A DNA stretch of 64,000 nt, taken from positions 256,001 to 320,000 of the forward strand of contig CAVSBO010000004.1 in the NCBI GenBank assembly GCA_963726195.1. Direction: 5' to 3'. The notes below the pieces were generated by a model, which did not search any database, had not been told where the DNA came from, and saw only the letters and a list, made by a program, of their open reading frames with translations. Both the position numbers and the translations under genes were made by a program. Positions 1 through 64,000 of the stretch are shown piece after piece. Origin of the DNA: Candidatus Thorarchaeota archaeon (GTDB taxonomy: Archaea; Asgardarchaeota; Thorarchaeia; Thorarchaeales; Thorarchaeaceae). How positions within the stretch are numbered: the stretch's first letter is position 1; each line of letters begins with the position of its first letter.

Positions 1-312
1 CACAGGTTGGTTGTTTTTGGTCAGGAGAAAGTCGAGAAGCGTTTCGAGAAGGTCAAAGATCCTCCGGAGGGCACTTTCATGGCCGAAGGGTTTGTCCCAA
101 GAGTGATTGTTAAGGACCGCAGGGTTCTAGGTATTGAACTGCTGAAAGGGACGCCGGACGCCATCCTGTCGCCTATCAAGGCCGAGATGAAGGAACGGCT
201 TAGTGACCTGATTAGTTTCTTCAAGTCTGAGCTCGACGGTGCGCCAGAGGAAGCGGGGGAAGCCGGAGACGAAGGTAAGTCTCCCGCAAAGAAGAAGCTC
301 GTCGCAAAATGA
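1..312 (+). CDS. Hypothetical protein, C-terminal part (runs off the window start)
   Basis: Open frame from the window edge to a stop at 312; charged low-complexity C-terminus. Confidence 0.6.
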   Translation, partial: HRLVVFGQEKVEKRFEKVKDPPEGTFMAEGFVPRVIVKDRRVLGIELLKGTPDAILSPIKAEMKERLSDLISFFKSELDGAPEEAGEAGDEGKSPAKKKLVAK

Positions 313-393
313 GCCTTAAGTGCTTGACAATCTGCGACAAAGGTATTTTAACTCACTCACCCTTGAGTAGTTCGAAAGCTGAGGGATGAAGAC

Positions 394-783
394 ATGTCTG
401 GCCATTTGGATTCACGCAAAGAGAAGGAATTGATTGAGCTTCTGATGGGCCTCACTGATGTCGCAGACTTGGATGCAATAGCTGTTGTTAGCAAGCAGGG
501 AGTGAAGCTGGCCTACTTCGCTACCGAAGAGTCAGATGTCGATCCTGACCTGATGGCCGCTGTTAGTGCAGCATTGCTGGCAACTGGAGACATGGCAGCA
601 GACAAACTGGCGCTTGATGTTCTCTATGAGGTTATTGTGCACGGAAAGCAGGGCTTCGTTGTGCTTTCAAATGCGGGAGACTTTCTCCTGATGGGGTCTG
701 CGAAGGACCTGACCTCAATGGGACTTGCAGTCCAACAAATGAGGAAGTACGCAAAGGAAGTGGGCGAGCTACTCAAGAAGTAG
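394..783 (+). CDS. Roadblock/LC7 (MglB/LAMTOR-like) domain protein
   Basis: 129 aa; AIAVVSKQG, DPDLMAAVSAALL, EVIVHGKQGFVVL, terminal helix MGLAVQQMRKYAKEV. Confidence 0.9.
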   Translation: MSGHLDSRKEKELIELLMGLTDVADLDAIAVVSKQGVKLAYFATEESDVDPDLMAAVSAALLATGDMAADKLALDVLYEVIVHGKQGFVVLSNAGDFLLMGSAKDLTSMGLAVQQMRKYAKEVGELLKK

Positions 784-882
784 TATTTCGTGCGTTCCAC
801 GTGGAAAGCGAATTGGCAGTGCTTGTTCTTTCCGATAGTCAAATAAGCTCCTCAAGTTCCCGCCCGCAGCGGCGCATCGTCC

Positions 883-2082
883 ATGAAGATAGCAGTCACG
901 CCCCGTGCGGCCAATCTAACATACGCAATCCGTGATATTGTTGTGGCAGCCAAGAAGTACGAGAAGGAAAAAGGGCAGATTCCTCTGTACTTGAACATTG
1001 GAGATCCTATCGCCTACGATTGGCGGACACCCGATTTCATGGTCGAAGCTCTAAGCAAGGCAGCCAAAGATGGTGTTAATGGGTATACTCCATCCGAGGG
1101 TCTTGAGGACTTTAGGAAAGCTGTCGCTGAAAAAGAGAAGAAGATTGGCGGCATTACAATCGACCCTGCTAGGGTTTTGACAACCAACGGTATATCAGAG
1201 GCAATCCAGTTTCTGACAGGAGCACTGGTAAGCCAAGGTTCCGAGTTCTTGCTTCCGGGACCGTCGTACCCGCCGTACATATCATACACCGAGTTCTTTG
1301 GAGGCAAACCTGTCACATATCGCACCATCGAGGAAGAGAACTGGGTTCCCGATCTAGACGATTTACGCAAGAAGGTCAACCAGAAGACTACTGGGATTGT
1401 GGTCATCAACCCAAACAACCCGACGGGAGCTGTTTATGATCAGAAGACGTTGAGTCAGATTGCATCGATTGCAGGTGAATATGGTCTCCCACTCATATCG
1501 GACGAGACCTATGACCGACTGACCTTTGAGAAGAAGCAGACGCCAATGGCCAAGGCGGCGGGCGACGTGCCTGTCATCGGTTTCAATGGAATCAGCAAAG
1601 TGTACTTGGCTCCCGGCTGGAGGATTGGCTATGTCTACTTCTGCGACCAGAAGGGAGAACTTGAGCCGATACGCGATGGAATGTTGCGACAGGCTCGAGT
1701 GAGAATCTGTGCCAACTCAGCGGCTCAAGTCGCTGCCGCTGTTGCTTTGAGAAGCGATGGGAGTCATCTGAAGGATGTGGTCCGAAGGATGAGGGAAAGA
1801 AGAGACCTGATCTGGAAGCGTCTCAATTCAATAGAATCGATCTCCACCACAAAGCCAGACGCCGCGTTCTACATTCTTCCTAAGGTTGACCTGAAAGGCC
1901 GATGGAAGAATGACACGGAGTTTGTTCTGGATGTGCTCAACGAGGCTGGTGTGGTTTTCGTGCCCGGTTCAGGATTCTGTCCAATCTATGGCGCATCGCA
2001 CTTCAGAAGTGTCTTCTTGCCTCCACCTAACGTAATCACGGAAGCCATGGACAGGCTCGAGCGATTCATGACAAAGCGATGA
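883..2082 (+). CDS. PLP-dependent class I/II aminotransferase (alanine/aspartate aminotransferase-like)
   Basis: LNIGDP, INPNNPTG, SDETY, GISKVYLAPGWRIG (PLP lysine), VPGSGF. Confidence 0.93.
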   Translation: MKIAVTPRAANLTYAIRDIVVAAKKYEKEKGQIPLYLNIGDPIAYDWRTPDFMVEALSKAAKDGVNGYTPSEGLEDFRKAVAEKEKKIGGITIDPARVLTTNGISEAIQFLTGALVSQGSEFLLPGPSYPPYISYTEFFGGKPVTYRTIEEENWVPDLDDLRKKVNQKTTGIVVINPNNPTGAVYDQKTLSQIASIAGEYGLPLISDETYDRLTFEKKQTPMAKAAGDVPVIGFNGISKVYLAPGWRIGYVYFCDQKGELEPIRDGMLRQARVRICANSAAQVAAAVALRSDGSHLKDVVRRMRERRDLIWKRLNSIESISTTKPDAAFYILPKVDLKGRWKNDTEFVLDVLNEAGVVFVPGSGFCPIYGASHFRSVFLPPPNVITEAMDRLERFMTKR

Positions 2083-2097
2083 AGCAGGATTCGCAGC

Positions 2098-3876
2098 CTA
2101 GCCTAGCTCTGACAGTCTCGCTTCGAGATATGATGCTAGTTCATTTATGATTGAACGTACCATGACTTGGGCCAATTCCACCCTAGCAAGACCAGCAGGT
2201 CGTTCAGGGACCTTCAGCGCATCGCTCGTCAGGATGCTCTCTAGCTGGATACGTGCTTTCAACGCCCTAGCCTTTGCCGTATCCAAGGAGGCTCGCAGTT
2301 TCGTTCTTAGAGCAGCTTCAGTCGGATTGGTAGTGGCTCCAGCAGTTGGCGTCTGATTGTAAACCGTCTCAATGTCGCGCATCAGGTCAGACAGCTGGTC
2401 TCTTGCTGAAGAGATTGCGGTCGCAAGGTCCCGCTTGGCTTTGCTGTCCCTGTTCGACTCGGCAGTAGCTGTTGCTTCTTCGGTCTTGAGCTTCTTCTCC
2501 TGGCCGGTGAGTATTGACTGCAGTGTTTGGCGCATAGGCTCCAGTTTGGATTTGGCAAATTCATGCATCTCAGCTTGTCTGGATGCTCGTACAGCCTTGA
2601 GAAAGTTTTCATCTCCGAGCAGTCCGTCTATTGTGTCAATGACATCATTCGCCAAGCTGATTCTCGCTTTGGCAATCTCCAGCCTCTTTTCCTGAGTGTC
2701 AGTTCTGGCCTTCTCCAGCGAGGTGCTCAGGCCGTCCACGACTCTTTTCAAGGGCTCTTTCTCGAGTTCGGATTCATCTATAGTGGATTCGAGAAGGCTG
2801 GCCCGCCCATCGGTAACATCAAGGTCGTGAAGAAGCTTCTCGGTTTCCTTGTAGTCTTTCAGGGTCAAAATTGCAGGTCCTGCTTGCAGTGAATATTCAG
2901 TGCCTAACCTGTCAGTGTAGGAGCCCCTAACCATCACCGAGAACTCCTTCACTCCCATGAGTTCCTCAGATGATCGTACGAACGCCTCCATGGAACCTGA
3001 TTGGCCGGCGCCGAGTGAAGCGATATTCTTCTTCTTATCGCCGTACACGAAGGTCAGTCCATCGTCAAGGAGCCATTCCGCACTGAGCTTTGAAGCGGCT
3101 CCTTCTCCTTGGTTGTTGAAGACCGCCTTGACTGAAAATTGCTCGGTGAAGGTCATGTCCACAGGTAGTTGGAGCTGTGTCATAACCTTCGGCATCTTCA
3201 GTTTGCCACGCAGAATCTCCCTTGCCATGTCCAGGCCCCTGTCGATGTACTTGCTAAACTCCTGTGCCGCGGCATCCACGAGGGCCGGCTTCAACTCGGC
3301 TACTGCCGTGGTCTCTGCGCTTGAAAAGGCCTCAATGTCGACACCCTTGATGGCAGCCTCAAGCTGTTGAGGGATTTGACTCAACCGAACGACATCAGTC
3401 GTGGTCATTTTGGAAGCGTTTTGTGCTGCGAAGGTCATTGCCCTTTGATATGCATCGGCCTCGCGCCCTATCATCAGGTAAATCATGCACGCAGCCATGG
3501 CAAGTCCGGTGCCTTTCTTTACACCTGCAGGTTCACCCCACATCAGGTTCTCATCAGCGGCTTTCAAGAGATCAAGAGCCGCTCCTTCGTATGCTCTAAT
3601 CGCTTTGTCAGAATCGGCGAGCTCAGAGTAGAGGTCGCCTGCTGCACACATGTTCAGTGCAGCGCTCTTGAAGCTCTTCGAAGTCCTGTACCGGTCGGCA
3701 GCTTTGACATAGGTCTCAGCCGCCTGCACATAGAGTCTTTCAGCGCCAGCATGGTCACCATTCTGCTCGGACAATTCCGCAGCTTGGGCGAACTTCCTGC
3801 CAGCCTCCGTGAAAGACTGTCTGAGAGACTCCTTCGTAGCCTCCTCGATGATATGTTTGACATCGTCTCTTGACAT
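2098..3876 (-). CDS. SNAP(NSF attachment protein)-like alpha-solenoid + Ig-like (CARDB-type) domain + C-terminal coiled coil
   Basis: N-terminal ~220 aa of TPR-like helices (EAGRKFAQAAEL, AAETYVKAADRY, AACMIYL, LEAAIKGVDIEAF); beta-sandwich FSVKAVFNNQGEGAA...GSYTDRLG; heptad-rich C-terminus. Confidence 0.6.
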   Translation of the reverse strand: MSRDDVKHIIEEATKESLRQSFTEAGRKFAQAAELSEQNGDHAGAERLYVQAAETYVKAADRYRTSKSFKSAALNMCAAGDLYSELADSDKAIRAYEGAALDLLKAADENLMWGEPAGVKKGTGLAMAACMIYLMIGREADAYQRAMTFAAQNASKMTTTDVVRLSQIPQQLEAAIKGVDIEAFSSAETTAVAELKPALVDAAAQEFSKYIDRGLDMAREILRGKLKMPKVMTQLQLPVDMTFTEQFSVKAVFNNQGEGAASKLSAEWLLDDGLTFVYGDKKKNIASLGAGQSGSMEAFVRSSEELMGVKEFSVMVRGSYTDRLGTEYSLQAGPAILTLKDYKETEKLLHDLDVTDGRASLLESTIDESELEKEPLKRVVDGLSTSLEKARTDTQEKRLEIAKARISLANDVIDTIDGLLGDENFLKAVRASRQAEMHEFAKSKLEPMRQTLQSILTGQEKKLKTEEATATAESNRDSKAKRDLATAISSARDQLSDLMRDIETVYNQTPTAGATTNPTEAALRTKLRASLDTAKARALKARIQLESILTSDALKVPERPAGLARVELAQVMVRSIINELASYLEARLSELG

Positions 3877-3976
3877 GGCTTCTTTCTCCTGCAGTGCCTG
3901 TACGCTCCATGGACGAGCTTATTTATCCCTCTTTCGAGAAGCTCGCCAAAGGGGTTCACAATGAGTAGTGTGCCTA

Positions 3977-4267
3977 CTAGTAGACTTCGCGCGGCGACTG
4001 TGTGAGCCTGTCGGGCAGCGTACCGCCGTGGCCCTCGATGACGAGTTCGTATCCTCGCCCTACGCGACCTTTCTTTGCGGTCTGGAAGCCGGCCTTCTCA
4101 ATAGCTCGGGCTCCTCGTTCCGCGGCTCGCCTCTCGATCATGCTCACGCCACCGGGTACGACTAGGATTAACTTCTTCTGAGTGTCATCCAAGGTCAATG
4201 TTACGTCGGTGGTAGGTTGTCCCGTACACTCAAAGAACTGACTGTTTTTGTACTCTAGAATCGTCAT
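3977..4267 (-). CDS. Small single-domain gelsolin/cofilin-fold protein (ProGel-like)
   Basis: 96 aa; VTLTLDDTQKKLILVVPGGVSMIERRAAERGARAI fits the gelsolin strand-strand-long-helix core; ELVIEG near the C-terminus. Confidence 0.6.
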   Translation of the reverse strand: MTILEYKNSQFFECTGQPTTDVTLTLDDTQKKLILVVPGGVSMIERRAAERGARAIEKAGFQTAKKGRVGRGYELVIEGHGGTLPDRLTQSPREVY

Positions 4268-4375
4268 GCAGACATTTCCCGTCCGATGTTAATTACGGAG
4301 CAGTTCGAACGTAGGCGCATATTAGCATATGGCGGATGGAGGCCTGTTCGATTCCTCAATCGAGAGGATGGAATG

Positions 4376-4445
4376 AGGAAAAGAAGAGAGAAGTTGGAGA
4401 AGGCTCAGGAGAGCACGACGAGTGCGCCCAGATTCGAGAGCCTTC
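4376..4445 (-). terminator. Putative terminator hairpin with pyrimidine tract
   Basis: GAAGGCTC...GAGCCTTC stem (4399-4445) followed on the minus strand by a CT-rich tract, just after the 4474 stop. Confidence 0.45.
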
Positions 4446-4473
4446 CGTGATGAACTCGCAAACGCGCCGATTC

Positions 4474-4746
4474 TCAATCTCTGGGAGGAGGTGGAGGAAC
4501 ATCACCCTTACGCGTATCAATCTTTGTGAGTACCGAGTCGCGTTTCTTCTTGGGTGCGGCGAAGCCGATTATTATGAATACCAGCCCAATGACAGCCGCG
4601 ATTGCTCCAATCATGAAGGTGCTGGAACCTAGCAGCAGATTGCCATTCTGAGCGAGAAGAGCCAAGATTGCACCAACGATCAACAGCAGTACTCCTAGAC
4701 ATATCGGCACTGTGCGCGCATAGCTGCGTTTAGTGAGATAAGCCAT
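4474..4746 (-). CDS. Small two-TM membrane protein with C-terminal polyproline tail
   Basis: Two hydrophobic segments, basic stop-transfer PKKKR, ends DVPPPPPRD. Confidence 0.75.
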   Translation of the reverse strand: MAYLTKRSYARTVPICLGVLLLIVGAILALLAQNGNLLLGSSTFMIGAIAAVIGLVFIIIGFAAPKKKRDSVLTKIDTRKGDVPPPPPRD

Positions 4747-4856
4747 GATTATTGACTCCTAACCGAGACCTGACCGGAGGTCTCGTCTAATCATACTCGG
4801 TTCTGGTGTACTGATTTAACTCTATCTGCTTTTGATTCCAGCCACATGACGCTGAT

Positions 4857-5746
4857 TCATGATGTCTGCTTCAATGACACGATAACTGTGCAACCATTGG
4901 ACGAAGTGTTAACCAGAACGTTTGCCCCTGTCGTGTCAGCGACCTTGCTCGCTAGCATTTCATGAAATGCGCAGGGAAAACCGGGGGCAGGCTGACTCCT
5001 CTGCTCCTAAGAGCGTTAGCGATTCTCAGTATCTCGCAGGCACCGGTTTCGACTGTAATCTTGCTCGAACCGGTTAGAGCCAGCTGGCTTTCACGAGAAC
5101 AAGCTTGAATGAAGGATACGAACTGCGTTATCAAATCAGCAGACTTGCCTGATGCAGCCCACCTCTCAATTAAGGCCCTTGCTGCCTGACCGAAAACCTC
5201 CTTCGGATGGTCCGGTCCCAGACTTGAACAATACGCAGCAACTTCGGCAATCAGTACAGAGTGCGCTTCCAAGTCAGTTTGCCAAGCCTCCGCAGGGCTC
5301 AGTGTCTTGACTGTAGGTATCTGTTCAAGTCGCGGAAGACTGAGTGCATAGTCGATTTGCACAGCTTCACGCCGAGCTTGAAGCCTCTCAGGATGCGGAC
5401 TGGCGTCAGTTGTCAGTGAAGAGCTTGAAGCATCCTCCCCTTCTCTGACAAGGTCCTTTTCCTCGTAGTTGGGACAGATGCCGGATTGCTCATATCTTCT
5501 TGCGTACTGCATGAGTCTTCCTGCACACATTGCTACAGAAGATCGGCTGAGACCCTCCAGTCTGATGAAACCGTAGATTACGCCAACAAAATCATCAAGG
5601 CTCAGTTGTGACATGGTCTTCTCGACGATAATCTTCTTTCCCCTGACTACGCGAGCAGCCCACTTTTCGTCCATAACACCAGCTTGCGCCGCATAACTCG
5701 TGTTCGTTATCACGACCAATGGCGAGATGGGATAGAACCCGGCCAT
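4857..5746 (-). CDS. Hypothetical protein with V4R-like C-terminal domain (frameshift at ~4985)
   Basis: ORF 4952..5746; shifting frame in the G5 run gives ...GFPCAFHEMLASKVADTTGANVLVNTSSNGCTVIVSLKQTS*, completing a C..C..C pattern (ACEI, PCAFH, GCTV). Confidence 0.55.
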
Positions 5747-5842
5747 TTGATACCTCGTCCGCTATCTGTTCTATCACATAGCGAGTCTCTGGATGTTCAA
5801 AAGAGTATGTTGAACGTATGTCAAGGCCGGGACATGGCAACA

Positions 5843-8336
5843 TCATGGTCTCTTGGTTTTCACCCGGAGTGTGAGGATGGAATGAGGACCCACCGGCAGC
5901 CGGAATGTATTGGTGTGGAAACCTATTTCGCCCATGTCTCTTTCACACAAGTCCGTGAGATTCACGGATTCGAGCTCATAGAAGAACTTGAGCGTGGCAA
6001 TGCCTTCGGTGCCACCCATTTCATAGAGTCTTAGCACGAATTCTCCGGGATTCCCGGTCGGCTTGAGGCAGGAAAGAGCCAAGTCCATGCCCTGTATCTC
6101 GAGAAATGATGCCTCGTGAGGCAGGCTGCCGCCAGTGCTCTCTTGACAACATGCCATCAGGGGCAGGCGATGTTCAGCGGAGCTCCTCCATACCTTGGCT
6201 TTGTCCCACTTTCCTCGATGAGGAATAATAGAGTAGTGGAAGATGTGTGTCCCAATCTCGCGTGCAGTCTCGGTTTCTATTATCTCATCATCCTTTCCGC
6301 GGGAGAGGTAGTTTACGCTTCTGAGAAGAGTTGCTGAGAGCACGCCATCCGTGAATTCATAATCGTGGAGCCCGATTGCTGAGAAGCAAATTCCAAGGTC
6401 TGGTCCGGCACAGTCCACCCAATCAAGTGCGTGAAAGAGACCACCTTTGTTGCCTGCTTGGGAGGACCCGCTCCGAGGTATGACAAGCCTCTCCTCAGCA
6501 GCAAACTGCGACCCAACGACGACGCTGTTCGTGTAGACATTCAATGGGAAACTCAAGCGCACTCGCCTTTCTTGTCCCTTGAACTCCAATTCGGTCTCAA
6601 AGTCGACTCGGCGTACACCCTCATAGACGGAAATGCGTTGTCTACGAGTGCATCCATCGAAGTCGCCTGAGATTTCTGCGGTGGCCCGAACAGGTCCGGT
6701 TTCAACAATCTGTATCTTGGAAACAGTACGCAGGGACGTCACTTGGGAGTCCTGAAGCGATCGATTCGAAGGAGAGAATTCGTACAGGTCTCCTACGTCC
6801 GTTTCAATCGTGATGTAGTTCCCGCGTTCTCTAAGGAGCTCGTTTTGGCTCGCCTTGTCAAAGAACCTGAAGATGGCGCCGCTGAATTCATCGAACTCAA
6901 GAATGAAATTGCTGGACTCAATCCAGTTCCTCCCAGTTCTTATTGAGGACGCAAATTCAGGAGCCTTCTCGACTGGGACCAGCGAGTAGACTCTATGGCT
7001 TAGTGGCGGCATTCCCGAGGCGACAAAAGCCAGATTCACAAGGGTCGAATCCTCACTTTTCTTTAGAACCTGAAATGGAATACTGCGACCGTCAGGACCT
7101 CGTAGGCTCGAATGCGCCCGAAATATGGTTGGTCAAGTCGACTTCGATTTGTACAAAGTCGTCCCGCGACCATGGCAATGGATTGGTGACTACGAAACTC
7201 AGATTCTCGGACGGTCTCGCGACCTGCGAAACCATTCGGGCAACTGTCTCTTCTAGTAGTTGCTCCGCTTGGGCAACTGCCTGTTGATACCTCTTGATAG
7301 CCTGCTTGAATGGTTCGTCTGCAAGGGCACCCCTGATGATGTTGTGATCTTGGTTGAAAAGCAGAATCCTCCACAGGTTCTCCAGTTGCGGTATTTTCTC
7401 ACGTTCATCGCCAAAGCTCATGTATAGTTCAATGAGGTGAACAAGACTCTCCAGCCTGCGATTCAGAATCTTGAGCTTGGTTCTGGCACTGAGTCCCCCT
7501 TGGTGCATCGAGGCAAACCGGTCGCTGTAAAGACCTCCCTCAATCACTGGCATTCTGGCCTGTACTGTCTTGGTCTTGTCAGTGAACTCGCGTGGAGTCA
7601 CTATTGCCATCCGCATGTCAGGAAAGGTTGAGTTCCACTTGCTGGCGATATCGGCGAGATGAGGTAGGGGCGGGACAAGTTCTCCGCCAGTTGGTATGAG
7701 CAAGTTGTTCGAAACCGCGTGGCTGCTTATTGCTTCAATAATCTTCAGAATCTTGGTGAATGCATCTCTCTGATTCTCAGACAACCACGCAGCACAGTCA
7801 TATCCCTGAGAGAGCCACGTTGCGATTACTTGGCTGCCGTCAGGTGCTTTCCAGATGAACTCGCTCGGCGAGTCATAACCCATGCCCCGCCAGAAGTAGT
7901 ACGAATCCATTCCGCACAATCTAAGGATTTGCGGCATCTGAGAGGGATGTCCAGCCGAATCGATTGCCCACCCTGTACGAACGTCTATCCCAAATTCCTT
8001 TCTGAAGAACTGTGTGCCGTACAGATACTGGCGTACTATCGACTCCCCGTCGGGCAAGACAAAGTCGGGCATTACATAGGTTCCGCCGACAATCTCGACA
8101 CGTCCCTCTAATACACGCTGATGCAGTGTGTCCCAGTAATTCGGAAACAGCTTCTTGAAGCCCTCTAGCAACGTGACTTGGTCCAAACAGAACCTGTGGG
8201 TAGGATTGACTTCGAGGAAATCTAGTACGCTCTTTACATTCCAAGAGCCAATGCTCACATAGTGTTCGTATGTTCGAGACCTGGAATTATCGAAGTGCAA
8301 AAACGGGCACATGTTGAGGATCCAACGGTCGGTCAT
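5843..8336 (-). CDS. GH38 alpha-mannosidase family protein (split by a frameshift at ~7105)
   Basis: HFD, EIVGGTYVMPD, GESIVRQ, GWAIDSAGH..QMPQI, NQDH, NPLPWSR; C-terminal GH38C region (GPVRAT, TLLRS, VLRLYE). Removing one base joins the halves via LRGPDGRSIPFQV. Confidence 0.88.
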
Positions 8337-8649
8337 GCAAGTCACATCTGTCGGCAGGCCATCGTCTGAGTCTCTAGTTAGGAGTCCTGTCACCTTTATG
8401 AGCATTGCCAGTGGTCAAGGGGCGGGCTATTGATGTGACACAGGACCCTTCAATTGACCCACCGATTGGTCTGTTGGGCAAAGAGAGCGGAAAGATCAAC
8501 GAGCAACAGGACCTGGAAGAGACTTGTGCCAACGCTTCACGTGATGATATCCTGGTCGGAGAACGCAGAGGGGTCGTGTCTTCTCTCTTGAGAACTTGCG
8601 TCCTGAAATGCCGAGTGTGCACTACCCCAACTGCAGGTTGTCCGAACAC

Positions 8650-10836
8650 TTACACGTACCCTGTCAGCGCTTCGGCTTTCTGTGGTTGACGTCTGAGAAT
8701 CACCTCAGCTATCTCCTGGAAGCGTTTCAGGTCGTCAGGACTAATGCTTGGTCGTACCTCGTGTAGGGCCTCGTCGAAATGCTTCATTTCGACGGGCTTG
8801 ACTTTCCAGTTGTTCCTGACTGCGGCCATTGCTGCCTCTCTGCACAGACCTTCTATGTCAGCTCCGGAGAATCCGTCTGTGAGGTCTGCCAATCGCTCAA
8901 GGTTCACGTCCTTAGCTAGGGGCATTTTCCTAGTGTGGACCTTGAGGATTTCTAGCCGAGCGGCTCTGTCGGGTGGCGGCACGAAGAGAACGGCGTCAAA
9001 CCTTCCCGGCCTCAGGACAGCGGGGTCAAGCATATCAGCACGGTTAGTGGCGCCGATAACCAACACGTTCTGCAGGGTCTGCATTCCGTCCACCTCTGCT
9101 AGGAACTGGTTAACGATTCTCTGGCTCACGCCCGAGTCATCTCGAGACCCTCTTGCGCTGAGAATCGCGTCAATCTCATCGAAGAACAGTATGCATGGTG
9201 CTACCTGCCGGGCTTTCTTGAAAATCTCGCGAACCGCCTTCTCTGATTCACCTACATACTTGTTGAAGAACTCAGGCCCCTTGACAGCGATGAAGTTCGC
9301 CTCACTCTCTGTTGCCACAGCCTTGGCAAGCAGTGTCTTCCCTGTGCCCGGGGGTCCAAAGAGCATTATGCCCTTGGGAGTTCTGATTCCCATGCCACTG
9401 AAGACCTCAGGGTGTTTGAGTGGCGCCTCGACGGCCTCCCTGAGCTGAGCCTTCACCTTTTCCAAGCCGCCGATGTCGTCCCATCGTACATTCGGCTTTT
9501 CGACCATTACTTCTCTAAGCGCGGATGGTGATACCTCGGTAAGAGCCGTCTCAAAGTCCGCTTGCGTCACAAAGAGACTGTTCAGAACATCAGGAGGAAT
9601 GTCTCCAGTCTCGGGATCAACATGCGGGAGTGCTCTACGCAGAGCCTGCATGGCTGCTTCTCGTGCTAGTGCTGCGAGATCGGCCCCCACGAATCCGTGA
9701 GTAATTGCTGCGAGCTTCTCAAGGTCGAGACCCTGTTCAAGAGGCATAGCCCTTGTATGTATTTGAAGAATCTCAAGGCGACCTTTCTTGTCAGGGACTC
9801 CTAGCACTATTTCTCTGTCAAACCTGCCGGGCCTTCTGAGAGCAGGATCTAAGTCGTCTGGCCGATTGGTCGCACCGATTACTATGACCTGACCACGGGT
9901 CTGTAGACCATCCATTAGTGCCAAGAGCTGAGCCACGACCCTTCTTTCTACTTCCCCTGTCACTTCTGCTCGCTTGGGCGCAATGCTGTCAATCTCATCG
10001 ATGAAGATGATGCTCGGAGCATTCTTTTCTGCGTCGTCAAAGACCTCTCTTAGCTTCTGCTCGGACTCACCATAGAACTTGGACATTATCTCAGGTCCGT
10101 TTATGGTCTTGAACGTCGCTCCTGATTCGTTGGCAACTGCTTTTGCTATCAATGTCTTTCCGGTACCTGGAGGTCCTGTAAGCAATACACCCTTTGGAGG
10201 TGCAATTCCCAAGCGCTTGAACAGCTCGGGTGACTTCATGGGCAGTTCAATCATTTCGCGTATCTTCTGCAGCTCTTTTCCTAAGCCGCCAATATCCTCG
10301 TACGTGACCTGAGGAATGGACACCTCTTCGGGAGCAGCTGGTCCTGTCCGGACTTCGACCTTTGTCTCAGGTGTTACGCGAGCATGCTTGGCCGGAGCGA
10401 CGGTCGTGACTGTGAATTGAAGGCCTTGGCCGATGGATGCAACTAGCAAAGCATCTCCTCTTGTAACGGGCTTGTTGATGATTTGCTGCTTAATGTACTC
10501 CTCAAATCCAGGCTGAAATCTCACAGGCTGGCTTGGAGCCAAGACGATTCGCGATGCTTCGGAGAGGGTTATGGCCGAGACCTCAACCACATCGCCTAGC
10601 TTCACCCCGGCATTGCTTCTGATGAGGCCGTCCATTCTTATCATATCAAGAATCTCATCTTCTTTGAGTGCGGGCCAGCAAACGGCAACGGTTTCCTTGC
10701 TGGCTTTGAGAAGAACGTAGTCACCAGATCTGACTCCGAGTTGATTCCTCACATCACTGTTCAGTCTGACAATGCCTCGGCCTTGATCCCTCGGCATGGC
10801 CGCGGCAACCTTTAAGCTCACTGACTCTCCCGGCAT
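8650..10836 (-). CDS. cdc48: Cdc48/p97/VAT family double AAA+ ATPase
   Basis: N-domain (DQGRGIVRL), two GPPGTGKT Walker A motifs, FIDEID/FFDEID Walker B, ALRRPGRFD/AVLRPGRFD, C-terminal GYV. Confidence 0.97.
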   Translation of the reverse strand: MPGESVSLKVAAAMPRDQGRGIVRLNSDVRNQLGVRSGDYVLLKASKETVAVCWPALKEDEILDMIRMDGLIRSNAGVKLGDVVEVSAITLSEASRIVLAPSQPVRFQPGFEEYIKQQIINKPVTRGDALLVASIGQGLQFTVTTVAPAKHARVTPETKVEVRTGPAAPEEVSIPQVTYEDIGGLGKELQKIREMIELPMKSPELFKRLGIAPPKGVLLTGPPGTGKTLIAKAVANESGATFKTINGPEIMSKFYGESEQKLREVFDDAEKNAPSIIFIDEIDSIAPKRAEVTGEVERRVVAQLLALMDGLQTRGQVIVIGATNRPDDLDPALRRPGRFDREIVLGVPDKKGRLEILQIHTRAMPLEQGLDLEKLAAITHGFVGADLAALAREAAMQALRRALPHVDPETGDIPPDVLNSLFVTQADFETALTEVSPSALREVMVEKPNVRWDDIGGLEKVKAQLREAVEAPLKHPEVFSGMGIRTPKGIMLFGPPGTGKTLLAKAVATESEANFIAVKGPEFFNKYVGESEKAVREIFKKARQVAPCILFFDEIDAILSARGSRDDSGVSQRIVNQFLAEVDGMQTLQNVLVIGATNRADMLDPAVLRPGRFDAVLFVPPPDRAARLEILKVHTRKMPLAKDVNLERLADLTDGFSGADIEGLCREAAMAAVRNNWKVKPVEMKHFDEALHEVRPSISPDDLKRFQEIAEVILRRQPQKAEALTGYV

Positions 10837-10862
10837 TCTTTCCTCTCCTCGCTTCGGTTTTG

Positions 10863-11285
10863 CTACTCTTTTGAGCCAATCTCCTCTTCACTATTAAGAG
10901 TCTTTGGAAGGTGCATCTCCATCACGCCGTTCCTAACGGATGTGTTTGATTTCTTCAAACTCACGTTGTAGGGCAAATCAAACTTGAGTTCTCTGTCGTT
11001 ATCACCGTCAATCTTGACTGTTAGCTGTCGGTTCTTGATGACTGCTCGCGGTCTCGCAGCGTCTGACACTCCGTCGACTGCGATAAGAATGCTGTCTCCT
11101 AAATCGATCATTTCTCCATGATCTTCGTTACTCTCTATCTCGGACTCAAAGCGCTGCTCGTCTGAGCCTTCGTCGTGGTCGTCTGATTCTGCATCTAGAG
11201 AGCTGAAAGGACTCATCCTAAGCATGTCCGACATCATTCTGCCAAACAGCTGGTCCACTATTCTCTTGAAGTCATCATCAATCAT
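10863..11285 (-). CDS. Small heat-shock protein (Hsp20/alpha-crystallin-like)
   Basis: Probable start MIDDDFKRIVDQLF; C-terminal FDLPYNV...SVRNGVMEMHLPK; directly upstream of cdc48, a common archaeal arrangement. Confidence 0.8.
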   Translation of the reverse strand: MIDDDFKRIVDQLFGRMMSDMLRMSPFSSLDAESDDHDEGSDEQRFESEIESNEDHGEMIDLGDSILIAVDGVSDAARPRAVIKNRQLTVKIDGDNDRELKFDLPYNVSLKKSNTSVRNGVMEMHLPKTLNSEEEIGSKE

Positions 11286-11374
11286 AGTTCCCTCATCTCT
11301 TGGTGAGGTCCCGGGCGGCTGTTCACCGCCCTGAGAGTCACGTTCGGGACCTCTGTACAGCTTGGTACAGTGGG

Positions 11375-11422
11375 CTAGGGACCACTTTGTACCATAGCCA
11401 CTAGGGACCACTTTGTATATAA
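11375..11422 (-). promoter_or_regulatory. hsp20-cdc48 promoter: TATA box plus two perfect 17-bp direct repeats
   Basis: CTAGGGACCACTTTGTA at 11375-11391 and 11401-11417; TTATATA on the minus strand at 11416-11422. Confidence 0.65.
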
Positions 11423-11645
11423 GGTTTATGAACTGCATGCGTGTCTCAAGGGCGGGAGGTACACAGCTCTGAGCTGAATTCTCAGGATGGGCCTTCACGG
11501 TCGGCTTCACACCTCAACTGTCTTGTTCTTGCCAAAACCACGTTACTATTCCATTCCTAGAAACGAGCCGGAAGGAATATGGATATAACAAAACTCAATC
11601 ACTCTGACAGCATACGAAGCAAACACGATTCGGAGGATGTGCGAC

Positions 11646-12554
11646 ATGGTCCGATGCTCTCTATGCGGGCAGGAAGAACTCTGTTTCACCTGTCAATACT
11701 GCAAGGGAGTGTTTTGTGCCGAGCACCGTCTTCCGGAGAGCCACGGATGTCCGAGCCTGCAAAGAGCTCGTGATGATGCTAGGAAGAGGATAGCCGATTC
11801 GTTCAGTGGCGAGTACTTAGAGGAAGAAGAAGACACCGAGGAGAACACGACTTCTGTTCGGGCGCCAGTCATAAGACGGCCTCTAGAAGCTCGTCCAGCG
11901 ACACGGTCGAGGTTTTCATCCCAAGAGAAGAGAGACATTGTCATTGCTTCAGTTCTCGTCAGCTTGGTCGCGTTGTCCATGATAGGGAGTCCTAGCGGAA
12001 TAGTCTCAACGCTGCTCATTCTCCCTAGCATAATCTCCGCTGGGTTGTGGTGGTACCCGACGACGCTTGTCATCATCTTTCTCTCATCATTCATGATACA
12101 CGAGATGGCCCACAAGTTCGTGGCACAGCACTATGGGATGTGGAGCGAGTTCAGGATGCTGCCCTATGGCTACTTCCTGTCAGCCATGGCAATACTGTTC
12201 TCAATTCCTGTGTTTGGTACTGGCGCAGTGTTCACATCGGGATCTACGAGTCCTGACAGGGATGCCAAGTCGACCTTGGCTGGCCCCTTGTCAAACGCTG
12301 TCTTGGCCTCGATATTCACGGTCGTTGGTGTAATTGCATTCCTCTTCACAGGACTGCACTTCCCGTTTAGCTATGTGATACAATATGCAGCAGCTCTGAA
12401 TAGCATGCTCGGTTTGTTCAACCTGATACCATTTCCTCCGTTTGATGGGGCCCGAATCGTGCTATGGAGGAAAGGAGTTTGGGCCGCCATGCTTGTAGCG
12501 CTGTTTGCTTTGCTGATTGCAGACTATTGGTTCATCCCGATGCTCTGGAGTTAA
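11646..12554 (+). CDS. AN1-type zinc finger fused to M50 (site-2) intramembrane metalloprotease
   Basis: CSLC-x6-CQYC-x3-CAEHRLPESHGC; HEMAH; AGPLSN; FNLIPFPPFDG; several TM helices; GGAGG upstream. Confidence 0.9.
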   Translation: MVRCSLCGQEELCFTCQYCKGVFCAEHRLPESHGCPSLQRARDDARKRIADSFSGEYLEEEEDTEENTTSVRAPVIRRPLEARPATRSRFSSQEKRDIVIASVLVSLVALSMIGSPSGIVSTLLILPSIISAGLWWYPTTLVIIFLSSFMIHEMAHKFVAQHYGMWSEFRMLPYGYFLSAMAILFSIPVFGTGAVFTSGSTSPDRDAKSTLAGPLSNAVLASIFTVVGVIAFLFTGLHFPFSYVIQYAAALNSMLGLFNLIPFPPFDGARIVLWRKGVWAAMLVALFALLIADYWFIPMLWS

Positions 12555-12626
12555 CGCAATCGAGGCACTAGCTGCCTAGACTGAACGGATTCGCGAACTG
12601 AAAACAGGCCTGGGTAAGTTCTCTCC

Positions 12627-13178
12627 ATGAGTGACGTGGCCTGTGCATGTGAAACTCATATAAGCGACTCCCATTGCATAAGACTGAGGCGAGCGAAATG
12701 GAATCCGAAAGAAGAGAACGTGCTTCGGCAATTCGACAGTATGAGAACAAGGATTGAAGGACTTCTCGACAACCTTGAGAAAGCGAGTCAATCCTCAAGT
12801 GATTTGGACGAGATCACGAAGGAGCGCGACGAGCTGAAAGCTCAGATGATGCAGATAACCGGAAAGCTTGAGCGGGTCTCGGAACTCTATAGAGAAGCCT
12901 CCACTGAAAAGGATAAGCTCAAAGAAAAAGTGGACGTAAGCGGCCTGCTTGCGATTTACATAACGCTCATTGAGACAGTCTTTGGAGGAAAGCCCCACGC
13001 CCGTGTCCTCTACACTTTACATAACACGAAGAAGGCAATCACTAGGAAGAACCTGGAGTCAAGCACGGGTATTATGTCAACCGCAATCATGAAAGCTATT
13101 CATGATCTCCGGAACTCCAATCTGGTGTCATACGACGAAGACACGCAAGAAGTGAAGCTAATCAAGGACATCTTCTAG
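12627..13178 (+). CDS. Coiled-coil + C-terminal winged-helix protein
   Basis: Heptad region then PHARVLYTL...ITRKNLESSTG...AIHDLRNSNLVSYDE. The true start may be ATG 12698 with a 1-nt indel. Confidence 0.7.
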   Translation: MSDVACACETHISDSHCIRLRRAKWNPKEENVLRQFDSMRTRIEGLLDNLEKASQSSSDLDEITKERDELKAQMMQITGKLERVSELYREASTEKDKLKEKVDVSGLLAIYITLIETVFGGKPHARVLYTLHNTKKAITRKNLESSTGIMSTAIMKAIHDLRNSNLVSYDEDTQEVKLIKDIF

Positions 13179-13226
13179 TGGCAACGCGCTCTCCAGCGCG
13201 CAGCCTGAACAAAGAGTGGGCAACAC

Positions 13227-14231
13227 ATGCATTCGAGAATCACTTACAGCCCCGTTCTGAGAAAGTACGTGAAAGCGCACAACTTGGAAGAGAAGCTATA
13301 TTCGATAGTAGATCTACTGGGCACTGATGCTCAAGATGTCATAAGATGGGCGGAGTCGGAAGCCAGCCGCAGGAATCGGGAAGGGTCCGCCCCGGAGAAT
13401 TCGGATCTTGGAAAAGTCATGTTCGAGCTCATAGGGAATGAAGCCGCGGTCAGACTGATTCAGTACAACGAATCGAGAGGTAGATTGACAACTCGGAGTG
13501 AAGTGAGTCTTAGGACAGGACACAGGGCTGACATGCCCTACCTGTATCAGGAGGCGGGATTGAGGCATCCTCAGGAGGCTAGGAATCTCCGCCATAATTT
13601 GTTTCATCGGTCCTTCACCGCCTTGGTCTCACGTATATTTCCAGATGTGACCACAAGTGTGCCTGTCACAGGTGAAGGTTTGACGCCTGACCTCATGGTG
13701 AACCACAGGAATCCTGACTGGACGCTCTGTGTCGAATACAAGGGTTATCGCTCCATGACGCTTCTGAGTGAAGCAGAAATCATCAAGGCCATGCGATATC
13801 AGCAGGCCTACGGTTCTGCATGGCTTGTCACAACAACCATGAAGACAGTTCAGTCTCTCTACGGCAGCAAACTCTCGTCCGAGAAGCTAATTGAGGGCGG
13901 CATTGTCAGACTTGAGCGAATCACGAAGCGGAAGACCTTCACCGACGAACAACGGGAAATCAGGGGCATTGCAAAGAAGGGTCTTTTGCAGCTCGAGAAA
14001 GTGCGCGGCATGAGCCTGCGGTGCGATCTAGTATCTGCAGATGACATGATTGCGTCCTGTCGTCAAGGAACTCCAATCAAGGCCTTGGCGATAACTACTG
14101 GCCTTGAACTGGCTGAGATGCTTGACAAAGAAGGCCTAGGAGAGCAGGCCACACAGATCAGAAGAGTGATGAAGGTGCCAACGGACCTTCTACATAGCGA
14201 CTCGGTGACGTCACTTCGGCTCTTGAGCTGA
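13227..14231 (+). CDS. PD-(D/E)XK restriction-endonuclease-like fold protein
   Basis: TPDLMV...CVEYKG, followed by KAMRY and AWLVTT. Confidence 0.65.
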   Translation: MHSRITYSPVLRKYVKAHNLEEKLYSIVDLLGTDAQDVIRWAESEASRRNREGSAPENSDLGKVMFELIGNEAAVRLIQYNESRGRLTTRSEVSLRTGHRADMPYLYQEAGLRHPQEARNLRHNLFHRSFTALVSRIFPDVTTSVPVTGEGLTPDLMVNHRNPDWTLCVEYKGYRSMTLLSEAEIIKAMRYQQAYGSAWLVTTTMKTVQSLYGSKLSSEKLIEGGIVRLERITKRKTFTDEQREIRGIAKKGLLQLEKVRGMSLRCDLVSADDMIASCRQGTPIKALAITTGLELAEMLDKEGLGEQATQIRRVMKVPTDLLHSDSVTSLRLLS

Positions 14232-14293
14232 GTTCACATATCGTTGCCATCGACCATGCCTGACGAACCATTTGCGCCAAGCTTTATCAGTCT

Positions 14294-14749
14294 GTGGCAG
14301 TCTCAGCTCGCACGTTAACTCTGAAGAAGCTGTTCGTCTTGCCGGAAGCCAGGCATTCAAGACAATTGAGCGCGAAGAGCGTGCCCTCTCATCTTAGGGA
14401 GCTGCTGAAGGACCTATGCACCACATCACCCGTGCTTGGAGCAGCCATCTTCACTGTTGAGGGACTACCTTTTGTTAGCTACTTCAACACGGGCACTGAA
14501 GACGTCACTGTTGCTGCCATGGTTGCCAGTCTTCATTCCACAAGTGTTCAGATGCTCAACGAACTACGACAAGGTTCCCTAAAGTCAATAATCATAGAAG
14601 GCACAGGCGGAAAGACAGTCGTAGTGTCTGTTCCACCTGGGTATGTCTTGGCAGTTATCGCTCCTGATATCGCGCGGACGGGACTTGTGTTCGGCGATGC
14701 TAAACGTGTCGCAAGAGAATGCACCAGACTAATCGAGCAAGTTGGTTGA
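14294..14749 (+). CDS. Roadblock/LC7 domain protein (start may be 14366 or 14381)
   Basis: GAAIFTVEGLP, VAAMVASL, ELRQGSLKSIIIEG, TGLVFGDAKRVA. Confidence 0.9.
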   Translation: MAVSARTLTLKKLFVLPEARHSRQLSAKSVPSHLRELLKDLCTTSPVLGAAIFTVEGLPFVSYFNTGTEDVTVAAMVASLHSTSVQMLNELRQGSLKSIIIEGTGGKTVVVSVPPGYVLAVIAPDIARTGLVFGDAKRVARECTRLIEQVG

Positions 14750-14760
14750 GCGAGTCTCGA

Positions 14761-15595
14761 ATGACAGAATCCTATCCGTTTCAGCACCACCCTTGTTGGT
14801 CGGAGAGTAGAACAGAGCTTTGGGAAAGAATCCACCTTCCGGTAGCGAGAGGCTGTAATGTCAAGTGTGCGTTTTGCGACGGCCTCTCTGCAGTCTCTTG
14901 TCACGTGCAGCGTCCCGGCACTGCAAGTCGAACGATGCCAGCTGAGCGTGCAGTCGAAGTTGCGAAGAGAGAATTGAGTCGGCGAGCAAATCTTCATATA
15001 GTCGCAGTCGCGGGTCCCGGTGAACCTTTGGCTAATGCTGCCACTTTCGAGGTTATGAACAAGCTGAGTCGACAGCTGTCCCAAAGTTCACTTCTGTCTG
15101 AGCACGAACGGAGTCCTTCTGGCAGATAGGGTGAACAAGCTTGTCCGTCTGGGCATTGAGAGCCTGAGCGTCTCCATGAGTACAAGTGAGCCTGCAACTG
15201 CCGCAACAATCTATGAATGGGCCGAACTCTGTGGGACGCGGGTTACTGGAATCGGCATGGGCAAGAGAATCGTGGAGATGCAGCTAGCCGGAATCAGACA
15301 AGCAACAGATGCGGGAATTCACGTGAAGATCAATTCGGTGCTTATCCCCGAAGTGAACGATGAAGACATTGCCACGTTGGCCGAGGACGCGGCCTTCGCG
15401 GGGGCTGAACTTCAGAACATTATTCCACTAGTGCCTTGTGGGACGATGTCGACGTATAGACCGCCAAGTTGCGAGGAACTAGAACAAGCAAGAGCAGGGG
15501 CTCGCAAGCATATCAAGCAGTTCTGCAGTTGCCGTCAGTGCAGGGCAGACGTGGTTGGCATTCCCGGTGCTGACACTTTGATCTGGAGTGGTTAG
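14761..15595 (+). CDS. nifB: NifB-like radical SAM protein (frameshift at ~15081)
   Basis: HPCW, RIHLPVARGCNVKCAFC, QRPG, VAGPGEPLAN, CLSTNG after frame repair, KINSVLIPEVND, NIIPLVP, CRQCRAD. Confidence 0.8.
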
Positions 15596-16422
15596 AGAAC
15601 CACCAAGCATCCAACCTCGACGAGTTTGTTGACCAGAAACCAAATTGCGTTTCTGTCGTACTGCAGAGAATCCATAATGTCCTTGACGCGTCTCGTTCCA
15701 TCACAGACTTTCAGTATATCGTCCACTGGCTCTCCATATTCTCCTCTCAGTTTCTGCAGTGCTGATGGACTGCAGTCTCGCTTGCCGAGCCTATCCGAAT
15801 CTACAAGCTTCTTCTTGAATTCAATCCATCCATACTTCTGCAGAATCGAGACGAGGGCCACAACTTGGGTTTCAGGCAGGTCAATGAGATTCATAATCTC
15901 GCCAATCGTGCGCTTCCCATTGATGTATCCTTCAAGCCTCTCGAGCTGACTGTCAATCACGCCGACCCGGAACGGTATGTGCTGACCTTCCTTTCGACGT
16001 AGTGGAACCAGGTTGACATCGGGTTCGCTATAGGGAAACTCAGTAAGTATGGTCCAAGCAAACTCCCTGAATCGCCTTATGTCTCCTTCGAAGGCCCTGA
16101 TCTTCTCGCCATGTTCCTCTTCGAGGAGCCTGAGAATCTTGACAAGGCGTTCACGATAGGGGGCTTCGTCAGGTACAGGGTCCACGACCAATAGGACGAG
16201 AACAGTCTCTCCCACTTCAATGAGAATATCATAGGCGGCTTTGCGGATTGTTCTAATGGGTGTCTTCGCGAAGATGATGACCGCCGACACAAACCCTGCT
16301 ATCAAGTCGGGATCAACTGTCATCTCTGCATACGGCACGCTCAAGATTGACTCGCCACCTTCAAGGCGAATCAAGGAAACGTACCGGACTTTGGACACAT
16401 CCAGCGGCATTCTTATCAACAC
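15592..16422 (-). CDS. Longin-like domain + two winged-helix repeats (NPRL2/NPRL3-like), paralog A
   Basis: DPDLIAGFVSAVIIF longin signature; LVP...YINGKRTIGEI...LQKYGWI; second repeat CDGTRRVKDI...LVEVGCL. Confidence 0.7.
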   Translation of the reverse strand: MLIRMPLDVSKVRYVSLIRLEGGESILSVPYAEMTVDPDLIAGFVSAVIIFAKTPIRTIRKAAYDILIEVGETVLVLLVVDPVPDEAPYRERLVKILRLLEEEHGEKIRAFEGDIRRFREFAWTILTEFPYSEPDVNLVPLRRKEGQHIPFRVGVIDSQLERLEGYINGKRTIGEIMNLIDLPETQVVALVSILQKYGWIEFKKKLVDSDRLGKRDCSPSALQKLRGEYGEPVDDILKVCDGTRRVKDIMDSLQYDRNAIWFLVNKLVEVGCLVVL

Positions 16423-16452
16423 CCGTTACTAACGCGGACACTGCCGGGAGGT

Positions 16453-16523
16453 GGCGGGAGAGCCGACGCTCTGTTGCAGTTGATATAAGGCTTCTCCTGT
16501 GTAGCAGAGCGGCGCTCTACGCC
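16453..16523 (+). other. Long imperfect inverted repeat / hairpin between the two longin paralogs
   Basis: CGCTCTGTTGCA pairs with TGTAGCAGAGCG (12 bp, 2 G-U), extended by AGAGC/GCTCT and GGCG/CGCC. Confidence 0.5.
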
Positions 16524-16561
16524 CAGAGAGAGACACGAAGTCTGAGTAATGCTGTCCATAA

Positions 16562-17406
16562 TCAGGCCTCAGTGAATCCAAGGACGCCTGCGTCCACAAG
16601 ACTCTTGGCCACGGTCAGCAACACTTCCATGCTGTAGGCAAGGAAAGCTGCCACATCCTTCAAGCTCTTGGTCCCATCGCAGAGCTCCACAAACCGGTTT
16701 ATTTGTTCGCCATATACTCCTACGAGAAACTTGTGAGGGTCGCTGAGCTTAACGAGGCAAGTTTCCTCTGTTATCTTTCTGCCAAAGGTTGTCCAGCCGA
16801 AATGATCGAGAATCGATATGATGGCCACCATGTCTTCTTGAGATAGGCCGGTCGATTGCATTATCCCATTTATCGTTCTCTTTCCGTTGATGAAGCTCAC
16901 AACGGTCTGGATCTCTTGTCAGCCTCGCCGACGCTCCAAGGTATGGGGGCGTACCCCTCGAATGCTGGGTCCGATTTCTTGGACAGTCTGGGGACTAGCT
17001 CCCATTCAAACCTGCTGTATGGATAGGCTCCAAGTATGTGCAAAGCAAACTCTCTGAAAGGTCTGACATCCCCTTTCCAACTCTCGAGCTGAACTCCATA
17101 CTCAGTCTCAAAGCTGTTGATGATGCTCTTCAAGACATCTCTGTAGGGGTCCTCGTCATCAACCCTGTCCAAGATGAGCAGCCCGACCATCTGTTTCCCC
17201 TCTTCGATTAGTACCACGTATCCCTCCTTCACAAACCTCCTCAATTGCCTATTCTCGAAAATGACCACTGCGAGCACGAAACTGGCGACCAAATCAGGGT
17301 CTACGCTCATCTCACGATAGGTGATGCCTATGACGGGTTCGCCACCCTCTTTTCGCACGAGCGAGATGTAGCGTACGTGTTCTTCGTAGCTGTTGGTCGC
17401 ACTCAT
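16562..17406 (-). CDS. Longin-like domain + two winged-helix repeats (NPRL2/NPRL3-like), paralog B (frameshift at ~16914)
   Basis: VRYISLVRKEGG...DPDLVASFVLAVVIF; FINGKRTINGI; CDGTKSLKDV. Collinear with paralog A once ORFs 16897..17406 and 16562..16900 are joined. Confidence 0.7.
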
Positions 17407-17448
17407 CTTACGTTTTCATTCACAATCTCAGATAATAAGATTGCATGT

Positions 17449-18342
17449 CTAGAGGAAGTCAAGCAAACCGGTCTGGGCAATCATGGTTGCTTCTGGATCC
17501 AAGGAAAGCGTGTAACCGATGAGCTGCTTGATGTCTGTGACTATGAAGGCGGACCCAGTCCTAGTGACCAACAGCGAGCCCTTGACACCCACCACATCTC
17601 CCACAAGATGCTGGGCATTTCTTGAAGCCGCAGAGAACTGCCATGGTCTAGGCGGCGTATCGATTTCGGATAGGCCATAATAAGGAGAGAGATCCTCCAA
17701 GACGAAGCTGGATTCAGAAGAGAGTATGTTGTTGGACTCAAGGAACGAACGTGCAAGGTTGCGGGCTGTTGACAAATCCAGAGAGTGAGTAAACGTCGAA
17801 GCCTTTCTTCCTCTGCGCACCTGCTTGGTTATTCCAGTCAAGTGTCCTATGGATTCCTCAGTCTTTCTTGCGCTCATTCCTCCGTCAGCTGTGGAAATGA
17901 CCCCCGCAAAGTCAGCGCCTTGTTCAAGCCAACGAGTCTTGACTCGACCTAGCGTTGACACGCCAACCTTCAAAGTCTGGTCCTTGAAGACTGCAAGATA
18001 CACTGCATATTGGGAATTCTGACATCTGCTCTTGCGGGTGTCAGAAGCACTACAGATTGCGCCGGTGCAACGAATGCAAGGATCAAGTTGATCCATTGCG
18101 GAACATGGGCCACACCGAAGCCCGTTCATTGGCACTGTTCTGCGTTCTGGACAACGGATGTTGTTGCCTGTTGAATCACGACTGCCAATGCACATCCTAG
18201 GCCCTTCAATCGTCCATGACAGGTGGCTGCCGGAGCGAAGAGAAGTGAACGTGGTGATCTCCCCACTATCGTCCCATGAGGCAATTCCGGGGACGAATTC
18301 GTTCTTGACTGGCGAACGCCATACAATGTCGATGACGAGCAT
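17449..18342 (-). CDS. DUF2797-family Cys-rich protein with C-terminal PIP-box-like motif
   Basis: VYLA...KVGVS...TRWLEQGA, VVGVKGSLL; ends QTGLLDFL. Confidence 0.75.
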   Translation of the reverse strand: MLVIDIVWRSPVKNEFVPGIASWDDSGEITTFTSLRSGSHLSWTIEGPRMCIGSRDSTGNNIRCPERRTVPMNGLRCGPCSAMDQLDPCIRCTGAICSASDTRKSRCQNSQYAVYLAVFKDQTLKVGVSTLGRVKTRWLEQGADFAGVISTADGGMSARKTEESIGHLTGITKQVRRGRKASTFTHSLDLSTARNLARSFLESNNILSSESSFVLEDLSPYYGLSEIDTPPRPWQFSAASRNAQHLVGDVVGVKGSLLVTRTGSAFIVTDIKQLIGYTLSLDPEATMIAQTGLLDFL

Positions 18343-18353
18343 CCTGACAGGCC

Positions 18354-19397
18354 TCAAAACCTTAGAAGGCCAGTACCCTGTCCCATCCATTTCGCGCCAG
18401 AGATATTCAGGTCGTGGCTGCATTTTGGACAGTGTCCGTCGTCTCTTAGGTTGTTCTTCTTCATGTACACAGACCAGCGTTCGACTGCCTTGTAGCCACA
18501 GCTCGGACAGAACGTGTTCTCATAATCATGTCCGGGAATATTGCCTGAGTAGACGAACACGAGGCCTGCATCCTTTGCGACCTTGATATGACGTTCCAGA
18601 GTTGATGCTGGTGTGCTCGGGAGACGAGTCATCTTGTACATCGGGCTGAAGGCTGTGAAGTGTATTGGCGTCAGGGGTCCGAGATTCTCGACCACCCAGC
18701 TTGCCATTGTTCTGGTGTCCTCTTCATGATCCCCGATTTCAGGAATGATGAGGTTCGTGATTTCTATGCACACTCCCTTTTCTTTCAAGTGCGCCAGAGC
18801 ATCGTATATTGGCTCGACCTTCGGGACCGACATGTACGTCTTGTAGAACTCCTTGTTGCCGCTGCCCTTGAAGTCCACGGTGGCCGCGTCCAAGTACGGT
18901 GACATGTAGTCGATTGCCTCGGGGGTCATGTACCCGTTTGTCACGAAAGTGTTGTACATTCCTTCTTCATGAGCTATCTTTGCTGTATCATGGGCAAGCT
19001 CCATGAAGATAGTGGGCTCAGTATATGTGTAGCTTAGGCCTGAACAGTCATAGTGTTTGGCCAAACTCACTATGTCTGCGGGTTCAAGGCTTTCTCCAAC
19101 TGGTGTTTCTCTCTGGGATGAATGATAGTTCAGGCAGAACTGGCAACGGAAATTGCAGGAAGATGTGCTGATAGAGAAGGTCCTAGAGCCGGGGGCAAAG
19201 TGAAACAGCGGTTTCTTCTCAATGGGGTCAGCTGCCATTCCGTCGACGAGACCATACACAATGCTATACAAAACGCCGTTTCTTAATGACCGAACGCGGC
19301 AGAAACCGCTTTCACCCTCTTGAATAACGCAACGCCGAGCACATAGATTGCATCGGACTCCATTCTTCAGCTTCGAATACAGAACTGCCTCTTTCAT
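18354..19397 (-). CDS. amrS: AmmeMemoRadiSam system radical SAM enzyme
   Basis: CNLCARRC, DPIEKKPLFHF, CNFRCQFC, YTYTEP, VTNGY, NTFCPSC. Confidence 0.92.
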   Translation of the reverse strand: MKEAVLYSKLKNGVRCNLCARRCVIQEGESGFCRVRSLRNGVLYSIVYGLVDGMAADPIEKKPLFHFAPGSRTFSISTSSCNFRCQFCLNYHSSQRETPVGESLEPADIVSLAKHYDCSGLSYTYTEPTIFMELAHDTAKIAHEEGMYNTFVTNGYMTPEAIDYMSPYLDAATVDFKGSGNKEFYKTYMSVPKVEPIYDALAHLKEKGVCIEITNLIIPEIGDHEEDTRTMASWVVENLGPLTPIHFTAFSPMYKMTRLPSTPASTLERHIKVAKDAGLVFVYSGNIPGHDYENTFCPSCGYKAVERWSVYMKKNNLRDDGHCPKCSHDLNISGAKWMGQGTGLLRF

Positions 19398-19541
19398 ATC
19401 GACAGCCCGGTTGGGGGCTCGTCTTATGCTTCTTGTGGTGTGAAAGTGTCAAGATTTCGTCCCACCGAGCACTGATGAACGATGGACTGCTGAGGCCGCA
19501 CATCCGGCAGCCGAAGATGACGTCTCGAAAGCTCGCTGGCA

Positions 19542-20999
19542 CTACACTTCTCCTTTTACTGGCTTCTTCAATGACAAGACCAAGGTCTTGCCGTCAACCA
19601 GCTTGGCAATACCGAGTCTCTGGAAGTCTTCAGCCCACTGCATGACGACAGCAGGCGAAACCCCCAAAGACCTTGCAATCTCTCTGACCACAAGCTGCTG
19701 GTTATCTTCCAGCATTAGAAACGCCCGGGTCTTTTCTGTGGATTGCATGAGTCCCAGATAGCCATCGAGTCTCTTCTGGACGTAGGAAAGCGTCTCCAAT
19801 GCCTCCGAATGGTCTGAGTTCAATCTCTGAAGAGATGCGGATGTGCGCTCGAGTTCAGTCTTCACTCTGTCGAGTTCTCGCATCTTGTCGCCTGACTCAT
19901 AGGCTCTTATTCTCGTCTCGAGATCATCTATCTCTGCTAGGCGTTCACGGGACTGGCTCATTCCGTTCGAAAGCTCCTCAATCCGGGTAAGGGCATCCTG
20001 CAGGTTAAGTTCAGTCCTTGCAAGGTCAGAGGCATACTGCTTTGCCTTTCCCTCCAATTCGTCATTTCTCTTGTTAGATTCGTCGAGCTTGCCTTCAAGA
20101 ACCTCCTGAGAAGCCTCGAGGGCCCGGATGTTCTGCCTGAGCTCTACCATGGTTGCCGAGTCAGTCATTGGGCCAGAACGTAGGCGTACTACGCTATCCT
20201 CTAGATCGTCACTTCGAGCCTTTGTCTCTGACAGTTCCTGCTGCAGTGCATAGACTTCGCTTTCCCGGTTCTTTACTTTCTGCTCGGAGAGATCAAGATC
20301 CCTCTGTAGTTCCTCGATTTGCCGCTGCATGGTCTTAATGTCTTCAGCGACCTCTTTGGGAACCTCTGGGCGCGGCTTCATGGTCAGTTCCTTCGCTAGA
20401 AACTCAACCTCGGTCGTGGTTCTCTGTGTCAGGTCGTCCAGACTCGCTTTCAGGTTGGTCAATTCCTCTGTAGCCAGTTTCGCTGACCCCTTCAAGCCCT
20501 CAGTCAGCTCACGTAGTTTCTCAAGTATGGGCGAGGCCATGTCGGCCGTGAGCGTTGATTCTATCTTACCAAACGACTCGTCGACTATCTGCCTCACTTC
20601 ATGGTCGACGTACGAAGACTGCAAGTTCGTTTTTGCTCCCTGCTTGCTTCTGGTCACGATGTTCTCTTTCAGGGAGACCAGATTGCCTTTGAGACCCACT
20701 AGGAATGATAGCACAACGGGGACCAGGTCTCTCTCTACATGGTCAATGACTCCATCGATTGTTGTCATGTCACGCTCGATTAGGTGAAGGCTATCCTGAA
20801 CTCGTTCTGCGCTCTTCTCAATCTCTATCTGTCTTCGTACCTGTTCTGCCGACTCAATCTTGAAGATATCTTTTGACAGCCTTCCTGAATCAATCAGCTT
20901 GCGTTTCATGCTTTCGTCGACGCCCATCTCAACCAAGAGCTTGTCAATCATCTCGCCTTCGTCGCTGGGAGGAGCCTCTTTTTTCGGAGTCTTTGACAT
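19542..20999 (-). CDS. Long coiled-coil protein with C-terminal winged helix/HTH
   Basis: Extensive heptads; C-terminal VVREIARSLGVSPAVV...RLGIAKL. Confidence 0.75.
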   Translation of the reverse strand: MSKTPKKEAPPSDEGEMIDKLLVEMGVDESMKRKLIDSGRLSKDIFKIESAEQVRRQIEIEKSAERVQDSLHLIERDMTTIDGVIDHVERDLVPVVLSFLVGLKGNLVSLKENIVTRSKQGAKTNLQSSYVDHEVRQIVDESFGKIESTLTADMASPILEKLRELTEGLKGSAKLATEELTNLKASLDDLTQRTTTEVEFLAKELTMKPRPEVPKEVAEDIKTMQRQIEELQRDLDLSEQKVKNRESEVYALQQELSETKARSDDLEDSVVRLRSGPMTDSATMVELRQNIRALEASQEVLEGKLDESNKRNDELEGKAKQYASDLARTELNLQDALTRIEELSNGMSQSRERLAEIDDLETRIRAYESGDKMRELDRVKTELERTSASLQRLNSDHSEALETLSYVQKRLDGYLGLMQSTEKTRAFLMLEDNQQLVVREIARSLGVSPAVVMQWAEDFQRLGIAKLVDGKTLVLSLKKPVKGEV

Positions 21000-21111
21000 T
21001 GTTAGGCCTCGCGGTCTTCAATCAGTCTCAAGTGACTGCTCTTGTGATGCTTGACAATACATAAATCTATTCGCGCGGTGGACAGGTCACTCATAATCGG
21101 TCGAGCCATCC

Positions 21112-21934
21112 ATGAGACTCCTAATAGAGATGCAGGCGAACGTCCATAACAGGGCTTCTTCGCGAATGCACGAGGGCAGAATGATATGGCATCTCTTCAC
21201 GGACATGGCCAATCAGTTTGTACATGCGATTGATGTCTTTCCTCCAGCACGTGTTATTGAGAAAGCTGAGAGAAACATGGTCGCCCTGATGAAGGTCCCG
21301 GGAGCTCAGTTCCGGAGAAAGCTTCTCTCCTAGCGTGGTTCTGCGTATTGACACAACTTCGCGGGACTGGCTGATGGAGGCGCAGCCGACCCCTGAGAAT
21401 GTCATTGCACGGGTTCGAGGCACCTATTCTGGAATGCAGAGGTACTGGGAGACAAACGACGTCACAGTGCAGCACATGTGCGGTGAGATTGCTGAAAGGA
21501 GTAACGGTGACGAATCCTATGCAAGACTTGCAGTGCGGGCCGTCAGGGAAAGGGTGAAGCTGAAAACGAACTTGGATGAAAGGCGTGGTGCAGCCAGGGC
21601 TGCAAAAGAGAAGGAAGGAGACTGTGACGAGCATGCGGACTTGTTCATTGCCTTGACGAGGGCGGCGAAGATACCTTCTCGAAGAGTCGTTGGTCACTAC
21701 CTCAGAAATGGTCCAAATCCTGAACCACATGCATGGTGTGAAGTCTTCCTGAAAGATCACGGTTGGGTGCCAGTCGACCCTGCGCTGAACCGTTTCGGAA
21801 TGCTCACGGAGAGCTATTTCTCCCGCGTACGAGAGGGCCTGACTTCAGAGCGGCCCACGATTCAGCTCAAATGGAACACTGTCGCGTCAAACGCACCAAG
21901 CATAGACGAGACCGTTAAGATGTCGGTGATTTGA
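21112..21934 (+). CDS. Transglutaminase-like cysteine protease (frameshift at ~21300)
   Basis: GDCDEHA, HAWCEV, WVPVDP triad motifs. Removing one G joins 21112..21333 to 21335..21934 (PELSSGESFSPSVV). Confidence 0.85.
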
Positions 21935-21945
21935 ACGGGTCCGAC

Positions 21946-22677
21946 CTAGGCATCCTCAATCAGTCCTAACGCTCTGAGGTTTACGAAAAGCTCTGCACCA
22001 AATTGCCAACAAGAATGCGCATCGAAGATGCAGCACATGACTCTCGGCAAGAGCGGCGCCTCAAATGCGCTCCTTAGCGTTGACGCAAGATGGTGCGCCA
22101 TCATTTCGCCGTAGGCTGACACCTGGGGTAGCGACTCAAGAAACCTGTTTTGTGCAGAATCCAGAGGCCCGGGCTTGTAGTCACACACTTGGATATGGCC
22201 ATCGACGAAACGAAGCAGGTCTATGTGCCCTGACAGACGGTACTGGTCCGACCATACGGGAACCTCCACCGCGATTGTGAGAGGGTCGTCATGAATGAAT
22301 CGCTGGACGATGCTGTGGTCTGCACTATAGTTCACGCTTTTGACAGCTCGATGATAGTCCCGGATTATGGATACCAAGTCGCTCTCTGACTTGCTCTTTA
22401 CCAGACCGCGTTTCATGAGTCTGGTCCGAAGCCCAACTCTTGAAGCAGGCGGCATCTTTGACAGCCGCAATGATGAAGCACGTGTATAGAATGGATTCGA
22501 AAACGGAGTTGCTGGCATCTTCCCGGAGCATACTGTTGACAAGTGCGCCCAGAGAGATGCCAAGTCGCCTTCCAAGTGACCGAGCTTCTGATGATTGGAG
22601 CGATTCCACTGGAAATTGTACGCTATTGGTCCCTGACGAAACTCCTTTCGGACAATCTCATTCGGTGGCTCGGTCAT
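21946..22677 (-). CDS. PD-(D/E)XK (RecB-type) nuclease
   Basis: AVEVPV, GHIDLL, CDYKP, QVSAY. Confidence 0.8.
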   Translation of the reverse strand: MTEPPNEIVRKEFRQGPIAYNFQWNRSNHQKLGHLEGDLASLWAHLSTVCSGKMPATPFSNPFYTRASSLRLSKMPPASRVGLRTRLMKRGLVKSKSESDLVSIIRDYHRAVKSVNYSADHSIVQRFIHDDPLTIAVEVPVWSDQYRLSGHIDLLRFVDGHIQVCDYKPGPLDSAQNRFLESLPQVSAYGEMMAHHLASTLRSAFEAPLLPRVMCCIFDAHSCWQFGAELFVNLRALGLIEDA

Positions 22678-22805
22678 GTTCTAGGCAGAGGATACCACTG
22701 CGGTTCTTTTTAATTCATTGACCGGCGAGAGAGGAGGCATCGTCCATGGGCATGAATAGGCTATCATAGTCAACTATGAACGGCTCAGCCTGCCAATTTG
22801 GATAT

Positions 22806-22846
22806 GAAAAGGAAGACCGGGCGGGCCGAAGTGACCCTCTCCCGGA
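22806..22846 (-). terminator. Putative terminator
   Basis: CCGGG...CCCGG stem followed by TCTTCCTTTTC on the minus strand after the 22849 stop. Confidence 0.5.
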
Positions 22847-22848
22847 CT

Positions 22849-23643
22849 CTAGTTCTGTTGACCTTGCTCGAGGGCCGCGTCTTCCATTAGTTGGACAATC
22901 CAGTCAAGATCCTTTTCCAGAATACCTTCGCCGCCCTTGTAGACCATCAGTGAGCCGACCTCAGCGTTCACAGACGTTGTAAGCAGGGCTCCACTTGGGT
23001 ATGGGAATGTTCCTCTGAATCTGGTTATTTGACCTTTGTACCTTCGAGTGTACATGCCTATGTCTTCTTCTCGCTGTATGCCTTGCCCTCTGAACTCAGC
23101 TTGAGTGATGTTTCCTTTTTCCACTCCGGTCAGGAGGACTGAGGCTATGTCGGTCGCGCCATTGTACAGCTTCATCGTACCGCCGTTCAGATTCAATGGA
23201 GTGATTTTCGCTCCAGTCATCTCTTCAAACATGCTCCTGAACTTGCGAGCAATGCGTTCCGAGCCTCTGACTTCGATTGTGCCGCGGTCTAGCTTGATCA
23301 AAGCCGCGCCCCTGTCGACACTCACATAGTGAACGGGTGTCAGTGCTCCATCCTTGCCTAAGGTCAGGACTGGAACTCTGAATCCTGCGGCGAAGTCTGC
23401 AAAGACGCTCTTCGCCGTGGATGTCACGTTCGCGAAGCCCGCTTCAATCGAATTGGGGTTCTTTGGGCTGTACGGAGAAGCTTTCAGCATGGTCGCAATC
23501 TGACTTGCAGTCAAGTCAACGCCCTTGTGCTTGAAGAGCTTGATTGACATTCCCATGCCTCTGGTCCGAATGAGATTACCGCCTTTGGCGGATGCACTCT
23601 TGGTGGGAGCCGCCTTGGTCGCTGTCACCTTCTTCTTACTCAA
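22849..23643 (-). CDS. Hypothetical protein with Lys/Ala/Thr-rich N-terminal tail
   Basis: 264-aa ORF, GAGGA upstream, downstream terminator. Confidence 0.75.
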   Translation of the reverse strand: MSKKKVTATKAAPTKSASAKGGNLIRTRGMGMSIKLFKHKGVDLTASQIATMLKASPYSPKNPNSIEAGFANVTSTAKSVFADFAAGFRVPVLTLGKDGALTPVHYVSVDRGAALIKLDRGTIEVRGSERIARKFRSMFEEMTGAKITPLNLNGGTMKLYNGATDIASVLLTGVEKGNITQAEFRGQGIQREEDIGMYTRRYKGQITRFRGTFPYPSGALLTTSVNAEVGSLMVYKGGEGILEKDLDWIVQLMEDAALEQGQQN

Positions 23644-23892
23644 TTTCCAGTCTTCCTCATCTCTCGTTATGAACTGAAGTCAGTCACAACTGACCTCAAT
23701 TTCCAGTGGAGTAACTGCATCCCTCAATATAAGATGAATGTCAAACCTAGGTAATACCTCCGTATTTCAGAAAACAATACACTCATACCCACTGGCATAT
23801 GAGATTCACTACGAGCATTTCCGGAAGGTCACAAGTGGGCCCTGAGTTTGGCGCCAATTGCAGCTCTGCCCAAGGCGCTTGTTTGATCCGAA

Positions 23893-25266
23893 TCATTCGT
23901 CTGACTGATGCGAGTCGGTTGCTTCATCTCTGTCCGTCTCAGAATGCAGTGGACGGGTCTTGAGATTCCTTCTGAATTTGTATGTCTGTGTGGAGAAGAC
24001 CACGATTATTGCTAAGGACCCGATAGTTATGATAGCCGATATCATGTTCATGGGCAAGGCCGCTTGCTGGCCGCTCTGTCCAGTGCTCCACTTCTCTTCA
24101 GTGCCCCACGAGCCCTCCGGCCATGGCCAGTTTGGAGTCCACTTCGTCAAGAATACATGGTTGTAGTAGCTATCGACCTTCACTAAACCTGACCAAGATT
24201 GCACAATCGCCCACAATCGAATCTTGTAGGAGCTGACAGTAAAGTTGGGCATCCACACGTAAGCATCACCTGAGTAGCCTGGCCGGCTTGCAACAATGGA
24301 CATATCGATGGCCCGAAGAGAGCAATCGAAACGGTAGTCGAACCATGTCGTGGCATCTGTGTAGACAACCGGACCGTACCAGTCAAAGACGGGCGTCTCA
24401 TTGTCTTGGTAACACGACACTGTCATATTATGGATTCCGCAGAGTCTCAGAGCCGTTCCCGTATGATTGCCATCATAGAGCGCAACGTATTGGATGAAAC
24501 CGCCCGCCGAATTCTCCTCTGTCAGGTTCTTCCAGCCACCTGTAGCTTGAATACGAAACCCTGCGGCACCAGAGCTGTTGAACGTTCTCTTCGTCTCGAA
24601 CATGTAGCCCGAAGTTGAGTACGAAGCATTTGATTCCGCGTGAACATGCAGCTCGCCGCTGGCTAAGTCATAAGAATGAACTTGAGAGCTCTTACCATAC
24701 TCGTTGAAGTTCCACTTGTTTAGGCCGCCTGTAAAATCGTCGAAGAAGGTGAATGTTGCATTTCCGTTGCTGGTGCTCGTAGCTGCCACGTTGCAATAGT
24801 AGACGTAGATAGTTGCTAGAGAGTCGAGATTGTCGGCCACCTGCACCCAGAAGAGAGCGTTGTCGTACGGAACTGATTCCTGTCTCCAATAGTGCAGAAG
24901 AGTGACACCATCATCATCCGTGAAGCGAATGTCGTCGAAATTCGGCTTGCAGAGGCTGTTGCAGTACATGTCTCGATTCGAATCGTTACCGGCGCCGTAG
25001 TGGACAGTGACCGCAACCTGGTAGTTGGCGCTCGCGCCTGCAGCCCCAGTTATGTTATGAGCCTTCCTGAAGTACCATCCGTAGAGCCACGAAGATGATT
25101 GAGCCTGGCGGACATCGTATTCGGCCCAACCGCTCTTGCCGCAGTATAACAGGTGTGCTCCGGTCTGGACCGGCAGAAGGGCTGCATATTGCATTAGCAT
25201 AATCAAGGTCACGATAACCATGAGAAAATGCCGACTACTCAATTCTCCAGACCACATATAACACAC
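23893..25266 (-). CDS. DUF2341 domain cell-surface protein
   Basis: N-terminal hydrophobic segment; WxxRK, DIRFTDDDG..LHYW, FWVQV, IYVYY, TFTFFDDF; C-terminal TM anchor. Confidence 0.85.
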   Translation of the reverse strand: MCYMWSGELSSRHFLMVIVTLIMLMQYAALLPVQTGAHLLYCGKSGWAEYDVRQAQSSSWLYGWYFRKAHNITGAAGASANYQVAVTVHYGAGNDSNRDMYCNSLCKPNFDDIRFTDDDGVTLLHYWRQESVPYDNALFWVQVADNLDSLATIYVYYCNVAATSTSNGNATFTFFDDFTGGLNKWNFNEYGKSSQVHSYDLASGELHVHAESNASYSTSGYMFETKRTFNSSGAAGFRIQATGGWKNLTEENSAGGFIQYVALYDGNHTGTALRLCGIHNMTVSCYQDNETPVFDWYGPVVYTDATTWFDYRFDCSLRAIDMSIVASRPGYSGDAYVWMPNFTVSSYKIRLWAIVQSWSGLVKVDSYYNHVFLTKWTPNWPWPEGSWGTEEKWSTGQSGQQAALPMNMISAIITIGSLAIIVVFSTQTYKFRRNLKTRPLHSETDRDEATDSHQSDE

Positions 25267-25464
25267 TCACCGCTCCAAGAACGGGCCATGCGAACGCAGT
25301 ATCTCGTTCAAAGGCATCATATTAAACCCTTGTCCAGTCTTCTGGAATCCCGATCAAAGCGGCGCCGCTGATTCAAACCATGAATGTCCTTGGAGTCACG
25401 TATGCAGACTCGCTTCGCTGAGTACTTATAGCGGAATTCTCAAAATGTGAGAGAAGGGTTCAAC

Positions 25465-26890
25465 ATGACCGTGGTCCAAGCATCAAGGATTCATCCTCTT
25501 TTTGACGCACTCGAGGCCATTGTGGGTGATGGAAGAGTGAGTGACAACCCGGTGATTGTGTCCGCATATAGTAAGGACGCGTGTCACCTAACTGCTGAGC
25601 GGCCTGGGGTTGTCGTGATGCCGAATAGTGTCGAAGAGGTACAGGCGATCGTCAATCTGTGTCGTGAGACCAAAAGCCCCTTAGTTCCAGCTGGAGGACG
25701 CAATGGCATATGCGGTGCGTGCTTGCCGCGAGTCGAGAATGCAGTCATGCTGGACATGGTCAAGATGGACAGGATTGTGAACATCGACGAGGACGTCATG
25801 ACGGTGACGGTCGAGGCGGGTCTCCGCTGGGCAGAACTTATCCATCGACTTGATGAGAAAGGGTACAAACTTGGATTCCGCGGCCCTTACGGAGGAAATG
25901 TGGGTACTGTTGGCGGCTCGACGAGCATCAACAGCATAGGTTATGCAGCCTCAAAGTATGGACCTTCCGCAGAAGGTGTTGTGTCGCTCGAGGTAGTTCT
26001 TGCAAATGGCGAGGTTATCCGGACAGGCACGGGCTGGAACAAGTCTGCCAAGCTGTTTGCACGGTACTCCACTTACAATGACTTGACGGGATTGTTTCTC
26101 GGTGATAGCGGGACGCTCGGTGTTAAGACAAAGGTGACTCTGAAGGTATATCCCAAGGCTGAGCATATAGTCTACGGCGATTTCGGCTTCAAGACCCTCG
26201 AAGATTCGGCGGCAGTATTCCTAGATGTACAGAAAAGAGGGCTCACTGAAGAACTGAACCTTCTTGCAGATCGTCAGTCAACTGACACTTTCTTCCCGGG
26301 CTTCCTCGACAGTCACAAGGAAGTCAACTCCATGTTCGCTTCAATCGTCCAAGAGACGGACGAGCAGCTTGCCGCTAGAAAGATGGAAATTGTCCGTGAG
26401 ATTGCATTGAAGCACAACGGAGTGGACCTAGGTAACTTCGCATCACGGATGCACTGGACTGAAATGTTCAACCTTGTGCAGCCGCTCTACAACAACGGGT
26501 TCTGGCTGAACACGTGCCACTTGAGGCCCATCACTTCGATTCCTGAGCTCATGAAACGTTGCTGGAAGATATTCGAGAAGAACAAGCTTCTCAATAATGG
26601 AATCAAGTGGATAGCGAGTTGTCTCGGTGCAGATCGGGCTTATGCAACTGGCTGGGTTACTCTGTTCGTACCCGACCGCACCAAGATGGACCTTGGTTCT
26701 CAAGGCGTGGAACGAGATACTCGATGCAATCATCGACACGGGTGGTTGCCCCTATTGGAACGGGCTGCTATGGGAGAACCGGGCTCTGAAGCAGACTAAC
26801 CCCGCATTCTTGGAGGCATATAGGGCCATCAAGAACGCGCTTGATCCCGACAACATTCTTGCTCCGGAGGTATTCACGGGGGTGCAATAG
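25465..26890 (+). CDS. FAD-linked oxidoreductase (GlcD/D-lactate dehydrogenase/alkyl-DHAP synthase family), frameshift at ~26691
   Basis: VVMPNSVEEV, TVEAG, TVGG, SLEVVLANGEV, GDSGTLGV; C-terminal IKNALDPDNILAP in the shifted frame. Confidence 0.88.
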
Positions 26891-26891
26891 G

Positions 26892-28463
26892 ATGCAGTAC
26901 TCAAACCTTTCCAAGTTCAAAGATGATCTGTGGCTATGCGCCCGGTGTGGTGATTGCTCTCTCGCTGACAAGAAAGTGGCCTCGCATCGTGATGTATTTC
27001 TTCCGTGTGCGGTGAAGAACGTACTTGGATTCGAGGCGTATTCTTCTCGCGGAAGAATCATGGTGATGAATGATCTCCTCAACGGCAACCTTGAGGCTGG
27101 CAAGAGCATAGTTGACTGGGCCTATACATGCACCACCTGCAAGAACTGTCAGGAGACCTGCACTGCGACTGCTGAGGGTATCAGATTGCCTGAGATGATG
27201 GAGGCGCTGAGGACCGACTTAGTAACGAATGGTTTCGAAATGCCGAAGCATGTCGCCATAGAAGAGTCGATTATGAATCTCGGCAACCCGTATCAGGAAA
27301 GCGAAGATAGAAGGAAGGCCGTTTTTGGCCAGCGTGCTTGGCCTGAGAAAGCAGAAGTGGTCTACTTCGTGGGATGCACTGCCGCTTTTCGTGAGGAAGA
27401 GATTGCAAAAGCCACTGCTGAAGTCCTCGAGAAAGCCGGTGTCAACTATACCGTGCTGCCGGATGAGCAGTGTTGCGGTTCAGTCCTTTTGAGGCTTGGA
27501 AGAGTCAAAGCCTTCGATGCTCTGGCCAAAAAGAACATCGAGTCTGTCGAGAAAACCGGGGCAAGGACCGTCGTGACATCCTGTGCGGGATGTTTCAGGA
27601 CTTGGAAGATTGACTTGCCGAACAAGGGTCTTACGTATGATTTCGAGGTTCTTCACATTACCGAGTTCTTGGATCGACTAACCCAAAACAACAAGATTGC
27701 ATTCAAGTCTCCAAAGCCTGTCAAGGTTACATACCACGACCCGTGCCACCTCGGCCGTCACGCCGAAGTCTACGAAGCACCTAGACGAGTAATCAATTCT
27801 GTCGAAAACGTTCAGCTTGTAGAAATGGAGACAAACAAGAGGTACGCACACTGCTGTGGGTCCGGTGGAGGAGTCAAGAGCAGCTACGGCGAAGTCGCAG
27901 ACAGGATTGCAGCTGACAGAATTCGTGAAGCAGAGCGAACAGGAGCGAGTGTCCTGATTACGGCATGCCCATTCTGTCACAAGGGTCTTGTGGATGGAGC
28001 CAACTACATCCACAGTCAGATGCAGGTTGTGGACCTACCCAATTTCCTGTTGCCGCTCTCGACCAAGGCCAAGGCTGTTACGAAGACGGTGGAGAACCCA
28101 TTGAAGCCTCAGTTCATGGACTATCTCAGGAATCATCCCAAGATCTTCGACGGACTGAAGAAGGATGCAGTCATAGATTATGAGATTGAGGGAGACAGGT
28201 TCCACGTCTTGGTTCTCGACAATGGTGCCATACAGGTCAATCCCGTGAGATCGGAAAACCCGGATGTTGAACTAACATTCTCCCAAGGCGCCGTCAGGCA
28301 GCTGACTGTCCTCAAATCCGATGACGAGTACGCACAGAAGTTTGGGTCCTTCTTCAAGCAGCCCACTGACGAGGTATGGATTAAGTTCAATCTCAGACGG
28401 AACATCGTGAAGCTTCTGATGAAGGGGTACCGGAAGTTTGCTCAGAAAGCCGGGTTAATCTAG
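26892..28463 (+). CDS. GlcF/HdrD-type Fe-S oxidoreductase (2 ferredoxin + 2 CCG domains) with extra SCP2-like C-terminal domain
   Basis: CARCGDC, CTTCKNC, YFVGC, QCCG, SCAGC, YHDPCHLGR, CCGSGGG, TACPFC; extra ~120-aa tail (NPDVELTFS). Confidence 0.88.
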   Translation: MQYSNLSKFKDDLWLCARCGDCSLADKKVASHRDVFLPCAVKNVLGFEAYSSRGRIMVMNDLLNGNLEAGKSIVDWAYTCTTCKNCQETCTATAEGIRLPEMMEALRTDLVTNGFEMPKHVAIEESIMNLGNPYQESEDRRKAVFGQRAWPEKAEVVYFVGCTAAFREEEIAKATAEVLEKAGVNYTVLPDEQCCGSVLLRLGRVKAFDALAKKNIESVEKTGARTVVTSCAGCFRTWKIDLPNKGLTYDFEVLHITEFLDRLTQNNKIAFKSPKPVKVTYHDPCHLGRHAEVYEAPRRVINSVENVQLVEMETNKRYAHCCGSGGGVKSSYGEVADRIAADRIREAERTGASVLITACPFCHKGLVDGANYIHSQMQVVDLPNFLLPLSTKAKAVTKTVENPLKPQFMDYLRNHPKIFDGLKKDAVIDYEIEGDRFHVLVLDNGAIQVNPVRSENPDVELTFSQGAVRQLTVLKSDDEYAQKFGSFFKQPTDEVWIKFNLRRNIVKLLMKGYRKFAQKAGLI

Positions 28464-28496
28464 TACATGTGCTCCGGTGCGTGGGTGGATTGTGAC

Positions 28497-28964
28497 ATGA
28501 GAATCCTGTTTGTTCTCGGCTCAGGCGGACATACCAGAAGAGGAATTGTTCTCGCGGACCAGATAAAGGCCGAGAAGTACTTCATAGTGCCTTGGGAGTC
28601 GAAGCTCACAAAGAGGAAGGTCGGTCACAAGTATTTCAGCGTCATCTCTCCCAGATATCAAGCAAGGTCGAACACATTACTGTCAGTTATCCGTACTCTG
28701 TTTCTGTTTCTTCATGGTCTTGTACTTCTTTTTGTGATTCGTCCCGCAGTGGCAATTAGCACGGGCTCGGGGCTGACATATCCGATATTCCTGATGGCCA
28801 AGATGATTGGGATTAAGACTATCTTCATTGAGACCCCCAGCAGAGTCTACAGACCTTCGATAGCCGGGCGCCTTTTGCTTGGAAAGGTGGATCTCTGGCT
28901 TGCTAGTTGGCCGGAGCTGGCAGAGAGATACAAGGGCATCGAGTACATGGGGATGATAGCGTGA
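28497..28964 (+). CDS. Alg14/PssD/CpsF-like glycosyltransferase subunit
   Basis: LGSGGHT, RPAVAISTGSG, FIETPSRV..PS.AG, SWPEL. Confidence 0.9.
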   Translation: MRILFVLGSGGHTRRGIVLADQIKAEKYFIVPWESKLTKRKVGHKYFSVISPRYQARSNTLLSVIRTLFLFLHGLVLLFVIRPAVAISTGSGLTYPIFLMAKMIGIKTIFIETPSRVYRPSIAGRLLLGKVDLWLASWPELAERYKGIEYMGMIA

Positions 28965-29455
28965 TACTTGTGACAGTTGGAACTTCGCTTCCGCATGACG
29001 AACTCATAAGAGCAATGGACCAACTTGTTGATTCAGGTGCAATACGTGATGAGGTCTGGGCGCAGATAGGGGCTGGCTCCTACGTCCCACAGCGTCTCAA
29101 GTGGTTCAGGTGGGCGAAGAGCCTTGAGACACTCTACAACAGAGCTGATGTGATCGTGGGTAACTGTGGAGCCGGGACCATCATGGAGAATGCGATGAAG
29201 GGCAGGAAACTCATCGTAATCGAGAACCCTCACATGAAAGGCGGGCATGAGTGGGAGCTTGTTGGGAAGATGGAGGAGGGGAGGCATCTCATTTGGTGTA
29301 GGAGTCTTGGGAATCTCGGTGACTGTATCGCGAAGGTGCAGTCCATGGAATTTGCAGTATTCACGCCCGAGAAGCTCGACGTGGCCAGAATGTTCGCAGC
29401 CCTCAAGCAGAAGAAGGGCCTCACCAGATTGGGCGACGCTGAACGTAGAAAGTAG
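28961..29455 (+). CDS. Alg13/PssE/CpsG-like glycosyltransferase subunit
   Basis: GTG start overlapping the upstream stop; ILVTVGT, AQIG, ADVIVGNCGAGT, HEWEL. Confidence 0.9.
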   Translation: MILVTVGTSLPHDELIRAMDQLVDSGAIRDEVWAQIGAGSYVPQRLKWFRWAKSLETLYNRADVIVGNCGAGTIMENAMKGRKLIVIENPHMKGGHEWELVGKMEEGRHLIWCRSLGNLGDCIAKVQSMEFAVFTPEKLDVARMFAALKQKKGLTRLGDAERRK

Positions 29456-29505
29456 CACGACTTTGGCCCATTTTGGAGTTCTGAGAGCGCACTGTGCAAT
29501 TGCCT

Positions 29506-30819
29506 CTATCCCGGTCTCTCGCCAACTCCTCTGAAAATGAATCCCTTCTGCACGCTCTGTTCTCTGTTGAATACGTGGCGGCCATCGACGATGATTGGCG
29601 TTCGCATCAATCCCTTTACCCAGTCGAGATCGAGCTTCTTGTATTCATCATGCGCCGTAACGAGAGCGATGCAGTCAGATCCTTTCAGCGCCTTTTCAAG
29701 ATCTTTGAGTGGCTCTATGCCATCGAGTTCCCTGACATAAGGGTCGTGTACAACAATAGTGACACCTAGAATGTCAAGTTCCCGAATCAGGCGCAGGGCG
29801 GGGGAATTCCTAGTGTCGTCCGAATTCTCAAGGTATGCTGCACCGAGAACAGTCACTACGCTACCGTAGACCCGTCTTCCCGCTTGTCTTAGTGCTTCCT
29901 CACACAGGTCAGTCATGTGCAAAGGCATTCCGTCATTAATTGCCCTTGCCACAGTTATCAGCCTCGGCTCATACTTGCCTTTGGCTCCAAAGGCTAGAAG
30001 CCATGAGTCCTTTGGCAGACAGTGGCCTCCTACACCCGCACCTGGAAGATGCATGTCGCGGTATGGTGACCTGTTGACTAGTTCGCGAATCTTGTAGACA
30101 TCAATGCCCATGTTCTCACAAAGGAGTGCCAACTCATTCGCAAAAGCAATCTGAACATCCCTGTACGCATTCTCAGTAGTCTTGACGACCTCTGCGGTTA
30201 AGGCGTCAGTGCCGAACAGCTGTCCTTTGACGACTTGCCGATACAGCTCCATAGCCGCTTTGGTGCTGGCCTCATCTAACCCTCCTATCACTCTGTCCAG
30301 ATTCACAAGATTGTACAAGAGTTTCCCAGGCATGACTCTCTCTGGGGCGGTGGCAAGCATGAAGTCCCGTGGAGCCTTGAGGCCCGAATTGCTCTCGAGC
30401 AGAGGTTGCACAATGTTTGTTAGAGTACCTGGCGCAACAGTTGACTCCACAATGACAAGCGTGCCGCGACGCAGTTGCTTGCCTACGCTCGTGGTGGCAG
30501 AACGAAGGGCTTCGTAGTATGGTTTGTTGCTCTTCTCGTCGAACGGAGTCTGAACCACAATCAGGACGTAGTTCGCTTGCTTTATGACACCATAGTCGGT
30601 GGTAGCACGGAAAGCACCAGATTTCACAGTCTCAGTGATAAGCTCTTGAAGCCCAGGTTCATTTCCTTCTATTGGTGAAACGCCCTTGTTTATCATTGAG
30701 ACTCTACTTTCAGAGATGTCGACACCGAAAACTTTGAAGCCAACTTGCGCGAACTTGGCTGCGACTGGCAGTCCGACATAGCCGATGCCGATAACTACGA
30801 GGGTGCCTTTGTTCACCAT
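29506..30819 (-). CDS. UDP-N-acetylhexosamine dehydrogenase (WecC/WbpA family)
   Basis: GIGYVGLP, VQTP, ESTVAPG, PERV.PG, KTTENAYRDV, GGHCLPKD, DTRNSP. Confidence 0.93.
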   Translation of the reverse strand: MVNKGTLVVIGIGYVGLPVAAKFAQVGFKVFGVDISESRVSMINKGVSPIEGNEPGLQELITETVKSGAFRATTDYGVIKQANYVLIVVQTPFDEKSNKPYYEALRSATTSVGKQLRRGTLVIVESTVAPGTLTNIVQPLLESNSGLKAPRDFMLATAPERVMPGKLLYNLVNLDRVIGGLDEASTKAAMELYRQVVKGQLFGTDALTAEVVKTTENAYRDVQIAFANELALLCENMGIDVYKIRELVNRSPYRDMHLPGAGVGGHCLPKDSWLLAFGAKGKYEPRLITVARAINDGMPLHMTDLCEEALRQAGRRVYGSVVTVLGAAYLENSDDTRNSPALRLIRELDILGVTIVVHDPYVRELDGIEPLKDLEKALKGSDCIALVTAHDEYKKLDLDWVKGLMRTPIIVDGRHVFNREQSVQKGFIFRGVGERPG

Positions 30820-31221
30820 AGCATCGGACCTCGGAGCTCGGCTTTTCGCGTTTTAACCCTTCCGAGTCAAGTCATTCGTTTCGTCTTCATCACAGGTACT
30901 TTGGCCTGACATGATGGTAGATTGTGGCCTTCGACTCCGCGCCTTACCCTCTCGTGCTCTTTTCTGAGGCTCTAGCAAGGATACACGACTCACTCATCCT
31001 TCAGGTTCAGCCGCCAGTAGGATTCTCCATGCTCATCAGTCTCGACCGTGATGTTTTCAGACTTGAAGACCTGAAAGAAGCAATCCGTATGAAACGCACC
31101 GAAGTCGCTAGTGAGATGGACTGTTTTGTCACCTTTGTAGATCGGTTTGTGACACTTGGCACAAGTTGCGACAATTTCACGCCTAGGTATTGCTCGATTC
31201 TAACCTATTTAAGCGACAGGG

Positions 31222-32028
31222 TTGATAGAGATAGCAGCAGGGCCGGAGCCCAGCAAAGATTGTGAGCATTTGGCGGTCTCACCGCACGATGAAACAGAGT
31301 GGCTGCCTCATGTCTTGAAAGACGACTTTCACTGCGAACAAAGAAACCCAAGCAGTGACAGGTTCGCCCGGGCGAACTTTCGTTTTCTCGCTGGTTTTAT
31401 AACAAAGTATGGCAATCGATTTCTCATGGTCTCCTTTTTCCGCGCCTGCGGTCTGTTATATCTCAAAATCAGGAACAGGAAACAGCGCCCGCCGAGCAGG
31501 TACACGAACCGGAACCCTGAGTACCAGCATTTCAAGATAGGTGACTACACCTATGGCCGACCAAATGTAGTATACGACAAACGCCATGCCACGCTTGAGA
31601 TCGGGAAGTTCTGCTCCATTGCGGATGATGTAGTGATTATGCTCGGCGGGGAACATCGACCGGACTGGACAACGACCTATCCCTTCTACGAGCTGTTCGA
31701 CCGCTTCAAACCCTATTTCCCGAGCATGACGAAGGGCCATGTGATAATCGGCAACGATGTCTGGATAGGGCAAGCTGCAGTCATCCTTTCGGGCGTACAT
31801 ATCGGGGACGGGGCGATCATCGGGGCGCACAGCGTCGTAACGAAGGATGTGGAAGCCTATGCCATAGTGGCCGGCAATCCCGCGAGAACCATCAGGATGC
31901 GGTTCAATCCTCAGACCGTGCAGGCTTTTCTTAAGATGAAATGGTGGGACTGGCCGACTGAACGCATCTTTCAGAATGTGGCGAAACTGCTCGGTCCGCC
32001 GTCCCTTTTCTTACACCATGATTCATGA
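31222..32028 (+). CDS. CatB/Vat-like hexapeptide O-acetyltransferase (true start probably downstream)
   Basis: IGDYTYG, IGKFCSIA, TTYPF, IGNDVWIG, VVTKDV..YAIVAGNPA, WWDW. Confidence 0.88.
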   Translation: MIEIAAGPEPSKDCEHLAVSPHDETEWLPHVLKDDFHCEQRNPSSDRFARANFRFLAGFITKYGNRFLMVSFFRACGLLYLKIRNRKQRPPSRYTNRNPEYQHFKIGDYTYGRPNVVYDKRHATLEIGKFCSIADDVVIMLGGEHRPDWTTTYPFYELFDRFKPYFPSMTKGHVIIGNDVWIGQAAVILSGVHIGDGAIIGAHSVVTKDVEAYAIVAGNPARTIRMRFNPQTVQAFLKMKWWDWPTERIFQNVAKLLGPPSLFLHHDS

Positions 32029-32194
32029 TCAGTGTCCTCTATGAAAGCGCCTTCTGTACATGTCATCCTGAAAGACGGAGCATCTGAAGCAGAAGACGGA
32101 ATCCCCGTTATGGCTACTGATTACGCGTTCCAAGTTGCGAAGTCAATCAAAAGGGATAATACCTTAGATACTGGTCGCCTCGCAGGGGTCAAAG

Positions 32195-32587
32195 GTTACG
32201 ACTGTCCTAATAACCGACGGCGGATTGAAGCATACTCTTGCCATTGTGAGATCACTAGGCAAGAAGGGAATCCGCTGTGCAGTAGTGGACAGGTCGGTCT
32301 TCGCACAGTCGTTCTACTCCCGGTATTGCAGTGAAAGCTATGTGGTACCTGACCCGGAGAAGAAGGAAAGAGCATTCATGAATTCGTTGATGACTTTGGT
32401 CAAGTCAGGAAGGTACGATGTCCTGCTGCCCGCGGGATGGCATCCGAACTACTACGCTGCCAAGGCCAAGGCAATGCTGGATCAATACACCCATGTTCCG
32501 GAAGCGCATGGTGAGGAACGATCTCGATTCATTGGCGAGTCGCTGTACGACAACCACATTGAAAGAACAGATTCAGCTTTTGATTGA
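32195..32587 (+). pseudogene. Truncated N-terminal fragment of an ATP-grasp/carboxylate-amine ligase
   Basis: VLITDGG..HTLAIVRSLGKKG, SFYSRY, YDVLLP; no ATP-grasp domain follows and there is no canonical start before VLITD. Confidence 0.6.
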
Positions 32588-32625
32588 GAAATCGAAGAGA
32601 CAATGAATGGAGTCTCAGTGAACGG

Positions 32626-33408
32626 ATGGCGCCACAGATGGAAATGCGACCCAGACTAATTGACTCACATTGCCACTTGCTAGAGCCGGAATTCGCGTCT
32701 GACATGAACGATGTGATAGAATCTGCGAAGGCCAAGGGAATTCTGATTATCAACTCCGCAATATCGCCCGCATCTTGGGAAGCCTGCATAAGGATGGCAG
32801 CAACTAATCCATCTGTCTATGCATCAATCGGGCTTGACCCAATGCTTTACGATCAAGCACAATCCGCGGTCGATTTCATAACCAAGCATGCAGGAGGCAT
32901 CGTAAGTGTCGGCGAATGTGGCATAGACCACTTCCGAGCTACGGATCATAGCGAGAGGCAGATGCAGGAAGACGCATTTAGGATTCTGGTCAAGCTCTCA
33001 TCGCAACTTGGTATCCCTGTACAGGTGCATTCCCGATCAGCTGGTGCTGCGGCCTTAGAAATACTCTCGTCCACCGATGCGCAACTTGTGCATATGCATG
33101 CGTTTGATGGCAGAGCAAATCTAGCTAGAGTTGCATCAAGAGAGCGTGGTTACTACTTCTCGATTCCTACCTCGGTTGTGCATTCTCCCCAAAAGAGGAA
33201 ACTCGTCAAGGCAGTGGACTACGAGCGACTCCTCGTTGAGACTGATAGTCCCGTTCTGGGACCAGTAGCTGGCATCAGAAATGAACCGGCCAATTTGTGG
33301 ATTGCAGTGAGAGAGATTTCGATGATACTTGGCAGGAGCGAAGATGAGGTCGCATCTACTGTTCTAGAGAACACCCTGAGGCTCTACAGAAGGATACGCG
33401 TTAAGTGA
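32626..33408 (+). CDS. tatD: TatD family nuclease
   Basis: IDSHCHL, VGECGID, VHSR, HMHAF, LVETDSP, RNEP. Confidence 0.93.
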   Translation: MAPQMEMRPRLIDSHCHLLEPEFASDMNDVIESAKAKGILIINSAISPASWEACIRMAATNPSVYASIGLDPMLYDQAQSAVDFITKHAGGIVSVGECGIDHFRATDHSERQMQEDAFRILVKLSSQLGIPVQVHSRSAGAAALEILSSTDAQLVHMHAFDGRANLARVASRERGYYFSIPTSVVHSPQKRKLVKAVDYERLLVETDSPVLGPVAGIRNEPANLWIAVREISMILGRSEDEVASTVLENTLRLYRRIRVK

Positions 33409-33443
33409 TAGGGTTCATAAACACATGAACGTCAGCAGCCTTA

Positions 33444-34966
33444 GTGGTGCCTATGAAACAGGGATTGGAAGAGAAGCTCGAAACCCTCCTGTCCTCTCAG
33501 ACTGCAGCCGTTGCTCGTGACGAATGGACAAAGGCACAGCCTTCAGCACTGGTTCCCCTCTTTGATTATCGCTTCGACCACGTGAATCAGGTGGTCCGAG
33601 ATCTCGAAATACCTTGCTGCAGCAGACAGGCGCTAATCTTGACATAGTCACAATGGCGGCGTGGCTGCATGACATATCAAAACCTGGTATTGGTGGGGAC
33701 TCGAATCACGGAGAGGCGAGTGCAAAGGACGCACGTGACATCCTGTCTAAAGAAGGGAATCGACCGGTTGACCATCGACCGCGTGTGCGACGCGATAAGG
33801 AAAGCATGTCGGGCTGACACTGGAAGGTCCGCTGGCCACTCCTGAGGCTCAGGCTCTTTGGGAAGCTGACAAGCTAGTGAAGCTTGGCATGATAGGATTG
33901 GTTCACTACATATTGAATGGCATCAAACTGAAACCAGGTATGGATATGGAGGCGAATTGCCAGTGAGATTCGCGGCTTCATTCCACTGGCTGAGAGAATC
34001 GCGAGCAGCATGAGCACTCAAGCGGCGAAGCAGGTCGCAGGTTCGAGAATGCAGCATTTGAAGAACGTAAGCGGATATCTGGACGCTGAATTGCGTCAGT
34101 CGGCGGCTCCCAAAGGCGCGACAACCAAAAAGCCCGAGACTGCCACCCAGCTCAAGGCCGGAATAATGACGATCGGCAATGAGGTCCTAGACGGTGTGAT
34201 TTTGGACACGAATGGGAATTGGATGGAGCTCCGTCTCGCAGCGCTGGGTGTCATTGTAGAGAGACAGACATCAGTCAGAGACACTGTTGCCGACATCGGG
34301 AGAGGCCTTGCATATCTGAGAGAGACCTGCAATGTAGTCATCACTTCAGGAGGTCTTGGACCCACTCACGATGATATGACTCTCAATGCTATTGCCACAA
34401 CTCTAGGCCTTCAGTTGGAAGAAGATTCGGCTGCCTTGTCCATCGTCCAAAGGCAGTACCAGCATCTGTACGAACAGGGAATAGTCACCAGTCCGGACTT
34501 GACCGAAAGCAGAAAGAAGATGGCACGATTGCCGGTGGGTTCGACTCCCTTGGACAACACGGTCGGAGGTGCTCCGGGGGTCATGATTGCTCATGACGGG
34601 ACCACAATCTTCTGTCTGCCCGGTGTTCCTCGTGAATTGAGAGCAATCTTCGAGTCCTCAGTTCGTCCGTGGGTAGAGAAGAAGAGTACGCAACACTACT
34701 TCGAGCGAATCGTGGATTTCGAGATATCTGATGAGACCGTATTCTCACCATTCATTGACAGGGTTATGAAGAAGAATCCTGGAGTGTACATAAAATCCAT
34801 GCCCCAAACTTACGGATCCTCAAAGGTTCTCAGAGTCTGGGTTTCTGCAAGAGGGAACAACGTGGGTGCGTTGAAGACTTCAGTGGAAAAGGCCATCAGT
34901 GCGCTTTCACAGGAATCAGGCTTCAAAGTGTCGGCAGCCAAGGGCTCTCAAGACGATTCCCGATAA
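33444..34966 (+). CDS. HD-domain phosphohydrolase fused to CinA N-terminal (COG1058) domain; about five indels in the HD part
   Basis: RFDH, AAWLHDI, NHGEASA, AIRKH, EADKL across shifting frames. The HD terminal helix (MSTQAAKQVAGSR..LDAEL) runs without a stop into IGNEVLDG..DTN, TSGGLGPTHDD, LPGVPRE. Confidence 0.72.
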
Positions 34967-35013
34967 GTATATTCACCGGGTCCGTCTGCGGCTCACAAAG
35001 GTGAATCTGTCCC

Positions 35014-35784
35014 GTGCTTGTGGATTTCGTCATCGATCTGAACGATATTATTGTCTTCTTTATTGGATTCCTCTACGTCCTCGTTGTCTTGGGCATAGGA
35101 GATCTCGCACGAAGGAAACTGAACAAGGGTTCGAATCTCACTCGAAAAATTATACACCTCTTTGCAGGGATTGTCATCTGGACTGTTCCTTTCTATCCTC
35201 ATCCTTGGGTGGCCACAGTTCTAGCGTTCACATTCGTCGTTTTCCTTGCTGTGGCGAACTCGAAGAGGTTTGGAAGATTCTTTGCCGCAATGGCTCGCCC
35301 TGAAGATCTCGAACACGGAAGTGTAAGGGGACCGTTCTGGTATGCCGTGTCCATAACCCTGCTCACAGGCCTGTTTACTTTCACAGGGTATCAGAGGCTC
35401 TATTTCGTTGCAGCGGCTGCTATCCAGATTATGATGTTCGGCGATGGCATGTCTGCTCCGGTCGGCATGAAATACGGCAAGAACCACATGCACACCATAT
35501 TTGGCTCGAAAAGGAGCATACCCGGGAGTTCTGCATTATTCCTTTTCGGCTTCTTTGGCGCAATGCTTGCGTTCTGGTTCTTCGGAGTGTTCAACTATGG
35601 CGTGTTCATTGGAGGCGGACAGATACTCTGGATGTCGATGATCTATTTGGCTTTAATTGCATCAATCTCAGCAACGCTCATAGAACTGGTAAGCCCGAAA
35701 GGCAGTGACAATGTGACGCTGCCCTTTCTCACTACTCTGATAATCTTCATGGTAGGCATGCAGATGGGCTTCGTCGTGCTGTGA
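35014..35784 (+). CDS. Dolichol/phytol kinase family (SEC59/DGK1/VTE5) CTP-dependent membrane kinase
   Basis: RKIIHL, GDGMSAPVG, KRSIPGS, ELVSP..DNVTLP; multi-TM. Confidence 0.88.
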   Translation: MLVDFVIDLNDIIVFFIGFLYVLVVLGIGDLARRKLNKGSNLTRKIIHLFAGIVIWTVPFYPHPWVATVLAFTFVVFLAVANSKRFGRFFAAMARPEDLEHGSVRGPFWYAVSITLLTGLFTFTGYQRLYFVAAAAIQIMMFGDGMSAPVGMKYGKNHMHTIFGSKRSIPGSSALFLFGFFGAMLAFWFFGVFNYGVFIGGGQILWMSMIYLALIASISATLIELVSPKGSDNVTLPFLTTLIIFMVGMQMGFVVL

Positions 35785-35786
35785 GC

Positions 35787-36347
35787 CTAGCGGCTCGCCT
35801 CAACCACAATGCGGTAGTAATAGACCTTGCCTGCAGTGGGGCTGTCACGTTCCACACGGATGACCTGCCCCGCTTTGGCACCAAGCACTTTGGCAGCCGG
35901 GTCGTCCCTCAGGATTCTCGGAAGCTGTGGTTTCTTGATGCCATAGTGTTCGAGCACCATGTGGACCTCACTATCGCTCACGATGATGTGCTTGGGAACA
36001 AGCTCATGCTGAAACAAGTCGAACGAAGAATAAGTACCCTCGACCAGTTCTACCTTGGACGCCCGTGCGAACTTCCTTGCAGCGGGAGTGAAACGAGAGC
36101 CTCCCACCAGAACTCCTTCGAGGGCTTGGGCTTCTTCCATGTCCCGGGCGATGTCCTTCACTATTGCGACGCCGACAACTTTCGCTTCCTTGAATATCCA
36201 GACGACTGACTTGGTGACCGCTTCGCCTGTCTCCTTCACAGGGAGCATGACGTATCGGTCTTCGTATTCAAAGAGTTCGTCGACCTTGTAACCACGAAGT
36301 GTAAGCAAACCTCTGGTCTTAATCACTGATGCTGGAAGGTCTACCAT
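35787..36347 (-). CDS. rpo5: RNA polymerase subunit Rpo5/RPB5 with eukaryote-type N-terminal domain
   Basis: C-terminal HELVPKH, QLPRILRDDP, GQVIRVERDSPTAG..YYR; N-terminal LRGY, KVVGV, FTPAA. Confidence 0.92.
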   Translation of the reverse strand: MVDLPASVIKTRGLLTLRGYKVDELFEYEDRYVMLPVKETGEAVTKSVVWIFKEAKVVGVAIVKDIARDMEEAQALEGVLVGGSRFTPAARKFARASKVELVEGTYSSFDLFQHELVPKHIIVSDSEVHMVLEHYGIKKPQLPRILRDDPAAKVLGAKAGQVIRVERDSPTAGKVYYYRIVVEASR

Positions 36348-36562
36348 GGACGAAGCACCCGGGCGCAAAGCTCCGCGCTGTTGCAGCACATATAAACGTT
36401 GTCAAGTGTGTTGTTAGTGCCATACGAGTTCTTGAGCGGTTTCGTAATGCAAGACCAATGGAATGGTGTCACTGGCCATTGCCTTGTCGGATATTTGTCC
36501 GAATATGGTTCATTTATCAATGCTTAAACGATGGCTACCCCGGAACATGAAAACCCACCAAG

Positions 36563-37456
36563 GTGGCAACTTGCATGAAACGCCTGACCCGAGCTCGAAC
36601 GTCCATGACTTTCGCCGCAGCAATCTGGGGCTCGTCATTCGTCGTGGGGCGAGTTGGGGTCTCCTATCTCAATCCAGTTCTATTCACGTTTCTGGAGAAT
36701 TGCATTGGCCTCGTGGTCCTTGTCATCGGTCTAAACATACGGAAACCTAACAGCGAGAGGCAAGGGCCGACCAACGTTCTCTTCATGTCTGAGTCTGTGC
36801 TGCTTGGTTCCCTTAATGGGCTCGCGTACACGCTTCAATACATTGGTCTCTCTCTCACAACAGCTGTGAACACGAGTCTACTGGTCAATGTCAGTATGCC
36901 CTTCGTGCCTGTAGTAGCTTGGGCCTTGCTGAAGGAAAGGCTCTCACTAAGACGAACCGGAGGACTCGTGATTGGAATCTGTGGTGCGGTTCTCGTGACC
37001 ACGAAAGGCCAGCTGGAGTTACTAATCGGAGGAGAGTTGTTGGGCAATCTATGCGCGTTGAGTGCTGGAATATTATGGGCATTCTGGATTGTCATCTCTC
37101 AACGTGGCATCGAAAAGACGCGAAGCCCACTGCGACTGGCTGTTGGCAATGAGGCATACACTGTTGTCACGCTCTTCATTGCCACGTTGGTAACCGGAGC
37201 CTACAGTTTGGGTGCAGTTTCTGCTTGGCAACCGTGGATCGCAATCGCGTATCTCGGGATAATGTCAGTTGGGCTGGCCTACTTGCTCTACTATGGAGGC
37301 CTCCAAGAGATTGGCGGCTCAGCATCGGCTGCCTATATTCTCCTGCAATCCGTGGTGGCCCTAACTCTGGGCATCGTTCTGTTGGCTGAGCCTTTGACTC
37401 CACCGGTTTTCGGGGGTGCTTTGATGATTCTGCTGGCTGTTGTCATCGCTGGCTAG
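36563..37456 (+). CDS. DMT/EamA family transporter
   Basis: IWGSSF, two EamA repeats (LKERL, LAEPL), about 10 TM helices. Confidence 0.9.
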   Translation: MATCMKRLTRARTSMTFAAAIWGSSFVVGRVGVSYLNPVLFTFLENCIGLVVLVIGLNIRKPNSERQGPTNVLFMSESVLLGSLNGLAYTLQYIGLSLTTAVNTSLLVNVSMPFVPVVAWALLKERLSLRRTGGLVIGICGAVLVTTKGQLELLIGGELLGNLCALSAGILWAFWIVISQRGIEKTRSPLRLAVGNEAYTVVTLFIATLVTGAYSLGAVSAWQPWIAIAYLGIMSVGLAYLLYYGGLQEIGGSASAAYILLQSVVALTLGIVLLAEPLTPPVFGGALMILLAVVIAG

Positions 37457-37551
37457 GGAAGATGAATACGTGATGACAAGCTTCTTGAATGGGTTTTGCG
37501 AAGGTAAATAAAGCCCGATGAGCTTCGGGTAGAGGTCAGAGGCGAACCATA

Positions 37552-37977
37552 GTGCCGGGACTTACTAAGGGGATAATTGCCGACGTGAAGAATAGGCCCT
37601 ACGTCAATCTCCCGCAGGGCTTCTTTTCAAACCCTGCCGTCAGTGGTATGAAGGCGGCAATGGTAATCTATTTCGAACGTTCCGGTGAGATTCGTCTAAT
37701 ACCGATGATGAAAGAGGCTGGCGCAAGGGTGAGGCTGGAAGTCGAAAAGGTGAATCCGGCCCTGATGCAAACTATGACGCATCTCTTCAAGCAGCACGAT
37801 TTGAAAGTCCTTTTCACGACAGGTTTCTGTTTCGAGCAGAACCGATGTGTTTACGAGGTTTACTTCGCCGCTGATGATATTCGCGAGAAAGAAGCAGAGA
37901 TTCGTGAGACTATCAACAGCATACCAGGTCTCTATGAGAGCGAATTCGAATTGCTTGAGATAGACGGTGAATGGTAG
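37552..37977 (+). CDS. Hypothetical protein, AbrB-like N-terminus + ACT-like C-terminus
   Basis: YVNLP...GEIRLIP, then a beta-alpha-beta-beta-alpha-beta pattern ending SIPGL. Confidence 0.5.
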   Translation: MPGLTKGIIADVKNRPYVNLPQGFFSNPAVSGMKAAMVIYFERSGEIRLIPMMKEAGARVRLEVEKVNPALMQTMTHLFKQHDLKVLFTTGFCFEQNRCVYEVYFAADDIREKEAEIRETINSIPGLYESEFELLEIDGEW

Positions 37978-37997
37978 AAGCCGTGGTCTTACTCAGC

Positions 37998-38699
37998 CTA
38001 AGCAGGGCTGGTAGCCTTCGAGCCTTTCTTCATGATGCGGAAAGCAGCGTTTTCCTTCACGCTCGTCTCGACAACTTCGAGGTTGACGCGCAGCAGTGAC
38101 TCCAGATATCCCTTGATGAAAGCTGCCGGATAGAACGGACTGCCGAAGACTATCAAATCGTCGTGATACGACACTGCGCCCCAGCCGTTATCCTGAAGGA
38201 GTCCAAGCACTAAGGCCCTGCTAGATTCATCTCGCGGGTCCCGACCATGAAGGAGTGTGACCACGTCGGCAACAGGAGCTTGGCTCCCTGCAGTGGTACC
38301 CAGTTCATACTGTTCACTGGGCGTGAGCTTCGAGAAGAACAATGACGACAGGGTTTCGGACTCCAATGCGACACGGCACGAGTTCACATAGATGCCTCGC
38401 TCGCTCCACTTGTGAACGGAGAAGTCGAGGAAGAATTTGACAGCATCCTCGATTAGTTGAGCTCTTGAGCGCCCCGCTCTGGCCTTGACCAGTTGATCTA
38501 TTCTTCCGACAAGTGGCTGGCTCATGGTGACGCTGATGATCTCTTTCTTCTCCTCTGTTGGCCTTCTTTTCCTTCCCTGTTTCTTCTCTTCTCCGGTATT
38601 ACGGCTCACTGAGGTCTCGGTCTTGGGGTCATTGTCGACGCTAGGTGATTTCGGGTCATCAGTGATGTTTATGCCGGGGTCTACAGGCTTTCGAGCCAA
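37998..38699 (-). CDS. Ribbon-helix-helix (CopG/NikR-like) regulator with V4R-like C-terminal domain
   Basis: ISVTMSQPLVGRIDQLV...SRAQLIEDAV; YELG..AG, GWG, FIKGYLE. Confidence 0.7.
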   Translation of the reverse strand: MARKPVDPGINITDDPKSPSVDNDPKTETSVSRNTGEEKKQGRKRRPTEEKKEIISVTMSQPLVGRIDQLVKARAGRSRAQLIEDAVKFFLDFSVHKWSERGIYVNSCRVALESETLSSLFFSKLTPSEQYELGTTAGSQAPVADVVTLLHGRDPRDESSRALVLGLLQDNGWGAVSYHDDLIVFGSPFYPAAFIKGYLESLLRVNLEVVETSVKENAAFRIMKKGSKATSPA

Positions 38700-39275
38700 G
38701 TGTAGCTTGCCTCCCGACCTCTTTCTTTCTGAAGCGTCGCTGAGTGTGCTCAGGGATGATTTGTGCGTGTTGCACTCTGTGAAGGGGTCTCGTTCGTCCC
38801 GAAGTGTTCCTCTGCTATAAGAATGCTTTGGGACGAAGCGAACCCAGCTGCAGGCTGGTCATCATTACAAATGACGGTAAGCACTACGTTTGTTCTGTAA
38901 TCCAGGACTGGAGTGGGTTTGACCCAGCAATGTTTAATCACTTTTGTGGAAGAAGTCAGCTGGGTACCCGCCTTGGCTCATTGCGAATTCTGGCTCGAGA
39001 TGAGGGAAGAGGACAACGCATTTCGTGTTATGCTGCTCCTCTTTGAAGGGATTGATCCTCCAAACGAGTATGCTCAGGTCGACAACCAAATCGTAGACTG
39101 CGGTCGGTATCTGTACGCTTCACCTTGGTTACCGAGTATCCATGCAGCAGAGAACGAAATGACGACGACCGCACGGAGTTACTCGGAGAAGGATGTCAAG
39201 ATTATGGTTATCCGCGAGATAAGAAAGACAGTTCCGTCTTGCCAAGACTCCGGATTTGGGACTACTAGTGTGAGC

Positions 39276-39307
39276 AAAAAGAAAAGAGAGAGGGGTCACT
39301 GACCCCT
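39276..39307 (-). terminator. Hairpin + U-tract terminator
   Basis: Inverted repeat AGGGGTCA-C-TGACCCCT followed on the minus strand by CTCTCTTTTCTTTTT. Confidence 0.7.
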
Positions 39308-39312
39308 AACTC

Positions 39313-39975
39313 TCAAGGTGCAGGCCACGGAATCACAAGGCTTAGCATCGCAGGACTGATTATCACAATGATGCCGACTGCAATGCATGCGAGACCAATA
39401 AGCACGCTGACTGGGTTGGAAGCAAACACCTTGCCTATGAGTTCAATCAGCTTGATGAGCAGTCCGCCCAACAGGTAGACCACGGCGAAGATGATTATGA
39501 ATATCACGAGCATTCCCTTGAGGGAGACGATCTGTGTAATGGCGCCTCCAATGACCGGGGCGGTCTTCAAGGGATTCAGTATACCATAGAGTGTGAATGT
39601 ACCGAAGCCTGCTATGCCTGCTGCAAAAAGAAAGGCGAGTGGGAACTTGTCGAGTATTCTCATCACGAGTGAGAATCCCGTTATGATGAGTATTCCAGCA
39701 ACGATGGGAGCGCCCGGCTGGGTCGTCCATGCCACATACCCAACAAGCATGTCGAGGAATCCGACAATGAACCCGACGTGAGTACCTGTTTTGACCACCA
39801 AATCCAAGAACTTGCCGATTATCGGAACTTCCTCAAGAACGTGTTCCAGGAGCCAGGCAGCAGCCAAGATTCCTGAGATAATGAGCACCCAAGCTATAAC
39901 CACTTGGTTAGCGAAGAATGCCATTATCTGTCCGAGGCTGAGATCGAAGATGCCAAACTGTAGCATATTATGCAC
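39313..39975 (-). CDS. Multi-pass membrane protein, unknown function
   Basis: About 6 hydrophobic helices; internal PIIG/PVIG repeat. Confidence 0.8.
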   Translation of the reverse strand: MHNMLQFGIFDLSLGQIMAFFANQVVIAWVLIISGILAAAWLLEHVLEEVPIIGKFLDLVVKTGTHVGFIVGFLDMLVGYVAWTTQPGAPIVAGILIITGFSLVMRILDKFPLAFLFAAGIAGFGTFTLYGILNPLKTAPVIGGAITQIVSLKGMLVIFIIIFAVVYLLGGLLIKLIELIGKVFASNPVSVLIGLACIAVGIIVIISPAMLSLVIPWPAP

Positions 39976-40125
39976 CTATCATAGGTGAAACACGACTAGT
40001 ATTTGAAAGTTTGGCGTTGTCACAATTTGCTAGCCAATGAACGAGCTGCCGATGCTGTTTCGGATGCAGTTGGCGCGTATGCACTAGAGCAGCACGACCA
40101 TGCAAATCCAAGTAACTATACTCCT

Positions 40126-41673
40126 TCAGACATGGACAGTCCCAAGCATGGCCGAAGACAGCGCAAACGCGCTGAAGAATACTAGACCACAGGCCAGACC
40201 AATTAATGCTGGTCTTCCGCCGTTCACCATTCGCGAATTCTGAAAGCCCGTTGAGAGAGTCATCGCGGCCAAGGCGATTATCAGCGGAGTGAGATCAATC
40301 AAGGAGAGGGCCTTGGGATTCCACAGAGGCCCCTGATGCATCAAGGCCCCGATGAACAGAAAGGGTGTCAGTGAAGATAGAAGGCCTAGGACAGCTGCAC
40401 TTGTGAGGCTCAACACGTAGACCTTGAGTCTCTGTGCCGCTATTATAGATCCACGTTCTTTTATGATAGCAGACCTCTTGACCATATGTACAGCCAACTT
40501 GGATAGTCTCTCACCGGCTTGAGTTGCCGAAGCTTCGCACATCAGTGAGATGACCTTCATCATTTGGGCCGCTCTCTTACCCAAGGCCTTCTCACTCGCA
40601 ATTGCCATGGCCTCTTTGGTGCTGGCCTTTTGCCAATAGATTGACTGAATGGCGGGGTCGATCAACCGCTGAATCTCCACTCCAGTATCGTCCCTTATGG
40701 CCGGAAGAGCGACCTCGAGTGTGTCTCCAGATCGAAGACGTTCGCCCAGAAGCATCATGAAATTGACAAACTCGTCATATTCTGTGGTGATGTCCTTCTG
40801 AGATGGTGCGAGTGCTCCTGTATTCTGCGGTCGGTCAAAGTAGGCAGAGAACTGACGCTGGAACCGTGAACCCATGCCCCAGCTCAACCCAGCGAATAAT
40901 GGTGCCATCAGTATCACGAGGGGATTAGTGCCATAGCCCGCAAGAGAGATGGCAAGTGTAAACATGATGGGTAAGTATGTCGTAAGAGCAGCAACAATCA
41001 ATAATCTGCTCTCAAGCTCGAGGTTCCTCTGACGCAGCATCGCGTCGGCTTCGAATGACTCCCCTGAGAGGAGCTCCAGTAGGTCCGTTTTCCTCTCGAG
41101 GGCGGTTAGAATCGCGAGGAGGTAACGCCTCAGGTCATCGGACGGCTGATCCTTGGCGAACTCGGCGATTGCCTTCTCCGGTGGCACTCCATCTTCTGTC
41201 TGGGCAAGGATTCGGCGAAATGATTCAGATAGATACGGATGCTCTGACTGTGCTACCATCTCAATGGCATCAAATATCGTTCCTCTCGCTTGGAATACCA
41301 AAACAAACTGCTCGAATACGATATCGGCTTCCTCTGACAGGCCGATTTTGTAGCTGTTCATCAGAGAGACTGGATGGGAAACGATGATGTAGTATGCAAC
41401 CACCGCAATAACAGTCGATGGAGGAACAATGATCAATGGATTGGTTGCCAGACGTGACATCAACCAAAGCAACCCGATGAACACAAGAAAGGAGACCAAG
41501 TAAGATGCAGAGGCAACTCCTTTGGAGGTTAGGTTCATCTTAGGTGCCAAAAATCTTACGGCACGGTCAAGCTCCTTGTCCTTCTTTCTGGCACCGAGCA
41601 GCGAGAAAGGGGGTATCTTCGACCCTACCCTGCAGAGCCGCTCGTACATTATCTGCCAATCCTCTAGTAGCAC
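40126..41673 (-). CDS. Type II secretion system F / TadC-FlaJ-like pilus platform protein
   Basis: Two repeats of the cytoplasmic T2SSF motif (GTIFDAIE...GVPPEKA; RSGDTLEVAL), each followed by TM helices. Confidence 0.7.
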   Translation of the reverse strand: MLLEDWQIMYERLCRVGSKIPPFSLLGARKKDKELDRAVRFLAPKMNLTSKGVASASYLVSFLVFIGLLWLMSRLATNPLIIVPPSTVIAVVAYYIIVSHPVSLMNSYKIGLSEEADIVFEQFVLVFQARGTIFDAIEMVAQSEHPYLSESFRRILAQTEDGVPPEKAIAEFAKDQPSDDLRRYLLAILTALERKTDLLELLSGESFEADAMLRQRNLELESRLLIVAALTTYLPIMFTLAISLAGYGTNPLVILMAPLFAGLSWGMGSRFQRQFSAYFDRPQNTGALAPSQKDITTEYDEFVNFMMLLGERLRSGDTLEVALPAIRDDTGVEIQRLIDPAIQSIYWQKASTKEAMAIASEKALGKRAAQMMKVISLMCEASATQAGERLSKLAVHMVKRSAIIKERGSIIAAQRLKVYVLSLTSAAVLGLLSSLTPFLFIGALMHQGPLWNPKALSLIDLTPLIIALAAMTLSTGFQNSRMVNGGRPALIGLACGLVFFSAFALSSAMLGTVHV

Positions 41674-41702
41674 GCGTACCGAGGCACTTCTTAAACTGCC
41701 CG

Positions 41703-42958
41703 CTATCCGAAGTCAGTAAGCTGGGTCTGAGACATGAGTTCTGAATAGGTTTTGCTTACATCGAGCCAGCGCTGCACCGGGTTGGTCAGATGTAGACCGA
41801 TTTCGTTTACTGCTTCGCTCAGCGAAGAGAACTTCCTGGGAGGCGATGCAAGCGCACGACGGGCTATCTCTCTGAAGCGCCAGACACCGAGTGGCACCCA
41901 CTTGCTGGGGTCCACTTCCATGAATGCTATTACTCCTGCCTGTTTGTGAGCATCAGCAAGAAGCTCAAGGGCAGGAAGCCTAGTCGCATAGTAAGCTCCC
42001 ACTATCACTTGCGCATAGTCTTTTCTTCCCTTGAACCACTCATAGTCGGACATTACGGGTGGATTTGGTCCGCCAAGCCAACACTCAAGCGCCTCGAATT
42101 GCCAAGCAGTCGGCAGCAAGAGAAGAACCACCGTGTTTCCAAGCGCATGGTCTGCGTAAACTGAATAATCGTTTGTGACTGGGTACCTCAAAACCTCCTT
42201 GTGGAGCTCTTGCCCACTATGTCATCGACAGCTGTTATGCTCCATTGTGTAGGTACAAGTCTCCGAGTTCTCTTTAGACCAAGGAGTCCAATCGAAAGAA
42301 GCCTCGTCACATGCTCCTGTCTGATTCCTTCATGGAACAACTCGAGGACTCCGTCTCCTGCCTTCAGATCCGTGTCGGTGGTGATTCGGTCAATGGGTTT
42401 AGACACGTGAGGATTGTCCTCAAGCTGGAAATAGCTCAGTGGTGCTGACGGTCCAACGGGCAGGGTTCGCCCCGTGAGGACTGTGGTAAAAGACGGTCTC
42501 TTGATGAGTAGAGCCTCAGAAGAAGTGGGCGTGTCTGACAAAGCAAGAGTCTGGGTCTCTGCTAGGAGCCTTGGTGGGTTTATCGCGGCGTCTACTGGAA
42601 GGAATCTCTTAGTTCGAACGAGGCTGAACCTGTATGCTAGGATTTGGTCCAGTGTCTTGTCAAGCCACAGGTCTGGTCTCTCCATCAGTGCAGTCTCTTC
42701 TCCTCTCAAAGGAGGAATCAGAGGCCCCGCCAAGACCTTCGGGTATCCATAGCTACCGACGAACACCGCAGGTGGTGATGACCCCGCAAGGTTGAGACCG
42801 GTAACCGCTTGGTCGATGTTGAACAGAGCCCTCGCTCTCATTACGAGCGGACAAGGGCTGACTCCACAAAGGGCCCTGTGCCCCATGCATCTGGAGCAGA
42901 CTCGTTCGTCATATGACTGACCCGTGCTCCTCGTTGCTTCCAGATGTGTTTGAGGCAA
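41703..42958 (-). CDS. nreA: NreA/Nre family DNA repair protein (frameshift at ~42209)
   Basis: CSRC..LCG..CP, GSSPPAVFVGSYGYPKV, LVPTQWSITAVD, GAYYATR, PLGVW; C-terminal PIP box QTQLTDF. Confidence 0.9.
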
Positions 42959-43201
42959 TTCGCCGTGCGCCCCGTTTGGCAGTTGCTTTTGTGTTCTATA
43001 TCTTATTCACTGCTTGTAAGCATTTAGACTTGTCAATCGTTCGTTGTGGTGAAGGTCTGTATGGAATGCATGCCGTCCCGATGGCATTGCTAGTAGGCTG
43101 GAGAGTAAGAAGAGTCATATATGCAGGGAACGAATAGCCAAAAGATATGGCAAGCGATAATCCCATGGGAATGATATACGCGCACCGGCTAGCCGCGAAG
43201 G

Positions 43202-43447
43202 ATGACAAAGAAAGAGCTGAAGTGGAGTTGCGCCTGCCCTAGATGTCCAACCTACAAAGGAACAGGTGAGACTGCGGACAACTTTTGCGGCCAAGGAAAA
43301 AGCATGAGAATCACCCAAGAGAAGGGTTGTATCTGTCATCGCTGCGTAGTATCAGTTCAAGCTGGCAACAAGGACATGTACTGCTGCACCAGAGGGACAA
43401 GAACGCTCAACATGCTTGAGGGGCTAATGGAAGGTCTCAAGAGATAA
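43202..43447 (+). CDS. DUF2769-like small Cys-rich protein
   Basis: CACPRCPTY, FCGQGKS, CICHRC, YCCTRG. Confidence 0.75.
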   Translation: MTKKELKWSCACPRCPTYKGTGETADNFCGQGKSMRITQEKGCICHRCVVSVQAGNKDMYCCTRGTRTLNMLEGLMEGLKR

Positions 43448-43509
43448 TTCGACAATAAAGCGTGCGATGCCGCCTTCGGTGCAGCGCCCGTTCTTGAACA
43501 GGTCAATTG

Positions 43510-43983
43510 TCAGAATGGTTTCAATAGCCACATTTTCCATGCTTCGTAGAGTAGAACTGAGATGCCAATCAATGTCATAGAGACGTACATGATATCCTGC
43601 GTTTTCATTGGCCAAGACATCAGGAGAGCAACATAGACAACAAGCATCGATGAAAAGAGCGTAATCAGGAAAATGAAGCGTGGAATGAGCCGGGTTCCTA
43701 TCTTAACGAAAAGGGTGAGTGAACCAACGCGGACTTGCTTTAGAACTGAGTACACACCGTTTTCGTCCTTGGCCACGAGTTCGACTTCTGCCAGCTTGTT
43801 CAAATGATGAAGGGCGAGGCTAGGGCTTGACAGGCCCAAGGCGCGTTGCACGTCTCTAACGCCCATGGGTCCATGAGTGAGCAATAGAGCATAGACCCCC
43901 ATGGTTTTTCCTTTTAGTAGATCGTCGATGCTCTTCTTGTATTCGTCCCCGCTCACACTCTTCATCACCCTGGTTACCAGCAA
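43510..43983 (-). CDS. Membrane-anchored winged-helix (ArsR-like) transcription factor
   Basis: GPMGVRDVQRALGLSSPSLALHHLNKL followed by two TM helices. Confidence 0.85.
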   Translation of the reverse strand: MLVTRVMKSVSGDEYKKSIDDLLKGKTMGVYALLLTHGPMGVRDVQRALGLSSPSLALHHLNKLAEVELVAKDENGVYSVLKQVRVGSLTLFVKIGTRLIPRFIFLITLFSSMLVVYVALLMSWPMKTQDIMYVSMTLIGISVLLYEAWKMWLLKPF

Positions 43984-44036
43984 GAAGACTCGTGCCGTAA
44001 GATAAACTCAGCTCATCGTCTATGCTCAGTCGAGTC

Positions 44037-44771
44037 CTACGGGTACGAGGCCGCCTGCGTGATTATATCATAGAGCTGCACGACTGGGCTGCTAAGATGG
44101 CCCCCTTCAATGAGCCAGTAACCAGTTGTCGCATAGTTGGTTGTCTCAGGCCAGCCGTTGGGCGCGTAGTTGCCAGTCCATGTCCCGTTCTGAATGTATG
44201 CCAACCCGTCGCTCTTGGTGTAGCCGATGTAGAACAGAGTGTTGTCATTGAAGTATATCTCAATGAAGAAATCAATCGGCCAAGTGTTTGGCCAGTATTG
44301 GGGATGAGACGAAGCATCATCCATCTGTCCGATACTGTCATTGACTAGCAGACCGCTGAATGAGTCCCAGGTTGTCTGGTCCACCGATCCTATGCCTGTG
44401 ACGTTCTTGTCGAACGGAGAGAAGAGCACACGCACTTGATTCAAAGGCTGTTCGTGTTTCATGTAGACACCGTCAACAAAAGCGGAAGCATTGCTCTGCC
44501 GGTAGAAAAGGGTAAGATTGACATTCACAAAGGTCGAGTTGCACATCCAGTAGAACAGGACATCGTCTCTCTTGCTCTGAAGATACTCCATTGCCATGGC
44601 ACCAAACCCGTTTCCATGATGAGTCGTTGTGGTCGTAGTTGTGGTTGTTGTAGTCGTTGTGTGGGTACCAGGCAACAGGATCGATGTGGCAATCAATCCG
44701 CCGGTGACTATGAGCGCAACTACTACAGCTGCCAATACTGCGGACCGCATGGTCGTTCCGTATTCTTTCAT
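44037..44771 (-). CDS. Membrane-anchored extracellular protein with poly-Thr linker
   Basis: N-terminal signal anchor, run of Thr residues, many N-x-S/T sequons. Confidence 0.8.
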   Translation of the reverse strand: MKEYGTTMRSAVLAAVVVALIVTGGLIATSILLPGTHTTTTTTTTTTTTTHHGNGFGAMAMEYLQSKRDDVLFYWMCNSTFVNVNLTLFYRQSNASAFVDGVYMKHEQPLNQVRVLFSPFDKNVTGIGSVDQTTWDSFSGLLVNDSIGQMDDASSHPQYWPNTWPIDFFIEIYFNDNTLFYIGYTKSDGLAYIQNGTWTGNYAPNGWPETTNYATTGYWLIEGGHLSSPVVQLYDIITQAASYP

Positions 44772-44916
44772 TTCAATTCCCCCGAAGGTCGATACTCACT
44801 CCTCGCGAAAGGATATTATACTACGGTTTAAACAGCGCGTTCAAAAGGTTGAACAGCAGAAACTCTACCACGAAGCCGGCAGATATAGAAGCCGAATTGA
44901 TACGGGGAACCAAGAC

Positions 44917-45216
44917 ATGTCAACGCGAAGAGAATCAATCGAGAAGCTTCTGGAGGATACAGAAGTCCCGCTTACAGCCAGAGACATATGCGAACGATTG
45001 GGAATCACCGGTACGTCCGAGATATTCGATGACATTGAGCACATCAGTCAAACAATCAGAATCAGGGGAAAAGAGATACTGATTCGCCCTGCGAGATGCG
45101 CCAAATGCGGTTATGTGTTCTGGAATCGCCATGTGGCTAAGATGCCGGCTAAGTGCCCCAAGTGCCATTCTGAACAAATAATGGAGCCCGGCTATATCAT
45201 TAAACCGGGCAGATAG
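44917..45216 (+). CDS. HTH + Zn-ribbon transcriptional regulator (COG3357-like)
   Basis: TRRESI, DDIEHI, PARCAKCGYVF, PAKCPKCHSEQI. Confidence 0.88.
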   Translation: MSTRRESIEKLLEDTEVPLTARDICERLGITGTSEIFDDIEHISQTIRIRGKEILIRPARCAKCGYVFWNRHVAKMPAKCPKCHSEQIMEPGYIIKPGR

Positions 45217-45297
45217 TCGGCGTTTCAAGGCCCAACGCTGCAATCAGTGCAAGATTCGCATATTTGGAACTTGCAGCAGGTGAGACGTCGGTTCGAA

Positions 45298-45609
45298 TCA
45301 GTGTGAGTCGAAACGATGAACGCCCAGGATACCACTTCCTTCATGCTTGATTTCGAGCACTCTCGTTACTGCATAATCACTGAGACCGAACTCGGATTTC
45401 TCCACATACCCGTGGATGACCACCTTCATACCGACGTGGGGTAGGAATCTGCACTTGTCCATCACCGCAGAAGAGACATGAACGTCGTACGTTTTCCCTG
45501 TGTCCTCGTCTTGGACAACAATGTTCGTCGACCCGTACCATCTCTGAGCACTCACTCTGACTGTCGTGCTTCGGCCAACTTCGCGGATTACTCCTTTGAC
45601 TACAGTCAA
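45298..45609 (-). CDS. Small OB-fold protein
   Basis: VKGVIREV...VVQDEDTG...VGMKVVIHGYV pattern. Confidence 0.55.
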   Translation of the reverse strand: MTVVKGVIREVGRSTTVRVSAQRWYGSTNIVVQDEDTGKTYDVHVSSAVMDKCRFLPHVGMKVVIHGYVEKSEFGLSDYAVTRVLEIKHEGSGILGVHRFDSH

Positions 45610-45780
45610 GCCAACATTCCTTCTCAGTGTGACAGAGATGATTAGTCGGGCAATCAGGCACGACTGGATAGCAGCACTGCACCGTGCTGAGCATGATGTC
45701 GCACAATGATTTAGCTTTCTATTATGCGCTAGGATCAAATGCTATTTGGCAATCATGGTTGTGGCTTAGTATCACTGGGC

Positions 45781-47049
45781 CTAGGTCTGCCACGGAGGCA
45801 CGAGCCTGCCGTATCTTCCTCCACCGCCAGCAACGTAGGTCACGGTTCCCTCCCGGAGCGCTTCGACCATGGCTCCCACTCTCTTGTCGATTTCCGATAC
45901 TTTTTCAACTGGAGCATCTGTGAGTATAGTGGTCTCCCGACCTAGGCTGGTTCGCATTCTCTCATACAATTGCCTTACGCTCTTCGTCGATTTCGCCATG
46001 CCATTCAATGACGCGGAGATGACATCGAGCAGTGGCGGGATGTGCAAGTAGGGCGGACGATGCAGTGGAGACTTACTCTTGCCGGCACCAATCATCATGG
46101 CGCGGTCTCGAACGCCCAGGCGCAGGTTCTTTCCGTCGGCGGGGCACTTGGCGCGCCGCCTATGGATATCACGCAGAAGCGCAGTCTTCTCGCCTGAATC
46201 TCTGCATTTGATGTAGATGCTGAGCTTGTCGTACCGCGGTGGCCCATCCCCATCCAACATCTCCACTGTTCTTCGGCAAGAACTGCAAAAAGAGAGGTAG
46301 TATTTTCCCATCCGGGGATCCAGGCCCAAGTTCAGGACCGGTCTTCTGCCTTCTCGTCTCAATATGGCATTTCTAAGCTCGTCGAATGTCGCTGATTCCA
46401 TGGAGAACCTTACAAGCTCCCTTCCCAGCTTGTCGGGTGAGGGTGAGTGAGCATCGCTTGAAGTAACGAAGGTAATCCTGTCGAGTTCTGGTATGCAGTC
46501 TGCAATCTCAGTATCTGCGGAGAGACCCAGTTCCAGAAAATGGATGTTCGGAGCTTCCTTCCCATAACAGGCCAGCAAAGACTGATACCGGCCTTCTCGG
46601 AATATGGACTTGAATGGCGTGAATGCATGAGCCGGGCCTATGAGTCCTCCCGTCTCTCTCACGACTGCTGCAAGGTCTTCAGCACCGAGATTTACTCTTG
46701 GACGGCCGCCCCACTCGGAATCGATATTGACAGAAGACGGTCTGAGGCTGCGGCGCAATTCATCTACTGACTGAAAATCGGGCAGTATCACGATGTGATG
46801 GATAGATTCCTTGTCTTCGATTTCTACTGTTAGTATGAAGGAGACGTTATCCTGTTTCAGTTCCTCTCCGGATGCCACGAGATTGCGCCTGAGATGCTCC
46901 AACCAGTCCGGTTGAGTCGCATCACCGGTGCCCAGAATGTCAAGACCTTTTTCAACGGCACCTTTGACCAGATTCGGAATCGTCATCGTCCGACTGACAC
47001 CAATCGAGTGGTGCGAGTGAATGTGCAGGTCCGTATCAAACTCAAGCAT
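45781..47049 (-). CDS. Endonuclease Q (PHP-fold, TIGR00375) family
   Basis: DLHIHSHHS, GTGD, GRP, PAHAFTP, ELGLSAD, SDAHS, GKY, LGVRDR, RPPY, GGGGRYG. Confidence 0.92.
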   Translation of the reverse strand: MLEFDTDLHIHSHHSIGVSRTMTIPNLVKGAVEKGLDILGTGDATQPDWLEHLRRNLVASGEELKQDNVSFILTVEIEDKESIHHIVILPDFQSVDELRRSLRPSSVNIDSEWGGRPRVNLGAEDLAAVVRETGGLIGPAHAFTPFKSIFREGRYQSLLACYGKEAPNIHFLELGLSADTEIADCIPELDRITFVTSSDAHSPSPDKLGRELVRFSMESATFDELRNAILRREGRRPVLNLGLDPRMGKYYLSFCSSCRRTVEMLDGDGPPRYDKLSIYIKCRDSGEKTALLRDIHRRRAKCPADGKNLRLGVRDRAMMIGAGKSKSPLHRPPYLHIPPLLDVISASLNGMAKSTKSVRQLYERMRTSLGRETTILTDAPVEKVSEIDKRVGAMVEALREGTVTYVAGGGGRYGRLVPPWQT

Positions 47050-47063
47050 CTGTTGCGTTCACT

Positions 47064-48053
47064 TCACACTCGGACAACTACCTTCGCTACACTGGACTTG
47101 TCCGCATACTCGAAAGCCTCGACGCCCTGCTCGAGAGTGAACTCCTTTGACACGAGGCTTTTCACTTCGATGCGCCCGTTTGCCAGCATATCTATGGCTG
47201 TGTTGTACGAACCAGCCACACTGCCTTGGAGTGATATCTGGCGCTCGACAATCAGACTGGAATCAATCTCGATATTCTTGTCATAATGGCTCTTCATAGC
47301 GACGATTCCGCCTGGTCTAACGATCTCAAGAGCCATTCTCAGTCCTTCAGGATTGCCGGTCGCCTCGACCACAATTCTTGGGCCCAAGCCCGATGTCGAA
47401 TCGAGGATATGCTTCTTCCATTGACCATTTGTGGTATTCACAGTGTGAGTCAGACCTAGCTGTCTGGCCAGACCAAGCTGCCACTGATTTCGTCCCAGCA
47501 CGTGAACTTCTGCACCAAAGCTATCGTAGACCTGTGCTACTAGAAGACCCAGCTTTCCGCTACCAACCACAGCAACGATTTCTCCCGCTCTCGAGGGGCT
47601 TTGGACGTATGTTTGCACAGCAGCTGCCAGGGGTTCAACGAATGTGCCCGCTATCGCATCCAAAGGCGGTGGTATGATATGAATGATGTCTGCCGGGACA
47701 CTAATGTACTCTGCCAATCCCCCGTCCGTTGTGACTCCTATGCTTCGTTTGTCTGTACAGAATGGCTTCATGTCATTTCTGCAGAATATGCATCGGCCGC
47801 AATAGGAATGCGCCTCTGTGGTAACGAGTGAACCGGGTGTGAATTCATCTACTGAGCTCTCTTCTATTACGCCTGCAATCTCGTGACCTAGAATCAAAGG
47901 AAGCTTGACGCCGAGTTCACCTCTCCATATTGAGAGGTCCGTCTCGCAGATGCCGACAGCACGGACATCTATCCTGACATCACCTGGCATGACCGATGGC
48001 TTGGGCGTGTCACCCAAACGAAGCCCGTCCTGTGTGAGCACAAGCGATCTCAT
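47064..48053 (-). CDS. Zinc-dependent medium-chain alcohol dehydrogenase
   Basis: GICETD, GHE, CGRCIFC, EPLA, GSGKLG. Confidence 0.92.
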   Translation of the reverse strand: MRSLVLTQDGLRLGDTPKPSVMPGDVRIDVRAVGICETDLSIWRGELGVKLPLILGHEIAGVIEESSVDEFTPGSLVTTEAHSYCGRCIFCRNDMKPFCTDKRSIGVTTDGGLAEYISVPADIIHIIPPPLDAIAGTFVEPLAAAVQTYVQSPSRAGEIVAVVGSGKLGLLVAQVYDSFGAEVHVLGRNQWQLGLARQLGLTHTVNTTNGQWKKHILDSTSGLGPRIVVEATGNPEGLRMALEIVRPGGIVAMKSHYDKNIEIDSSLIVERQISLQGSVAGSYNTAIDMLANGRIEVKSLVSKEFTLEQGVEAFEYADKSSVAKVVVRV

Positions 48054-48275
48054 ACTTCTCCGGTGACCCACTCTGGGTCCTCAAGTCAATCATAAACCCA
48101 TCGATGAATTGCATATTCGAATACTACCCGAGGTATGTGGCCGAAGGCCACGTGGTGTATTTGAGAAGCATATTGGCTGTTCCTGCTGTTATTGAATGGT
48201 GCAGGTCTATTTGGGCACAAGTTCAAAAACTGCAGAACGCAATTTGCGATGAGATTCTCTAAGGAACACAACCTT

Positions 48276-49181
48276 ATGGCCGACTCCTCAACTCTCTTCA
48301 CAAGACGACTCGCTCAATCTGAGAGCGGTTTGTGGTTGCAGCTTGAAGAGGCTCCTTCTGCCTTAGTCCCGATTTCCGCAGTCAAGGAGGAAATGAACAG
48401 ATTCGCAAGTCTTCCGGGCGCTCTGCTCTACCTGTCTTCCTTGGAGGGCAACTCAGTCGGGGGAACGGCTGCATACCGCGACAGTATCGCCCGTACCTTG
48501 AGTCTGGTTGCTGTGAGAATGAAACCCAGTCGCAGGGAAGGACTACTCTTTCCTATGATGAAATCCTCATTGCCGCTCTTTCGAAGCGCGGCAATCATCA
48601 AAGCAGAGACTCTTGTAAGATTGTCCACAGGTCGTACTAGCATTCCTTTTCCTCTTGGATACGAGCTCCCAGAATGGGTTAGCCCAAGCTTGGAGGCAGC
48701 CGGGTTTCAGAGAGGGGAGGTGCTATCTCATTGTTCCGTTGAGAAGGTGTCACGCAAGCAGTCCACGGTTCACCAGCTGGACTGGGACCGCGACACCAAC
48801 ACAGCCGGGGCGTATGCGCTCCTTGAAAAGGTCGGTAAGGAATCCGGTCTCGATTGCTCTCAAGTCCGCCTGGCCGTAAGCATGGCCTCTGGTGCTGGGT
48901 CTCTCAAGACGATTTCCAGAGAAGGGCACACCTTAGGCATGGTGGGTTTCAAGGCATTCAGCAGATACGGAGTCGTAACGGTCTGCGTGTACGATCCCGA
49001 TTCTATTGATATGGCTCAATTCGGAGGTGCCATCCTGCATCTATGTGCCGAAGCGAAGGTCAAGGTACTCCATTTCCTGCTCGTTGGTCAGGGACAAAGA
49101 GATCTCGTGGATTCACTGAGTGATTTGTCGGGATCGTCGCTCAAGAGAGAAGATCTCCAGCTCATGCGGAAGGTTTTGTGA
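48276..49181 (+). CDS. Hypothetical protein, possibly a degenerate tandem GNAT fold
   Basis: Long ORF; VGGT..Y, LEAAGF, LGMVGF motifs reminiscent of GNAT. Confidence 0.5.
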   Translation: MADSSTLFTRRLAQSESGLWLQLEEAPSALVPISAVKEEMNRFASLPGALLYLSSLEGNSVGGTAAYRDSIARTLSLVAVRMKPSRREGLLFPMMKSSLPLFRSAAIIKAETLVRLSTGRTSIPFPLGYELPEWVSPSLEAAGFQRGEVLSHCSVEKVSRKQSTVHQLDWDRDTNTAGAYALLEKVGKESGLDCSQVRLAVSMASGAGSLKTISREGHTLGMVGFKAFSRYGVVTVCVYDPDSIDMAQFGGAILHLCAEAKVKVLHFLLVGQGQRDLVDSLSDLSGSSLKREDLQLMRKVL

Positions 49182-49251
49182 GCTACGGAGTTTGAGCTGT
49201 CGTGTGGAAAGCCTTTTGTGAGTTGTACGTCCTGTGGGTCGAGGTCATGCC

Positions 49252-50256
49252 ATGTCTGCTTTGAGGCTAGAGAAGAGAGGTTCGGGACTGCTCCTTGAGT
49301 ACCGCAAAGTGAGACTTGCGTTTGATACCGGGCTCCCAGAACTACCTACTCTTCTGTCCCATGCCCATGCTGACCACACGATGAACCTGCATGCGGCCAG
49401 CAAGCTGATTGCTACTTCTGAGACCTTGGATACGCTTCTAGCAAGGAATGAGTCAACTCTGGTAGAGGAGCAAGAAATAGGATGGGCAAAAGACCTTGCC
49501 CTTGACGGAGTCCGAGTTACAGCACTGAACGCAGGGCATGTTATTGGGTCCGCCATGTTTCTTCTCGAATTTGATGACGGGTTGAGGGTGTTGTACACTG
49601 GTGATTTCAACGTGGTCGATAGTGTTGTCCATCACGCTGCCCAGCCGATACTGGCAGACGTTCTCATTACCGAGGCGACCTACGGATCGCCAGAATGGGT
49701 CTTCCCGGAAAGAGGCAAAGTGCATGCGATGATTCTTGAAGCTGCACAAAGAGAGCTTGACCAAGGCATGATTCCCTTGTTCAAGGCGTACTCCTTAGGC
49801 AAGGCCCAGGAAGCCATTGCTGTTCTCGAAGAAGGGGGTTTCGAGATTCTATCTGGCAATAGAGTCATCGATGACGTGAGCAGCGTGTATTCAAAGCACG
49901 GAACCCGGTTGAATTATACGCCGCTCGAACGTGCTCGAAAGGCTGGCGTACTGGAACGAGATTATGCGATTGTAAGTTCCTCCGTAAGCAACACGTTTGC
50001 CAGTCTTACGAGAATCCTTGGAGAAGAGAAGGCCAATGAAATAAAGGGCATGACTTCGACCTTCAATCTATCTGGCTGGACACTCAGAGAGTTCAATAGC
50101 TCGGGTTTTCCTCTGAGCGCTCACTCAGACTTTCCCGGACTGATGGAGTTCACCGAAGCGGTCAGTCCGCGCATTGTCTATTGTTTCGCTGGAAATGCGA
50201 GAAGGTTCTCTAACGAATTGGCAAGAGATGGCGTCAACGCTGTGCCACTTGAGTAG
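49252..50256 (+). CDS. MBL/beta-CASP family nuclease
   Basis: SHAHADH, AGHVIGS, YTGD, EATYG, YSLGKAQE, LSAHSD. Confidence 0.9.
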   Translation: MSALRLEKRGSGLLLEYRKVRLAFDTGLPELPTLLSHAHADHTMNLHAASKLIATSETLDTLLARNESTLVEEQEIGWAKDLALDGVRVTALNAGHVIGSAMFLLEFDDGLRVLYTGDFNVVDSVVHHAAQPILADVLITEATYGSPEWVFPERGKVHAMILEAAQRELDQGMIPLFKAYSLGKAQEAIAVLEEGGFEILSGNRVIDDVSSVYSKHGTRLNYTPLERARKAGVLERDYAIVSSSVSNTFASLTRILGEEKANEIKGMTSTFNLSGWTLREFNSSGFPLSAHSDFPGLMEFTEAVSPRIVYCFAGNARRFSNELARDGVNAVPLE

Positions 50257-50833
50257 GTGAGACTGTTGGCTAACGCTTCTGACATGGTGCAACCCGTACA
50301 TGCAGAATCGTTCTTCTCAGTCGCGAGATCCGGAGAGATTCACGAACGCCTCAGCTATGAGTATACCGACCCCGAGCACTACTACCGAAGGGTGTTACAA
50401 GACGAGGAGGACTTCAGGAGAGAGATAGAGACTCTGTCGGACAACCTTCAATACTATCTTGACAAGGAGCGAGTGGAAATCAATGGCCATGCAGTGAGGT
50501 CTCAGGTACACTACACAGACATCTTCCTGAAGGGTGAAAGCGACGTTGTCGCGGTCGTGTACCTCATCGACTTTTCGGGTCGGTTCACACCCAACGCCAA
50601 CAGAATCGAGAACTTGGCTTGAGGAAGAAACAGCCCCTTACGATTTTGAGATAATGTGGAGGTTCCCAATGGGTACACACGACATAAGCATTGAGAGCCT
50701 CCTAGAATACGAGATTTACAAAAGCATTGTCGTGCTGTGGGCTCAGGAAGGCGACAAGGTGGGCGGATACGAAAGAATGGAGTTCAATCTGGCATCCGCC
50801 AACCATAACCCCGAAGGAGTGGGCGAGGAGTGA
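50257..50833 (+). CDS. Hypothetical protein (frameshift at ~50611)
   Basis: ORFs 50257..50622 and 50534..50833 join as NRIETWLEEETAPYDF on removal of one A. Confidence 0.65.
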
Positions 50834-50839
50834 GGTCAG

Positions 50840-51136
50840 ATGACCCACAATCTCAATATCCTTGACACTCCGATTCGGACAGCGTTGCAGGTTGTCTCAC
50901 AATTCCCATTGTTGCCTCTGATAATCATCTTCTTGGGGATAACACTCGTTGTGGCAGGTTTGGTCATGATGGCAACCGAGCGGACCCGCGGTCCAGAAGT
51001 GAGACGCGAAAGCAAGGGCATCGTATTGATTGGTCCTCTGCCAATTGTATGGGGCTATGGTGGAAGAGTTCAGAGAATAGCAATAATCATAGCGTTCCTT
51101 GTTTTCGCGGTTTGTCTGATGCTGGTACTGATGTAG
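50840..51136 (+). CDS. DUF131 family membrane protein
   Basis: GIVLIGPLPIVWG between TM helices. Confidence 0.85.
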   Translation: MTHNLNILDTPIRTALQVVSQFPLLPLIIIFLGITLVVAGLVMMATERTRGPEVRRESKGIVLIGPLPIVWGYGGRVQRIAIIIAFLVFAVCLMLVLM

Positions 51137-51422
51137 GAGACCACCCGCATTCGGGGCATTGGCGTCCTTGGTTAATCATCCGAACTATCTTCCCGTTCAA
51201 CAAATCCTCCGGACAAATACCAAGAGGGTTCCTGCAAGTGGGACATTCAACCTTGCGGCCAAGATCTCTGATACAGGTGATTGTACCACAAGAGGAGCAT
51301 CTCACGGCGTGGTCTTGACAGAACTCGTTTCGACAATGGTCGCACCGCATCTTAGACTTGCCGCCGCAAATTGCACAAGGCTTCGTCACAATGTTACGCC
51401 CCAGTTCGTGTTTCATGTGCAA
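51087..51422 (-). CDS. Multi-zinc-finger protein
   Basis: CAIC, CDHC..FCQDH, CSSC, CPTC, CPEC in 111 aa. Confidence 0.75.
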   Translation of the reverse strand: MHMKHELGRNIVTKPCAICGGKSKMRCDHCRNEFCQDHAVRCSSCGTITCIRDLGRKVECPTCRNPLGICPEDLLNGKIVRMINQGRQCPECGWSPTSVPASDKPRKQGTL

Positions 51423-51578
51423 CAGATAAGTCTGTTCCTCGACGGACTGACCAAAAAAAGCTCACGTTGAGGAATTAGTCTATCTTGGGAAGATGTCTCT
51501 CGGCAAGCCTCCAGTAATATCCGTGCATTACCAATGCTCTTAGATAATTGATGTCTAGTCCAACTGGGGACAACTCAC

Positions 51579-51845
51579 ATGATGTTCAAGTGTATTCAAT
51601 GCGGCAGGGTTTCAGCTGATATCGACAAGGTCTTGGATGGTGCATGCGAATGCGGCTGTAGACGTTTTCAGCTGAAATCTGAAGATGCATTGTTACCCGT
51701 GGCACAGCTGTCTGAGGCGGAGTCCATACGCAAAGACCTCCATGTCTGGCTTGACCTCAATCTAGACTCCATCACTCCTGAGGACCTAAGTAGACTCCGT
51801 GTGGTTCTCGAAGTTGACAAACCAATAGAGGTTCCCAGAGGATAA
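51579..51845 (+). CDS. Small Zn-ribbon protein (OapC/DUF2072-like N-terminus)
   Basis: KCIQCGRV...LDGACECGCRRF. Confidence 0.6.
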   Translation: MMFKCIQCGRVSADIDKVLDGACECGCRRFQLKSEDALLPVAQLSEAESIRKDLHVWLDLNLDSITPEDLSRLRVVLEVDKPIEVPRG

Positions 51846-51850
51846 GCTGC

Positions 51851-54472
51851 TCATTGCTTCCCTTCCACAGGTTCTAGCGGACGTTCGATTCTCGCTACCT
51901 GACTATCAATCTCGATTCCCAAGTCCGTCTTACCCGCGATTGCCGCGATACGTTGAACTGCTTTCAGGTTATGAATCAAAGAGTCCAACCATGTGAACAG
52001 GTCTCCCGGGTACGCCCATAGTTCAAAATCATCGTGCAATCGCTTCGCGATGCCAGATGGATTGAGTCCTTCCTTTCTGCGTTCCACTATCCACCTGCCC
52101 AACCTTATCATGCCATGGTCACACTCGGGAAAATCACGGCAACCGCAGTTGAATATCTCAGCCACCCACCGACTAAACACTTCATAGACCCACCCGGGGA
52201 ACTTGGCCCGGCTCTCCTGCTGGCGGCCCAAGTCTGTCATTTCGGCCATGACTCCTGAGAATAAACGGGTCGGCATGTGAGTCTTGAATGCAGCATCCAC
52301 TTCGGCTTGCAGTTTCGCGCTTAGGTATACGTTATCGAACGGCTCCAATCCGATTGCAGTATCCAAGACATCCATCGTCTCGATGTGCTTCAGAACGTCG
52401 AATCCCTCGCTTGGAGTGAGAAATGAGACTGATGTTGCCCTACCGAGTTCTGTGGGATATACTCCGTTGTCTTGCACACGTATCATGTGATGGCGCACAA
52501 GATACTTCAGCGCATCCGTGACCGAAACGGTCGTAGAAAGCATTTCATCGTAGGCCCGTGTCACATCTTTGAAATCTATCAGACCAGTCGAGCATATTGT
52601 GGCCAGTATCTGTTCGGCGCATGCCTCGGTATCGGCTGTCGGTTCGACGTCTTCCACCACGCCATTAAGCAAATCGACCGCAACTTCGTCTTCCGTTCTC
52701 TGTTGCCCGCTGTGATATTTCCTTTCTGGCTGAACCAAGAGATAGACGAGACCCCTGTCGTGCTTGCCAAGGCGGCCGGCTCGACCGAGCATTTGTTCGA
52801 ACTCGGCGTTCGTGAGCCAGTCTGAGCCCATCGCAAGAGACTCAAATATGACTTGGGACGCTGGCAGGTCCACTCCTGCTCCGAGGGCTGCAGTAGTGAC
52901 TACTGAGGCATAGCGCTGCTTGGAATATGCTGACTCAACGTGACGTCTACGATTGTAGGTGAGGCCTCCGTGATAGACAGTGGCGGAGGTTCCGTTCTCA
53001 CGTAGCCAATCACTTAGGTCGTGTGCTCGGCGCCGTGAGTAGGTGAACACAATCGATTGGCCCTTGAATCCCGCACTGCTAACATTGCGGAATTCCTGCA
53101 AGACAAGCCTGCGGATCATCTCTCGCTTGTCTTCTTCGCTGTGAGCGAAAGCCAAGTGGCGTTCTAGCGGCACCGGCCTCCCTGTGTGGTTGACTAGGGT
53201 GAGCTTGAGTTCCTTGGCTAGGTTCTCCGGCGACCCCACAGTGGCCGACAAGCAGAGGATTTGAGCACGCGGGGCATGGTACCTCAGTCTTGCTACGAGT
53301 CCGTCTAGCTCCGGTCCCCTTTCGGGGTCTGCCAGATTCTGGATTTCATCTACCACTATTGTTCCGACTGTGCCCAACTGTTTGATATCTCCGGAACGGA
53401 ATATTATGTCTAACGCTTCGTACGTGGCGCAAATGATGTCCGCCTTTGATATGTCAGTATCAACGATTGGCCTGCCCTCATTGCCCACATCTAGGCGGGA
53501 CATGCCTACCCTAATCCCGGTGCGCAATCCGAGTTCGCGGTATCGTTTTCTAAACTGCTCGTACTTCTCGTTAGTGAGGGCGACGAGAGGAGCGATGTAA
53601 ATCATCCTCTCACCTGCCACCGCCTTGGGTATCCCGGCCAGTTCGGCAATCAGCGTCTTTCCCGATGAAGTTGAAGACACCACCAAGAGGCTTGCACCGC
53701 GTAGCAGGCCCGATTTGATGGCCAGCTCTTGGACGGGGAGAAGTTTCTCGATGCCGTCGGACTGAAGTAGCTGGGCAAGCTCCTTTGGTATGGGCAGCGA
53801 AGACAACCGTTGCATTGCGCCGGTCTCGCCTACAGGGATAGTATCAAACAGTGTAAGTTCCTTTTCGCGTGTCGGGTCGAATCCTGGGGTCAGCATCTCT
53901 AACAGCCTTGGCACGGACCGCACACGTGAAACTTGTCGCTCCAGCTGGATAATCATGGCTTGGGACAATTTCACTCCCATGTTCTTGAGTTCAGTCTTGA
54001 GATCGCTCTGCCCGCAGCTAATGCAAGAGACTTGGTTCTCAGAAACCTTCACTGCGTTCCGACGAGAAAGGACAGTGAGGCGGTCTTCACGTGAGCAGCT
54101 CGGACAGATGGGTACAATCTTGGGCTGGGTTGCCTGAATACGTGAGAGAAAGTCGCGAAGTTCATCAACGAAAGGTGGAGCCTCCCTGCTGGGAATGAGA
54201 ATGCTTGTCGCTTTCCTGAGTACCTCGTGGAACTCCTTCTCTTGAAGGTACACTGGCTTGTTGTACTTGATGAACCAAGCGCGCTTGATTTCGAGGAGTT
54301 GCGGGCTTCTGTATCCGTATTCGACCATGCCCATGAGAGATGCACGCTGCCTATCTGACAGTACCTCGGAGAAGACCCCTACTAGTGTGGCCATCTCCTG
54401 TCTCGCGCGTCTGAGCAAAATCGTGTAAGGCTCAGATAGTCGCTTCTGTATCTCTGCGTCTGCGACCTCCAC
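51851..54472 (-). CDS. Archaea-specific SF2 DExD/H helicase (COG1202-like)
   Basis: LLPVQ, TSSGKT, PLVAL, DEIQ, SAT, YHGG, GVDLP, QMLGRAGR; C-terminal CGC..PEC.HG. Confidence 0.9.
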   Translation of the reverse strand: MEVADAEIQKRLSEPYTILLRRARQEMATLVGVFSEVLSDRQRASLMGMVEYGYRSPQLLEIKRAWFIKYNKPVYLQEKEFHEVLRKATSILIPSREAPPFVDELRDFLSRIQATQPKIVPICPSCSREDRLTVLSRRNAVKVSENQVSCISCGQSDLKTELKNMGVKLSQAMIIQLERQVSRVRSVPRLLEMLTPGFDPTREKELTLFDTIPVGETGAMQRLSSLPIPKELAQLLQSDGIEKLLPVQELAIKSGLLRGASLLVVSSTSSGKTLIAELAGIPKAVAGERMIYIAPLVALTNEKYEQFRKRYRELGLRTGIRVGMSRLDVGNEGRPIVDTDISKADIICATYEALDIIFRSGDIKQLGTVGTIVVDEIQNLADPERGPELDGLVARLRYHAPRAQILCLSATVGSPENLAKELKLTLVNHTGRPVPLERHLAFAHSEEDKREMIRRLVLQEFRNVSSAGFKGQSIVFTYSRRRAHDLSDWLRENGTSATVYHGGLTYNRRRHVESAYSKQRYASVVTTAALGAGVDLPASQVIFESLAMGSDWLTNAEFEQMLGRAGRLGKHDRGLVYLLVQPERKYHSGQQRTEDEVAVDLLNGVVEDVEPTADTEACAEQILATICSTGLIDFKDVTRAYDEMLSTTVSVTDALKYLVRHHMIRVQDNGVYPTELGRATSVSFLTPSEGFDVLKHIETMDVLDTAIGLEPFDNVYLSAKLQAEVDAAFKTHMPTRLFSGVMAEMTDLGRQQESRAKFPGWVYEVFSRWVAEIFNCGCRDFPECDHGMIRLGRWIVERRKEGLNPSGIAKRLHDDFELWAYPGDLFTWLDSLIHNLKAVQRIAAIAGKTDLGIEIDSQVARIERPLEPVEGKQ

Positions 54473-54520
54473 TGTGGTAGCCTCACGAAAAGGTCCTCAG
54501 AATAGAATTCGTTTGCGTTT

Positions 54521-55291
54521 TCAAACTTCGTATATGAATAGGCTTTCGTTCTCTTTCACGCCATCAAGCGTCTGCTCATACTCTTCCCGAATTGCTTCAA
54601 TACCCGTACTCGTACTCACGCCCGCTTTCTCAACGATTGTCCAGTCAGACATGGTTTCAATGTCCACTGAACTGGCGAATTTGTTGTATGGAGTTGCCAT
54701 AACTTTGATGCGTTGCGAATCATTGTACTTACGCTTCCTGTACCAATCGACAAGGGGACGGTACATTGGGCTGTTCGTGCCAGCAAGAATGAATCTCGCT
54801 CTTTGAGTACCAGATACGTGAGACACGTGAATCTTCTTTAGCAAGTCCATTGAATGGGCCATTGTCGGAACAGTCACGTTTGACTTGAACTTCATGAGTG
54901 GCTCTGCGGCCAATACATTGCCTCGTTCTATAACGAGTTGACGTATGGTGGTCATGATTTCCTCTGTCTTGCGCGTGGCCAGCGGGTCAATCACTTCTGG
55001 AGAGATAATATCAACCAATGGTACAGGCTCATCAACGCGCATCTGAGTAGGATCAAACATCAAGGCCGCCAAGGGCTCAAGCACTTCGACCCTGCGGTTC
55101 CCGCTCGTGGCCACTCCCTTGAACACTCCTGGCCCAATCAGAACAGACAAGACGGATTCTGCCCTTATGATTGACCACAATTGACGAGAAAGAATCAAGA
55201 CTTGGCCGCTCAGGTCGGCGCCACGTAACACGCCTAGGTCATAGTCGTAGGCTTCTACGCCCAGCAGCCAGTAGATTGGCCCTTGTTCCAT
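54521..55291 (-). CDS. Hypothetical protein
   Basis: Long ORF tightly coupled to the upstream gene. Confidence 0.75.
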   Translation of the reverse strand: MEQGPIYWLLGVEAYDYDLGVLRGADLSGQVLILSRQLWSIIRAESVLSVLIGPGVFKGVATSGNRRVEVLEPLAALMFDPTQMRVDEPVPLVDIISPEVIDPLATRKTEEIMTTIRQLVIERGNVLAAEPLMKFKSNVTVPTMAHSMDLLKKIHVSHVSGTQRARFILAGTNSPMYRPLVDWYRKRKYNDSQRIKVMATPYNKFASSVDIETMSDWTIVEKAGVSTSTGIEAIREEYEQTLDGVKENESLFIYEV

Positions 55292-55297
55292 CCTCAA

Positions 55298-56482
55298 TCA
55301 CCCGCCGATGACGTAGGAGTTGACAAAATCGGACACGATTCTCGTAGCAATCTCGTCTCCTTGTTCGGCTGGCGCTCCCGCAAGCTCAGCCTTTCCTTTC
55401 TCGATGATTTCTTTTGCAGGCGCATTCTGAATGTGCAGCCGTTCTCCGATCTCGAGAACACACTTTTCAACACAATCTGGAATCGTGTTCCCTTGATACT
55501 TCAGAACACGAATGACGCGGCTGATGTGTTCGTTAAGGTATGCGCTTTGATCTTCGCCCGAGCGCCTTCGTGCAAGCCGAACGTCCCTCTCTAAGAAATC
55601 GAAAGGAGAAGCCATGTCTGGCTCTGCTTTGTCTCCACGCGTTGAGCTAACCCCTACCTGAACATACCTAGACTTGTCCCCTCTACCTGTCGGTCTTGGA
55701 GCGATGTGCACCAACAAATGGGCGACGGCATTCGGATCCATTTTGCTTAGGTCCGTGTCAAGTCCGTTGGTGAGATCATTAATCCTTGCTCTTGTCGTGT
55801 CTATTGTTGCTGACTCGGAAGCAGACGCAAGTACGGATCCAATCTTTCTGAACAGGGCTTGATTCCGCTTTCGGAGTTGTAGAAGTCTGCCTTTCAGGGC
55901 ACTGGGCTTCCACTTCGTGATGGCAGGACCAAAGGCCATCAACAAGTCCTCGCTGTTCGATCTAGGATGCTCTGCAAGCCAAGTCCGAATTGCTGGGAGA
56001 ACAAAACCCTCTGCGAGCTTGGTCCTTGCATTGAATACAGAAAGCGCCTTCTCAACAGTGTAGCTTTCAGACTCTGCAACAGATTCTAGATTTGAGAGCT
56101 CTCTGGTCTTGAGCTCCAGTTCTCTAGCAAAGCTGCCGTAGATGTAAGCTATCCATCTGCCTTCCACCAGCGCGAATTCCAGGATGTTACCTGATAGATT
56201 GGGGATATCTTCTCCGACAGTCGTTCTTCGCTGCAGTTCTCCTGACACTATGTTGACGGCGTCTTTGGTGCTCATGATGCCATCCAAGTTGATTAGGCAG
56301 GCGACCTGCGCCACTTCCAGCGGGCAAGAGAGCTGCGTCGCGGCATCCTTCGCTTCAGCCATCGGCAGTCTTCTGACCCTCTCTCGCAGGTTGGCGTACT
56401 TCTCAGCAAACTCGCGTACGAGTTTCTGTCCGCTAGCTGCTGCAAGGGTCTCGATTTCTTGGTCGCTCAAAACAGGAATCAC
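55298..56482 (-). CDS. Hypothetical, mostly alpha-helical protein
   Basis: 394-aa ORF, GAGGTG at the start. Confidence 0.8.
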   Translation of the reverse strand: MIPVLSDQEIETLAAASGQKLVREFAEKYANLRERVRRLPMAEAKDAATQLSCPLEVAQVACLINLDGIMSTKDAVNIVSGELQRRTTVGEDIPNLSGNILEFALVEGRWIAYIYGSFARELELKTRELSNLESVAESESYTVEKALSVFNARTKLAEGFVLPAIRTWLAEHPRSNSEDLLMAFGPAITKWKPSALKGRLLQLRKRNQALFRKIGSVLASASESATIDTTRARINDLTNGLDTDLSKMDPNAVAHLLVHIAPRPTGRGDKSRYVQVGVSSTRGDKAEPDMASPFDFLERDVRLARRRSGEDQSAYLNEHISRVIRVLKYQGNTIPDCVEKCVLEIGERLHIQNAPAKEIIEKGKAELAGAPAEQGDEIATRIVSDFVNSYVIGG

Positions 56483-56593
56483 CTCAATGTCAACTACGAC
56501 TGCCTAGCACCGACTGGTTCTGTACCAACTATCAGGGACGTTCTAGATATGCATTATGTGGACATATGCTCTGCCAAATATGAACGAGGCTTA

Positions 56594-56788
56594 CTAGAAC
56601 ACAAGAAGAAGGAAGTGAAGCCCAAAACCCATGAGCAGTGACCCAAGAATCAGGGCGAAGAACGCCTTGAACTTCGAGAAGTGACGAGCGTGCTCCACGT
56701 GCACAACCATCCATGCGAAGGCGAACACTGACAGGGCGATGAAGGCCAGCGCCACCCATATCAGATACCCTTCGAAAAGCTGCATCAT
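56594..56788 (-). CDS. Small two-TM membrane protein
   Basis: Two TM helices flanking HVEHARH. Confidence 0.7.
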   Translation of the reverse strand: MMQLFEGYLIWVALAFIALSVFAFAWMVVHVEHARHFSKFKAFFALILGSLLMGFGLHFLLLVF

Positions 56789-56864
56789 GGTATGCGACCT
56801 CAGGTATAACTCGTCTCTAGGCCCCTCACTTGACCCTGATTTAAAGCTCTCTATGGTCACATCT

Positions 56865-57692
56865 TCATGCTGTGAAGGGGTACTCCTTGGTCGTGGTCTT
56901 TCCATCGATAGTAATCTTCCTGACGAGCTTGCCTGTCTTCTTTGCTAGCCTTCTCTTCTCAGAGAATGGCAGCCTATCGTCCTCAGGAACGAGTATCTCG
57001 TCTATCACAATCTGATGGTCGATCTGGATGCTCTTGGACTTGGCCGTGATTTCGGACATCAGTTCTGGTATGGCCTCACTTAACACGAAGGCAAGTACGT
57101 CGGGTGTGTTTGCGCATGCTCCTTTGCAGAATGTGGGATCCTTCTGCTTTGATTCTTTCTCTGCTTCCTCTTCGCCTTCCTCTTCTGCTTCGCCCTCTTC
57201 TCCAGACTTTCCGGAGTCGCCCTTAGCGGAGGTGGCCTTGGGGAACGAGGCTTTGGTTGTCACACTCCAAGGCTTTGTTCCATCACGTGGGCTCATGGAA
57301 AGCAACAGAAACGTGGTTGGGTCGTCCACCTCAAGGAGTGCCCGGAGGTGTTCAATGGGAGCAGCTTCACTTAGCTTGGCCTTGAAGACAGGTGCACCCT
57401 CACCTTTCGATTTGCTCCACGGGAGTGGCAGACTCAGTTTGGCGAACGCTGATCTTCGGTCCGTATATGTCACAACCGTGCCCGAGACTTTGTGGAATCC
57501 AGCTGGTGCGAATTTGAGATAACCCTCTACGAAGACCCTTTCGTGATCGAAGTCCGCCTTGAATGTGATTCGCTGTTGTGCAAGTCCTATCACTGCTCTT
57601 GGACCGGGGTATGTCCCGATGCCATACTTCACGAGCTTTGCATGAACAAACTCATCGGGTTTACCCTTGACAATCTTCGCTAGCCAGTTCAT
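56865..57692 (-). CDS. Archaeal hypothetical protein with acidic insert
   Basis: MNWLAKI..DEFVH, Glu-rich loop, C-terminal AKKTGKLVRKITIDG. Confidence 0.8.
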   Translation of the reverse strand: MNWLAKIVKGKPDEFVHAKLVKYGIGTYPGPRAVIGLAQQRITFKADFDHERVFVEGYLKFAPAGFHKVSGTVVTYTDRRSAFAKLSLPLPWSKSKGEGAPVFKAKLSEAAPIEHLRALLEVDDPTTFLLLSMSPRDGTKPWSVTTKASFPKATSAKGDSGKSGEEGEAEEEGEEEAEKESKQKDPTFCKGACANTPDVLAFVLSEAIPELMSEITAKSKSIQIDHQIVIDEILVPEDDRLPFSEKRRLAKKTGKLVRKITIDGKTTTKEYPFTA

Positions 57693-57790
57693 CTTTCGAA
57701 GCCCGTTCGGACGCACAGGCTAGGCTGAATTTAAGTCTGATGCCAGCTGCGCGACTGACTAGCTTATAACTGAGATGAGACGCGCGAGGA

Positions 57791-59028
57791 ATGGGAAAAC
57801 TCGAAATGGGACTCAGAGCATCTGGACACTTCTGGAACATCATGACTATGTACGCCATGACCATAATAATGCGGGCGTCTTTCTATGTGAGCATCGCAGT
57901 CATCGGTAGTAAACTGGAGCCGCTAGAGTTGGCAGTTGTGTTTGGCGCCTACCCGCTTACAGAGTTGGTTTCGGTTTCCTTCTTCGGTTCCTACAGTGAT
58001 AAGATTGGCAGAAAACCGATATTCGTGGCCAGTCTGTTCATGACGTCTCTAGCAGCTTCTTGTTTTCCATACCCACCAACTTGTGGGTCTTGCTTGTTTT
58101 CTCTGTCGTGTTTGGCCTTGGTGCAGCCTCCCTAGTATCAACAACACTCTCCATGGTGGCCGACATGTCCTCAGAGACGAATCGTGCCCGATTGATGGGC
58201 TATTACGACATGTCGACACTGTTTGGTCTTGCAGGAGGTTTCGGCCTCGGTCTGATACTCTTGCAGTTCGGGTGGTCAGCATTTGCTATCCTCATCGGGG
58301 CATCAGCGGCCGCCGCCATTGCGGGGGTTGCTGCGCAGGTCTTAATCAAGGAGACTAGAACTGAAATACAGGCCGGAATCAGTGTGAGGCGTCTCATACG
58401 CAAAGTGGCAAGTGATAAGAGAATCCAGAAGCTCGTTCCAGTGTATGTGCCAATCATATCAATGTACGGGATTTTCATAGCATACACGGAGACAATTCTG
58501 AAAAATGAGTTCAAGCATTTGGCGGGTACTGACTTGTTGGTCCTTTTCGGGATTCTCGGTGCTTCTCTTGTCGTTGGAATAATAAGCATGAGTCATCTCT
58601 CGGACCATTATAATAAGCGGAGGCCATTCATCGTCACAGGACTTCTTGGATTTGGATTACTTGCTTATCTTTTGGTATCAAACTCAGCTGACATTAGCGC
58701 TCTCTGGTCAGTATGGCCCATACTCCCGATTCTTGGCTTCATAGCCGGGGCCTTTCCGCCTGCAGCAATGGCTTACCTCACCGATGTATCGGAAAGAGAT
58801 TCCCGAGGAGCCACAATGGGAGTCTACAGCATATTCTTCGGCACGGGTATGCTAATTGGACCCTTCTTAGGTGGGATTGCATATTTTTACTTCGGCCTGA
58901 TCGGTCTCGCTTTCATTGTGGCTCTCCTCATCGCAATCGCGATTGTCGGTACCTATCGCATGTCAGAGGTGCAGACTCTGAACCGGGAGGGAATGGAAGG
59001 CAAAGAGCTTCCGCTGAGCAAGAGTTAA
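57791..59028 (+). CDS. MFS transporter (frameshift at ~58057)
   Basis: GSYSDKIGRKP (motif A), SDHYNKRR, RGATMG; 12 TM after joining. Confidence 0.9.
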
Positions 59029-59081
59029 TTAGCGAACGCATCATCCTTGGTCAGATAATACCCAGCAGGGGAGATTTGAGA

Positions 59082-59691
59082 ATGGTCAGAGTAACAACCA
59101 TCAGCAATGTGCTATCAGGAGTCGGCTTGGCAGTCTTAGGGTTCGCTGTGATTTTCAAGTTAATACCTGAGAACTTCCGCTCTTCAGTATCCAGATTATG
59201 CTTGGATGGTCGGCGCAGCGCTTTTCGTGCTTGTCATCATAATGAGCATAATCAACACCTTCACGGAGATGACAGGCTTCGTTCACCCAGATGACAAGCT
59301 CATTAGCAACATGTTTGTGTTCCTTATGGCAATCGCCACGATTCTCATCTATGGAATCCTAGATCAGGGTCTACTATTCCAGTACAGTCTTTACAATCTG
59401 GGTTCAATGATAGTCATCGCCTACGTGTTCTTGTTTGTCTTCTTGCTTTTCAGAGAGACCATCATGAAGGGCGGAGAGAAGGGCAAAGTGAAGGAGATGA
59501 CCGCTCGGTTCATGCTTGTGTCACTCTTTCTCGGTGCTGTAATGTCCGCTGTCAAGTTCGGATTGGATTTCATCTACATTTACATCGGGACGTATGCTCA
59601 TGCCTCCTTGGTACTAGGTATCTTCGCAGTGATACTCGTGATTGTAATCGCAATAGTCCTTGGAAGGCGATACGAACCAGTCTCTCAGTAG
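59082..59691 (+). CDS. Multi-pass membrane protein (frameshift at ~59167)
   Basis: MVRVTTISNVLSG... joins to QYPDYAWMVGAAL on removal of one C. Confidence 0.7.
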
Positions 59692-59822
59692 TCCTCGAAA
59701 TGAGAATGGAAGGACCCACTTCCATTCTTCATCTTTATTGTCTATGTGATTATGGATTACGCGATTCTTCGACATTGATGCTTGATAGCTGCCACTAATG
59801 CGCAACCATGAAGCATGCTTAA

Positions 59823-61736
59823 GTGCAGCAGTCCAACTTGCGGTTCAAGGTGATGCCTCGGATGACAAAGGATGGATTGTGGCTGGGTTACAAGCTGGAT
59901 CCACAAGGGAACAAGACGGATGAACGTTTTGAGATTAGCACTGACTTGCTGAGGCGTCACGGAGGTATTTTCGGGTCAACAGGCTCTGGAAAGACAGTCC
60001 TGGGCAAGGTCATCCTCGAAGAAGCAGCAATGCAAGGGATTCCTGTGCTGGCGTTCGATCCTCAGGGAGACATCGCATCATTGATGTTGCCCGGCGATCC
60101 GAAAGTTCTTGAATCGAAAGGAGTTCCTGCCTCCCGACTGAAGGAGTACTTGGACAAGGTTATAGTGCGAGTCTATACACCAGCCAGCAGTAAGGGTCTG
60201 TCCGTTTCAATCAATCCTCTGAGTCTGCCTGATGAGAAAGCTGATTCTGACGACATGATTCGACTGCTTGACAACTCGGCGAGAACTCTTGTCAAGGTTC
60301 TTCTGAAAGTCGCTGGTCTCACTTCAACTTGGGAGAGCAAGTCCTTTGCCGCTGTCTACGAACTCATTCGGATCAAGTGGCAGAAAAAGGTGAAAATCAA
60401 AGATCTAAGCGAACTCGCTGATATGCTGGTCGCTGATAAGGAATCTGTCGGCGTTGACCTTGAGCCGTTTATGAAGGTAACCGAGCGGGAGAAACTCGCA
60501 GCAGCTATCCGGAGCTTAACTGTGGGTTCATCTCAGTTGCTGTTCCGAGAGGAGGGGCAACTTGACTTTGACCAGTTGACCAAACCTGTGAATGGGAAAA
60601 CACCAATCAATGTTCTCTTTCTTAAGACGCTCAGGAGTGAAGAAGAGAAGCACTTCTTTATCTCTATCGTACTCAACCAGCTGTATTCTTGGATGTTGAA
60701 GCAGGGCTACACGGACAAGCCAAAGCTGGTTATCTACCAAGATGAAGCGGCACCATTCATTCCGGCTGGCATGAGGGCGCCCGGTCCGAAGGAAATCTAC
60801 CTTCTACTTTTCCGACAGGCAAGAAAATACGGAATTGAGTGTGTGATTTCTACTCAGAGCCCCAAGGATATCGACTACAAGGCCTTCGAGCAGTTCAACA
60901 CTATTGCAACTGGCAGAATCAGCAGCGAGCAGTCACTCAAGGTCCTGGAGAGAATACTCGAGCCTATCGCAGGAGAGAGAGAGTCGGAGTCAATCATGAA
61001 AGCTCTTCCAGGTCAGGAGGTTGGTTCATTCATATTCTCATCTGCGGACATGGCTCCAAAGGTCAACCACATGGTCGTGCGATGGCTGTTGACGAATCAC
61101 GTCACACTCACTGAACAGGACGTACAGAAGTATATGGCCGCAATGGTGAAGGAACAGCAGAAGTTGCTGGAGGAATTGGAGAAGACTCGTGTAGAGGAAG
61201 AGAAGCGAAGGGCTCACGAAGACGAACGAAAGCGGCAAGACGAAGAGAGGGCTAGGCTTCTTGAATTGAAGAAGTCTAAGTTCAAGTCGGTGAAAGAGAC
61301 AGAGAAGGTATTCGCGACTCGGGGGAAGCTAGGGGCAGTCTCATATGACGACATCATGAACGCCTTCATAGCTAGAATTGAGGCTGTCGCCAGAACCACT
61401 TTCGGTCTCCCATTCCTGAAAGAACTCGTCAAGGCACGAAGATTGGAATATGAGCGAGCAATGTCTACATACCTGAAGGAGGCCAAGGCGGCAATCGCCC
61501 AGGGCCTAGCGAAAGAAGTTGCGCTTCCGGGTGAGAAGAGCGGGAAGCCAACTCAGTACCTGAGCTACGAATTCGAGTACGTGCTCCAAGAGGTAATCAA
61601 GAGTACTGGAGTTCTTGAGCCAGAATATGTAGACGGAGGCAGACTCAAGAAGCGCTTCGAGGAGATTGTGGAAAAGGCCACGACAAACCACCTGTTGGAA
61701 CGCGTAATCCTCGGGAAGCCGTTCCTGCAGTTCTAG
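59823..61736 (+). CDS. HerA/FtsK-like ATPase (DUF87/DUF853-type) with charged coiled coil
   Basis: RHGGIFGSTGSGKT, FDPQGD, YQDEA, RQARKYG, STQSPKDIDYK. Confidence 0.88.
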   Translation: MQQSNLRFKVMPRMTKDGLWLGYKLDPQGNKTDERFEISTDLLRRHGGIFGSTGSGKTVLGKVILEEAAMQGIPVLAFDPQGDIASLMLPGDPKVLESKGVPASRLKEYLDKVIVRVYTPASSKGLSVSINPLSLPDEKADSDDMIRLLDNSARTLVKVLLKVAGLTSTWESKSFAAVYELIRIKWQKKVKIKDLSELADMLVADKESVGVDLEPFMKVTEREKLAAAIRSLTVGSSQLLFREEGQLDFDQLTKPVNGKTPINVLFLKTLRSEEEKHFFISIVLNQLYSWMLKQGYTDKPKLVIYQDEAAPFIPAGMRAPGPKEIYLLLFRQARKYGIECVISTQSPKDIDYKAFEQFNTIATGRISSEQSLKVLERILEPIAGERESESIMKALPGQEVGSFIFSSADMAPKVNHMVVRWLLTNHVTLTEQDVQKYMAAMVKEQQKLLEELEKTRVEEEKRRAHEDERKRQDEERARLLELKKSKFKSVKETEKVFATRGKLGAVSYDDIMNAFIARIEAVARTTFGLPFLKELVKARRLEYERAMSTYLKEAKAAIAQGLAKEVALPGEKSGKPTQYLSYEFEYVLQEVIKSTGVLEPEYVDGGRLKKRFEEIVEKATTNHLLERVILGKPFLQF

Positions 61737-61793
61737 AGAACCCTGCATCATGATTAGCTTGGTTGCTACTGAATGGTCCCGCCAAAGCACCGA

Positions 61794-62585
61794 CTATGAC
61801 TGAAACAAGCCTTGGCCTGTGATGCGGCAGTCCAGCCATTGCTCGATCATTTTTGCAGTCGAGGCTGATGCTTGACTGATGCTATCCTCACTTATCCCCG
61901 GGAATCCGTAGATTAGCAGCACCACTTCGTTGCTTCGGTTCGTGACCCTCGTGAAGTCCGAGTCATGTGTTGCATAACCATAGCACACGATTTTCTCGTC
62001 GTCAGCGAGAACTATCTCTCTGCCTCTGCACTCAAGTGATTCCCCGCCGATTCTGCGGAACACCTCGCCTTTTCCGGCGGTCCGAACTGTTAGCTTTCCA
62101 GTCATCTTTGAAATGTCTGTAAGACCGATTGGCAGCTTGTGGACAACTGAGGCAAGGTTGGCAGTGTCAACGACATTATTGACTCGCCAGAGGTTCTGAC
62201 CCACGAGTATTCTTCTTAGAAGTGCCTCACTTGAAACGCGCTCTTTCGTGGGATCCATTCCGAAGGTCCAATAGAGATCCCTGAATGATCGGAATACAAG
62301 GTCGTCCTTGAGACCATCAAGTGTCATTTCGGCTCGGACACGCTTGAAGATGTCCTGTTCAAACTTCTCAAAAGCCGGACGCGAGGGTGAGACCTTGACT
62401 TCGACCATCTGGATGGCTGCCAGGCATAATCCTTTGCAGTCGACTTCGAAACTCACTAGGTCCTTGTTCGCCAGCCTTCCGGTGAATGGTCTGTCAAGAG
62501 AACTCATTGACGGAGAGAAGCCGGGTCGACACGTTTGAGTCTTTCGGGGTATTCTTTCCAACCACTGTCTCTGGGTCAAGAACAT
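61794..62585 (-). CDS. B3/B4 (PheRS-beta editing-like) stand-alone protein (start uncertain)
   Basis: GMDPTKERVSSEALLRR, NNVVD..NLAS, PIG..D, EIVLADD. Confidence 0.88.
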   Translation of the reverse strand: MFLTQRQWLERIPRKTQTCRPGFSPSMSSLDRPFTGRLANKDLVSFEVDCKGLCLAAIQMVEVKVSPSRPAFEKFEQDIFKRVRAEMTLDGLKDDLVFRSFRDLYWTFGMDPTKERVSSEALLRRILVGQNLWRVNNVVDTANLASVVHKLPIGLTDISKMTGKLTVRTAGKGEVFRRIGGESLECRGREIVLADDEKIVCYGYATHDSDFTRVTNRSNEVVLLIYGFPGISEDSISQASASTAKMIEQWLDCRITGQGLFQS

Positions 62586-62596
62586 GATTCTCGGAC

Positions 62597-63403
62597 CTAG
62601 AGCTTTGATATGACCTCGTCAAGACTGCTGACGGTCAAGTCCGGAGTTTGGTCGAGTCCTCTCGAATCGTAAGATAGGATGAGGGAGGGATCTCTTTTGA
62701 TGAGGATGGTGGTCATACTGGCAGCCCTGCCTCCTGCTATGTCCGACGCAGGGTTGTCACCCACCATTACGGATTCCGCTACGCTGAAACCAAGCGACCT
62801 GACCGATTCGACGAACATCTCCGGGAGAGGCTTGCCGACAATGATAGCTTTTGCTCCCGTCGCATCTTCAATTGCGGCGACAATGGAGAGTTCACCGATG
62901 AATGTGTCCTCTTTGCCCAAGTAGATTCCTGGGTAGTCTCTGCTGCCACTGATGCAGATTAAGGGCGCACCTTGTTTGACCATCTTCGTTGCGAAATTGA
63001 GTCGCTCGAATGTCATCCCCCTGTCTGCACCAACTGCAACATAGTCGACGGGGGGATTGTTGGTGACATCTAGGCCTCTTGCAACGAAGTCTTCAATCGC
63101 TCCTCCTTCGCTGATGACAAAACACCTTGCGCCTGGTGACCTATTATGAACATAGGCAGCTGCCGCTGCTCCTGCGCTGAATACATTACCCAAGTCAAAA
63201 TCAAAACCAACGCCATTCACGGCTTTCTGAATCTGCCTTGATGACAACCGTCCGACATTCGTCAGGATGCCGATGGTTTTTCCTCTCTTGATGAGCTCAT
63301 CGCAGAGGTGGAGGGCGTCCTGAAATGGAGTCGGGTGTTCGATTTGTTCTACAATCGTGTTGTCCACATCGAAGAGCCACAGCTGCTTGTCCTTGAGTTT
63401 CAT
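62597..63403 (-). CDS. HAD-IIA (NagD-like) phosphatase
   Basis: FDVDNT, LTN, GKP, MVGDNPASDIAGG. Confidence 0.92.
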   Translation of the reverse strand: MKLKDKQLWLFDVDNTIVEQIEHPTPFQDALHLCDELIKRGKTIGILTNVGRLSSRQIQKAVNGVGFDFDLGNVFSAGAAAAAYVHNRSPGARCFVISEGGAIEDFVARGLDVTNNPPVDYVAVGADRGMTFERLNFATKMVKQGAPLICISGSRDYPGIYLGKEDTFIGELSIVAAIEDATGAKAIIVGKPLPEMFVESVRSLGFSVAESVMVGDNPASDIAGGRAASMTTILIKRDPSLILSYDSRGLDQTPDLTVSSLDEVISKL

Positions 63404-63494
63404 CGTTCTGACCCGCCATCTTGTTCTTGCAGAGAGAAATGGCACAGCGGCTTGCTGTCTTGCTGAGGCGAGCTCCAGGAGCTGAGAAGGCAGA

Positions 63495-63845
63495 CTAGTC
63501 CTTGGGGAGCAAGGGTATGGCACAGATGAACTTGAAGACCTCTTTGCCCTTGCGATTGTCAATGCCATGAATCATATTTGGAGGCACGAATACGACATCA
63601 TCTTTCCGGGCCGGTGTATTGCCCGAGGAAGACATGACCTCCGCCTTGCCGCTAACCACGTAGATTTCGTGTTCTTCGGGATGCTGATGCAGCGGCACGA
63701 TCCCGCCTGGTTGTATCTCGAATAGACGCAACGCATACGTTTTGGCACCATTGTTCCGGTCGACGAGCCACCGAAACGTCGCTTTCTCTGTGCCTTGCAC
63801 AGCGACAGGGAGTTCTTCTCGTTTCTTGCTGGTAATTACGTACAA
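63495..63845 (-). CDS. Cupin domain protein
   Basis: PLHQHPEEHEIYV, FVPPNMIHG. Confidence 0.9.
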   Translation of the reverse strand: MYVITSKKREELPVAVQGTEKATFRWLVDRNNGAKTYALRLFEIQPGGIVPLHQHPEEHEIYVVSGKAEVMSSSGNTPARKDDVVFVPPNMIHGIDNRKGKEVFKFICAIPLLPKD

Positions 63846-64000
63846 CGCTCGCGGCCTCCTTATGGTCGGGATTTCAGGCCTTCCGTTTGCATGAGTCCCG
63901 TGGGAACTATAATAACATTAGGTTACGGCATGGTTTTTGCAGGGACTGGGCTGCATGTCTGGAGCAATTCGTCATGCGCTTGCTTGCTCTTCAATCCGAG

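Follow-up and report, generated by a model that had tools for sequence, protein, structure and literature searches.

The window analysed here is a stretch of 64,000 nucleotides from a metagenome-assembled genome (MAG) of Candidatus Thorarchaeota, and the region under study is a 17-kb stretch of it that holds 19 genes. A first-pass annotation had drawn attention to nine items in this region (two Roadblock proteins, a SNAP-like protein, a gelsolin-fold protein, a polyproline membrane protein, Cdc48, an AN1 finger and two longin-winged-helix paralogs), each of which is indeed present where it was placed. The other ten genes were omitted from that list. None of them is “eukaryote-like”, and they include an aminotransferase, a 264-aa protein, a GH38 mannosidase, a small heat-shock protein, a coiled-coil protein with a winged-helix-like region, a 334-aa Thorarchaeia-specific protein and a radical-SAM enzyme. 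Housekeeping genes are interleaved among the eukaryote-like genes, the coding strand switches at 2082/2098, 11288/11637 and 15595/15592, and the gaps between genes on the same strand are at most 244 nt. Three genes (those for the GH38 mannosidase, the radical-SAM enzyme and the second longin-winged-helix paralog) are frameshifted, in this assembly only.

The first gene of the neighbourhood was overlooked in the initial annotation, and it begins just left of the window. Only its 3' end (1..312, plus strand) falls inside; the full gene (G000:C4:255419-256312) encodes 297 aa, and residues 3-90 match the Thorarchaeota ProGel gelsolin domain (PDB 7c2f_B) with E 9.5e-16. The protein is laid out as a gelsolin domain, a Pro/Ala-rich linker and a beta-rich “domain X” that is conserved across Asgard archaea, and its assignment to the 1DGelX type is made from the ProGel match and this layout rather than from a comparison with the published 1DGelX sequence itself. 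The type is present in 107 of 121 Asgard genomes. Downstream, after 81 nt, lies the first Roadblock/LC7 gene (394..783, plus strand), whose product covers positions 4-87 of the 91 in Pfam Robl_LC7 (PF03259) and scores 36.4 bits against a cut-off of 23. The two genes form a same-strand adjacent pair in at least eight Asgard families, having been seen in Thorarchaeota, in an order-level relative, in Baldr-labelled, Odinarchaeum and Hod-labelled genomes and in genomes of f9, f12 and f24; besides the Thorarchaeota, the order-level relative and the Baldr-labelled genomes, 11 of 20 distant loci have a co-oriented Roadblock gene directly downstream of 1DGelX. In some Thorarchaeota loci the pair is displaced, and both genes move together. 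Judged by these adjacencies, the 1DGelX gene has in Roadblock 1 a dedicated partner downstream, and the two make up an apparent two-gene operon, the best supported of the modules proposed here. A probable role for the Roadblock protein is to bind the actin-severing gelsolin or regulate it, or else to tie it to some switch.

Beyond this pair are a class I/II PLP aminotransferase of housekeeping type (883..2082, plus strand; Pfam Aminotran_1_2, E 2.9e-56) and, after the strand switch, the 592-aa SNAP-like protein (2098..3876, minus strand), which consists of N-terminal SNAP/TPR-type hairpins, a CARDB-like beta-sandwich and a coiled coil of about 230 aa. Membership of the alpha/gamma-SNAP family is taken here to mean a full-length domain (about 280 aa of TPR-like helices with a C-terminal bundle) scoring above the Pfam cut-off. 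The SNAP identity stands for the helical hairpins, over about 90 residues only, but not for a full SNAP domain, the Pfam SNAP score being 16.8 bits against a cut-off of 25. The family profile does match alpha-SNAP/Sec17 (E 5e-5 to 2e-3), over residues 11-103 or so only; the match is repeatedly to a unit of about 50-90 residues, and the other 490 residues are beta-sandwich and coiled coil. The CARDB resemblance of the middle domain is weak, one orthologue giving CARDB with E 0.0014. The gene occurs in 29 of 41 genomes.

Two small minus-strand genes follow. For the 96-aa protein (3977..4267) the proposed gelsolin fold is borne out by an AlphaFold2 (AF2) model (pLDDT 80), the best match of which is Thorarchaeota ProGel by two aligners (7c2f_B; Foldseek E 3e-3, TM 0.58/0.63; VIA Z 9.0, 2.9 Å over 72 residues), and the next 18-20 or so structural matches are gelsolin, villin or fragmin domains. 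Its sequence finds no match in Pfam (including Gelsolin, PF00626) or in the PDB, whether by sequence or by profile, and it is absent from the genome's PF00626 matches. The protein, whose C-terminal SPREVY tail is invariant, is confined to Thor-labelled records, and its 82 organism-labelled relatives are all named Thorarchaeota or Promethearchaeota. The 90-aa protein encoded next (4474..4746) has, in translation, the features expected of the polyproline membrane protein, namely two hydrophobic stretches, which are read as membrane helices, and a C-terminal PPPPPPPD tail; it also carries a KKKRDSV motif, and the tail, as PPPPPPP[DN], is kept in all eight orthologues, that of the order-level relative included. 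Together with the TPR-CARDB-coiled-coil protein downstream of the 96-aa gene, these genes would form a Thorarchaeota-specific module that could join a membrane anchor to a scaffold; the 96-aa and SNAP-like pair occurs in Thorarchaeota only. Further along the minus strand are a 264-aa conserved protein (4952..5746) that has no match in Pfam, NCBIfam or the Atlas, and a GH38 alpha-mannosidase (5843..8405), in which a 1-nt frameshift near base 7105, with the change of frame at 7105-7107, divides the Pfam N-terminal, middle, C and C2 GH38 domains between two ORFs; in relatives the gene is a single ORF of 826-893 aa. The mannosidase gene is absent from about a third of Thorarchaeota loci, the rest of the block being undisturbed.

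The proteostasis genes are next. The Cdc48/p97-type double-ring AAA+ ATPase (8650..10836, minus strand) is identified by its Pfam domains, an N domain followed by two AAA modules with lids (CDC48_N 89.8 bits, CDC48_2 51.4, two AAA 324.6, two AAA_lid_3), and a second Cdc48 paralog, 56% identical, is encoded on contig C16. Upstream of it by 26 nt is a divergent small heat-shock protein with an alpha-crystallin domain (10863..11288, minus strand; the longest ORF reaches 11510, and orthologues begin at MIDDDF). Its family profile matches Hsp20 (4rzk_A, E 1e-7) and Hsp16.5 (E 4e-4), although single sequences fail to match Pfam HSP20. Across the strand switch, the gene noted for its AN1 finger (11637..12554, plus strand) does encode one (zf-AN1, 37.3 bits against 27.9, residues 7-42), fused to a membrane-embedded M50 metalloprotease of the site-2-protease type (Peptidase_M50, 47.4 bits against 27.2) with the motifs HEMAH (HExxH) and NLIPFPPFDG (NxxPxxxxDG). 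This AN1-M50 protein is present in 75 of the 121 Asgard genomes; its gene adjoins that for Cdc48 in 18-26 Thorarchaeota loci and in three Baldr-labelled genomes (f15 and f8 among them), in three different orientations, and the heat-shock gene followed by cdc48 lies beside it in Thorarchaeota and Baldr-labelled MAGs. No description of the fusion or of its link to Cdc48 was found in the literature searched. In eukaryotes, proteins with an AN1 finger, Cuz1/Ynl155w among them, attach to Cdc48. If the analogy holds, Cdc48 would be brought to the membrane protease by the cytosolic AN1 finger, and there the ATPase would extract and unfold damaged or cleaved membrane proteins and the small heat-shock protein would hold the clients.

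The right-hand part of the stretch holds what may be a fourth module. It starts on the plus strand with a 183-aa coiled-coil protein with a C-terminal wHTH-like region (12627..13178), which has weak SMC/Rad50 coiled-coil and MreA-family matches only and whose gene stays with the next genes in Thorarchaeota and the order-level relative. The 334-aa Thorarchaeia-specific protein follows (13227..14231); it has no family match, occurs in 19 of the 121 genomes, all of them f1 or f2, and contains a D...ExK motif which, picked out by eye, might point to a PD-(D/E)XK fold. The second Roadblock/LC7 gene (14294..14749) adjoins it and is convergent with an NPRL2-like gene, in the order-level relative too; its product covers positions 4-91 of the 91 in Robl_LC7 and, at 45.7 bits, exceeds the same Pfam cut-off of 23 as its counterpart at the left end. 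The genome has 14 Roadblock matches; when these are placed at random, 58% of trials contain one or more pairs no further than 14 kb apart, so that the presence of two Roadblock genes is by itself unremarkable. Between Roadblock 2 and the NPRL2-like gene lies the radical-SAM enzyme (14719..15595, plus strand), seen as two half matches to Radical_SAM; it is frameshifted between 15066 and 15083, is a single ORF of 271-295 aa in relatives, and is missing from the corresponding position in the order-level relative.

The longin-winged-helix paralogs are encoded in tandem on the minus strand. In the AF2 model of the first (15592..16422; pLDDT 90) a longin domain (ββαβββα) is followed by two winged helices, and its best Foldseek matches are full-length ones to the NPRL2, NPRL3 and Npr2-3 chains of GATOR1/SEAC (E 1e-7); its profile has NPRL2 as top PDB match, with E 0.06 over 67 residues of the winged-helix part. 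The second (16562..17406), about 40% identical to the first, is frameshifted here between 16912 and 16993 into ORFs of 169 and 112 aa, and is intact in every relative as one ORF of 280-293 aa. The two copies are adjacent throughout the family in every genome whose contig extends far enough to show it, and an NPRL2-like family in Thorarchaeota MAGs has already been described (Liu et al. 2021, bioRxiv 10.1101/2020.10.19.343400). Upstream in the same minus-strand run are a DUF2797 protein and a second radical-SAM enzyme (17449..19397; Pfam), in an order kept in Thorarchaeota and the order-level relative. The combination of Roadblock 2 with the NPRL2-like pair is found in Thorarchaeia only, and the order-level relative shares the order from the coiled-coil-wHTH gene through the 334-aa and Roadblock 2 genes to the convergent pair. 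The two NPRL2-like proteins probably associate as a longin heterodimer acting on a small GTPase encoded elsewhere. The 416-kb contig carries no small GTPase (none of the genome's 21 Ras-like matches falls there), which leaves the Ragulator/GATOR1 reading of the first-pass annotation without a client at this locus; elsewhere in the genome, a 650-aa paralog fuses an Arf/Ras-like GTPase to a whole NPRL2-like module (BLASTP E 1e-24).

Whether these genes belong to one functional unit was to be judged, according to the first-pass annotation, in part by the conservation of their order. In 41 Thorarchaeota loci anchored on the SNAP-like gene (denominators being the loci available for each neighbour), the retained neighbours are the aminotransferase (35/35), the 96-aa gene (36/38), the TM-polyproline gene (36/36), the 264-aa gene (34/36), Cdc48 (26/26) and AN1-M50 (18/19). 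The order is therefore conserved, and the absence of synteny that the first-pass annotation had named as speaking against its view did not arise. The core from the aminotransferase to AN1-M50 is found in essentially all Thorarchaeota loci and the left flank in only about two thirds. This conservation is not particular to the 17 kb, however: the present genome and that of another genus (G012) share their gene order from -8.3 kb to +64 kb, over 72 kb that include an ABC transporter, ThiN, T2SS-F and a helicase, and the order of the 17-kb stretch is no better kept than the rest. The whole 72 kb being equally conserved, the synteny test within Thorarchaeota has no power to discriminate. The middle of the “locus” is interrupted in six other genera by an FAD oxidoreductase gene and a pair of Top6B/Top6A paralogs.

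More can be learned from distant genomes. The order-level relative has the two halves of the stretch on different contigs and lacks a Cdc48 gene within 6 kb of the second, and there and beyond the 17 kb is found as separate blocks, the sub-modules alone being kept as conserved neighbourhoods. The phyletic ranges of the parts differ widely, from the 107 of 121 genomes with 1DGelX to the Thorarchaeota-only 96-aa protein. The 17 kb is thus probably not one system but a slowly rearranging stretch of chromosome in which four or five small modules lie amid metabolic genes, and what the modules do, and which of their products touch, we infer from the identities, folds and adjacencies described above.

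An alternative, which overlaps this explanation and does not exclude it, is that the stretch is the relic of an ancestral Asgard linkage group, of which different lineages have retained different subsets through weak selection (shared regulation or a chromosomal domain) or slow decay, with no single machine involved. In its favour, the pairings retained differ from lineage to lineage: the 1DGelX-Roadblock pair lies within 3 kb of AN1-M50, itself beside Cdc48, in Baldr-labelled genomes, about 10 kb separate 1DGelX from AN1-M50 in Freyarchaeia, Freyarchaeum and a Hod-labelled MAG have an aminotransferase orthologue (51-52%) next to AN1-M50, in Atabeyarchaeia an NPRL2-like gene and a homologue of 21946-22677 lie within 5 kb of AN1-M50, and Roadblock 1 is paired with the SNAP-like gene. 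At 20 AN1-M50 loci, 45 query genes from the block gave conserved-neighbour matches in six families and 81 queries from outside it gave two matches. A control anchor taken from the same window kept, at 20 comparable loci, none of the genes that lie within about 12 kb of it in Thorarchaeota; two genes lying 15-16 kb away there did appear, in two families. There is hence some evidence, relative to this one control anchor, that a loose linkage around AN1-M50 runs deeper than expected for unrelated genes, which weighs against the explanation by separate modules. But the control is a single anchor, several of the matches belong to multi-copy families (NPRL2-like longins, FAD/CCG enzymes), and 11 of the 20 AN1-M50 loci have no retained neighbour at all, and we regard the relic as an unlikely account of the stretch.

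The interpretation originally offered, that of one linked membrane-remodelling and proteostasis locus in which Roadblock/longin signalling, actin control, a SNAP-type adaptor and Cdc48 quality control cooperate, survives in part. Its order is very stable in Thorarchaeota from the aminotransferase to AN1-M50, small modules do exist within it, members of the set are found again close to AN1-M50 in genomes labelled Baldr, Frey, Atabey and Hod while the control anchor keeps no near neighbour, and within 5 kb there are two genes of gelsolin fold, a membrane protein with a polyproline tail and a protein that resembles a scaffold. As a single unit it is nevertheless decidedly improbable, for the housekeeping genes of the block are conserved equally well, other genera have unrelated genes inserted, strand switches or units number at least four, the parts differ in phyletic range, the block splits beyond the family with its second half away from Cdc48, the contig has no GTPase, the SNAP resemblance extends over about 90 residues only, and, as Liu et al. 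state (bioRxiv 10.1101/2020.10.19.343400), the majority of Asgard ESP genes are not part of conserved neighbourhoods. Also very unlikely is a bolder combination, in which a linkage group inherited from an Asgard ancestor and jointly controlled would join actin regulation, extraction of membrane proteins by Cdc48 and the AN1-site-2-protease, and the NPRL2/3-like pair, with the aminotransferase as a possible amino-acid input, in one membrane-proximal process; the actin part would comprise the 1DGelX-Roadblock pair, the second, cryptic gelsolin-fold protein and the polyproline-tailed anchor, and if true this would represent a prokaryotic forerunner of a system that couples the cytoskeleton with membrane quality control and nutrient signalling. 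Pure chance with phylogenetic inertia, under which the adjacencies mean nothing apart from tandem duplication, would account for the Roadblock pair (58% of random placements yield one that close) and, through family-wide collinearity, for conservation within Thorarchaeota, but is extremely improbable, the co-oriented adjacency of orthologous 1DGelX and Roadblock genes in at least eight families and the survival of the AN1-M50/Cdc48 adjacency through three rearranged orientations both being very unlikely without selection.

The modules favoured here can each be set against a known system. Of the Thorarchaeota gelsolins 1DGelX, ProGel and 2DGel (Akil et al. 2020, PMC7444086), it is 1DGelX whose layout the gene ending at base 312 shares, and that paper mentions neither the gene context nor a Roadblock. 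The 96-aa protein resembles ProGel in fold but has no detectable sequence similarity to it and has its own SPREVY tail. With alpha/gamma-SNAP (Sec17, the NSF adaptor) the SNAP-like protein shares two to three N-terminal SNAP-type hairpins, but it is twice as long, has a beta-sandwich and a coiled coil, and lacks the full SNAP domain. The M50 domain has the HExxH and NxxPxxxxDG motifs of the site-2 proteases (RseP/S2P family). Ynl155w is part of the yeast Cdc48/ERAD network (PMC2691004), and the AN1 finger tied to Cdc48 in yeast Cuz1/Ynl155w has its parallel here in an AN1 finger encoded beside Cdc48; this finger is joined to the intramembrane protease itself instead of to a UBL domain.

The NPRL2 and NPRL3 subunits of GATOR1, with a longin domain followed by winged helices, are the best structural matches of the two paralogs, which could pair likewise. 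The paralogs are much shorter (276 aa against 380-570 aa), their TM-scores to NPRL2/NPRL3 are only 0.33-0.41 because the domain arrangement differs, and no DEPDC5-like or Rag gene lies near them. The Asgard ESP neighbourhoods described as conserved are an ESCRT-ubiquitin cluster and an operon of a LAMTOR1-like Roadblock, a Rab-like GTPase and a DENN protein (Liu et al. 2021, bioRxiv 10.1101/2020.10.19.343400). In contrast to these the 17-kb stretch as a whole is no operon, and it has neither GTPase nor DENN, the partners being a 1DGelX gelsolin and, separately, Cdc48 with AN1-M50; as in the neighbourhoods of Liu et al., a Roadblock gene stands beside a functional partner across Asgard lineages.

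The 17 kb between positions 394 and 17406, which the first-pass annotation suggested might be one functionally linked locus of membrane remodelling and proteostasis, are best accounted for as a mosaic, in which short modules and ordinary genes would share a slowly rearranging stretch of chromosome. The single-locus reading is not borne out, because the stretch resolves into modules, is split in the order-level relative G025 and encodes proteins of unequal phyletic range. Two of the modules have real comparative support: the gelsolin-domain gene 1DGelX followed by Roadblock 1, and a small heat-shock protein (sHsp) gene followed by Cdc48 beside a zf-AN1 finger fused to Peptidase_M50 (AN1-M50).

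The window occupies G000:C4:256001-320000 of a genome of 2.92 Mb (19 contigs, 88.9% complete). An ORF listing with Pfam and NCBIfam scans gives 19 genes in the 17-kb stretch, and these include every item that had first been listed, together with about as many genes that had been omitted. Roadblock 1 (394-783, +) and a class I/II aminotransferase (883-2082, +) are followed on the minus strand by the 592-aa “SNAP-like” protein (2098-3876), a 96-aa protein (3977-4267), a 90-aa protein with two hydrophobic stretches (TM-polyPro, 4474-4746), a 264-aa protein with no match in Pfam, NCBIfam or Atlas (4952-5746), a GH38 alpha-mannosidase in two frames (5843-8405), Cdc48 (8650-10836) and the divergent sHsp, a small ORF upstream of cdc48. 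The plus strand then carries AN1-M50 (11637-12554), a 183-aa coiled-coil/wHTH protein (12627-13178), a 334-aa protein (13227-14231), Roadblock 2 (14294-14749) and a radical-SAM enzyme in two frames (14719-15595), and on the minus strand lie a 276-aa NPRL2-like protein (15592-16422) and its paralog, also in two frames (16562-17406). The split genes contain three 1-nt frameshifts within 17 kb (GH38 at 7105-7107, radical-SAM at 15066-15083, the second NPRL2-like gene at 16912-16993) and are unsplit in every relative checked, the same genus included; either the assembly has introduced indels or the genes have recently become pseudogenes. Recoded stops (Sec or Pyl) are rejected for these genes, since the halves occupy different frames and the lesions are thus indels rather than in-frame stops. 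At 19542-20999 (-), a 485-aa coiled-coil protein has a wHTH at its C-terminus and matches Snapin/Pallidin below threshold (E 4.5e-4), and its gene belongs to the same run retained in Thorarchaeota and in G025.

A genomic island or recent transfer is rejected in view of the flat GC content across the window (0.48-0.54) and the collinearity with relatives. The occurrence of two Roadblocks within 14 kb is likewise rejected as a signal, because random placement on the real contigs of the 14 Roadblock matches in the genome gives at least one such pair in 58% of trials, which makes the pair unremarkable; “eukaryote-like” is itself a fuzzy category that was picked after the region had been seen.

Comparison of gene order, the check proposed for the single-locus reading, finds order retained across Thorarchaeota, but not selectively, for an ABC transporter, ThiN and a GNAT gene are part of the same collinear block and the eukaryote-like genes are not singled out. 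Strict collinearity extends from -8.3 kb to about +29 kb in six genomes of other genera; in the relative G012 collinearity takes in the whole window, to +64 kb, and in G022 it reaches at least +48 kb. Around the SNAP-like gene in 41 species-level loci, the aminotransferase is retained in 35/35, the TM-polyPro gene in 36/36 and Cdc48 in 26/26, with the 96-aa gene (36/38), the 264-aa gene (34/36), sHsp (20/21) and AN1-M50 (18/19) close to these values, GH38 at about 21/30, and 1DGelX and Roadblock 1, always together, at 18-19 of 27-28. Synteny at the family level is so high in Thorarchaeota that it is unusable as evidence of function. In six genera AN1-M50 sits between an FAD oxidoreductase and a Top6B/Top6A paralog pair (L002:6986-12185; L004:5900-13043), which the window's genus lacks at that position; this Top6B/Top6A pair is a second, divergent one, with just 36% and 28% identity to the copies on contig C16 of the genome under study. 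An Alg14/Alg13-like pair (28467-29455, within the region 25447-29455) follows an FAD/CCG oxidoreductase pair here and precedes it in G012 and G022, a small local rearrangement within otherwise collinear DNA.

Beyond the family, G025 has two blocks on two contigs. One comprises the TM-polyPro, SNAP-like, aminotransferase, Roadblock 1, 1DGelX and ABC transporter genes; in the other, the 183-aa, 334-aa and Roadblock 2 genes converge on a lone NPRL2-like gene with DUF2797 and radical SAM. Within 6 kb of this second block there is no Cdc48, and the 96-aa gene is missing. AN1-M50 was used as an anchor in 20 non-Thorarchaeota Asgard loci, with lineage names that are approximate, being taken from the NCBI labels of cluster mates. 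Cdc48 adjoins AN1-M50 in two other orientations in Baldr-labelled genomes, where 1DGelX followed by a Roadblock also lies within 3 kb of AN1-M50. The aminotransferase adjoins AN1-M50 in Ca. Freyarchaeum and a Hod-labelled MAG, and in Ca. Atabeyarchaeum a gene homologous to 21946-22677 and a longin gene of the NPRL2-like type lie within 5 kb of it; 11 of the 20 loci retain no neighbour. With the DEAD/DUF5814 helicase (51851-54472) as control anchor, none of the Thorarchaeota neighbours from within about 12 kb is retained in 20 matched loci, and genes 35787-36389 and 36563-37456, 15-16 kb away in Thorarchaeota, turn up in two families. The AN1-M50 region thus keeps more deep linkage than one control anchor, a single control being thin evidence. 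The phyletic ranges are unequal: 1DGelX-type matches occur in 107 of 121 Asgard genomes and AN1-M50 in 75 of 121, the SNAP-like family in 29 of 41 genomes (8 of 16 outside the family), the 334-aa protein in Thorarchaeia only and the 96-aa protein in Thor-labelled records only. The parts of an obligate shared machine should travel together, and since these do not, their ranges count against one machine.

The first supported module begins at the window's edge, where bases 1-312 are the 3' end of a 297-aa gene that starts outside. The first 90 residues of its product match Thor ProGel (E 9.5e-16); after them come a linker rich in Pro and Ala and then a C-terminal domain that is conserved. The gene thus has the 1DGelX layout, and the Thor representative of this type severs actin filaments in vitro (PMC7444086). 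Roadblock 1 begins 81 nt downstream on the same strand, and an orthologous Roadblock, 33-42% identical to it, lies directly downstream of 1DGelX on the same strand in 11 of 20 distant loci, among them those of the closed Ca. Odinarchaeum yellowstonii genome, of Hod-labelled MAGs and of the Asgard families f9, f12 and f24; among the same 20 loci, none of those from Frey-, Atabey-, f6, f7 and f16 genomes has a Roadblock in that place. The pair goes unmentioned in papers on Thor gelsolins (PMC7444086), on Asgard Roadblocks and on L. ossiferum GelX. Domain X as a hidden Roadblock-like half that pairs with Roadblock 1 is rejected (hhalign probability 0.5%, no PDB sequence match), as is a link to actin or the two-domain gelsolin 2DGel, both of which sit together on contig C15. 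There, the single actin gene and 2DGel are about 8 kb apart (G000:C15:106925-116768); a Pfam Profilin search matched nothing anywhere and was equally blank for its controls, so it is uninformative. In Ca. Atabeyarchaeum, a lineage without a Roadblock beside 1DGelX, stand-alone AN1-finger ORFs (L128:5554-5670, L129:5468-5617) and the 1DGelX orthologue are some 4.4 kb apart, a further case of AN1/1DGelX proximity. In a Hod/Wukong-labelled MAG (L023:8466-11127), a Roadblock 1 orthologue, S26e, a PadR regulator and a SNAP-like/CARDB protein form one same-strand run, with a 17-nt overlap between the last two genes.

In the second module, the ORF upstream of cdc48 is a divergent sHsp (family profile to 4rzk_A, E 1e-7), and since its orthologues begin MIDDDF the gene probably spans 10863-11288 (-). 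AN1-M50 contains the site-2 protease motifs HEMAH and NLIPFPPFDG. AN1-finger proteins of eukaryotes are partners of Cdc48, as Ynl155w/Cuz1 is in the ERAD subnetwork (PMC2691004). Here the finger and an intramembrane protease form one protein, so that a mechanism is plausible by analogy: the finger could bring Cdc48 to the protease, and membrane substrates would be extracted and unfolded. The Baldr-side Cdc48 was considered as an orthologue of the window copy rather than of the copy on C16, and is equidistant to both, which gives co-orthology only.

The AF2 model of the 276-aa protein (pLDDT 90) has a longin domain (ββαβββα) and two winged helices, and in Foldseek it aligns best, over the full length, with chains of NPRL2/NPRL3 and of yeast Npr2/3 (E 1e-7, probability 1.0, TM only 0.33-0.41); the top PDB match of its profile, NPRL2, is non-significant (E 0.06). 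An NPRL2-like family has been reported “in most Thor MAGs” (Liu et al., bioRxiv 10.1101/2020.10.19.343400). The two tandem proteins probably make up a longin heterodimer, which would act on a GTPase whose gene lies at another locus. On contig C17, a 650-aa paralog has an Arf/Ras-like GTPase domain joined to the whole NPRL2-like module, which supports a GTPase link but no connection with this locus. This fusion gene and an adjoining 572-aa gene (L093:3331-5283(-) and L093:5378-7096(-), that is G000:C17:58331-62096) encode, respectively, an Arf/Roc/Ras-like domain at residues 121-252 with a complete longin and two-wHTH module that matches the 276-aa protein at E 1e-24, and a protein with a weak Fuz/Mon1-type longin match; in 23 of the 24 genomes of the family, and in G025, open frames of roughly 630-680 aa are matched. 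Genome-wide, a Ras-like GTPase match is present within 3 kb of six of the 14 Roadblocks, and no such match occurs on the whole 416-kb contig that carries both window Roadblocks.

The TM-polyPro, 96-aa and SNAP-like genes form a Thor-specific trio. All 82 organism-labelled relatives of the 96-aa protein are named Thorarchaeota or Promethearchaeota. The AF2 model of this protein (21 sequences, pLDDT 80) has Thor ProGel as its top Foldseek match (E 3e-3, TM 0.58/0.63), followed by gelsolin domains, and an independent all-against-representatives alignment also places ProGel first (Z 9.0, 2.9 Å over 72 residues), then about 18 gelsolin/villin/fragmin domains, then cofilins. A gelsolin fold is thus supported at the level of the predicted model, but membership of a gelsolin sequence family is not, as neither the single sequence nor the profile matches the PDB. 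A weak enolase match is explained by a database relative, P0199, in which an enolase-like N-terminus (Pfam Enolase_N) is joined to the conserved C-terminal half and which probably arose as a chimera in assembly. Elsewhere in the genome, at G000:C3:88407-88694, the 96-aa gene has a further copy with 56% identity. The name “SNAP-like” holds for a small part of the 592-aa protein, whose family profile (12 sequences) matches alpha-SNAP/Sec17 (E 5e-5 to 2e-3) over a hairpin unit of only about 50 residues within residues 11-103, and the protein as a whole does not pass the SNAP family test. Its middle has an N-x-G-x-G-x-A motif and, in one orthologue, a weak CARDB match, and its last ~230 residues are coiled coil; nearly all its relatives are labelled Candidatus Thorarchaeota, isolate OWC5 being closest (80% identity). 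The KKKRDSV...PPPPPPPD tail of TM-polyPro is retained in 8/8 aligned orthologues.

Three concrete pairings, each suited to existing in vitro assays, are therefore offered: the actin-severing gelsolin 1DGelX and the Roadblock protein that goes with it, the Cdc48 ATPase with the AN1-finger/site-2-protease fusion and sHsp, and the tandem NPRL2/3-like pair, a paralog of which carries a small GTPase fusion. The mosaic reading may be set beside published surveys that place most eukaryote-like genes of Asgard archaea outside conserved neighbourhoods (Liu et al., bioRxiv 10.1101/2020.10.19.343400).

Follow-up and report, generated by a model that had tools for sequence, protein, structure and literature searches.

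The window analyzed here, a stretch of 64,000 nucleotides from a Candidatus Thorarchaeota archaeon (contig CAVSBO010000004.1), carries on its minus strand a gene that we term SNAPL and, upstream of it, the genes for p96, p90TM, p264 and a Cdc48 paralog (Table 1). The open reading frame of SNAPL is present as given in the initial annotation, and the short strings quoted there from its translation were all recovered, at residues 24-35 (EAGRKFAQAAEL), 52-63 (AAETYVKAADRY), 91-100 (KAIRAYEGAA), 128-134 (AACMIYL) and 172-187 (LEAAIKGVDIEAFSSA). The cdc48 gene that had been placed about 5 kb away was likewise found, its end lying 4.8 kb upstream of the SNAPL start codon. That SNAPL is a genuine gene is borne out by its relatives: more than 200 full-length homologs of 556-603 aa emerged from a word-indexed search, those with names coming nearly all from Thorarchaeota, and a profile of the first two domains (solenoid and Ig-like domain, see below) matched in 156 of the 201 Asgard genomes sampled.

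Reading the sequence ahead of the start codon revealed a TATA-like element, ATAAATAA, at 3919..3926 (minus strand), 43-50 nt upstream of the ATG, and a GGAG at 3886-3889. These elements suggest that SNAPL may possess its own promoter and ribosome binding site. The intergenic gaps at the locus measure 100-205 nt which, together with the TATA-like box, argues against tight co-transcription.

Table 1. Genes and protein modules at the SNAPL locus (positions within the window).
Feature	Position	Strand	Basis or remarks
SNAPL gene (P0001)	2098..3876	minus	Open reading frame and >200 full-length homologs; 592 aa plus stop
SNAPL residues 1-226, 11-helix TPR-clan solenoid, closest family SNAP/Sec17	3199..3876	minus	Domain model, Pfam, Foldseek, VIA-align, hhalign, controls
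SNAPL residues 228-343, Ig-like beta-sandwich of CARDB/TRAP-beta/macroglobulin type, cytosolic	2848..3195	minus	Fold search and Pfam
SNAPL residues 344-421, antiparallel three-helix bundle	2614..2847	minus	AlphaFold2 model, identity, fold search
SNAPL residues 422-592, long antiparallel helical hairpin	2101..2613	minus	AlphaFold2 model, identity, fold search
p96, 96 aa, no known family	3977..4267	minus	Upstream neighbor of SNAPL, kept in family f1
p90TM, 90 aa, two TM helices, KKKR stretch, C-terminal PPPPP tail	4474..4746	minus	Most widely retained neighbor, in families f1 and f2
p264, 264 aa, no known family	4952..5746	minus	Kept in family f1
Cdc48 paralog of thorarchaeal family f1	8650..10836	minus	Pfam CDC48_N, CDC48_2, two AAA domains

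An AlphaFold2 model of full-length SNAPL, calculated from a 28-sequence alignment, reached a mean pLDDT of 86 and a pTM of 0.49. It comprises helices at residues 4-225, strands at 231-340 and helices at 344-591; owing to the low pTM, the arrangement of the modules relative to one another is left undefined by the model. The protein had originally been described as a helical front domain fused to an Ig-like domain and a single long coiled coil. The helical front, the Ig-like domain and the helical nature of the C-terminal part stand, but that part consists of two units instead of one long coiled coil, first a three-helix bundle and then a hairpin of antiparallel helices that pair within the same chain.

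When modeled alone, the N-terminal domain gave a pLDDT of 91 and a pTM of 0.87. In this model residues 1-226 form eleven helices in hairpin pairs, and these antiparallel pairs follow one another in tandem to build a right-handed solenoid, as is the rule in the TPR clan (CL0020). The Pfam families TPR_12, TPR_8, TPR_2 and TPR_7 matched in 5-11 of the 28 family members. An invariant KxPK linker joins the solenoid directly to the Ig-like domain at residue 228. The latter most closely resembles TRAP-beta in structure (8b5l_v, Z 14.5, rmsd 1.9 over 113 residues), with the complement MG domains (C3, Z about 12) coming next; the Pyrococcus CARDB domain 3idu was matched at Z 9.8. Pfam identified CARDB in 13 of the 28 members (best E 1.8e-4) and TRAP_beta in eight, all near or below the cut-off, and HMM and fold thus agree on an Ig-like sandwich of the CARDB/TRAP_beta type. 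Identity to these domains is about 10%. While the sandwich topology is shared with the lumenal domain of TRAP-beta (SSR2), with CARDB and with the macroglobulin MG domains, those domains are lumenal or extracellular. SNAPL was searched for a signal peptide, a TM segment and an enzyme domain, and none was found; since the protein has neither signal peptide nor TM segment, its Ig-like domain is cytosolic.

The three-helix bundle superposes on known bundles of this kind with Z about 11 and an rmsd of 2.1 over 82 residues. In the hairpin that follows, an 86-residue helix (residues 423-508), the longest of the model at about 13 nm, is paired with return helices. The hairpin superposes on those of EnvC, Rad50, Smc5/6 and chemoreceptors (Z 9.7-10, rmsd 4.5 over 162-171 residues), but it lacks the head, hinge and signaling domains of Rad50/SMC arms, EnvC and the chemoreceptor cytoplasmic domain, and its geometry is generic for long helices. 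Conservation is uneven along the protein. Within Thorarchaeota, mean identity to P0001 is 65% in the solenoid, 55% in the Ig-like domain, 56% in the three-helix bundle and 32-36% in the hairpin, and across Asgard homologs of 437-700 aa the rod region varies in length from about 100 to about 350 aa. A search for longer fused forms of residues 1-345 returned none, which counts as weak evidence.

The front domain had been proposed to be SNAP-like, and SNAP is indeed its closest known family in Pfam, Foldseek, VIA-align and hhalign comparisons. The Pfam SNAP family (PF14938) matched 18 of the 28 members at E<0.1, more than any other family did, with a best E of 5.5e-8. Foldseek placed Sec17/alpha-SNAP structures in all of the top 23 PDB positions (E from 1.5e-4). 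In VIA-align, gamma-SNAP came first (Z 12.4, rmsd 3.7 over 140 residues) and Sec17 gave Z 12.1 and an rmsd of 3.9 over 144 residues, SNAPL residues 49-230 being superposed on gamma-SNAP 122-275 and Sec17 130-292. An hhalign comparison of the SNAPL family alignment (A2) with a five-sequence SNAP alignment (A4) yielded a probability of 96.4 and an E of 1.4e-9. Sequence and structure agree on the register, in which P0001 about 20-228 corresponds to SNAP about 115-290, reaching the C-terminal bundle. The motif pairing that had been made by eye was borne out in this register: AACMIYL lies on the AxLCxL helix of SNAP in both the hhalign and the structural alignment, LEAAIKGVDIEAF was aligned by hhalign with the SNAP motif named for it, and QQLEAAIKGVDIEAF falls on the LL..L...D...F helix of the C-terminal bundle. 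Moreover, a phmmer search of 1.8 billion proteins with P0001 returned, with significance (E 6e-6), the undoubted SNAP P0172 (PF14938 E 2e-61), and BLASTP of the two proteins gave 43% identity over 75 residues. Against single SNAP sequences the SNAPL family profile reached hhalign probabilities of 96, 86, 68 and 32, and against a canonical TPR protein of the same genome a probability of 19.

Controls set a limit on this likeness, which they did not separate from the TPR-clan background. P0001 itself scores 16.8 bits (E 0.0048) with PF14938, below the curated cut-off of 25 bits; among the family members with printed bit scores only P0052 passes (33 bits), P0027 remaining just under it (24.3). 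The PF14938 HMM fires in four of 14 control prokaryote genomes, ordinary prokaryotic TPR proteins included, and five other places in the source genome outscore P0001. Reversed sequences still gave hhalign probabilities of 83-91, with scores of 44-48 against 69 for the forward sequence, and the SNAP profile aligned to a classic TPR protein of the source genome with a probability of 95. The C-terminal half of the solenoid alone was placed colinearly, with a probability of 9 and an E of 0.0036. When the SNAPL family profile HMM was run on PDB sequences, SNAPs appeared at E 0.026-1.4 only and were outscored by designed consensus TPRs. Structural comparisons point the same way. Sec17/alpha-SNAP headed the Foldseek list, but at global TM-scores of only about 0.3; VIA-align Z values for designed repeats, Rpn6-type proteasome-lid subunits and LGN lie within 1 unit of those for SNAP, and an ESM-atlas fold search with the N-terminal domain returned generic TPR clusters only (TM 0.35-0.53). 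The results with control genomes, with reversed sequences and with SNAP against TPR do not lift the SNAP likeness clearly above the level of the TPR clan. Common ancestry of the solenoid with SNAP specifically, beyond the clan, is plausible rather than proven.

Hence, residues 1-226 are a TPR-clan solenoid whose closest known family is SNAP. Akin to alpha/gamma-SNAP and Sec17, this domain is an all-helical, TPR-like twisted solenoid that may end in a more globular helical bundle, and motifs of the AxxCxxL and LExAxxxxDxxxF type line up. However, it packs 11 helices into 226 aa, compared with about 290 aa in SNAP, it is fused to an Ig-like domain and a rod, and its identity to SNAPs is 12-18%, a likeness that the controls do not separate from the TPR-clan background. 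With generic solenoids of the clan it shares Z values of 9.5-11.7 in the PDB (LGN/Pins, Rpn6-type PCI lid subunits, HAP40, 14-3-3 and designed repeats), as well as TM-scores of 0.44-0.53 when compared with bacterial TPR proteins of the atlas, and it gives sub-threshold Pfam matches to TPR_12, TPR_8 and TPR_2. Its repeats, however, exceed the 34 residues of a TPR in length and are not as regular.

Two further features are defining for SNAP. An N-terminal hydrophobic loop of alpha-SNAP and Sec17 inserts into the membrane, and a free acidic C-terminus with a penultimate Leu stimulates NSF. In none of the alignments did the N-terminal membrane-loop region find a counterpart in SNAPL, the first 31 to about 114 residues of SNAP remaining unaligned; the only loop within the first 40 residues of SNAPL, between helices 1 and 2, reads RQS. 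A free C-terminus of the SNAP type is likewise absent from the solenoid, because the Ig-like domain follows directly. The rod, residues 340-592, had been suggested as a possible SNARE-like coiled-coil partner carried by the protein itself. This suggestion did not hold: in a comparison with the SNARE/syntaxin families (PF05739, PF00804), the SNARE HMM PF05739 found no match at E<0.1 in SNAPL or its 28-member family, the rod is predicted to fold as an antiparallel intramolecular hairpin, and it has no TM segment of the sort that usually anchors a SNARE at its C-terminus. Weak matches to STX6_N (E 0.017) and syntaxin Habc (E 0.16) are of the kind that any coiled coil gives, and no syntaxin or SNARE chain occurred among the 50 fold-search matches listed for the rod. 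The HMM search and the antiparallel-hairpin fold both speak against a SNARE reading of this region. SNAPs bind a four-helix SNARE bundle and the N domain of an NSF/Cdc48-type ATPase; in the source genome, which is 88.9% complete, no SNARE or synaptobrevin Pfam match exceeded the cut-off. Lacking the N-terminal membrane loop and the NSF-activating C-terminus, with a rod that is not a SNARE and with no SNARE hits in its genome, SNAPL is probably not a functional equivalent of SNAP.

Beyond the full-length homologs, an exhaustive phmmer search added relatives of 437-700 aa that are 21-27% identical to SNAPL; those whose names were looked up belong to Baldr-, Odin-, Heimdall- and Kariarchaeaceae MAGs. 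Matches to the solenoid and Ig-like profile span its whole length across 14 of the 25 families sampled, and in the large family f9 only the Ig part was matched, in proteins of about 436 aa. In their source annotations the homologs are hypothetical or TPR repeat proteins, and in the literature no paper was found that describes an Asgard SNAP, Sec17 or SNAP-like protein or family. SNAPL appears to be a hitherto undescribed Asgard family, a probable scaffold of the TPR clan whose combination of domains is unusual, rather than a new system.

The genomic neighborhood of SNAPL was compared across Asgard archaea. Two Cdc48 genes are present in the source genome. The paralog in the window is found only in thorarchaeal family f1, with N-domain identities of 67-80% there as against about 42% elsewhere. 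In eight f1 genomes it always lies 2-6 kb upstream of SNAPL and in the same orientation, the distance being about 2 kb in those f1 genomes that lack GH38. The gene order in eight f1 genomes is Hsp20-like gene, Cdc48, GH38 (optional), p264, p90TM, p96 and SNAPL, and downstream of SNAPL follow, in convergent orientation, an aminotransferase and a Roadblock gene. The SNAPL of family f2 has 461 aa and is 28% identical; there, p90TM, SNAPL, the aminotransferase and Roadblock are kept, whereas Cdc48, p264 and p96 are not. The adjacency of p90TM and SNAPL survives in both families at this level of SNAPL identity. Elsewhere the surroundings differ: SNAPL adjoins pyruvate kinase and a tubulin-like cluster in two Heimdall genomes, and an M54 peptidase in a Baldr genome. 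No Cdc48 gene stands beside SNAPL in the f2, Heimdall and Baldr loci examined, and p90TM is absent near SNAPL in the Heimdall, Baldr and three other Asgard loci examined. The two small neighbors were also considered individually. A gelsolin fold for p96 and a V4R-like identity for p264 were both rejected, as searches of Pfam, NCBIfam, PDB sequences and atlas features gave no match in support of either.

A working link with Cdc48 had been drawn from the proximity of the two genes. The proximity is real in f1, but it is confined to one thorarchaeal family and occurs in a block with unrelated genes. Since this block also carries the aminotransferase, Roadblock and GH38 genes, it is better described as general synteny, and since SNAPL is Asgard-wide while the linked Cdc48 paralog is restricted to f1, the SNAPL family is far older and wider than the linkage. 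A complex prediction with P0001 1-345 (alignment A1) and the Cdc48 N domain 1-195 (alignment A5) gave 0.36, 0.00 and 0.00 in its runs and counts neither way.

The reading that we favor, with modest confidence, is that SNAPL is a soluble, non-enzymatic adaptor or scaffold, whose binding we infer throughout. The conserved front half, made up of solenoid, Ig-like domain and three-helix bundle, would serve as a partner-binding head, much as TPR and SNAP proteins clasp helices or extended peptides, and the poorly conserved, length-variable hairpin would act as a spacer or oligomerization arm. In Thorarchaeota the head would probably work at the membrane, because the two-TM protein p90TM is the neighbor kept over the widest range. 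By its adjacency within one order p90TM is a candidate partner, and its basic, polyproline cytosolic tail, which comprises residues about 64-90, would suit a TPR groove.

It is unlikely, in our view, that SNAPL is instead a true archaeal SNAP homolog that adapts the family-specific Cdc48 to helical-bundle substrates and represents a precursor of the NSF-SNAP system. That SNAP comes top in four independent kinds of comparison, in one shared register that runs to the C-terminal bundle, would fit such an adaptor, as would the significant phmmer match to P0172, and the unbroken synteny that SNAPL keeps in f1 with a lineage-specific Cdc48, even where no GH38 gene lies between, is compatible with it. 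However, the controls do not lift the SNAP likeness clearly above clan level, the C-terminal half alone aligns poorly, and both the N-terminal loop and the free C-terminus of SNAP lack a counterpart. In addition, an Asgard-wide protein would be served by a Cdc48 that is linked to it in f1 only and adjacent to it in none of the f2, Heimdall and Baldr loci, and the conserved block itself is one of general synteny. Slightly less likely still is the further proposal that the solenoid and SNAP are truly related from before the origin of eukaryotes. SNAPL would then be an Asgard-wide adaptor that hands clients with helical bundles over to Cdc48, its own hairpin rod perhaps being one of them and acting as an internal regulator, and it would thereby keep a state ancestral to NSF-SNAP-SNARE disassembly.

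We give equally little credence to a trafficking scaffold of the coat or tether type that could dock a small GTPase or longin/Roadblock modules at membranes. TRAPPC8/9/10/11, the appendage subunits of adaptin and COPI coats, and BBS9 are all built as a solenoid with a beta-sandwich behind it. In published TRAPPIII structures TRAPPC8/11 are alpha-solenoids (PMC8204870). SNAPL shares the module order of TRAPPC8/11, gamma-COP/adaptins, INTS7 and BBS9, and also their non-enzymatic, protein-docking character. Its best full-length Foldseek matches are solenoid-plus-sandwich proteins, INTS7 (7.5e-7) and the COPI coat subunit 5a1u_E (1e-5), but these carry TM-scores of 0.14 and an rmsd of about 20 Å. 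Clusters of the TRAPPC11 and TRAPPC8 type (Foie-gras plus Ig) were retrieved from the language-model atlas at 0.75-0.77, which is under the lead threshold of 0.9 of that tool. Roadblock and longin-type genes do lie near SNAPL; however, no TRAPP large subunit appeared in any structural top-50 list, and the family has no Foie-gras or Gryzun Pfam match. The eukaryotic proteins are, moreover, much larger, and the likeness is one of plan only, without a significant sequence or rigid-body match.

Least probable of all is a cytoskeleton-associated linker whose head would bind a filament regulator and whose rod would space it from the membrane: in two Heimdall genomes homologs that share only 32% identity lie beside pyruvate kinase and a three-gene cluster with divergent tubulin/FtsZ-fold genes, and the thorarchaeal cluster has a polyproline-tailed membrane protein, but adjacency alone underlies the idea, the tubulin matches are under the Pfam cut-off, and a gelsolin fold of p96 was unsupported in Pfam, PDB and NCBIfam searches.

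To our knowledge, Cdc48 itself is so far the only accepted prokaryotic antecedent of the NSF-SNAP machinery. In its plan, in which a SNAP-like solenoid precedes an Ig-like sandwich of the cytosol and a rod, SNAPL is reminiscent of the trafficking scaffolds of eukaryotes. If kinship with SNAP or a partnership with Cdc48 were shown by experiment, SNAPL would offer a starting point from which ideas on how the NSF-SNAP machinery arose could be tested; if neither holds, a scaffold remains that is specific to Asgard archaea and widespread among them, and that has a candidate partner in the membrane.

Besides SNAPL, the SNAP-like solenoid, Ig and rod protein of the window, the genome of the window's archaeon (G000) encodes a 430-aa protein that scores better than SNAPL against the Pfam SNAP family profile (PF14938, SNAP-HMM) and appears to be a shorter SNAPL paralogue with the same solenoid and Ig plan. 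A divergent, likewise SNAP-HMM-positive protein is encoded next to it.

Features of the SNAPL neighbourhoods and related loci (coordinates without prefix, window; C4 and C16, contigs of G000; L007, locus in G000; L002 and L004, loci in two Heimdall-type genomes)
Feature	Position	Strand	Remarks
90-aa protein	4474-4746	-	two TM helices, KKKR stretch, C-terminal PPPPP
GH38 alpha-mannosidase, split gene	5843-8405	-	two ORFs, different frames
Cdc48, window copy	8650-10836	-	paralogue
Cdc48, second copy	G000:C16:55828		separate contig from window
430-aa protein	G000:C4:413671-414186 (L007:1390-2682)	+	SNAP-HMM 31 bits; DUF11-type Ig domain
252-aa protein	L007:2719-3477	-	SNAP-HMM-positive; adjoins 430-aa protein gene
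Heimdall-type SNAPL neighbourhoods	L002 3711-9062; L004 4379-9922		pyruvate kinase, three-gene cluster

The most persistent neighbour of SNAPL is the 90-aa two-TM protein; in a second thorarchaeal family (f2) its orthologue carries eight prolines at the C-terminus. The Cdc48 paralogue of the window is confined to one thorarchaeal family, the copy on the other contig being more widely conserved; their N domains share about 42% identity. Preceding cdc48 is a gene (10863-11510, minus strand) whose 215-aa product matches Hsp20 very weakly. It is placed head-to-head with a divergent gene for an M50 site-2-type protease with a fused AN1 zinc finger (11637-12554, plus strand), a pair also kept in other genomes of thorarchaeal family f1.

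In the GH38 gene, the N-terminal and middle domains are carried by one ORF (7092-8405) and the C-terminal domains by the other (5843-7039). Orthologues elsewhere in Thorarchaeota are single unbroken genes (828-842 aa). The split is a frameshift: the gene is a pseudogene, or the assembly is wrong at this point. Two other genomes have the same cluster without any GH38 gene.

In both Heimdall-type genomes, pyruvate kinase and a three-gene cluster precede the SNAPL homologue. Sub-threshold matches to the Tubulin/FtsZ GTPase domain were obtained for two of the three cluster genes in one genome and for one in the other. The two SNAPL homologues share only 32% identity, and the adjacency of SNAPL, pyruvate kinase and the three-gene cluster is conserved between these genomes.

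Follow-up and report, generated by a model that had tools for sequence, protein, structure and literature searches.

Archaeal hsp20 and cdc48 form a heat-induced unit controlled by Phr/HSR1 (PMC5852551, PMC12974425), and the HbYX tail of archaeal Cdc48 enables it to work as a proteasomal ATPase (PMC3493965). In the Phr units of Pyrococcus furiosus, the HSR1 units of Archaeoglobus fulgidus and the Nitrosopumilus Nmar_0010-0011 operon, a gene for a chaperone of alpha-crystallin domain (ACD) fold stands in tandem with cdc48. Site-2 proteases (S2Ps) such as MjS2P (MJ0392, PDB 3b4r), SpoIVFB and RseP have a six-helix membrane core with zinc ligands in HExxH and NxxPxxxxDG motifs. The eukaryotic AN1 proteins Cuz1 and ZFAND1 bind Cdc48/p97 by their UBL domain, the AN1 finger being needed for proteasome binding instead (PMC5035049, PMC11047754). 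Here we describe a locus within a 64,000-nucleotide stretch (the window) of a Candidatus Thorarchaeota genome, in which an hsp20-like/cdc48 pair and a gene for an AN1 zinc finger fused to a site-2 protease (AN1-S2P) make up two separately promoted units.

Organization of the locus

The hsp20-like/cdc48 pair and AN1-S2P lie head-to-head, with ∼360 nt between their start codons (Table 1). This arrangement had been read from the letters of the window (the original prediction), together with a Cdc48 ending in GYV with a penultimate Tyr and a protein that combines an AN1 finger, an acidic linker and an intact M50 protease. All of these elements were found in place; the linker proved to be acidic and then basic, and the tail Tyr is conserved in the Cdc48 orthologues.

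Table 1. Features of the locus and of the unlinked regulator gene. Positions are those of the window, except for the regulator.
Feature	Position	Strand	Remarks
Cdc48/VAT-type double-ring AAA+ unfoldase	8650..10836	-	728 aa; TIGR01243, CDC48_N, CDC48_2, two AAA domains
hsp20-like gene	10863..11285	-	140 aa; A1 alignment of 20 orthologues, AF2 model, Foldseek
hsp20-like/cdc48 promoter and operator	11375..11424	-	exact 17-bp direct repeats 11375-11391 and 11401-11417; TATA box 11416-11424
AN1-S2P promoter-like element GGAATATGGATATAA	11574..11588	+	58 nt before probable start
AN1 zinc finger/site-2 protease (M50) fusion	11637..12554	+	Pfam zf-AN1 and Peptidase_M50; AF2
AN1 zinc ligands	11655-11750	+	eight ligands
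AN1-S2P linker	11811-11849; 11874-11915	+	acidic stretch, then basic
S2P core motifs	12099-12113; 12420-12449	+	HEMAH; NLIPFPPFDG
Phr-like ArsR-type winged-helix regulator	L120:1301-2005	-	best PDB match 2p4w, E 2.5e-11

The hsp20-like/cdc48 pair is a predicted Phr/HSR1-type heat-shock unit

The window Cdc48 scored 1072.8 bits against TIGR01243 (cut-off 802.65), which places it in the Cdc48/VAT family. Walker A motifs (GPPGTGKT) were found at residues 221 and 494 and DEID motifs at residues 280 and 553, and the pore loops are KFYG and KYVG. The C-terminus (...LTGYV) is HbYX-like in its penultimate Tyr, the residue before it being Gly and not hydrophobic; orthologues end in GYV, GYM, GYI, AYV, GFV or LYA, with Tyr or Phe conserved at the penultimate position. 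The protein falls into an orthologue clade that also takes in the Cdc48 of Asgard family f15.

Only 26 nt separate the hsp20-like stop codon from the cdc48 start, and the two genes therefore look like an operon. The hsp20-like open reading frame was listed as 10863-11510; comparison with orthologues put the true start at the ATG at 11285 (MIDDDF...). In the encoded protein a conserved N-terminal helix (MIDDDFxxxFR) is joined by an acidic disordered linker to a beta sandwich of alpha-crystallin type with seven strands. The window protein gave no significant match in Pfam or NCBIfam, the HSP20 profile (PF00011) included; that profile matched only 3 of the 20 orthologues, at E 0.025. The alpha-crystallin-type fold is seen only in the AlphaFold model (AF2; pLDDT 72 overall, 80-94 within the sandwich). 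A Foldseek search with this model gave the Sulfolobus Hsp20.1 ACD as the best PDB match (4rzk, E 3e-5, 25% identity), with p23/CS domains scoring nearly as high as the ACDs of small heat-shock proteins. At the C-terminus most orthologues read G-Y/F-L-K/R-I-E; the window protein reads EEEIGSKE, without a clear I/L-x-I/V motif.

The operator repeats of this unit share the core TGGTCCCTAG (minus strand) at a 26-bp period and abut the minus-strand TATA box. Such a tandem pair occurs only once in the 2.9-Mb genome, and the core is kept ∼100 nt upstream of hsp20-like across the family, even where another gene splits off AN1-S2P. This 10-mer is also present after the TATA box of a gene for a Phr-like regulator on contig C3, which is unlinked to the operon in this genome and heads it in a related lineage (L115), as the regulator gene does in Archaeoglobus. 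The best NCBIfam match of the regulator is Phr_regulator, at 50.9 bits and below the cut-off of 320. With a Phr-like regulator, and with the site placed after the TATA box in the regulator's own promoter as well as in that of hsp20-like/cdc48, the pair matches a type of heat-shock unit already known from archaea. It differs from the Phr/HSR1 units described so far in a chaperone too divergent for Pfam HSP20, in a regulator that is unlinked and below the NCBIfam cut-off, and in an operator (two copies, 26-bp period) specific to this lineage. We propose that the regulator represses the operon, and with it the production of the small alpha-crystallin-fold chaperone and Cdc48, via the tandem sites over the TATA box and the transcription start, and that it may also bind the same site at its own promoter. 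The Cdc48 could dock on the 20S proteasome through its penultimate-Tyr tail; the genome encodes four proteasome-family subunits (20S) and PAN-like AAA genes.

AN1-S2P carries a Cuz1/ZFAND1-like finger on an intact protease

AN1-S2P probably starts at its second ATG (11646), which follows GGAGG; the database copy has 302 aa. In most family members GGAATACGRATATAT is kept at the same place upstream of the gene. The heat-shock operator is confined to the hsp20-cdc48 promoter and was not found in the AN1-S2P promoter of the window. In many family members, but not in the window, a GTCC[AC]CTAG motif similar to a Phr-type half-site lies ahead of the AN1-S2P promoter.

Profile matches were above the cut-off for both zf-AN1 (PF01428; 37.3 bits, cut-off 27.9) and Peptidase_M50 (47 bits, cut-off 27.2). 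The eight zinc ligands, tested against the pattern C-x2-C-x(8-12)-C-x(1-2)-C-x4-C-x2-H-x5-H-x-C, and the HExxH and NxxPxxxxDG motifs are all invariant across 47 AN1-S2P homologues. The AF2 model (pLDDT 88.5) has the S2P membrane-core fold. In sequence and fold AN1-S2P is closest to MjS2P (3b4r, E 1e-6 by phmmer against the PDB) and SpoIVFB, the two top Foldseek matches (probability 0.99-1.00, with weak E-values of 0.03). In contrast to MjS2P, SpoIVFB and RseP, it lacks PDZ and CBS domains and has at its N-terminus an AN1 finger, placed on the cytosolic side, with a disordered acidic-basic linker. It belongs to a database-annotated, uncharacterised archaeal family that is present in Asgard archaea and Bathyarchaeota. 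The protein would be an active intramembrane site-2 metalloprotease, with the finger held at its cytoplasmic N-terminus by a flexible linker of ∼50 residues.

This finger is the only AN1 finger of the genome. Among solved structures it is closest to ZFAND1 ZF1 (E 3e-7) and Cuz1 (E 1e-4; fold match with 40% identity and an rmsd of 1.5 Å), ahead of ZFAND5/6 and the plant SAPs. The Cuz1/ZFAND1/AIRAP(L) subfamily is the closest match in sequence and structure; AIRAPL is likewise membrane-anchored. An x-Phi-LPF-x-C segment, the counterpart of the LDFLP motif, is kept by most Asgard AN1 copies, and the loop is shortened in the window's finger (EELCFTC). Eukaryotic AN1 proteins contact p97/Cdc48 and ubiquitin through UBL, VIM and UIM. 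Unlike the Cuz1/ZFAND1/AIRAP(L) proteins, AN1-S2P has its finger fused to a protease and showed no UBL, VIM or UIM in Pfam or the AF2 model, in which only one helix and the disordered linker follow the finger; inspection revealed no R-x5-AA-x2-R motif.

Across Asgard archaea the finger is coupled to S2P by N-terminal fusion, by C-terminal fusion or as split adjacent genes, and AN1 is also found fused to a rhomboid-like membrane protein adjoining AN1-S2P. Because of these varied couplings, AN1 appears to be a cytosolic module that intramembrane-protease folds use in general. A zf-AN1 match was also obtained in the Haloferax volcanii control genome; its RhoII, which we take to be an AN1-carrying rhomboid, would bear AN1 on an archaeal intramembrane protease with a rhomboid instead of an S2P core. 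By analogy, AN1-S2P resembles RHBDL4 and the Derlins, which recruit p97 in ERAD, in joining an intramembrane-protease fold to a cytosolic module with the potential to bring in an AAA+ extractor, and differs from them in being a metallo- rather than a serine protease and in having AN1 rather than VBM or SHP as the candidate recruiting element.

The Cdc48 neighbourhood is recurrent but not universal

A synteny survey revealed the adjacency in other genomes too. In 31 of 33 informative Thorarchaeota-family genomes a Cdc48 gene is present within 4 kb of AN1-S2P, mostly in divergent orientation (co-directional in one Thor genome, L048). The neighbourhood recurs in all four genomes of family f15, where the genes are convergent and Cdc48 is orthologous, in Baldrarchaeia, where they are co-directional with a 140-nt gap and Cdc48 is a different paralogue, and in a deeper Thor-related metagenomic lineage; the pairing is thus found in three Asgard classes. 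In 14 other Asgard families with AN1-S2P, no Cdc48 was present within 8 kb. The orientation was never fixed, and co-transcription is therefore not conserved.

Synteny in Thorarchaeota extends over the entire 15-kb block, the unrelated GH38 mannosidase and Roadblock genes included, and in about half of the family's genomes the two units are separated by a FAD-dependent oxidoreductase gene. The specific evidence is the immediate adjacency in two other Asgard lineages, among them Baldrarchaeia, in other orientations; with 2-4 Cdc48 genes in a genome of ∼3 Mb, its chance is roughly 0.2% per lineage. Since both f15 and Baldrarchaeia have a polysaccharide deacetylase gene upstream, these cross-class cases may share one ancestral arrangement. 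The fusion's neighbours vary in other archaea. Other proteostasis genes adjoin it in some of these lineages: in one, PCMT precedes the fusion, a PAC2/PbaB-type proteasome factor follows it and Cdc48 is 2.5 kb away; in a second, an M17 aminopeptidase gene begins 3 nt after the fusion and is itself followed by a thermosome gene.

Discussion

Because the pairing is found in three Asgard classes, a link between AN1-S2P and Cdc48 in membrane protein quality control is plausible. The locus is best explained as the two units described above, within which we tentatively prefer, at somewhat short of an even chance, a clip-and-hand-off mechanism. Gene identities, intact catalytic and zinc residues, a cytosolic finger, a Phr-type operator and the recurrent but not universal neighbourhood form its established base; what the finger binds, what the protease cleaves and whether anything is handed on are inferred. 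The protease would clip damaged or surplus membrane proteins inside the bilayer. The tethered AN1 finger would serve as a docking site in the cytosol and draw proteasomal machinery to the membrane, be it a 20S-associated ATPase such as the window Cdc48 or the proteasome itself. The clipped fragments would then be extracted, unfolded and degraded, and archaea would thus have their own equivalent of the RHBDL4/Derlin-p97 step of ERAD.

The original prediction had proposed such an ERAD-like pathway, on the ground that eukaryotic AN1 proteins link p97/Cdc48 and the proteasome. As far as the finger itself is concerned, that ground holds for the proteasome, whose binding needs the AN1 finger, but not for Cdc48/p97, which is bound by the UBL; a hand-off to Cdc48 in particular is for this reason put forward conditionally. 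The ERAD-like pathway has partial support: the recurrent neighbourhood, the ZFAND1/Cuz1-like finger, the conserved tail Tyr and the 20S subunits speak for it, whereas the 15-kb synteny, the 14 families without a nearby Cdc48, the unfixed orientation and an operator limited to hsp20-cdc48 weaken it.

It is only slightly less likely that the two units are neighbours only. AN1-S2P would then stand alone, its finger recognising substrates or regulators unrelated to Cdc48, and the adjacency would reflect gene order inherited within one part of the Asgard tree, perhaps with loosely similar stress expression. The synteny of the block with its unrelated genes, the intervening oxidoreductase gene, the families lacking a nearby Cdc48, the separate promoters with their unshared operator and the variable neighbours in other archaea all fit this account, and the deacetylase gene shared by f15 and Baldrarchaeia means that few independent events are needed. 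It sits less well with an adjacency that outlasts class-level divergence although every other flanking gene differs and the orientation is switched, with the different Cdc48 paralogue in Baldrarchaeia, with the proteostasis genes that recur beside the fusion in unrelated lineages, and with a finger whose nearest match is the AN1 subfamily linked to Cdc48 and the proteasome.

The finger might instead take the protease or its products directly to the 20S or to factors that assemble or activate it (PAN, PbaB/PAC2), without any need for Cdc48; the Cdc48 encoded next door would be just one of several interchangeable proteasomal ATPases. To our knowledge, archaea lack the 19S base components implicated in eukaryotic AN1-proteasome binding, and Cdc48, not proteasome or PAN genes, is the recurrent neighbour in Asgard archaea. 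We regard direct proteasome targeting as unlikely, although the AN1 finger of Cuz1 is required for binding the proteasome and not Cdc48 (PMC5035049), PbaB activates the proteasome in archaea (PMC3605417), the fusion is immediately followed by a PAC2-family gene in one lineage, and both PAN-like AAA genes and four proteasome-family genes are present in this genome. Among characterised S2Ps, RseP, SpoIVFB and SREBP-S2P have their roles in signalling cascades (PMC9263693). By regulated intramembrane proteolysis, AN1-S2P could cut a membrane-tethered factor upon membrane or heat stress, with the fragment tuning stress genes such as hsp20-cdc48 and the finger sensing the stress or binding a regulator. 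Such a role, consistent with the divergent pair and its common intergenic region and with the GTCC[AC]CTAG motif of many family members, is nevertheless very unlikely: the window promoter lacks the motif, the conserved neighbours include neither a membrane-tethered transcription factor nor a site-1 protease, the soluble, autoregulated Phr-like regulator already accounts for control of the operon, and the fusion is widespread in genomes without an adjacent stress operon.

Beyond the clip-and-hand-off mechanism preferred for this locus, a broader proposal, speculative and rather unlikely, concerns Asgard and some other archaea as a whole. They may have a pre-eukaryotic pathway of membrane protein dislocation and degradation, in which AN1 on an active S2P, and in many lineages also on a neighbouring inactive rhomboid, recruits Cdc48 and/or the proteasome to the membrane; Cuz1, ZFAND1 and AIRAPL, together with the Derlin/RHBDL4 logic of ERAD, would descend from it.

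Predicted structure of the AN1–site-2 protease fusion

The divergent plus-strand gene had been described as encoding an intact M50 protease with an AN1 finger and an acidic linker, and all three elements were borne out. The fusion protein (AN1-S2P) scored 37 bits against zf-AN1 and 47 bits against Peptidase_M50, each over the cut-off, and the eight zinc ligands, HExxH and N..P....DG were invariant in 47 homologues with identities down to 22%. In the AlphaFold model (pLDDT 88.5), the finger (residues 1-37) is followed by a helix (38-53), a disordered linker that is acidic and then basic, and the S2P core (92-299). The membrane core matched MjS2P (3b4r, phmmer E 1e-6) and SpoIVFB; the finger matched ZFAND1 ZF1 (E 3e-7) and yeast Cuz1 (E 1e-4; 40% identity, rmsd 1.5 Å), which ranked above ZFAND5/6 and plant SAPs. 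The N-terminus is probably cytoplasmic because a basic stretch precedes the first transmembrane helix, and because of the zinc finger itself. Its motifs predict an intact protease whose Cuz1/ZFAND1-type finger sits in the cytosol on a flexible tether. AN1-S2P carries the only AN1 finger in the source genome (2.9 Mb, 88.9% complete, with the window at contig C4:256001-320000) and is one of three M50 genes there. Candidatus Thorarchaeota MAGs are the closest named relatives of this genome, which makes it an Asgard archaeon. We know of no substrate of any archaeal site-2 protease.

The likeness to Cuz1/ZFAND1, from which a link to Cdc48 had been drawn, holds for the finger, these proteins ranking first among its structural matches, but does not extend to the binding element: Cuz1/ZFAND1 bind Cdc48/p97 through a UBL domain, whereas AN1-S2P has neither a UBL nor a VIM. 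Inspection of the helix and linker after the finger revealed no VIM, VBM or SHP (p97-binding) motif.

Distribution and architectures

Of the 43 genomes of the Thorarchaeota family, 40 have a full-length homologue, and such homologues also occur in many further Asgard families. The architecture is already known to databases, since ESM-Atlas has clusters labelled 'Peptidase family M50/AN1-like zinc finger', commonest in Bathyarchaeota, and NCBI names members 'AN1-type zinc finger domain-containing protein'. Literature searches for AN1-S2P fusions, or for AN1 with Asgard and Cdc48, found no relevant paper; a review of membrane proteases in archaea, published in 2022, gives archaeal S2P function as unknown and names no extra domains other than CBS or PDZ (PMC9263693). 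Coupling in Asgard archaea takes every form, the N-terminal finger being the commonest. The finger is C-terminal in Borrarchaeum and one other lineage, and in another Asgard family a finger-less S2P is followed by a separate AN1 gene; AN1 and S2P are therefore coupled across several architectures.

Two other Asgard families have, adjoining AN1-S2P, a gene for a second AN1 finger joined to a rhomboid-like polytopic membrane domain. This domain reached 20.5 bits with Pfam Rhomboid (sub-threshold, together with DUF1751), and its profile matched GlpG (E 0.01). The GxSG serine is seemingly replaced, the position reading W, and the protein looks like an AN1-tagged rhomboid pseudoprotease on weak but consistent sequence evidence. 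Haloferax RhoII may also carry an AN1 finger; the literature searched gave no confirmation.

The hsp20-like/cdc48 unit and its predicted regulation

The identity of Cdc48 is unambiguous from its profile matches. Its pore-1 loops are aromatic in both rings (KFYG and KYVG), a second Cdc48 paralogue is encoded on contig C16, and the GYV ending noted earlier was confirmed (...LTGYV), with the penultimate Tyr kept across the orthologue group. Docking of archaeal Cdc48 on the 20S core through its C-terminal tail agrees with the literature on archaeal Cdc48 generally, which assigns it a tail-dependent proteasomal ATPase role (PMC3493965). Because of this role, the conserved Tyr and the 20S subunits encoded in the genome, the proposed pathway is feasible in its later steps.

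Orthologues of the hsp20-like product align from Met76 onward only, and the conserved stretch upstream shifts frame among genomes, so the shorter gene is adopted in the table. No Pfam or NCBIfam model matched the window protein, and Pfam HSP20 was touched by only 3 of 20 orthologues (E 0.025). An AlphaFold model built on the 20 orthologues begins with a helix, continues with an acidic linker that is disordered, and has a seven-strand sandwich predicted with confidence. Foldseek matched the sandwich to sHSP alpha-crystallin domains (Sulfolobus Hsp20.1, E 3e-5, 25% identity), with p23/CS domains just below. On this match, the label 'Hsp20-like' is correct at the fold level. The Hsp20 originally noted beside cdc48 stands as to fold, and is at most a candidate member of the sHSP family in the strict sense.

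HSP20 and CDC48 have been tied to the regulators Phr (Pyrococcus) and HSR1 (Archaeoglobus) (PMC5852551), and the Nitrosopumilus hsp20-cdc48 operon is heat-induced (PMC12974425). By analogy, the window operon is predicted to be an ordinary heat-shock unit of a known kind. Its promoter holds a candidate tandem operator of two 17-bp repeats. Joint control of AN1-S2P through these repeats was rejected: no second such pair occurs anywhere in the genome, and the core TGGTCCCTAG, kept ~100 nt 5' of hsp20-like throughout the family, stays with the hsp20-cdc48 promoter even where another gene parts that promoter from AN1-S2P.

On a deeper Thor-related metagenomic contig (L115), an HTH_5 regulator gene heads the operon, followed by Hsp20-like and Cdc48. 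Its homologue in the window genome, on contig C3 and unlinked to the window operon, gave 'Phr_regulator' as best NCBIfam match and 2p4w, which we take to be the P. furiosus Phr structure, as best PDB match (E 2.5e-11). In the promoter of this gene, the 10-mer core TGGTCCCTAG comes after a TATA box. The genome has four exact copies of this 10-mer, three of them in the hsp20-cdc48 and regulator promoters. The pattern is that of Phr/HSR1, with the regulator predicted to repress its own gene and hsp20/AAA+ genes; the tandem operator and the unlinked regulator site form a predicted Phr/HSR1-type regulon.

A further, conserved element, GTCC[AC]CTAGGAATACGRATATA, lies ~45-60 nt 5' of AN1-S2P in relatives (L008, L015, L022, L027, L033, L034, L036, L038, L039 and others). 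Its first half is like a Phr-type half-site with one base more, and it is possibly a second, weaker candidate regulator site; the window gene keeps GGAATATGGATATAA alone of it (11574-11588).

Genomic neighbourhood of AN1-S2P

Within the family, 33 genomes are informative, and in 31 of them hsp20-like/cdc48 lies no more than 4 kb from AN1-S2P. The units are directly divergent or separated by a FAD-dependent oxidoreductase gene, and in one genome hsp20-like, cdc48 and AN1-S2P are all co-directional. This conservation is not specific to the Cdc48 pairing because the entire block is syntenic (264-aa gene, GH38, Cdc48, AN1-S2P, two unknown genes, Roadblock), and family synteny was discounted as a sign of functional link, GH38, Roadblock and the two unknown genes being conserved equally.

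The oxidoreductase (462-484 aa, PF07992 and PF21688, COG2509-like) lies between the units in roughly every second genome of the family, whereas the window genome gave no tblastn match to the L115 copy. Homology of this oxidoreductase to geranylgeranyl reductases, whose genes lie near AN1-S2P in the Asgard class Baldrarchaeia and on contig L121, was rejected, as BLASTP matched the dinucleotide-binding motif only. On L121 the reductase-type gene overlaps the AN1-S2P start. The two-part GH38 match pattern is seen at the same place in nine further genomes of the family; GH38 is not beside Cdc48 in Baldrarchaeia or in a second Asgard family, f15. The 183-aa/334-aa pair is kept across the family at 53-82% identity, always with the Roadblock/LC7 gene next; it directly follows AN1-S2P in the window and lies ~3 kb farther in most relatives.

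The informative cases for Cdc48 adjacency are those beyond the family. In all four f15 genomes, an orthologue of the window Cdc48 (SH-aLRT 88) lies immediately 3' of AN1-S2P, convergent; in Baldrarchaeia, a cdc48 of a different paralogue clade follows AN1-S2P co-directionally after ~140 nt. Neither has the Hsp20-like gene there. Since an upstream polysaccharide deacetylase gene is common to both, they may not count as independent cases. Since genomes hold just 2-4 Cdc48 paralogues, immediate adjacency is unlikely by chance (roughly 0.2% per lineage). The adjacency is thus not unique to this genome, recurring in the family, f15 and Baldrarchaeia, but no Cdc48 was found within 8 kb of AN1-S2P in fourteen other Asgard families, and independent events are few. 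Elsewhere in archaea, other proteostasis genes adjoin AN1-S2P at two loci (L110 and L124), and further copies lie among unrelated housekeeping genes.

Features of the locus and of related loci. Plain positions refer to the window; L-numbers are loci or contigs extracted from relatives, except L120, a region of window-genome contig C3.
Feature	Position	Strand	Remarks
GH38 alpha-mannosidase, two consecutive ORFs	5843-7039, 7092-8405	minus	N-terminal and middle, then C-terminal domains; directly 3' of cdc48
Cdc48	8650-10836	minus	TIGR01243 1072.8 bits; CDC48_N, CDC48_2, two AAA domains
hsp20-like	10863-11285	minus	140 aa; listed ORF 10863-11510; stop 26 nt before cdc48 start
Predicted hsp20-cdc48 promoter/operator region	11375-11424
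Candidate operator	11375-11391, 11401-11417		two exact 17-bp repeats, core TGGTCCCTAG, 26-bp period; minus-strand TATA box adjoining
AN1-S2P	11637-12554	plus	likely start second ATG, 11646, after GGAGG; database copy 302 aa
Conserved gene pair	12627-13178, 13227-14231	plus	183 aa (coiled-coil-like N-half) and 334 aa; no Pfam match
Roadblock/LC7 gene	14294-14749
Phr-like ArsR-family regulator gene and promoter	contig C3 about 175300-176100 (L120:1301-2130)		homologue of L115 HTH_5 regulator
FAD-dependent oxidoreductase between hsp20-like and AN1-S2P	L034-L047, L050-L052, L072
L115 FAD-dependent oxidoreductase	L115:7020-8408		directly 3' of AN1-S2P
AN1-S2P neighbours	L110:5277-7597		PCMT upstream, PAC2/PbaB-type downstream, Cdc48 2.5 kb off
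AN1-S2P neighbours	L124:21-3944		M17 leucyl aminopeptidase after 3-nt gap, then thermosome gene
Digeranylgeranylglycerophospholipid-reductase-type genes by AN1-S2P	L058:10071-11297, L121:2-979		Baldrarchaeia and one metagenomic contig
C-terminal-finger S2P	L075:7971-8948, L076:7683-8660, L081:1397-2464
Separate two-TM AN1 protein	L077:7513-8025, L079:7547-8014		just 3' of 208-213-aa finger-less S2P
AN1-rhomboid-like genes	L065:6869-7822, L070:9023-9949, L088:6960-7937, L090:6922-7848, L091:9061-9996

Discussion

The best single explanation for AN1-S2P is that it serves the quality control of membrane proteins, because proximity to Cdc48 or other proteostasis genes recurs, though not universally. 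The original prediction went further, with the finger handing clipped proteins to Cdc48 or the proteasome in an ERAD-like manner. Proximity to proteostasis genes is in keeping with this, but the missing UBL and VIM and the non-universal adjacency are not. We tentatively favour a physical or functional link of AN1-S2P with the Cdc48/proteasome machinery, while regarding it as short of probable; hand-off may be to Cdc48 specifically. That AN1-S2P and the heat-shock operon are merely neighbours, as the block-wide synteny and the separate operator would allow and the adjacency in f15 and Baldrarchaeia would not lead one to expect, seems to us only a little less likely and is a serious alternative. 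A signalling variant and a proteasome-only variant jointly make up the remainder and are unlikely; the PAC2/PbaB-type neighbour at one locus bears on the latter, and the Cdc48 adjacencies speak for the link to Cdc48/proteasome machinery more broadly.

To our knowledge, no adaptor of archaeal Cdc48 has been described, and the origin of ERAD, in which Cdc48/p97 extracts proteins from the membrane for the proteasome, is an open question. A Cuz1/ZFAND1-type finger on intramembrane proteases, found repeatedly beside Cdc48 in Asgard archaea, offers a concrete hypothesis testable in vitro. If the finger binds none of Cdc48, PAN or 20S, the locus would be an ordinary heat-shock operon beside an uncharacterised protease. 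If it binds any of them, the family would provide the first membrane adaptor for Cdc48 or the proteasome in archaea, and the eukaryotic AN1 cofactors could plausibly descend from it.

Follow-up and report, generated by a model that had tools for sequence, protein, structure and literature searches.

The gene at 14761..15595 (+) of the window, i.e. of the whole 64,000-nt stretch of Candidatus Thorarchaeota DNA that was analysed, encodes a member of the NifB family according to both its sequence and its fold. By analogy with characterised NifB proteins, the product is probably a working NifB-type enzyme that carries three clusters and hands an 8Fe, presumably carbide-containing product to a new recipient. 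NifB has been kept in this lineage while no known user of such a product was found in 86 genomes of the family, which implies either a new user or an altered chemistry. Before 2025, the assembly of nitrogenase cofactors was the one role known for NifB. The interest of the present case lies in the implied client and not in the fold of the enzyme.

Sequence motifs were located in the protein obtained by reading through the frame break described below, i.e. by skipping one extra base within the 277 codons. They comprise HPC (residues 10-12), C32-x3-C36-x2-C39, RPG (51-53), AGPG (84-87), STNG (113-116), and C257-x2-C260-R-x-D263. The initial annotation had listed these NifB fingerprints with the reservation that the Glu of the ExRP motif was absent, and both points were borne out: all motifs are present, and the loop in question reads C47-H48-V-Q-R-P-G, with the Glu of ExRPG missing. 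A NifX domain, the lack of which had also been claimed, was not found in the protein, which ends at 277 aa. The NCBIfam nifB model (TIGR01290) matched both halves of the gene contiguously (model positions 10-107 at 67.3 bits and 109-279 at 126.9 bits). The summed score of approximately 194 bits lies below the equivalog cut-off of 343.65, for a model whose 441 positions include the bacterial NifX domain that archaeal NifB does not possess.

Comparison with solved structures gave the same assignment. The read-through protein (P0002) matched the PDB entries for NifB (7bi7, 7jmb, and 6y1x) with E-values of approximately 1e-57 over residues 8-270. An AlphaFold2 model of the intact allele reached a pLDDT of 94.5 and a pTM of 0.92, with lower values in the loop formed by residues 41-50 (mean 63). 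When this model was compared to the PDB using Foldseek, the top five hits were all NifB (for 7bi7, TM 0.90, rmsd 1.7 Å, 264 columns, E = 1e-29), and the next radical SAM enzymes followed at E = 5e-10 and a TM of approximately 0.6. The model thus matches the NifB fold, a 3/4 barrel with N- and C-terminal cluster-binding straps, as seen in the superposition on 7bi7. The closest known counterparts in architecture are the archaeal single-domain NifB proteins of Methanothermobacter thermautotrophicus (7BI7/7JMB) and Methanothrix thermoacetophila (6Y1X), which are likewise about 280 aa long and devoid of NifX. They share 38% identity with the window protein at a TM of 0.90, as well as the positions of HPC, RIH, CxxxCxxC, AGPG, CLSTNG, and CxxCRxD. 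The mobile loop differs, however, being SSCH..(K/R)PG in the Thorarchaeota clade (hereafter the Thor clade) and ECERRPG or C.NESRPG in the archaeal single-domain proteins.

A broken reading frame had been suspected from the outset and is real in the assembly. Frame A extends from 14761 as far as a stop codon at 15127-15129, frame B is open from approximately 15068 to 15595, and the break is located within 15060-15080. Contig L004 (1.9 kb, from a public read set), which is 99% identical at the DNA level and shows the same order of upstream gene, Roadblock gene, and NifB gene, encodes an intact protein of 277 aa (P0003) that is 98% identical to the window protein. Where the window reads AAGCTGAGT, this contig reads AAGCT-AGT. 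The alignment places one extra G at 15066 (15066..15066, +; a +1 frameshift in the context AGCT[G]A), and this is the sole length difference in the 200 aligned bases. Another single-base frameshift, 1.8 kb away near 16905, splits the conserved gene at 16562..17406 (−) into ORFs of 169 and 112 aa. Orthologs of that gene in two related loci (L029 and L032) are continuous and read SVGETDKKVQTVIGYINGKRT in one frame, whereas the window shifts frame after SVGEADK.

When the G of AGCTGA was deleted throughout the genome, an ORF spanning the site reappeared at 6.1% of the 2419 sites; six control hexamers gave 2.5-3.8%, and random positions gave 3.8%. This background is high, and the rescue of 3.8% at random sites suggests that single-base indels are dense in this assembly. 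k-mer counts of AGCT, AGCTA, and AGCTGA (observed/expected 0.85-1.08) did not discriminate and were less informative than the ORF rescue. Because the 99%-identical contig without the G is intact and a second single-base frameshift occurs 1.8 kb away, we attribute the break, with good confidence, to faulty base calling or assembly and regard the gene as intact in the organism itself. The initial annotation had also considered that the frameshift might be real and the gene dead. Such a decaying relic would fit the frame as it stands in the assembly, but it appears highly improbable in light of the intact public-read contig, the neighbouring conserved gene that is also broken by one base, and the enrichment of AGCTGA sites at frameshift junctions across the genome. 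Moreover, no further damage was seen, all ligands are retained, and about 70 related genomes carry the gene in intact form.

The distribution of the gene was analysed at several levels. A word-indexed search returned 241 homologs, nearly all of them about 276 aa in length, and those with a named source came from Thorarchaeota or related Asgard archaea. Among 400 Asgard genomes searched, a NifB-like gene was detected in 71 of the 85 other genomes of the family (44-73% identity); other Asgard families contained only scattered and more distant homologs (35-39% identity). Five of the 14 family genomes without a match were examined. Four also lacked the 334-aa gene that flanks the locus, and in the fifth (G368) the gene begins right after the Roadblock gene and then enters a scaffold gap of 100 N. 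As the tested absences coincide with a missing flank or a scaffold gap, the NifB-like gene is probably universal in the family.

When 1.84 billion representatives were searched exhaustively, about three full-length ones (P0058, P0056, and P0123) covered the clade, with scores dropping from 272 to approximately 210 bits between the Thor clade and the rest of the NifB family. A phylogeny, as proposed in the initial annotation, confirmed this separation: the Thor clade formed a single group both in FastTree (131 rows) and in a quick run of IQ-TREE (56 rows, LG+C20), with support values of 99 and 97. Its stem has a length of 0.79, and it joins neither the large group of canonical NifB nor any of the other Asgard NifBs, in trees whose backbone has no resolution. 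Position and stem length both set the clade apart from the archaeal single-domain NifB proteins described above, as does a host without nitrogenase or MCR. Given the long stem outside canonical NifB, the function may have shifted.

Ligand assignments for the clusters were taken from PMC8179604 and PMC6053413. In MthNifB, the K1 cluster is bound by C18, H31, and C115, i.e. the Cys of HPC, the His of RIH, and the Cys of CLSTNG (PMC8179604), and the K2 cluster by C260 and C263 of the C-terminal CxxC (PMC8179604, PMC6053413). According to the alignment, the equivalents in the window protein are C12, H25, and C112 for K1, and C257 and C260, followed by R-x-D263, for K2; the Cys residues of the radical-SAM cluster are C32, C36, and C39. 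All of H10, P11, C12, H25, C32, C36, C39, C112, C257, C260, and D263 are kept in 100% of 112 homologs (approximately 45-70% identity), and the same residues do not vary in an alignment of 69 sequences, canonical NifB among them.

By analogy with solved NifB, we infer a working single-domain NifB-type radical SAM enzyme of the Thor clade, itself specific to this family, with three [4Fe-4S] sites: (i) the radical-SAM cluster at C32/C36/C39; (ii) K1 at C12/H25/C112; and (iii) K2 at C257/C260. The carbide chemistry would then consist in the fusion of K1 and K2 into an 8Fe cluster with a carbon derived from SAM, and the product would be passed to a recipient other than NifDK/NifEN-type proteins, McrC, or Mmp7.

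The mobile loop is where the protein departs from the canonical pattern. The loop Cys-Glu of MthNifB (C52 and E53) has been called strictly conserved; the Glu is regarded in canonical NifB as a transient fourth ligand of K1 that is needed for the formation of NifB-co, and its replacement abolishes NifB-co while SAM cleavage persists (PMC8179604). A Cys-Glu loop was not found in the window protein, in which the Cys is kept and the Glu is replaced by His48. Among the 112 homologs, 90% have C47 and 96% have H48, in a loop that exceeds the canonical one by two residues. His can serve as a ligand of Fe-S clusters, and His48 in the mobile loop may take the role of the Glu as transient fourth ligand of K1. 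G123, an Asgard genome with McrC, likewise encodes a NifB whose loop contains His and lacks Cys-Glu. The exchange of Glu for His is therefore by itself no argument against NifB chemistry, though it may alter that chemistry. As a natural Glu-to-His variant, the loop should be useful for probing the NifB mechanism.

Possibly, the NifB scaffold has been turned to a different reaction, e.g. the formation of a carbide-free fused 8Fe cluster or another radical SAM reaction on an Fe-S cluster or a small molecule, in which case there would be no client for an L-cluster. The loop, with its Glu-to-His exchange and two additional residues, would be in keeping with such a change, given that substitution of the Glu in canonical NifB kills NifB-co and spares SAM cleavage (PMC8179604); so would the RAD motif, which is mostly RSD in the clade, the long stem of a separate clade, and a score under the NCBIfam nifB cut-off. 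Yet no ligand of K1, K2, or the radical-SAM cluster varies, and neither do the AGPGEPL and STNG motifs that bind SAM; the model superposes at 1.7 Å on NifB with bound K clusters; and some NifBs of McrC-carrying genomes have loops that likewise lack Cys-Glu. On balance we regard an altered chemistry as unlikely, and prefer a NifB-type enzyme with an 8Fe, presumably carbide-containing product.

The NifB product is known to be received by proteins of the NifEN/NifDK type, among them Mar and other nitrogenase-like systems, all of which belong to PF00148. Since 2025, McrC and Mmp7 of the MCR activation complex have been proposed as further recipients (PMC12176620; PMC13474568). The 86 family genomes searched for these proteins include 23 that are at least 90% complete, and many of the relatives are fragmented MAGs. 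In the window's own genome (88.9% complete), no match was found to PF00148, which covers NifD/K/E/N, Mar, Cfb, and Bch. Across the family, matches numbered 0/86 for PF00148, 0/86 for McrC (PF04609), and 0/86 for Mmp7 (TIGR03274). In the search for a NifH-like partner, the sole PF00142 match in the window's genome was the P-loop of an Mrp/NUBPL ATPase. The genome check for nifH/D/K/E/N, Mar, and Cfb homologs suggested in the initial annotation thus yielded no PF00148 protein and, for PF00142, only this ATPase. It had been reasoned there that a genome lacking NifDK/EN-like proteins would imply a novel client for a NifB-type cluster; PF00148 is indeed absent from the genome itself and from all 86, and we infer the existence of such a client on this ground. 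The searches for McrC and Mmp7 went beyond the candidates named there.

Identical searches recovered clients where they were expected. Five other Asgard genomes with a NifB homolog were examined, and four have a client, namely a PF00148 gene no more than 2 kb from the NifB homolog in G007 and G077, and McrC at 316-343 bits in G128 and G123. Clients were also found in control methanogens. In the fifth Asgard genome (G308, 100% complete), neither McrC nor PF00148 was found. The nearest outside lineages of the tree follow the same rule: P0240 and the P0136 cluster are located inside NflH/D/K clusters, i.e. next to a NifH-like and two NifD/K-like genes, and P0127 and P0130 come from Methanomethylicia, which are MCR-bearing methanogens. 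With clients present in the controls and in the outside lineages, the Thor clade is an exception to a rule that otherwise holds.

A client of a known type may still have been overlooked, being too divergent for PF00148, PF04609, and TIGR03274 or located in unassembled parts. The incompleteness of the genome (88.9%), the fragmented state of many related MAGs, and the fact that the HMM searches on six-frame translations sit behind a fast pre-filter, so that a very divergent client could slip past the three HMMs, leave some room for this explanation. We nevertheless consider it improbable: none of the 86 genomes, including the 23 that are at least 90% complete, gave a match; clients were recovered by identical searches in four of the five other Asgard genomes and in the control methanogens; and there is no NifH-like partner, the only PF00142 match being the Mrp/NUBPL P-loop. 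In the literature searched, there was no paper on NifB in Thorarchaeota or Lokiarchaeota, on an absent client, or on a link to Roadblock proteins.

Several loci met during these searches deserve mention in their own right. The lineage of G308 and G309 (family f30) carries a NifB gene (L040 6638-7441 (−), corresponding to G308:C6:676643-677428; L041 6005-6808 (+)) with the loop CDQKIGCSYHAFRPS; its sister in the tree is the NifB of an McrC-bearing Asgard genome. Its neighbours encode GcvH, SepSecS, an FrhB-like protein, an integrase, and an LRR protein, among which there is no obvious partner. Two metagenomic loci (L048 2381-10939 and L050 265-9638) contain uncharacterised nitrogenase-like clusters, each with a NifH-like gene, two NifD/K-like genes, and a NifB-like gene, together with one to three further radical SAM genes and genes for SAM methyltransferases. 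The surroundings of one cluster include genes for a B12-binding radical SAM protein, an ABC exporter, and a PP-binding carrier protein. A further locus, in the window's own genome (L037 3466-6768 (+), corresponding to G000:C3:892465-895767), combines a VIT1/rubrerythrin-like gene, an Mrp/NUBPL Fe-S carrier ATPase, DUF134, and two tandem PF02579 genes; the two NifX-like genes could act as carriers. As a clue to a client, NifX-like genes (PF02579) were dismissed as uninformative, being present in 333 of the 400 Asgard genomes regardless of NifB.

NifB has been described in two settings that invite comparison. In methanogens and alkanotrophs that have no nitrogenase, NifB lies outside any nif context and is a core gene of the lineage, as is the case here. 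It has been proposed to supply [8Fe-9S-C] to McrC and Mmp7 in these organisms (PMC12176620; bioRxiv 10.1101/2023.10.20.563283), and NifB is essential in methanogens irrespective of nitrogenase (bioRxiv 10.1101/2023.10.20.563283). The MCR activation complex represents a second use of [8Fe-9S-C] clusters (PMC12176620). Those methanogens and alkanotrophs have both McrC and Mmp7, whereas neither was found in the 86 genomes of the window's family. The second setting is that of the NflB/MarB-type homologs of NFL clusters (PMC13474568), which resemble the present protein in being divergent and single-domain and in having variant loops. Their genes adjoin NifH-, NifD-, and NifK-like genes, however, while the window gene adjoins a Roadblock gene, and none of those three was found in the genome. 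Reviews list 'archaeal proteins of unknown identity' among the possible recipients (PMC13474568).

Tentatively, and with a little less than even confidence, we propose that a NifB-type 8Fe carbide cluster is made in this family to serve a third class of metalloprotein, one that belongs neither to the nitrogenase family nor to the MCR activation complex. A near-universal NifB in an Asgard family without a known recipient offers a defined place to seek a further L-cluster enzyme. If the proposal is true, L-cluster chemistry reaches Asgard archaea that are neither methanogenic nor diazotrophic. The enzyme is small and single-domain, like the methanogen NifBs that express well in E. coli, and is therefore directly testable.

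The NifB gene is embedded in a conserved locus. It is directly preceded by a Roadblock/LC7 (MglB-like) gene at 14294..14749 (+), whose product matched Pfam PF03259 (Robl_LC7) with 45.7 bits against a cut-off of 23 (E = 5e-12, profile positions 4-91 of 91). The Roadblock stop codon (TGA) occupies 14747-14749, the NifB start codon (ATG) begins at 14761, and the 11 nt between them (14750..14760, +) confirm the spacing given in the initial annotation. On the other side lies a convergent gene of 276 aa (15592..16422, −), usually followed by its paralog, which in the window is the gene with the split frame at 16562..17406 (−). Of 30 related loci, which come from many genera, 29 show the order 334-aa gene, Roadblock gene, NifB gene, and convergent gene. 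Roadblock orthologs of about 130 aa precede NifB in 29/30 loci, with a spacing of −4 to +15 nt in about 26 of the 30; the outliers elsewhere are due to naive start-codon choice. This spacing fits co-transcription and, in places, translational coupling, and it suggests that the Roadblock and NifB-like genes probably share one transcript.

Tight spacing and invariant order raise the question of whether the Roadblock protein is functionally tied to NifB. One genome of the sister family was searched (G311, 96% complete), in which the syntenic block and the Roadblock gene are present. Its block (L052 4627-9985 = G311:C21) comprises a 183-aa gene, a 334-aa gene, the Roadblock gene, the ortholog of the convergent 276-aa gene, DUF2797, and a second radical SAM gene. 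The convergent ortholog directly faces the Roadblock gene at a distance of just 50 bp. NifB was not found in G311, nor was the second paralog of the convergent gene. Since G311 keeps the Roadblock gene at the syntenic locus without NifB, the Roadblock protein is probably not a dedicated partner of NifB. Either NifB was gained beside the Roadblock gene in the ancestor of the family, or it was lost in the sister family; the Roadblock gene is independent of NifB in both cases. No invariant Cys or His was found in the Roadblock orthologs, and the protein was rejected both as a cluster carrier and as a dedicated partner on these two grounds.

The same observations bear on a reading in which the NifB-like protein is not a cofactor-building enzyme at all, being instead the input device of a regulatory module whose Fe-S or SAM state is read by the Roadblock protein and putative longin-winged-helix neighbours. 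Roadblock, NifB, and the two convergent genes form an invariant series in the 30 loci, with tight spacing between Roadblock and NifB, and this is what such a module would look like. G311, however, retains the same Roadblock and convergent gene together without NifB, no GTPase was noted at the locus, the Roadblock protein has no conserved metal ligands, and a sensor needs no full conservation of two substrate-cluster sites. We give a sensory role very little credence and retain that of a cluster-building enzyme.

The neighbours downstream and upstream were characterised as far as homology permitted. The convergent 276-aa gene (15592..16422) shows 39-87% identity across all 30 related loci, and a Pfam search returned no match for it. 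The upstream gene (13227..14231, +; 334 aa) was likewise without a match in Pfam. It is the 5′ neighbour on the same strand in 29/30 related loci, and the remaining locus ends early. Its product contains a conserved PD...EYK motif and the strongly conserved segment GLRHPQEARNLRH, and its look-alikes in the atlas are Mrr_cat clusters (score 0.90) and Mrr_cat/HTH proteins of Nanobdellota, a lead only, which makes an Mrr-like PD-(D/E)xK nuclease fold probable. The 334-aa protein was dropped as a candidate client owing to this resemblance to Mrr-type PD-(D/E)xK proteins; it is given here as context and is not thought to be part of the NifB function. At the 3′ end of the NifB-like gene, its stop codon overlaps that of the convergent 276-aa gene by 4 nt (15592-15595), leaving no space for a terminator between the two transcription units.
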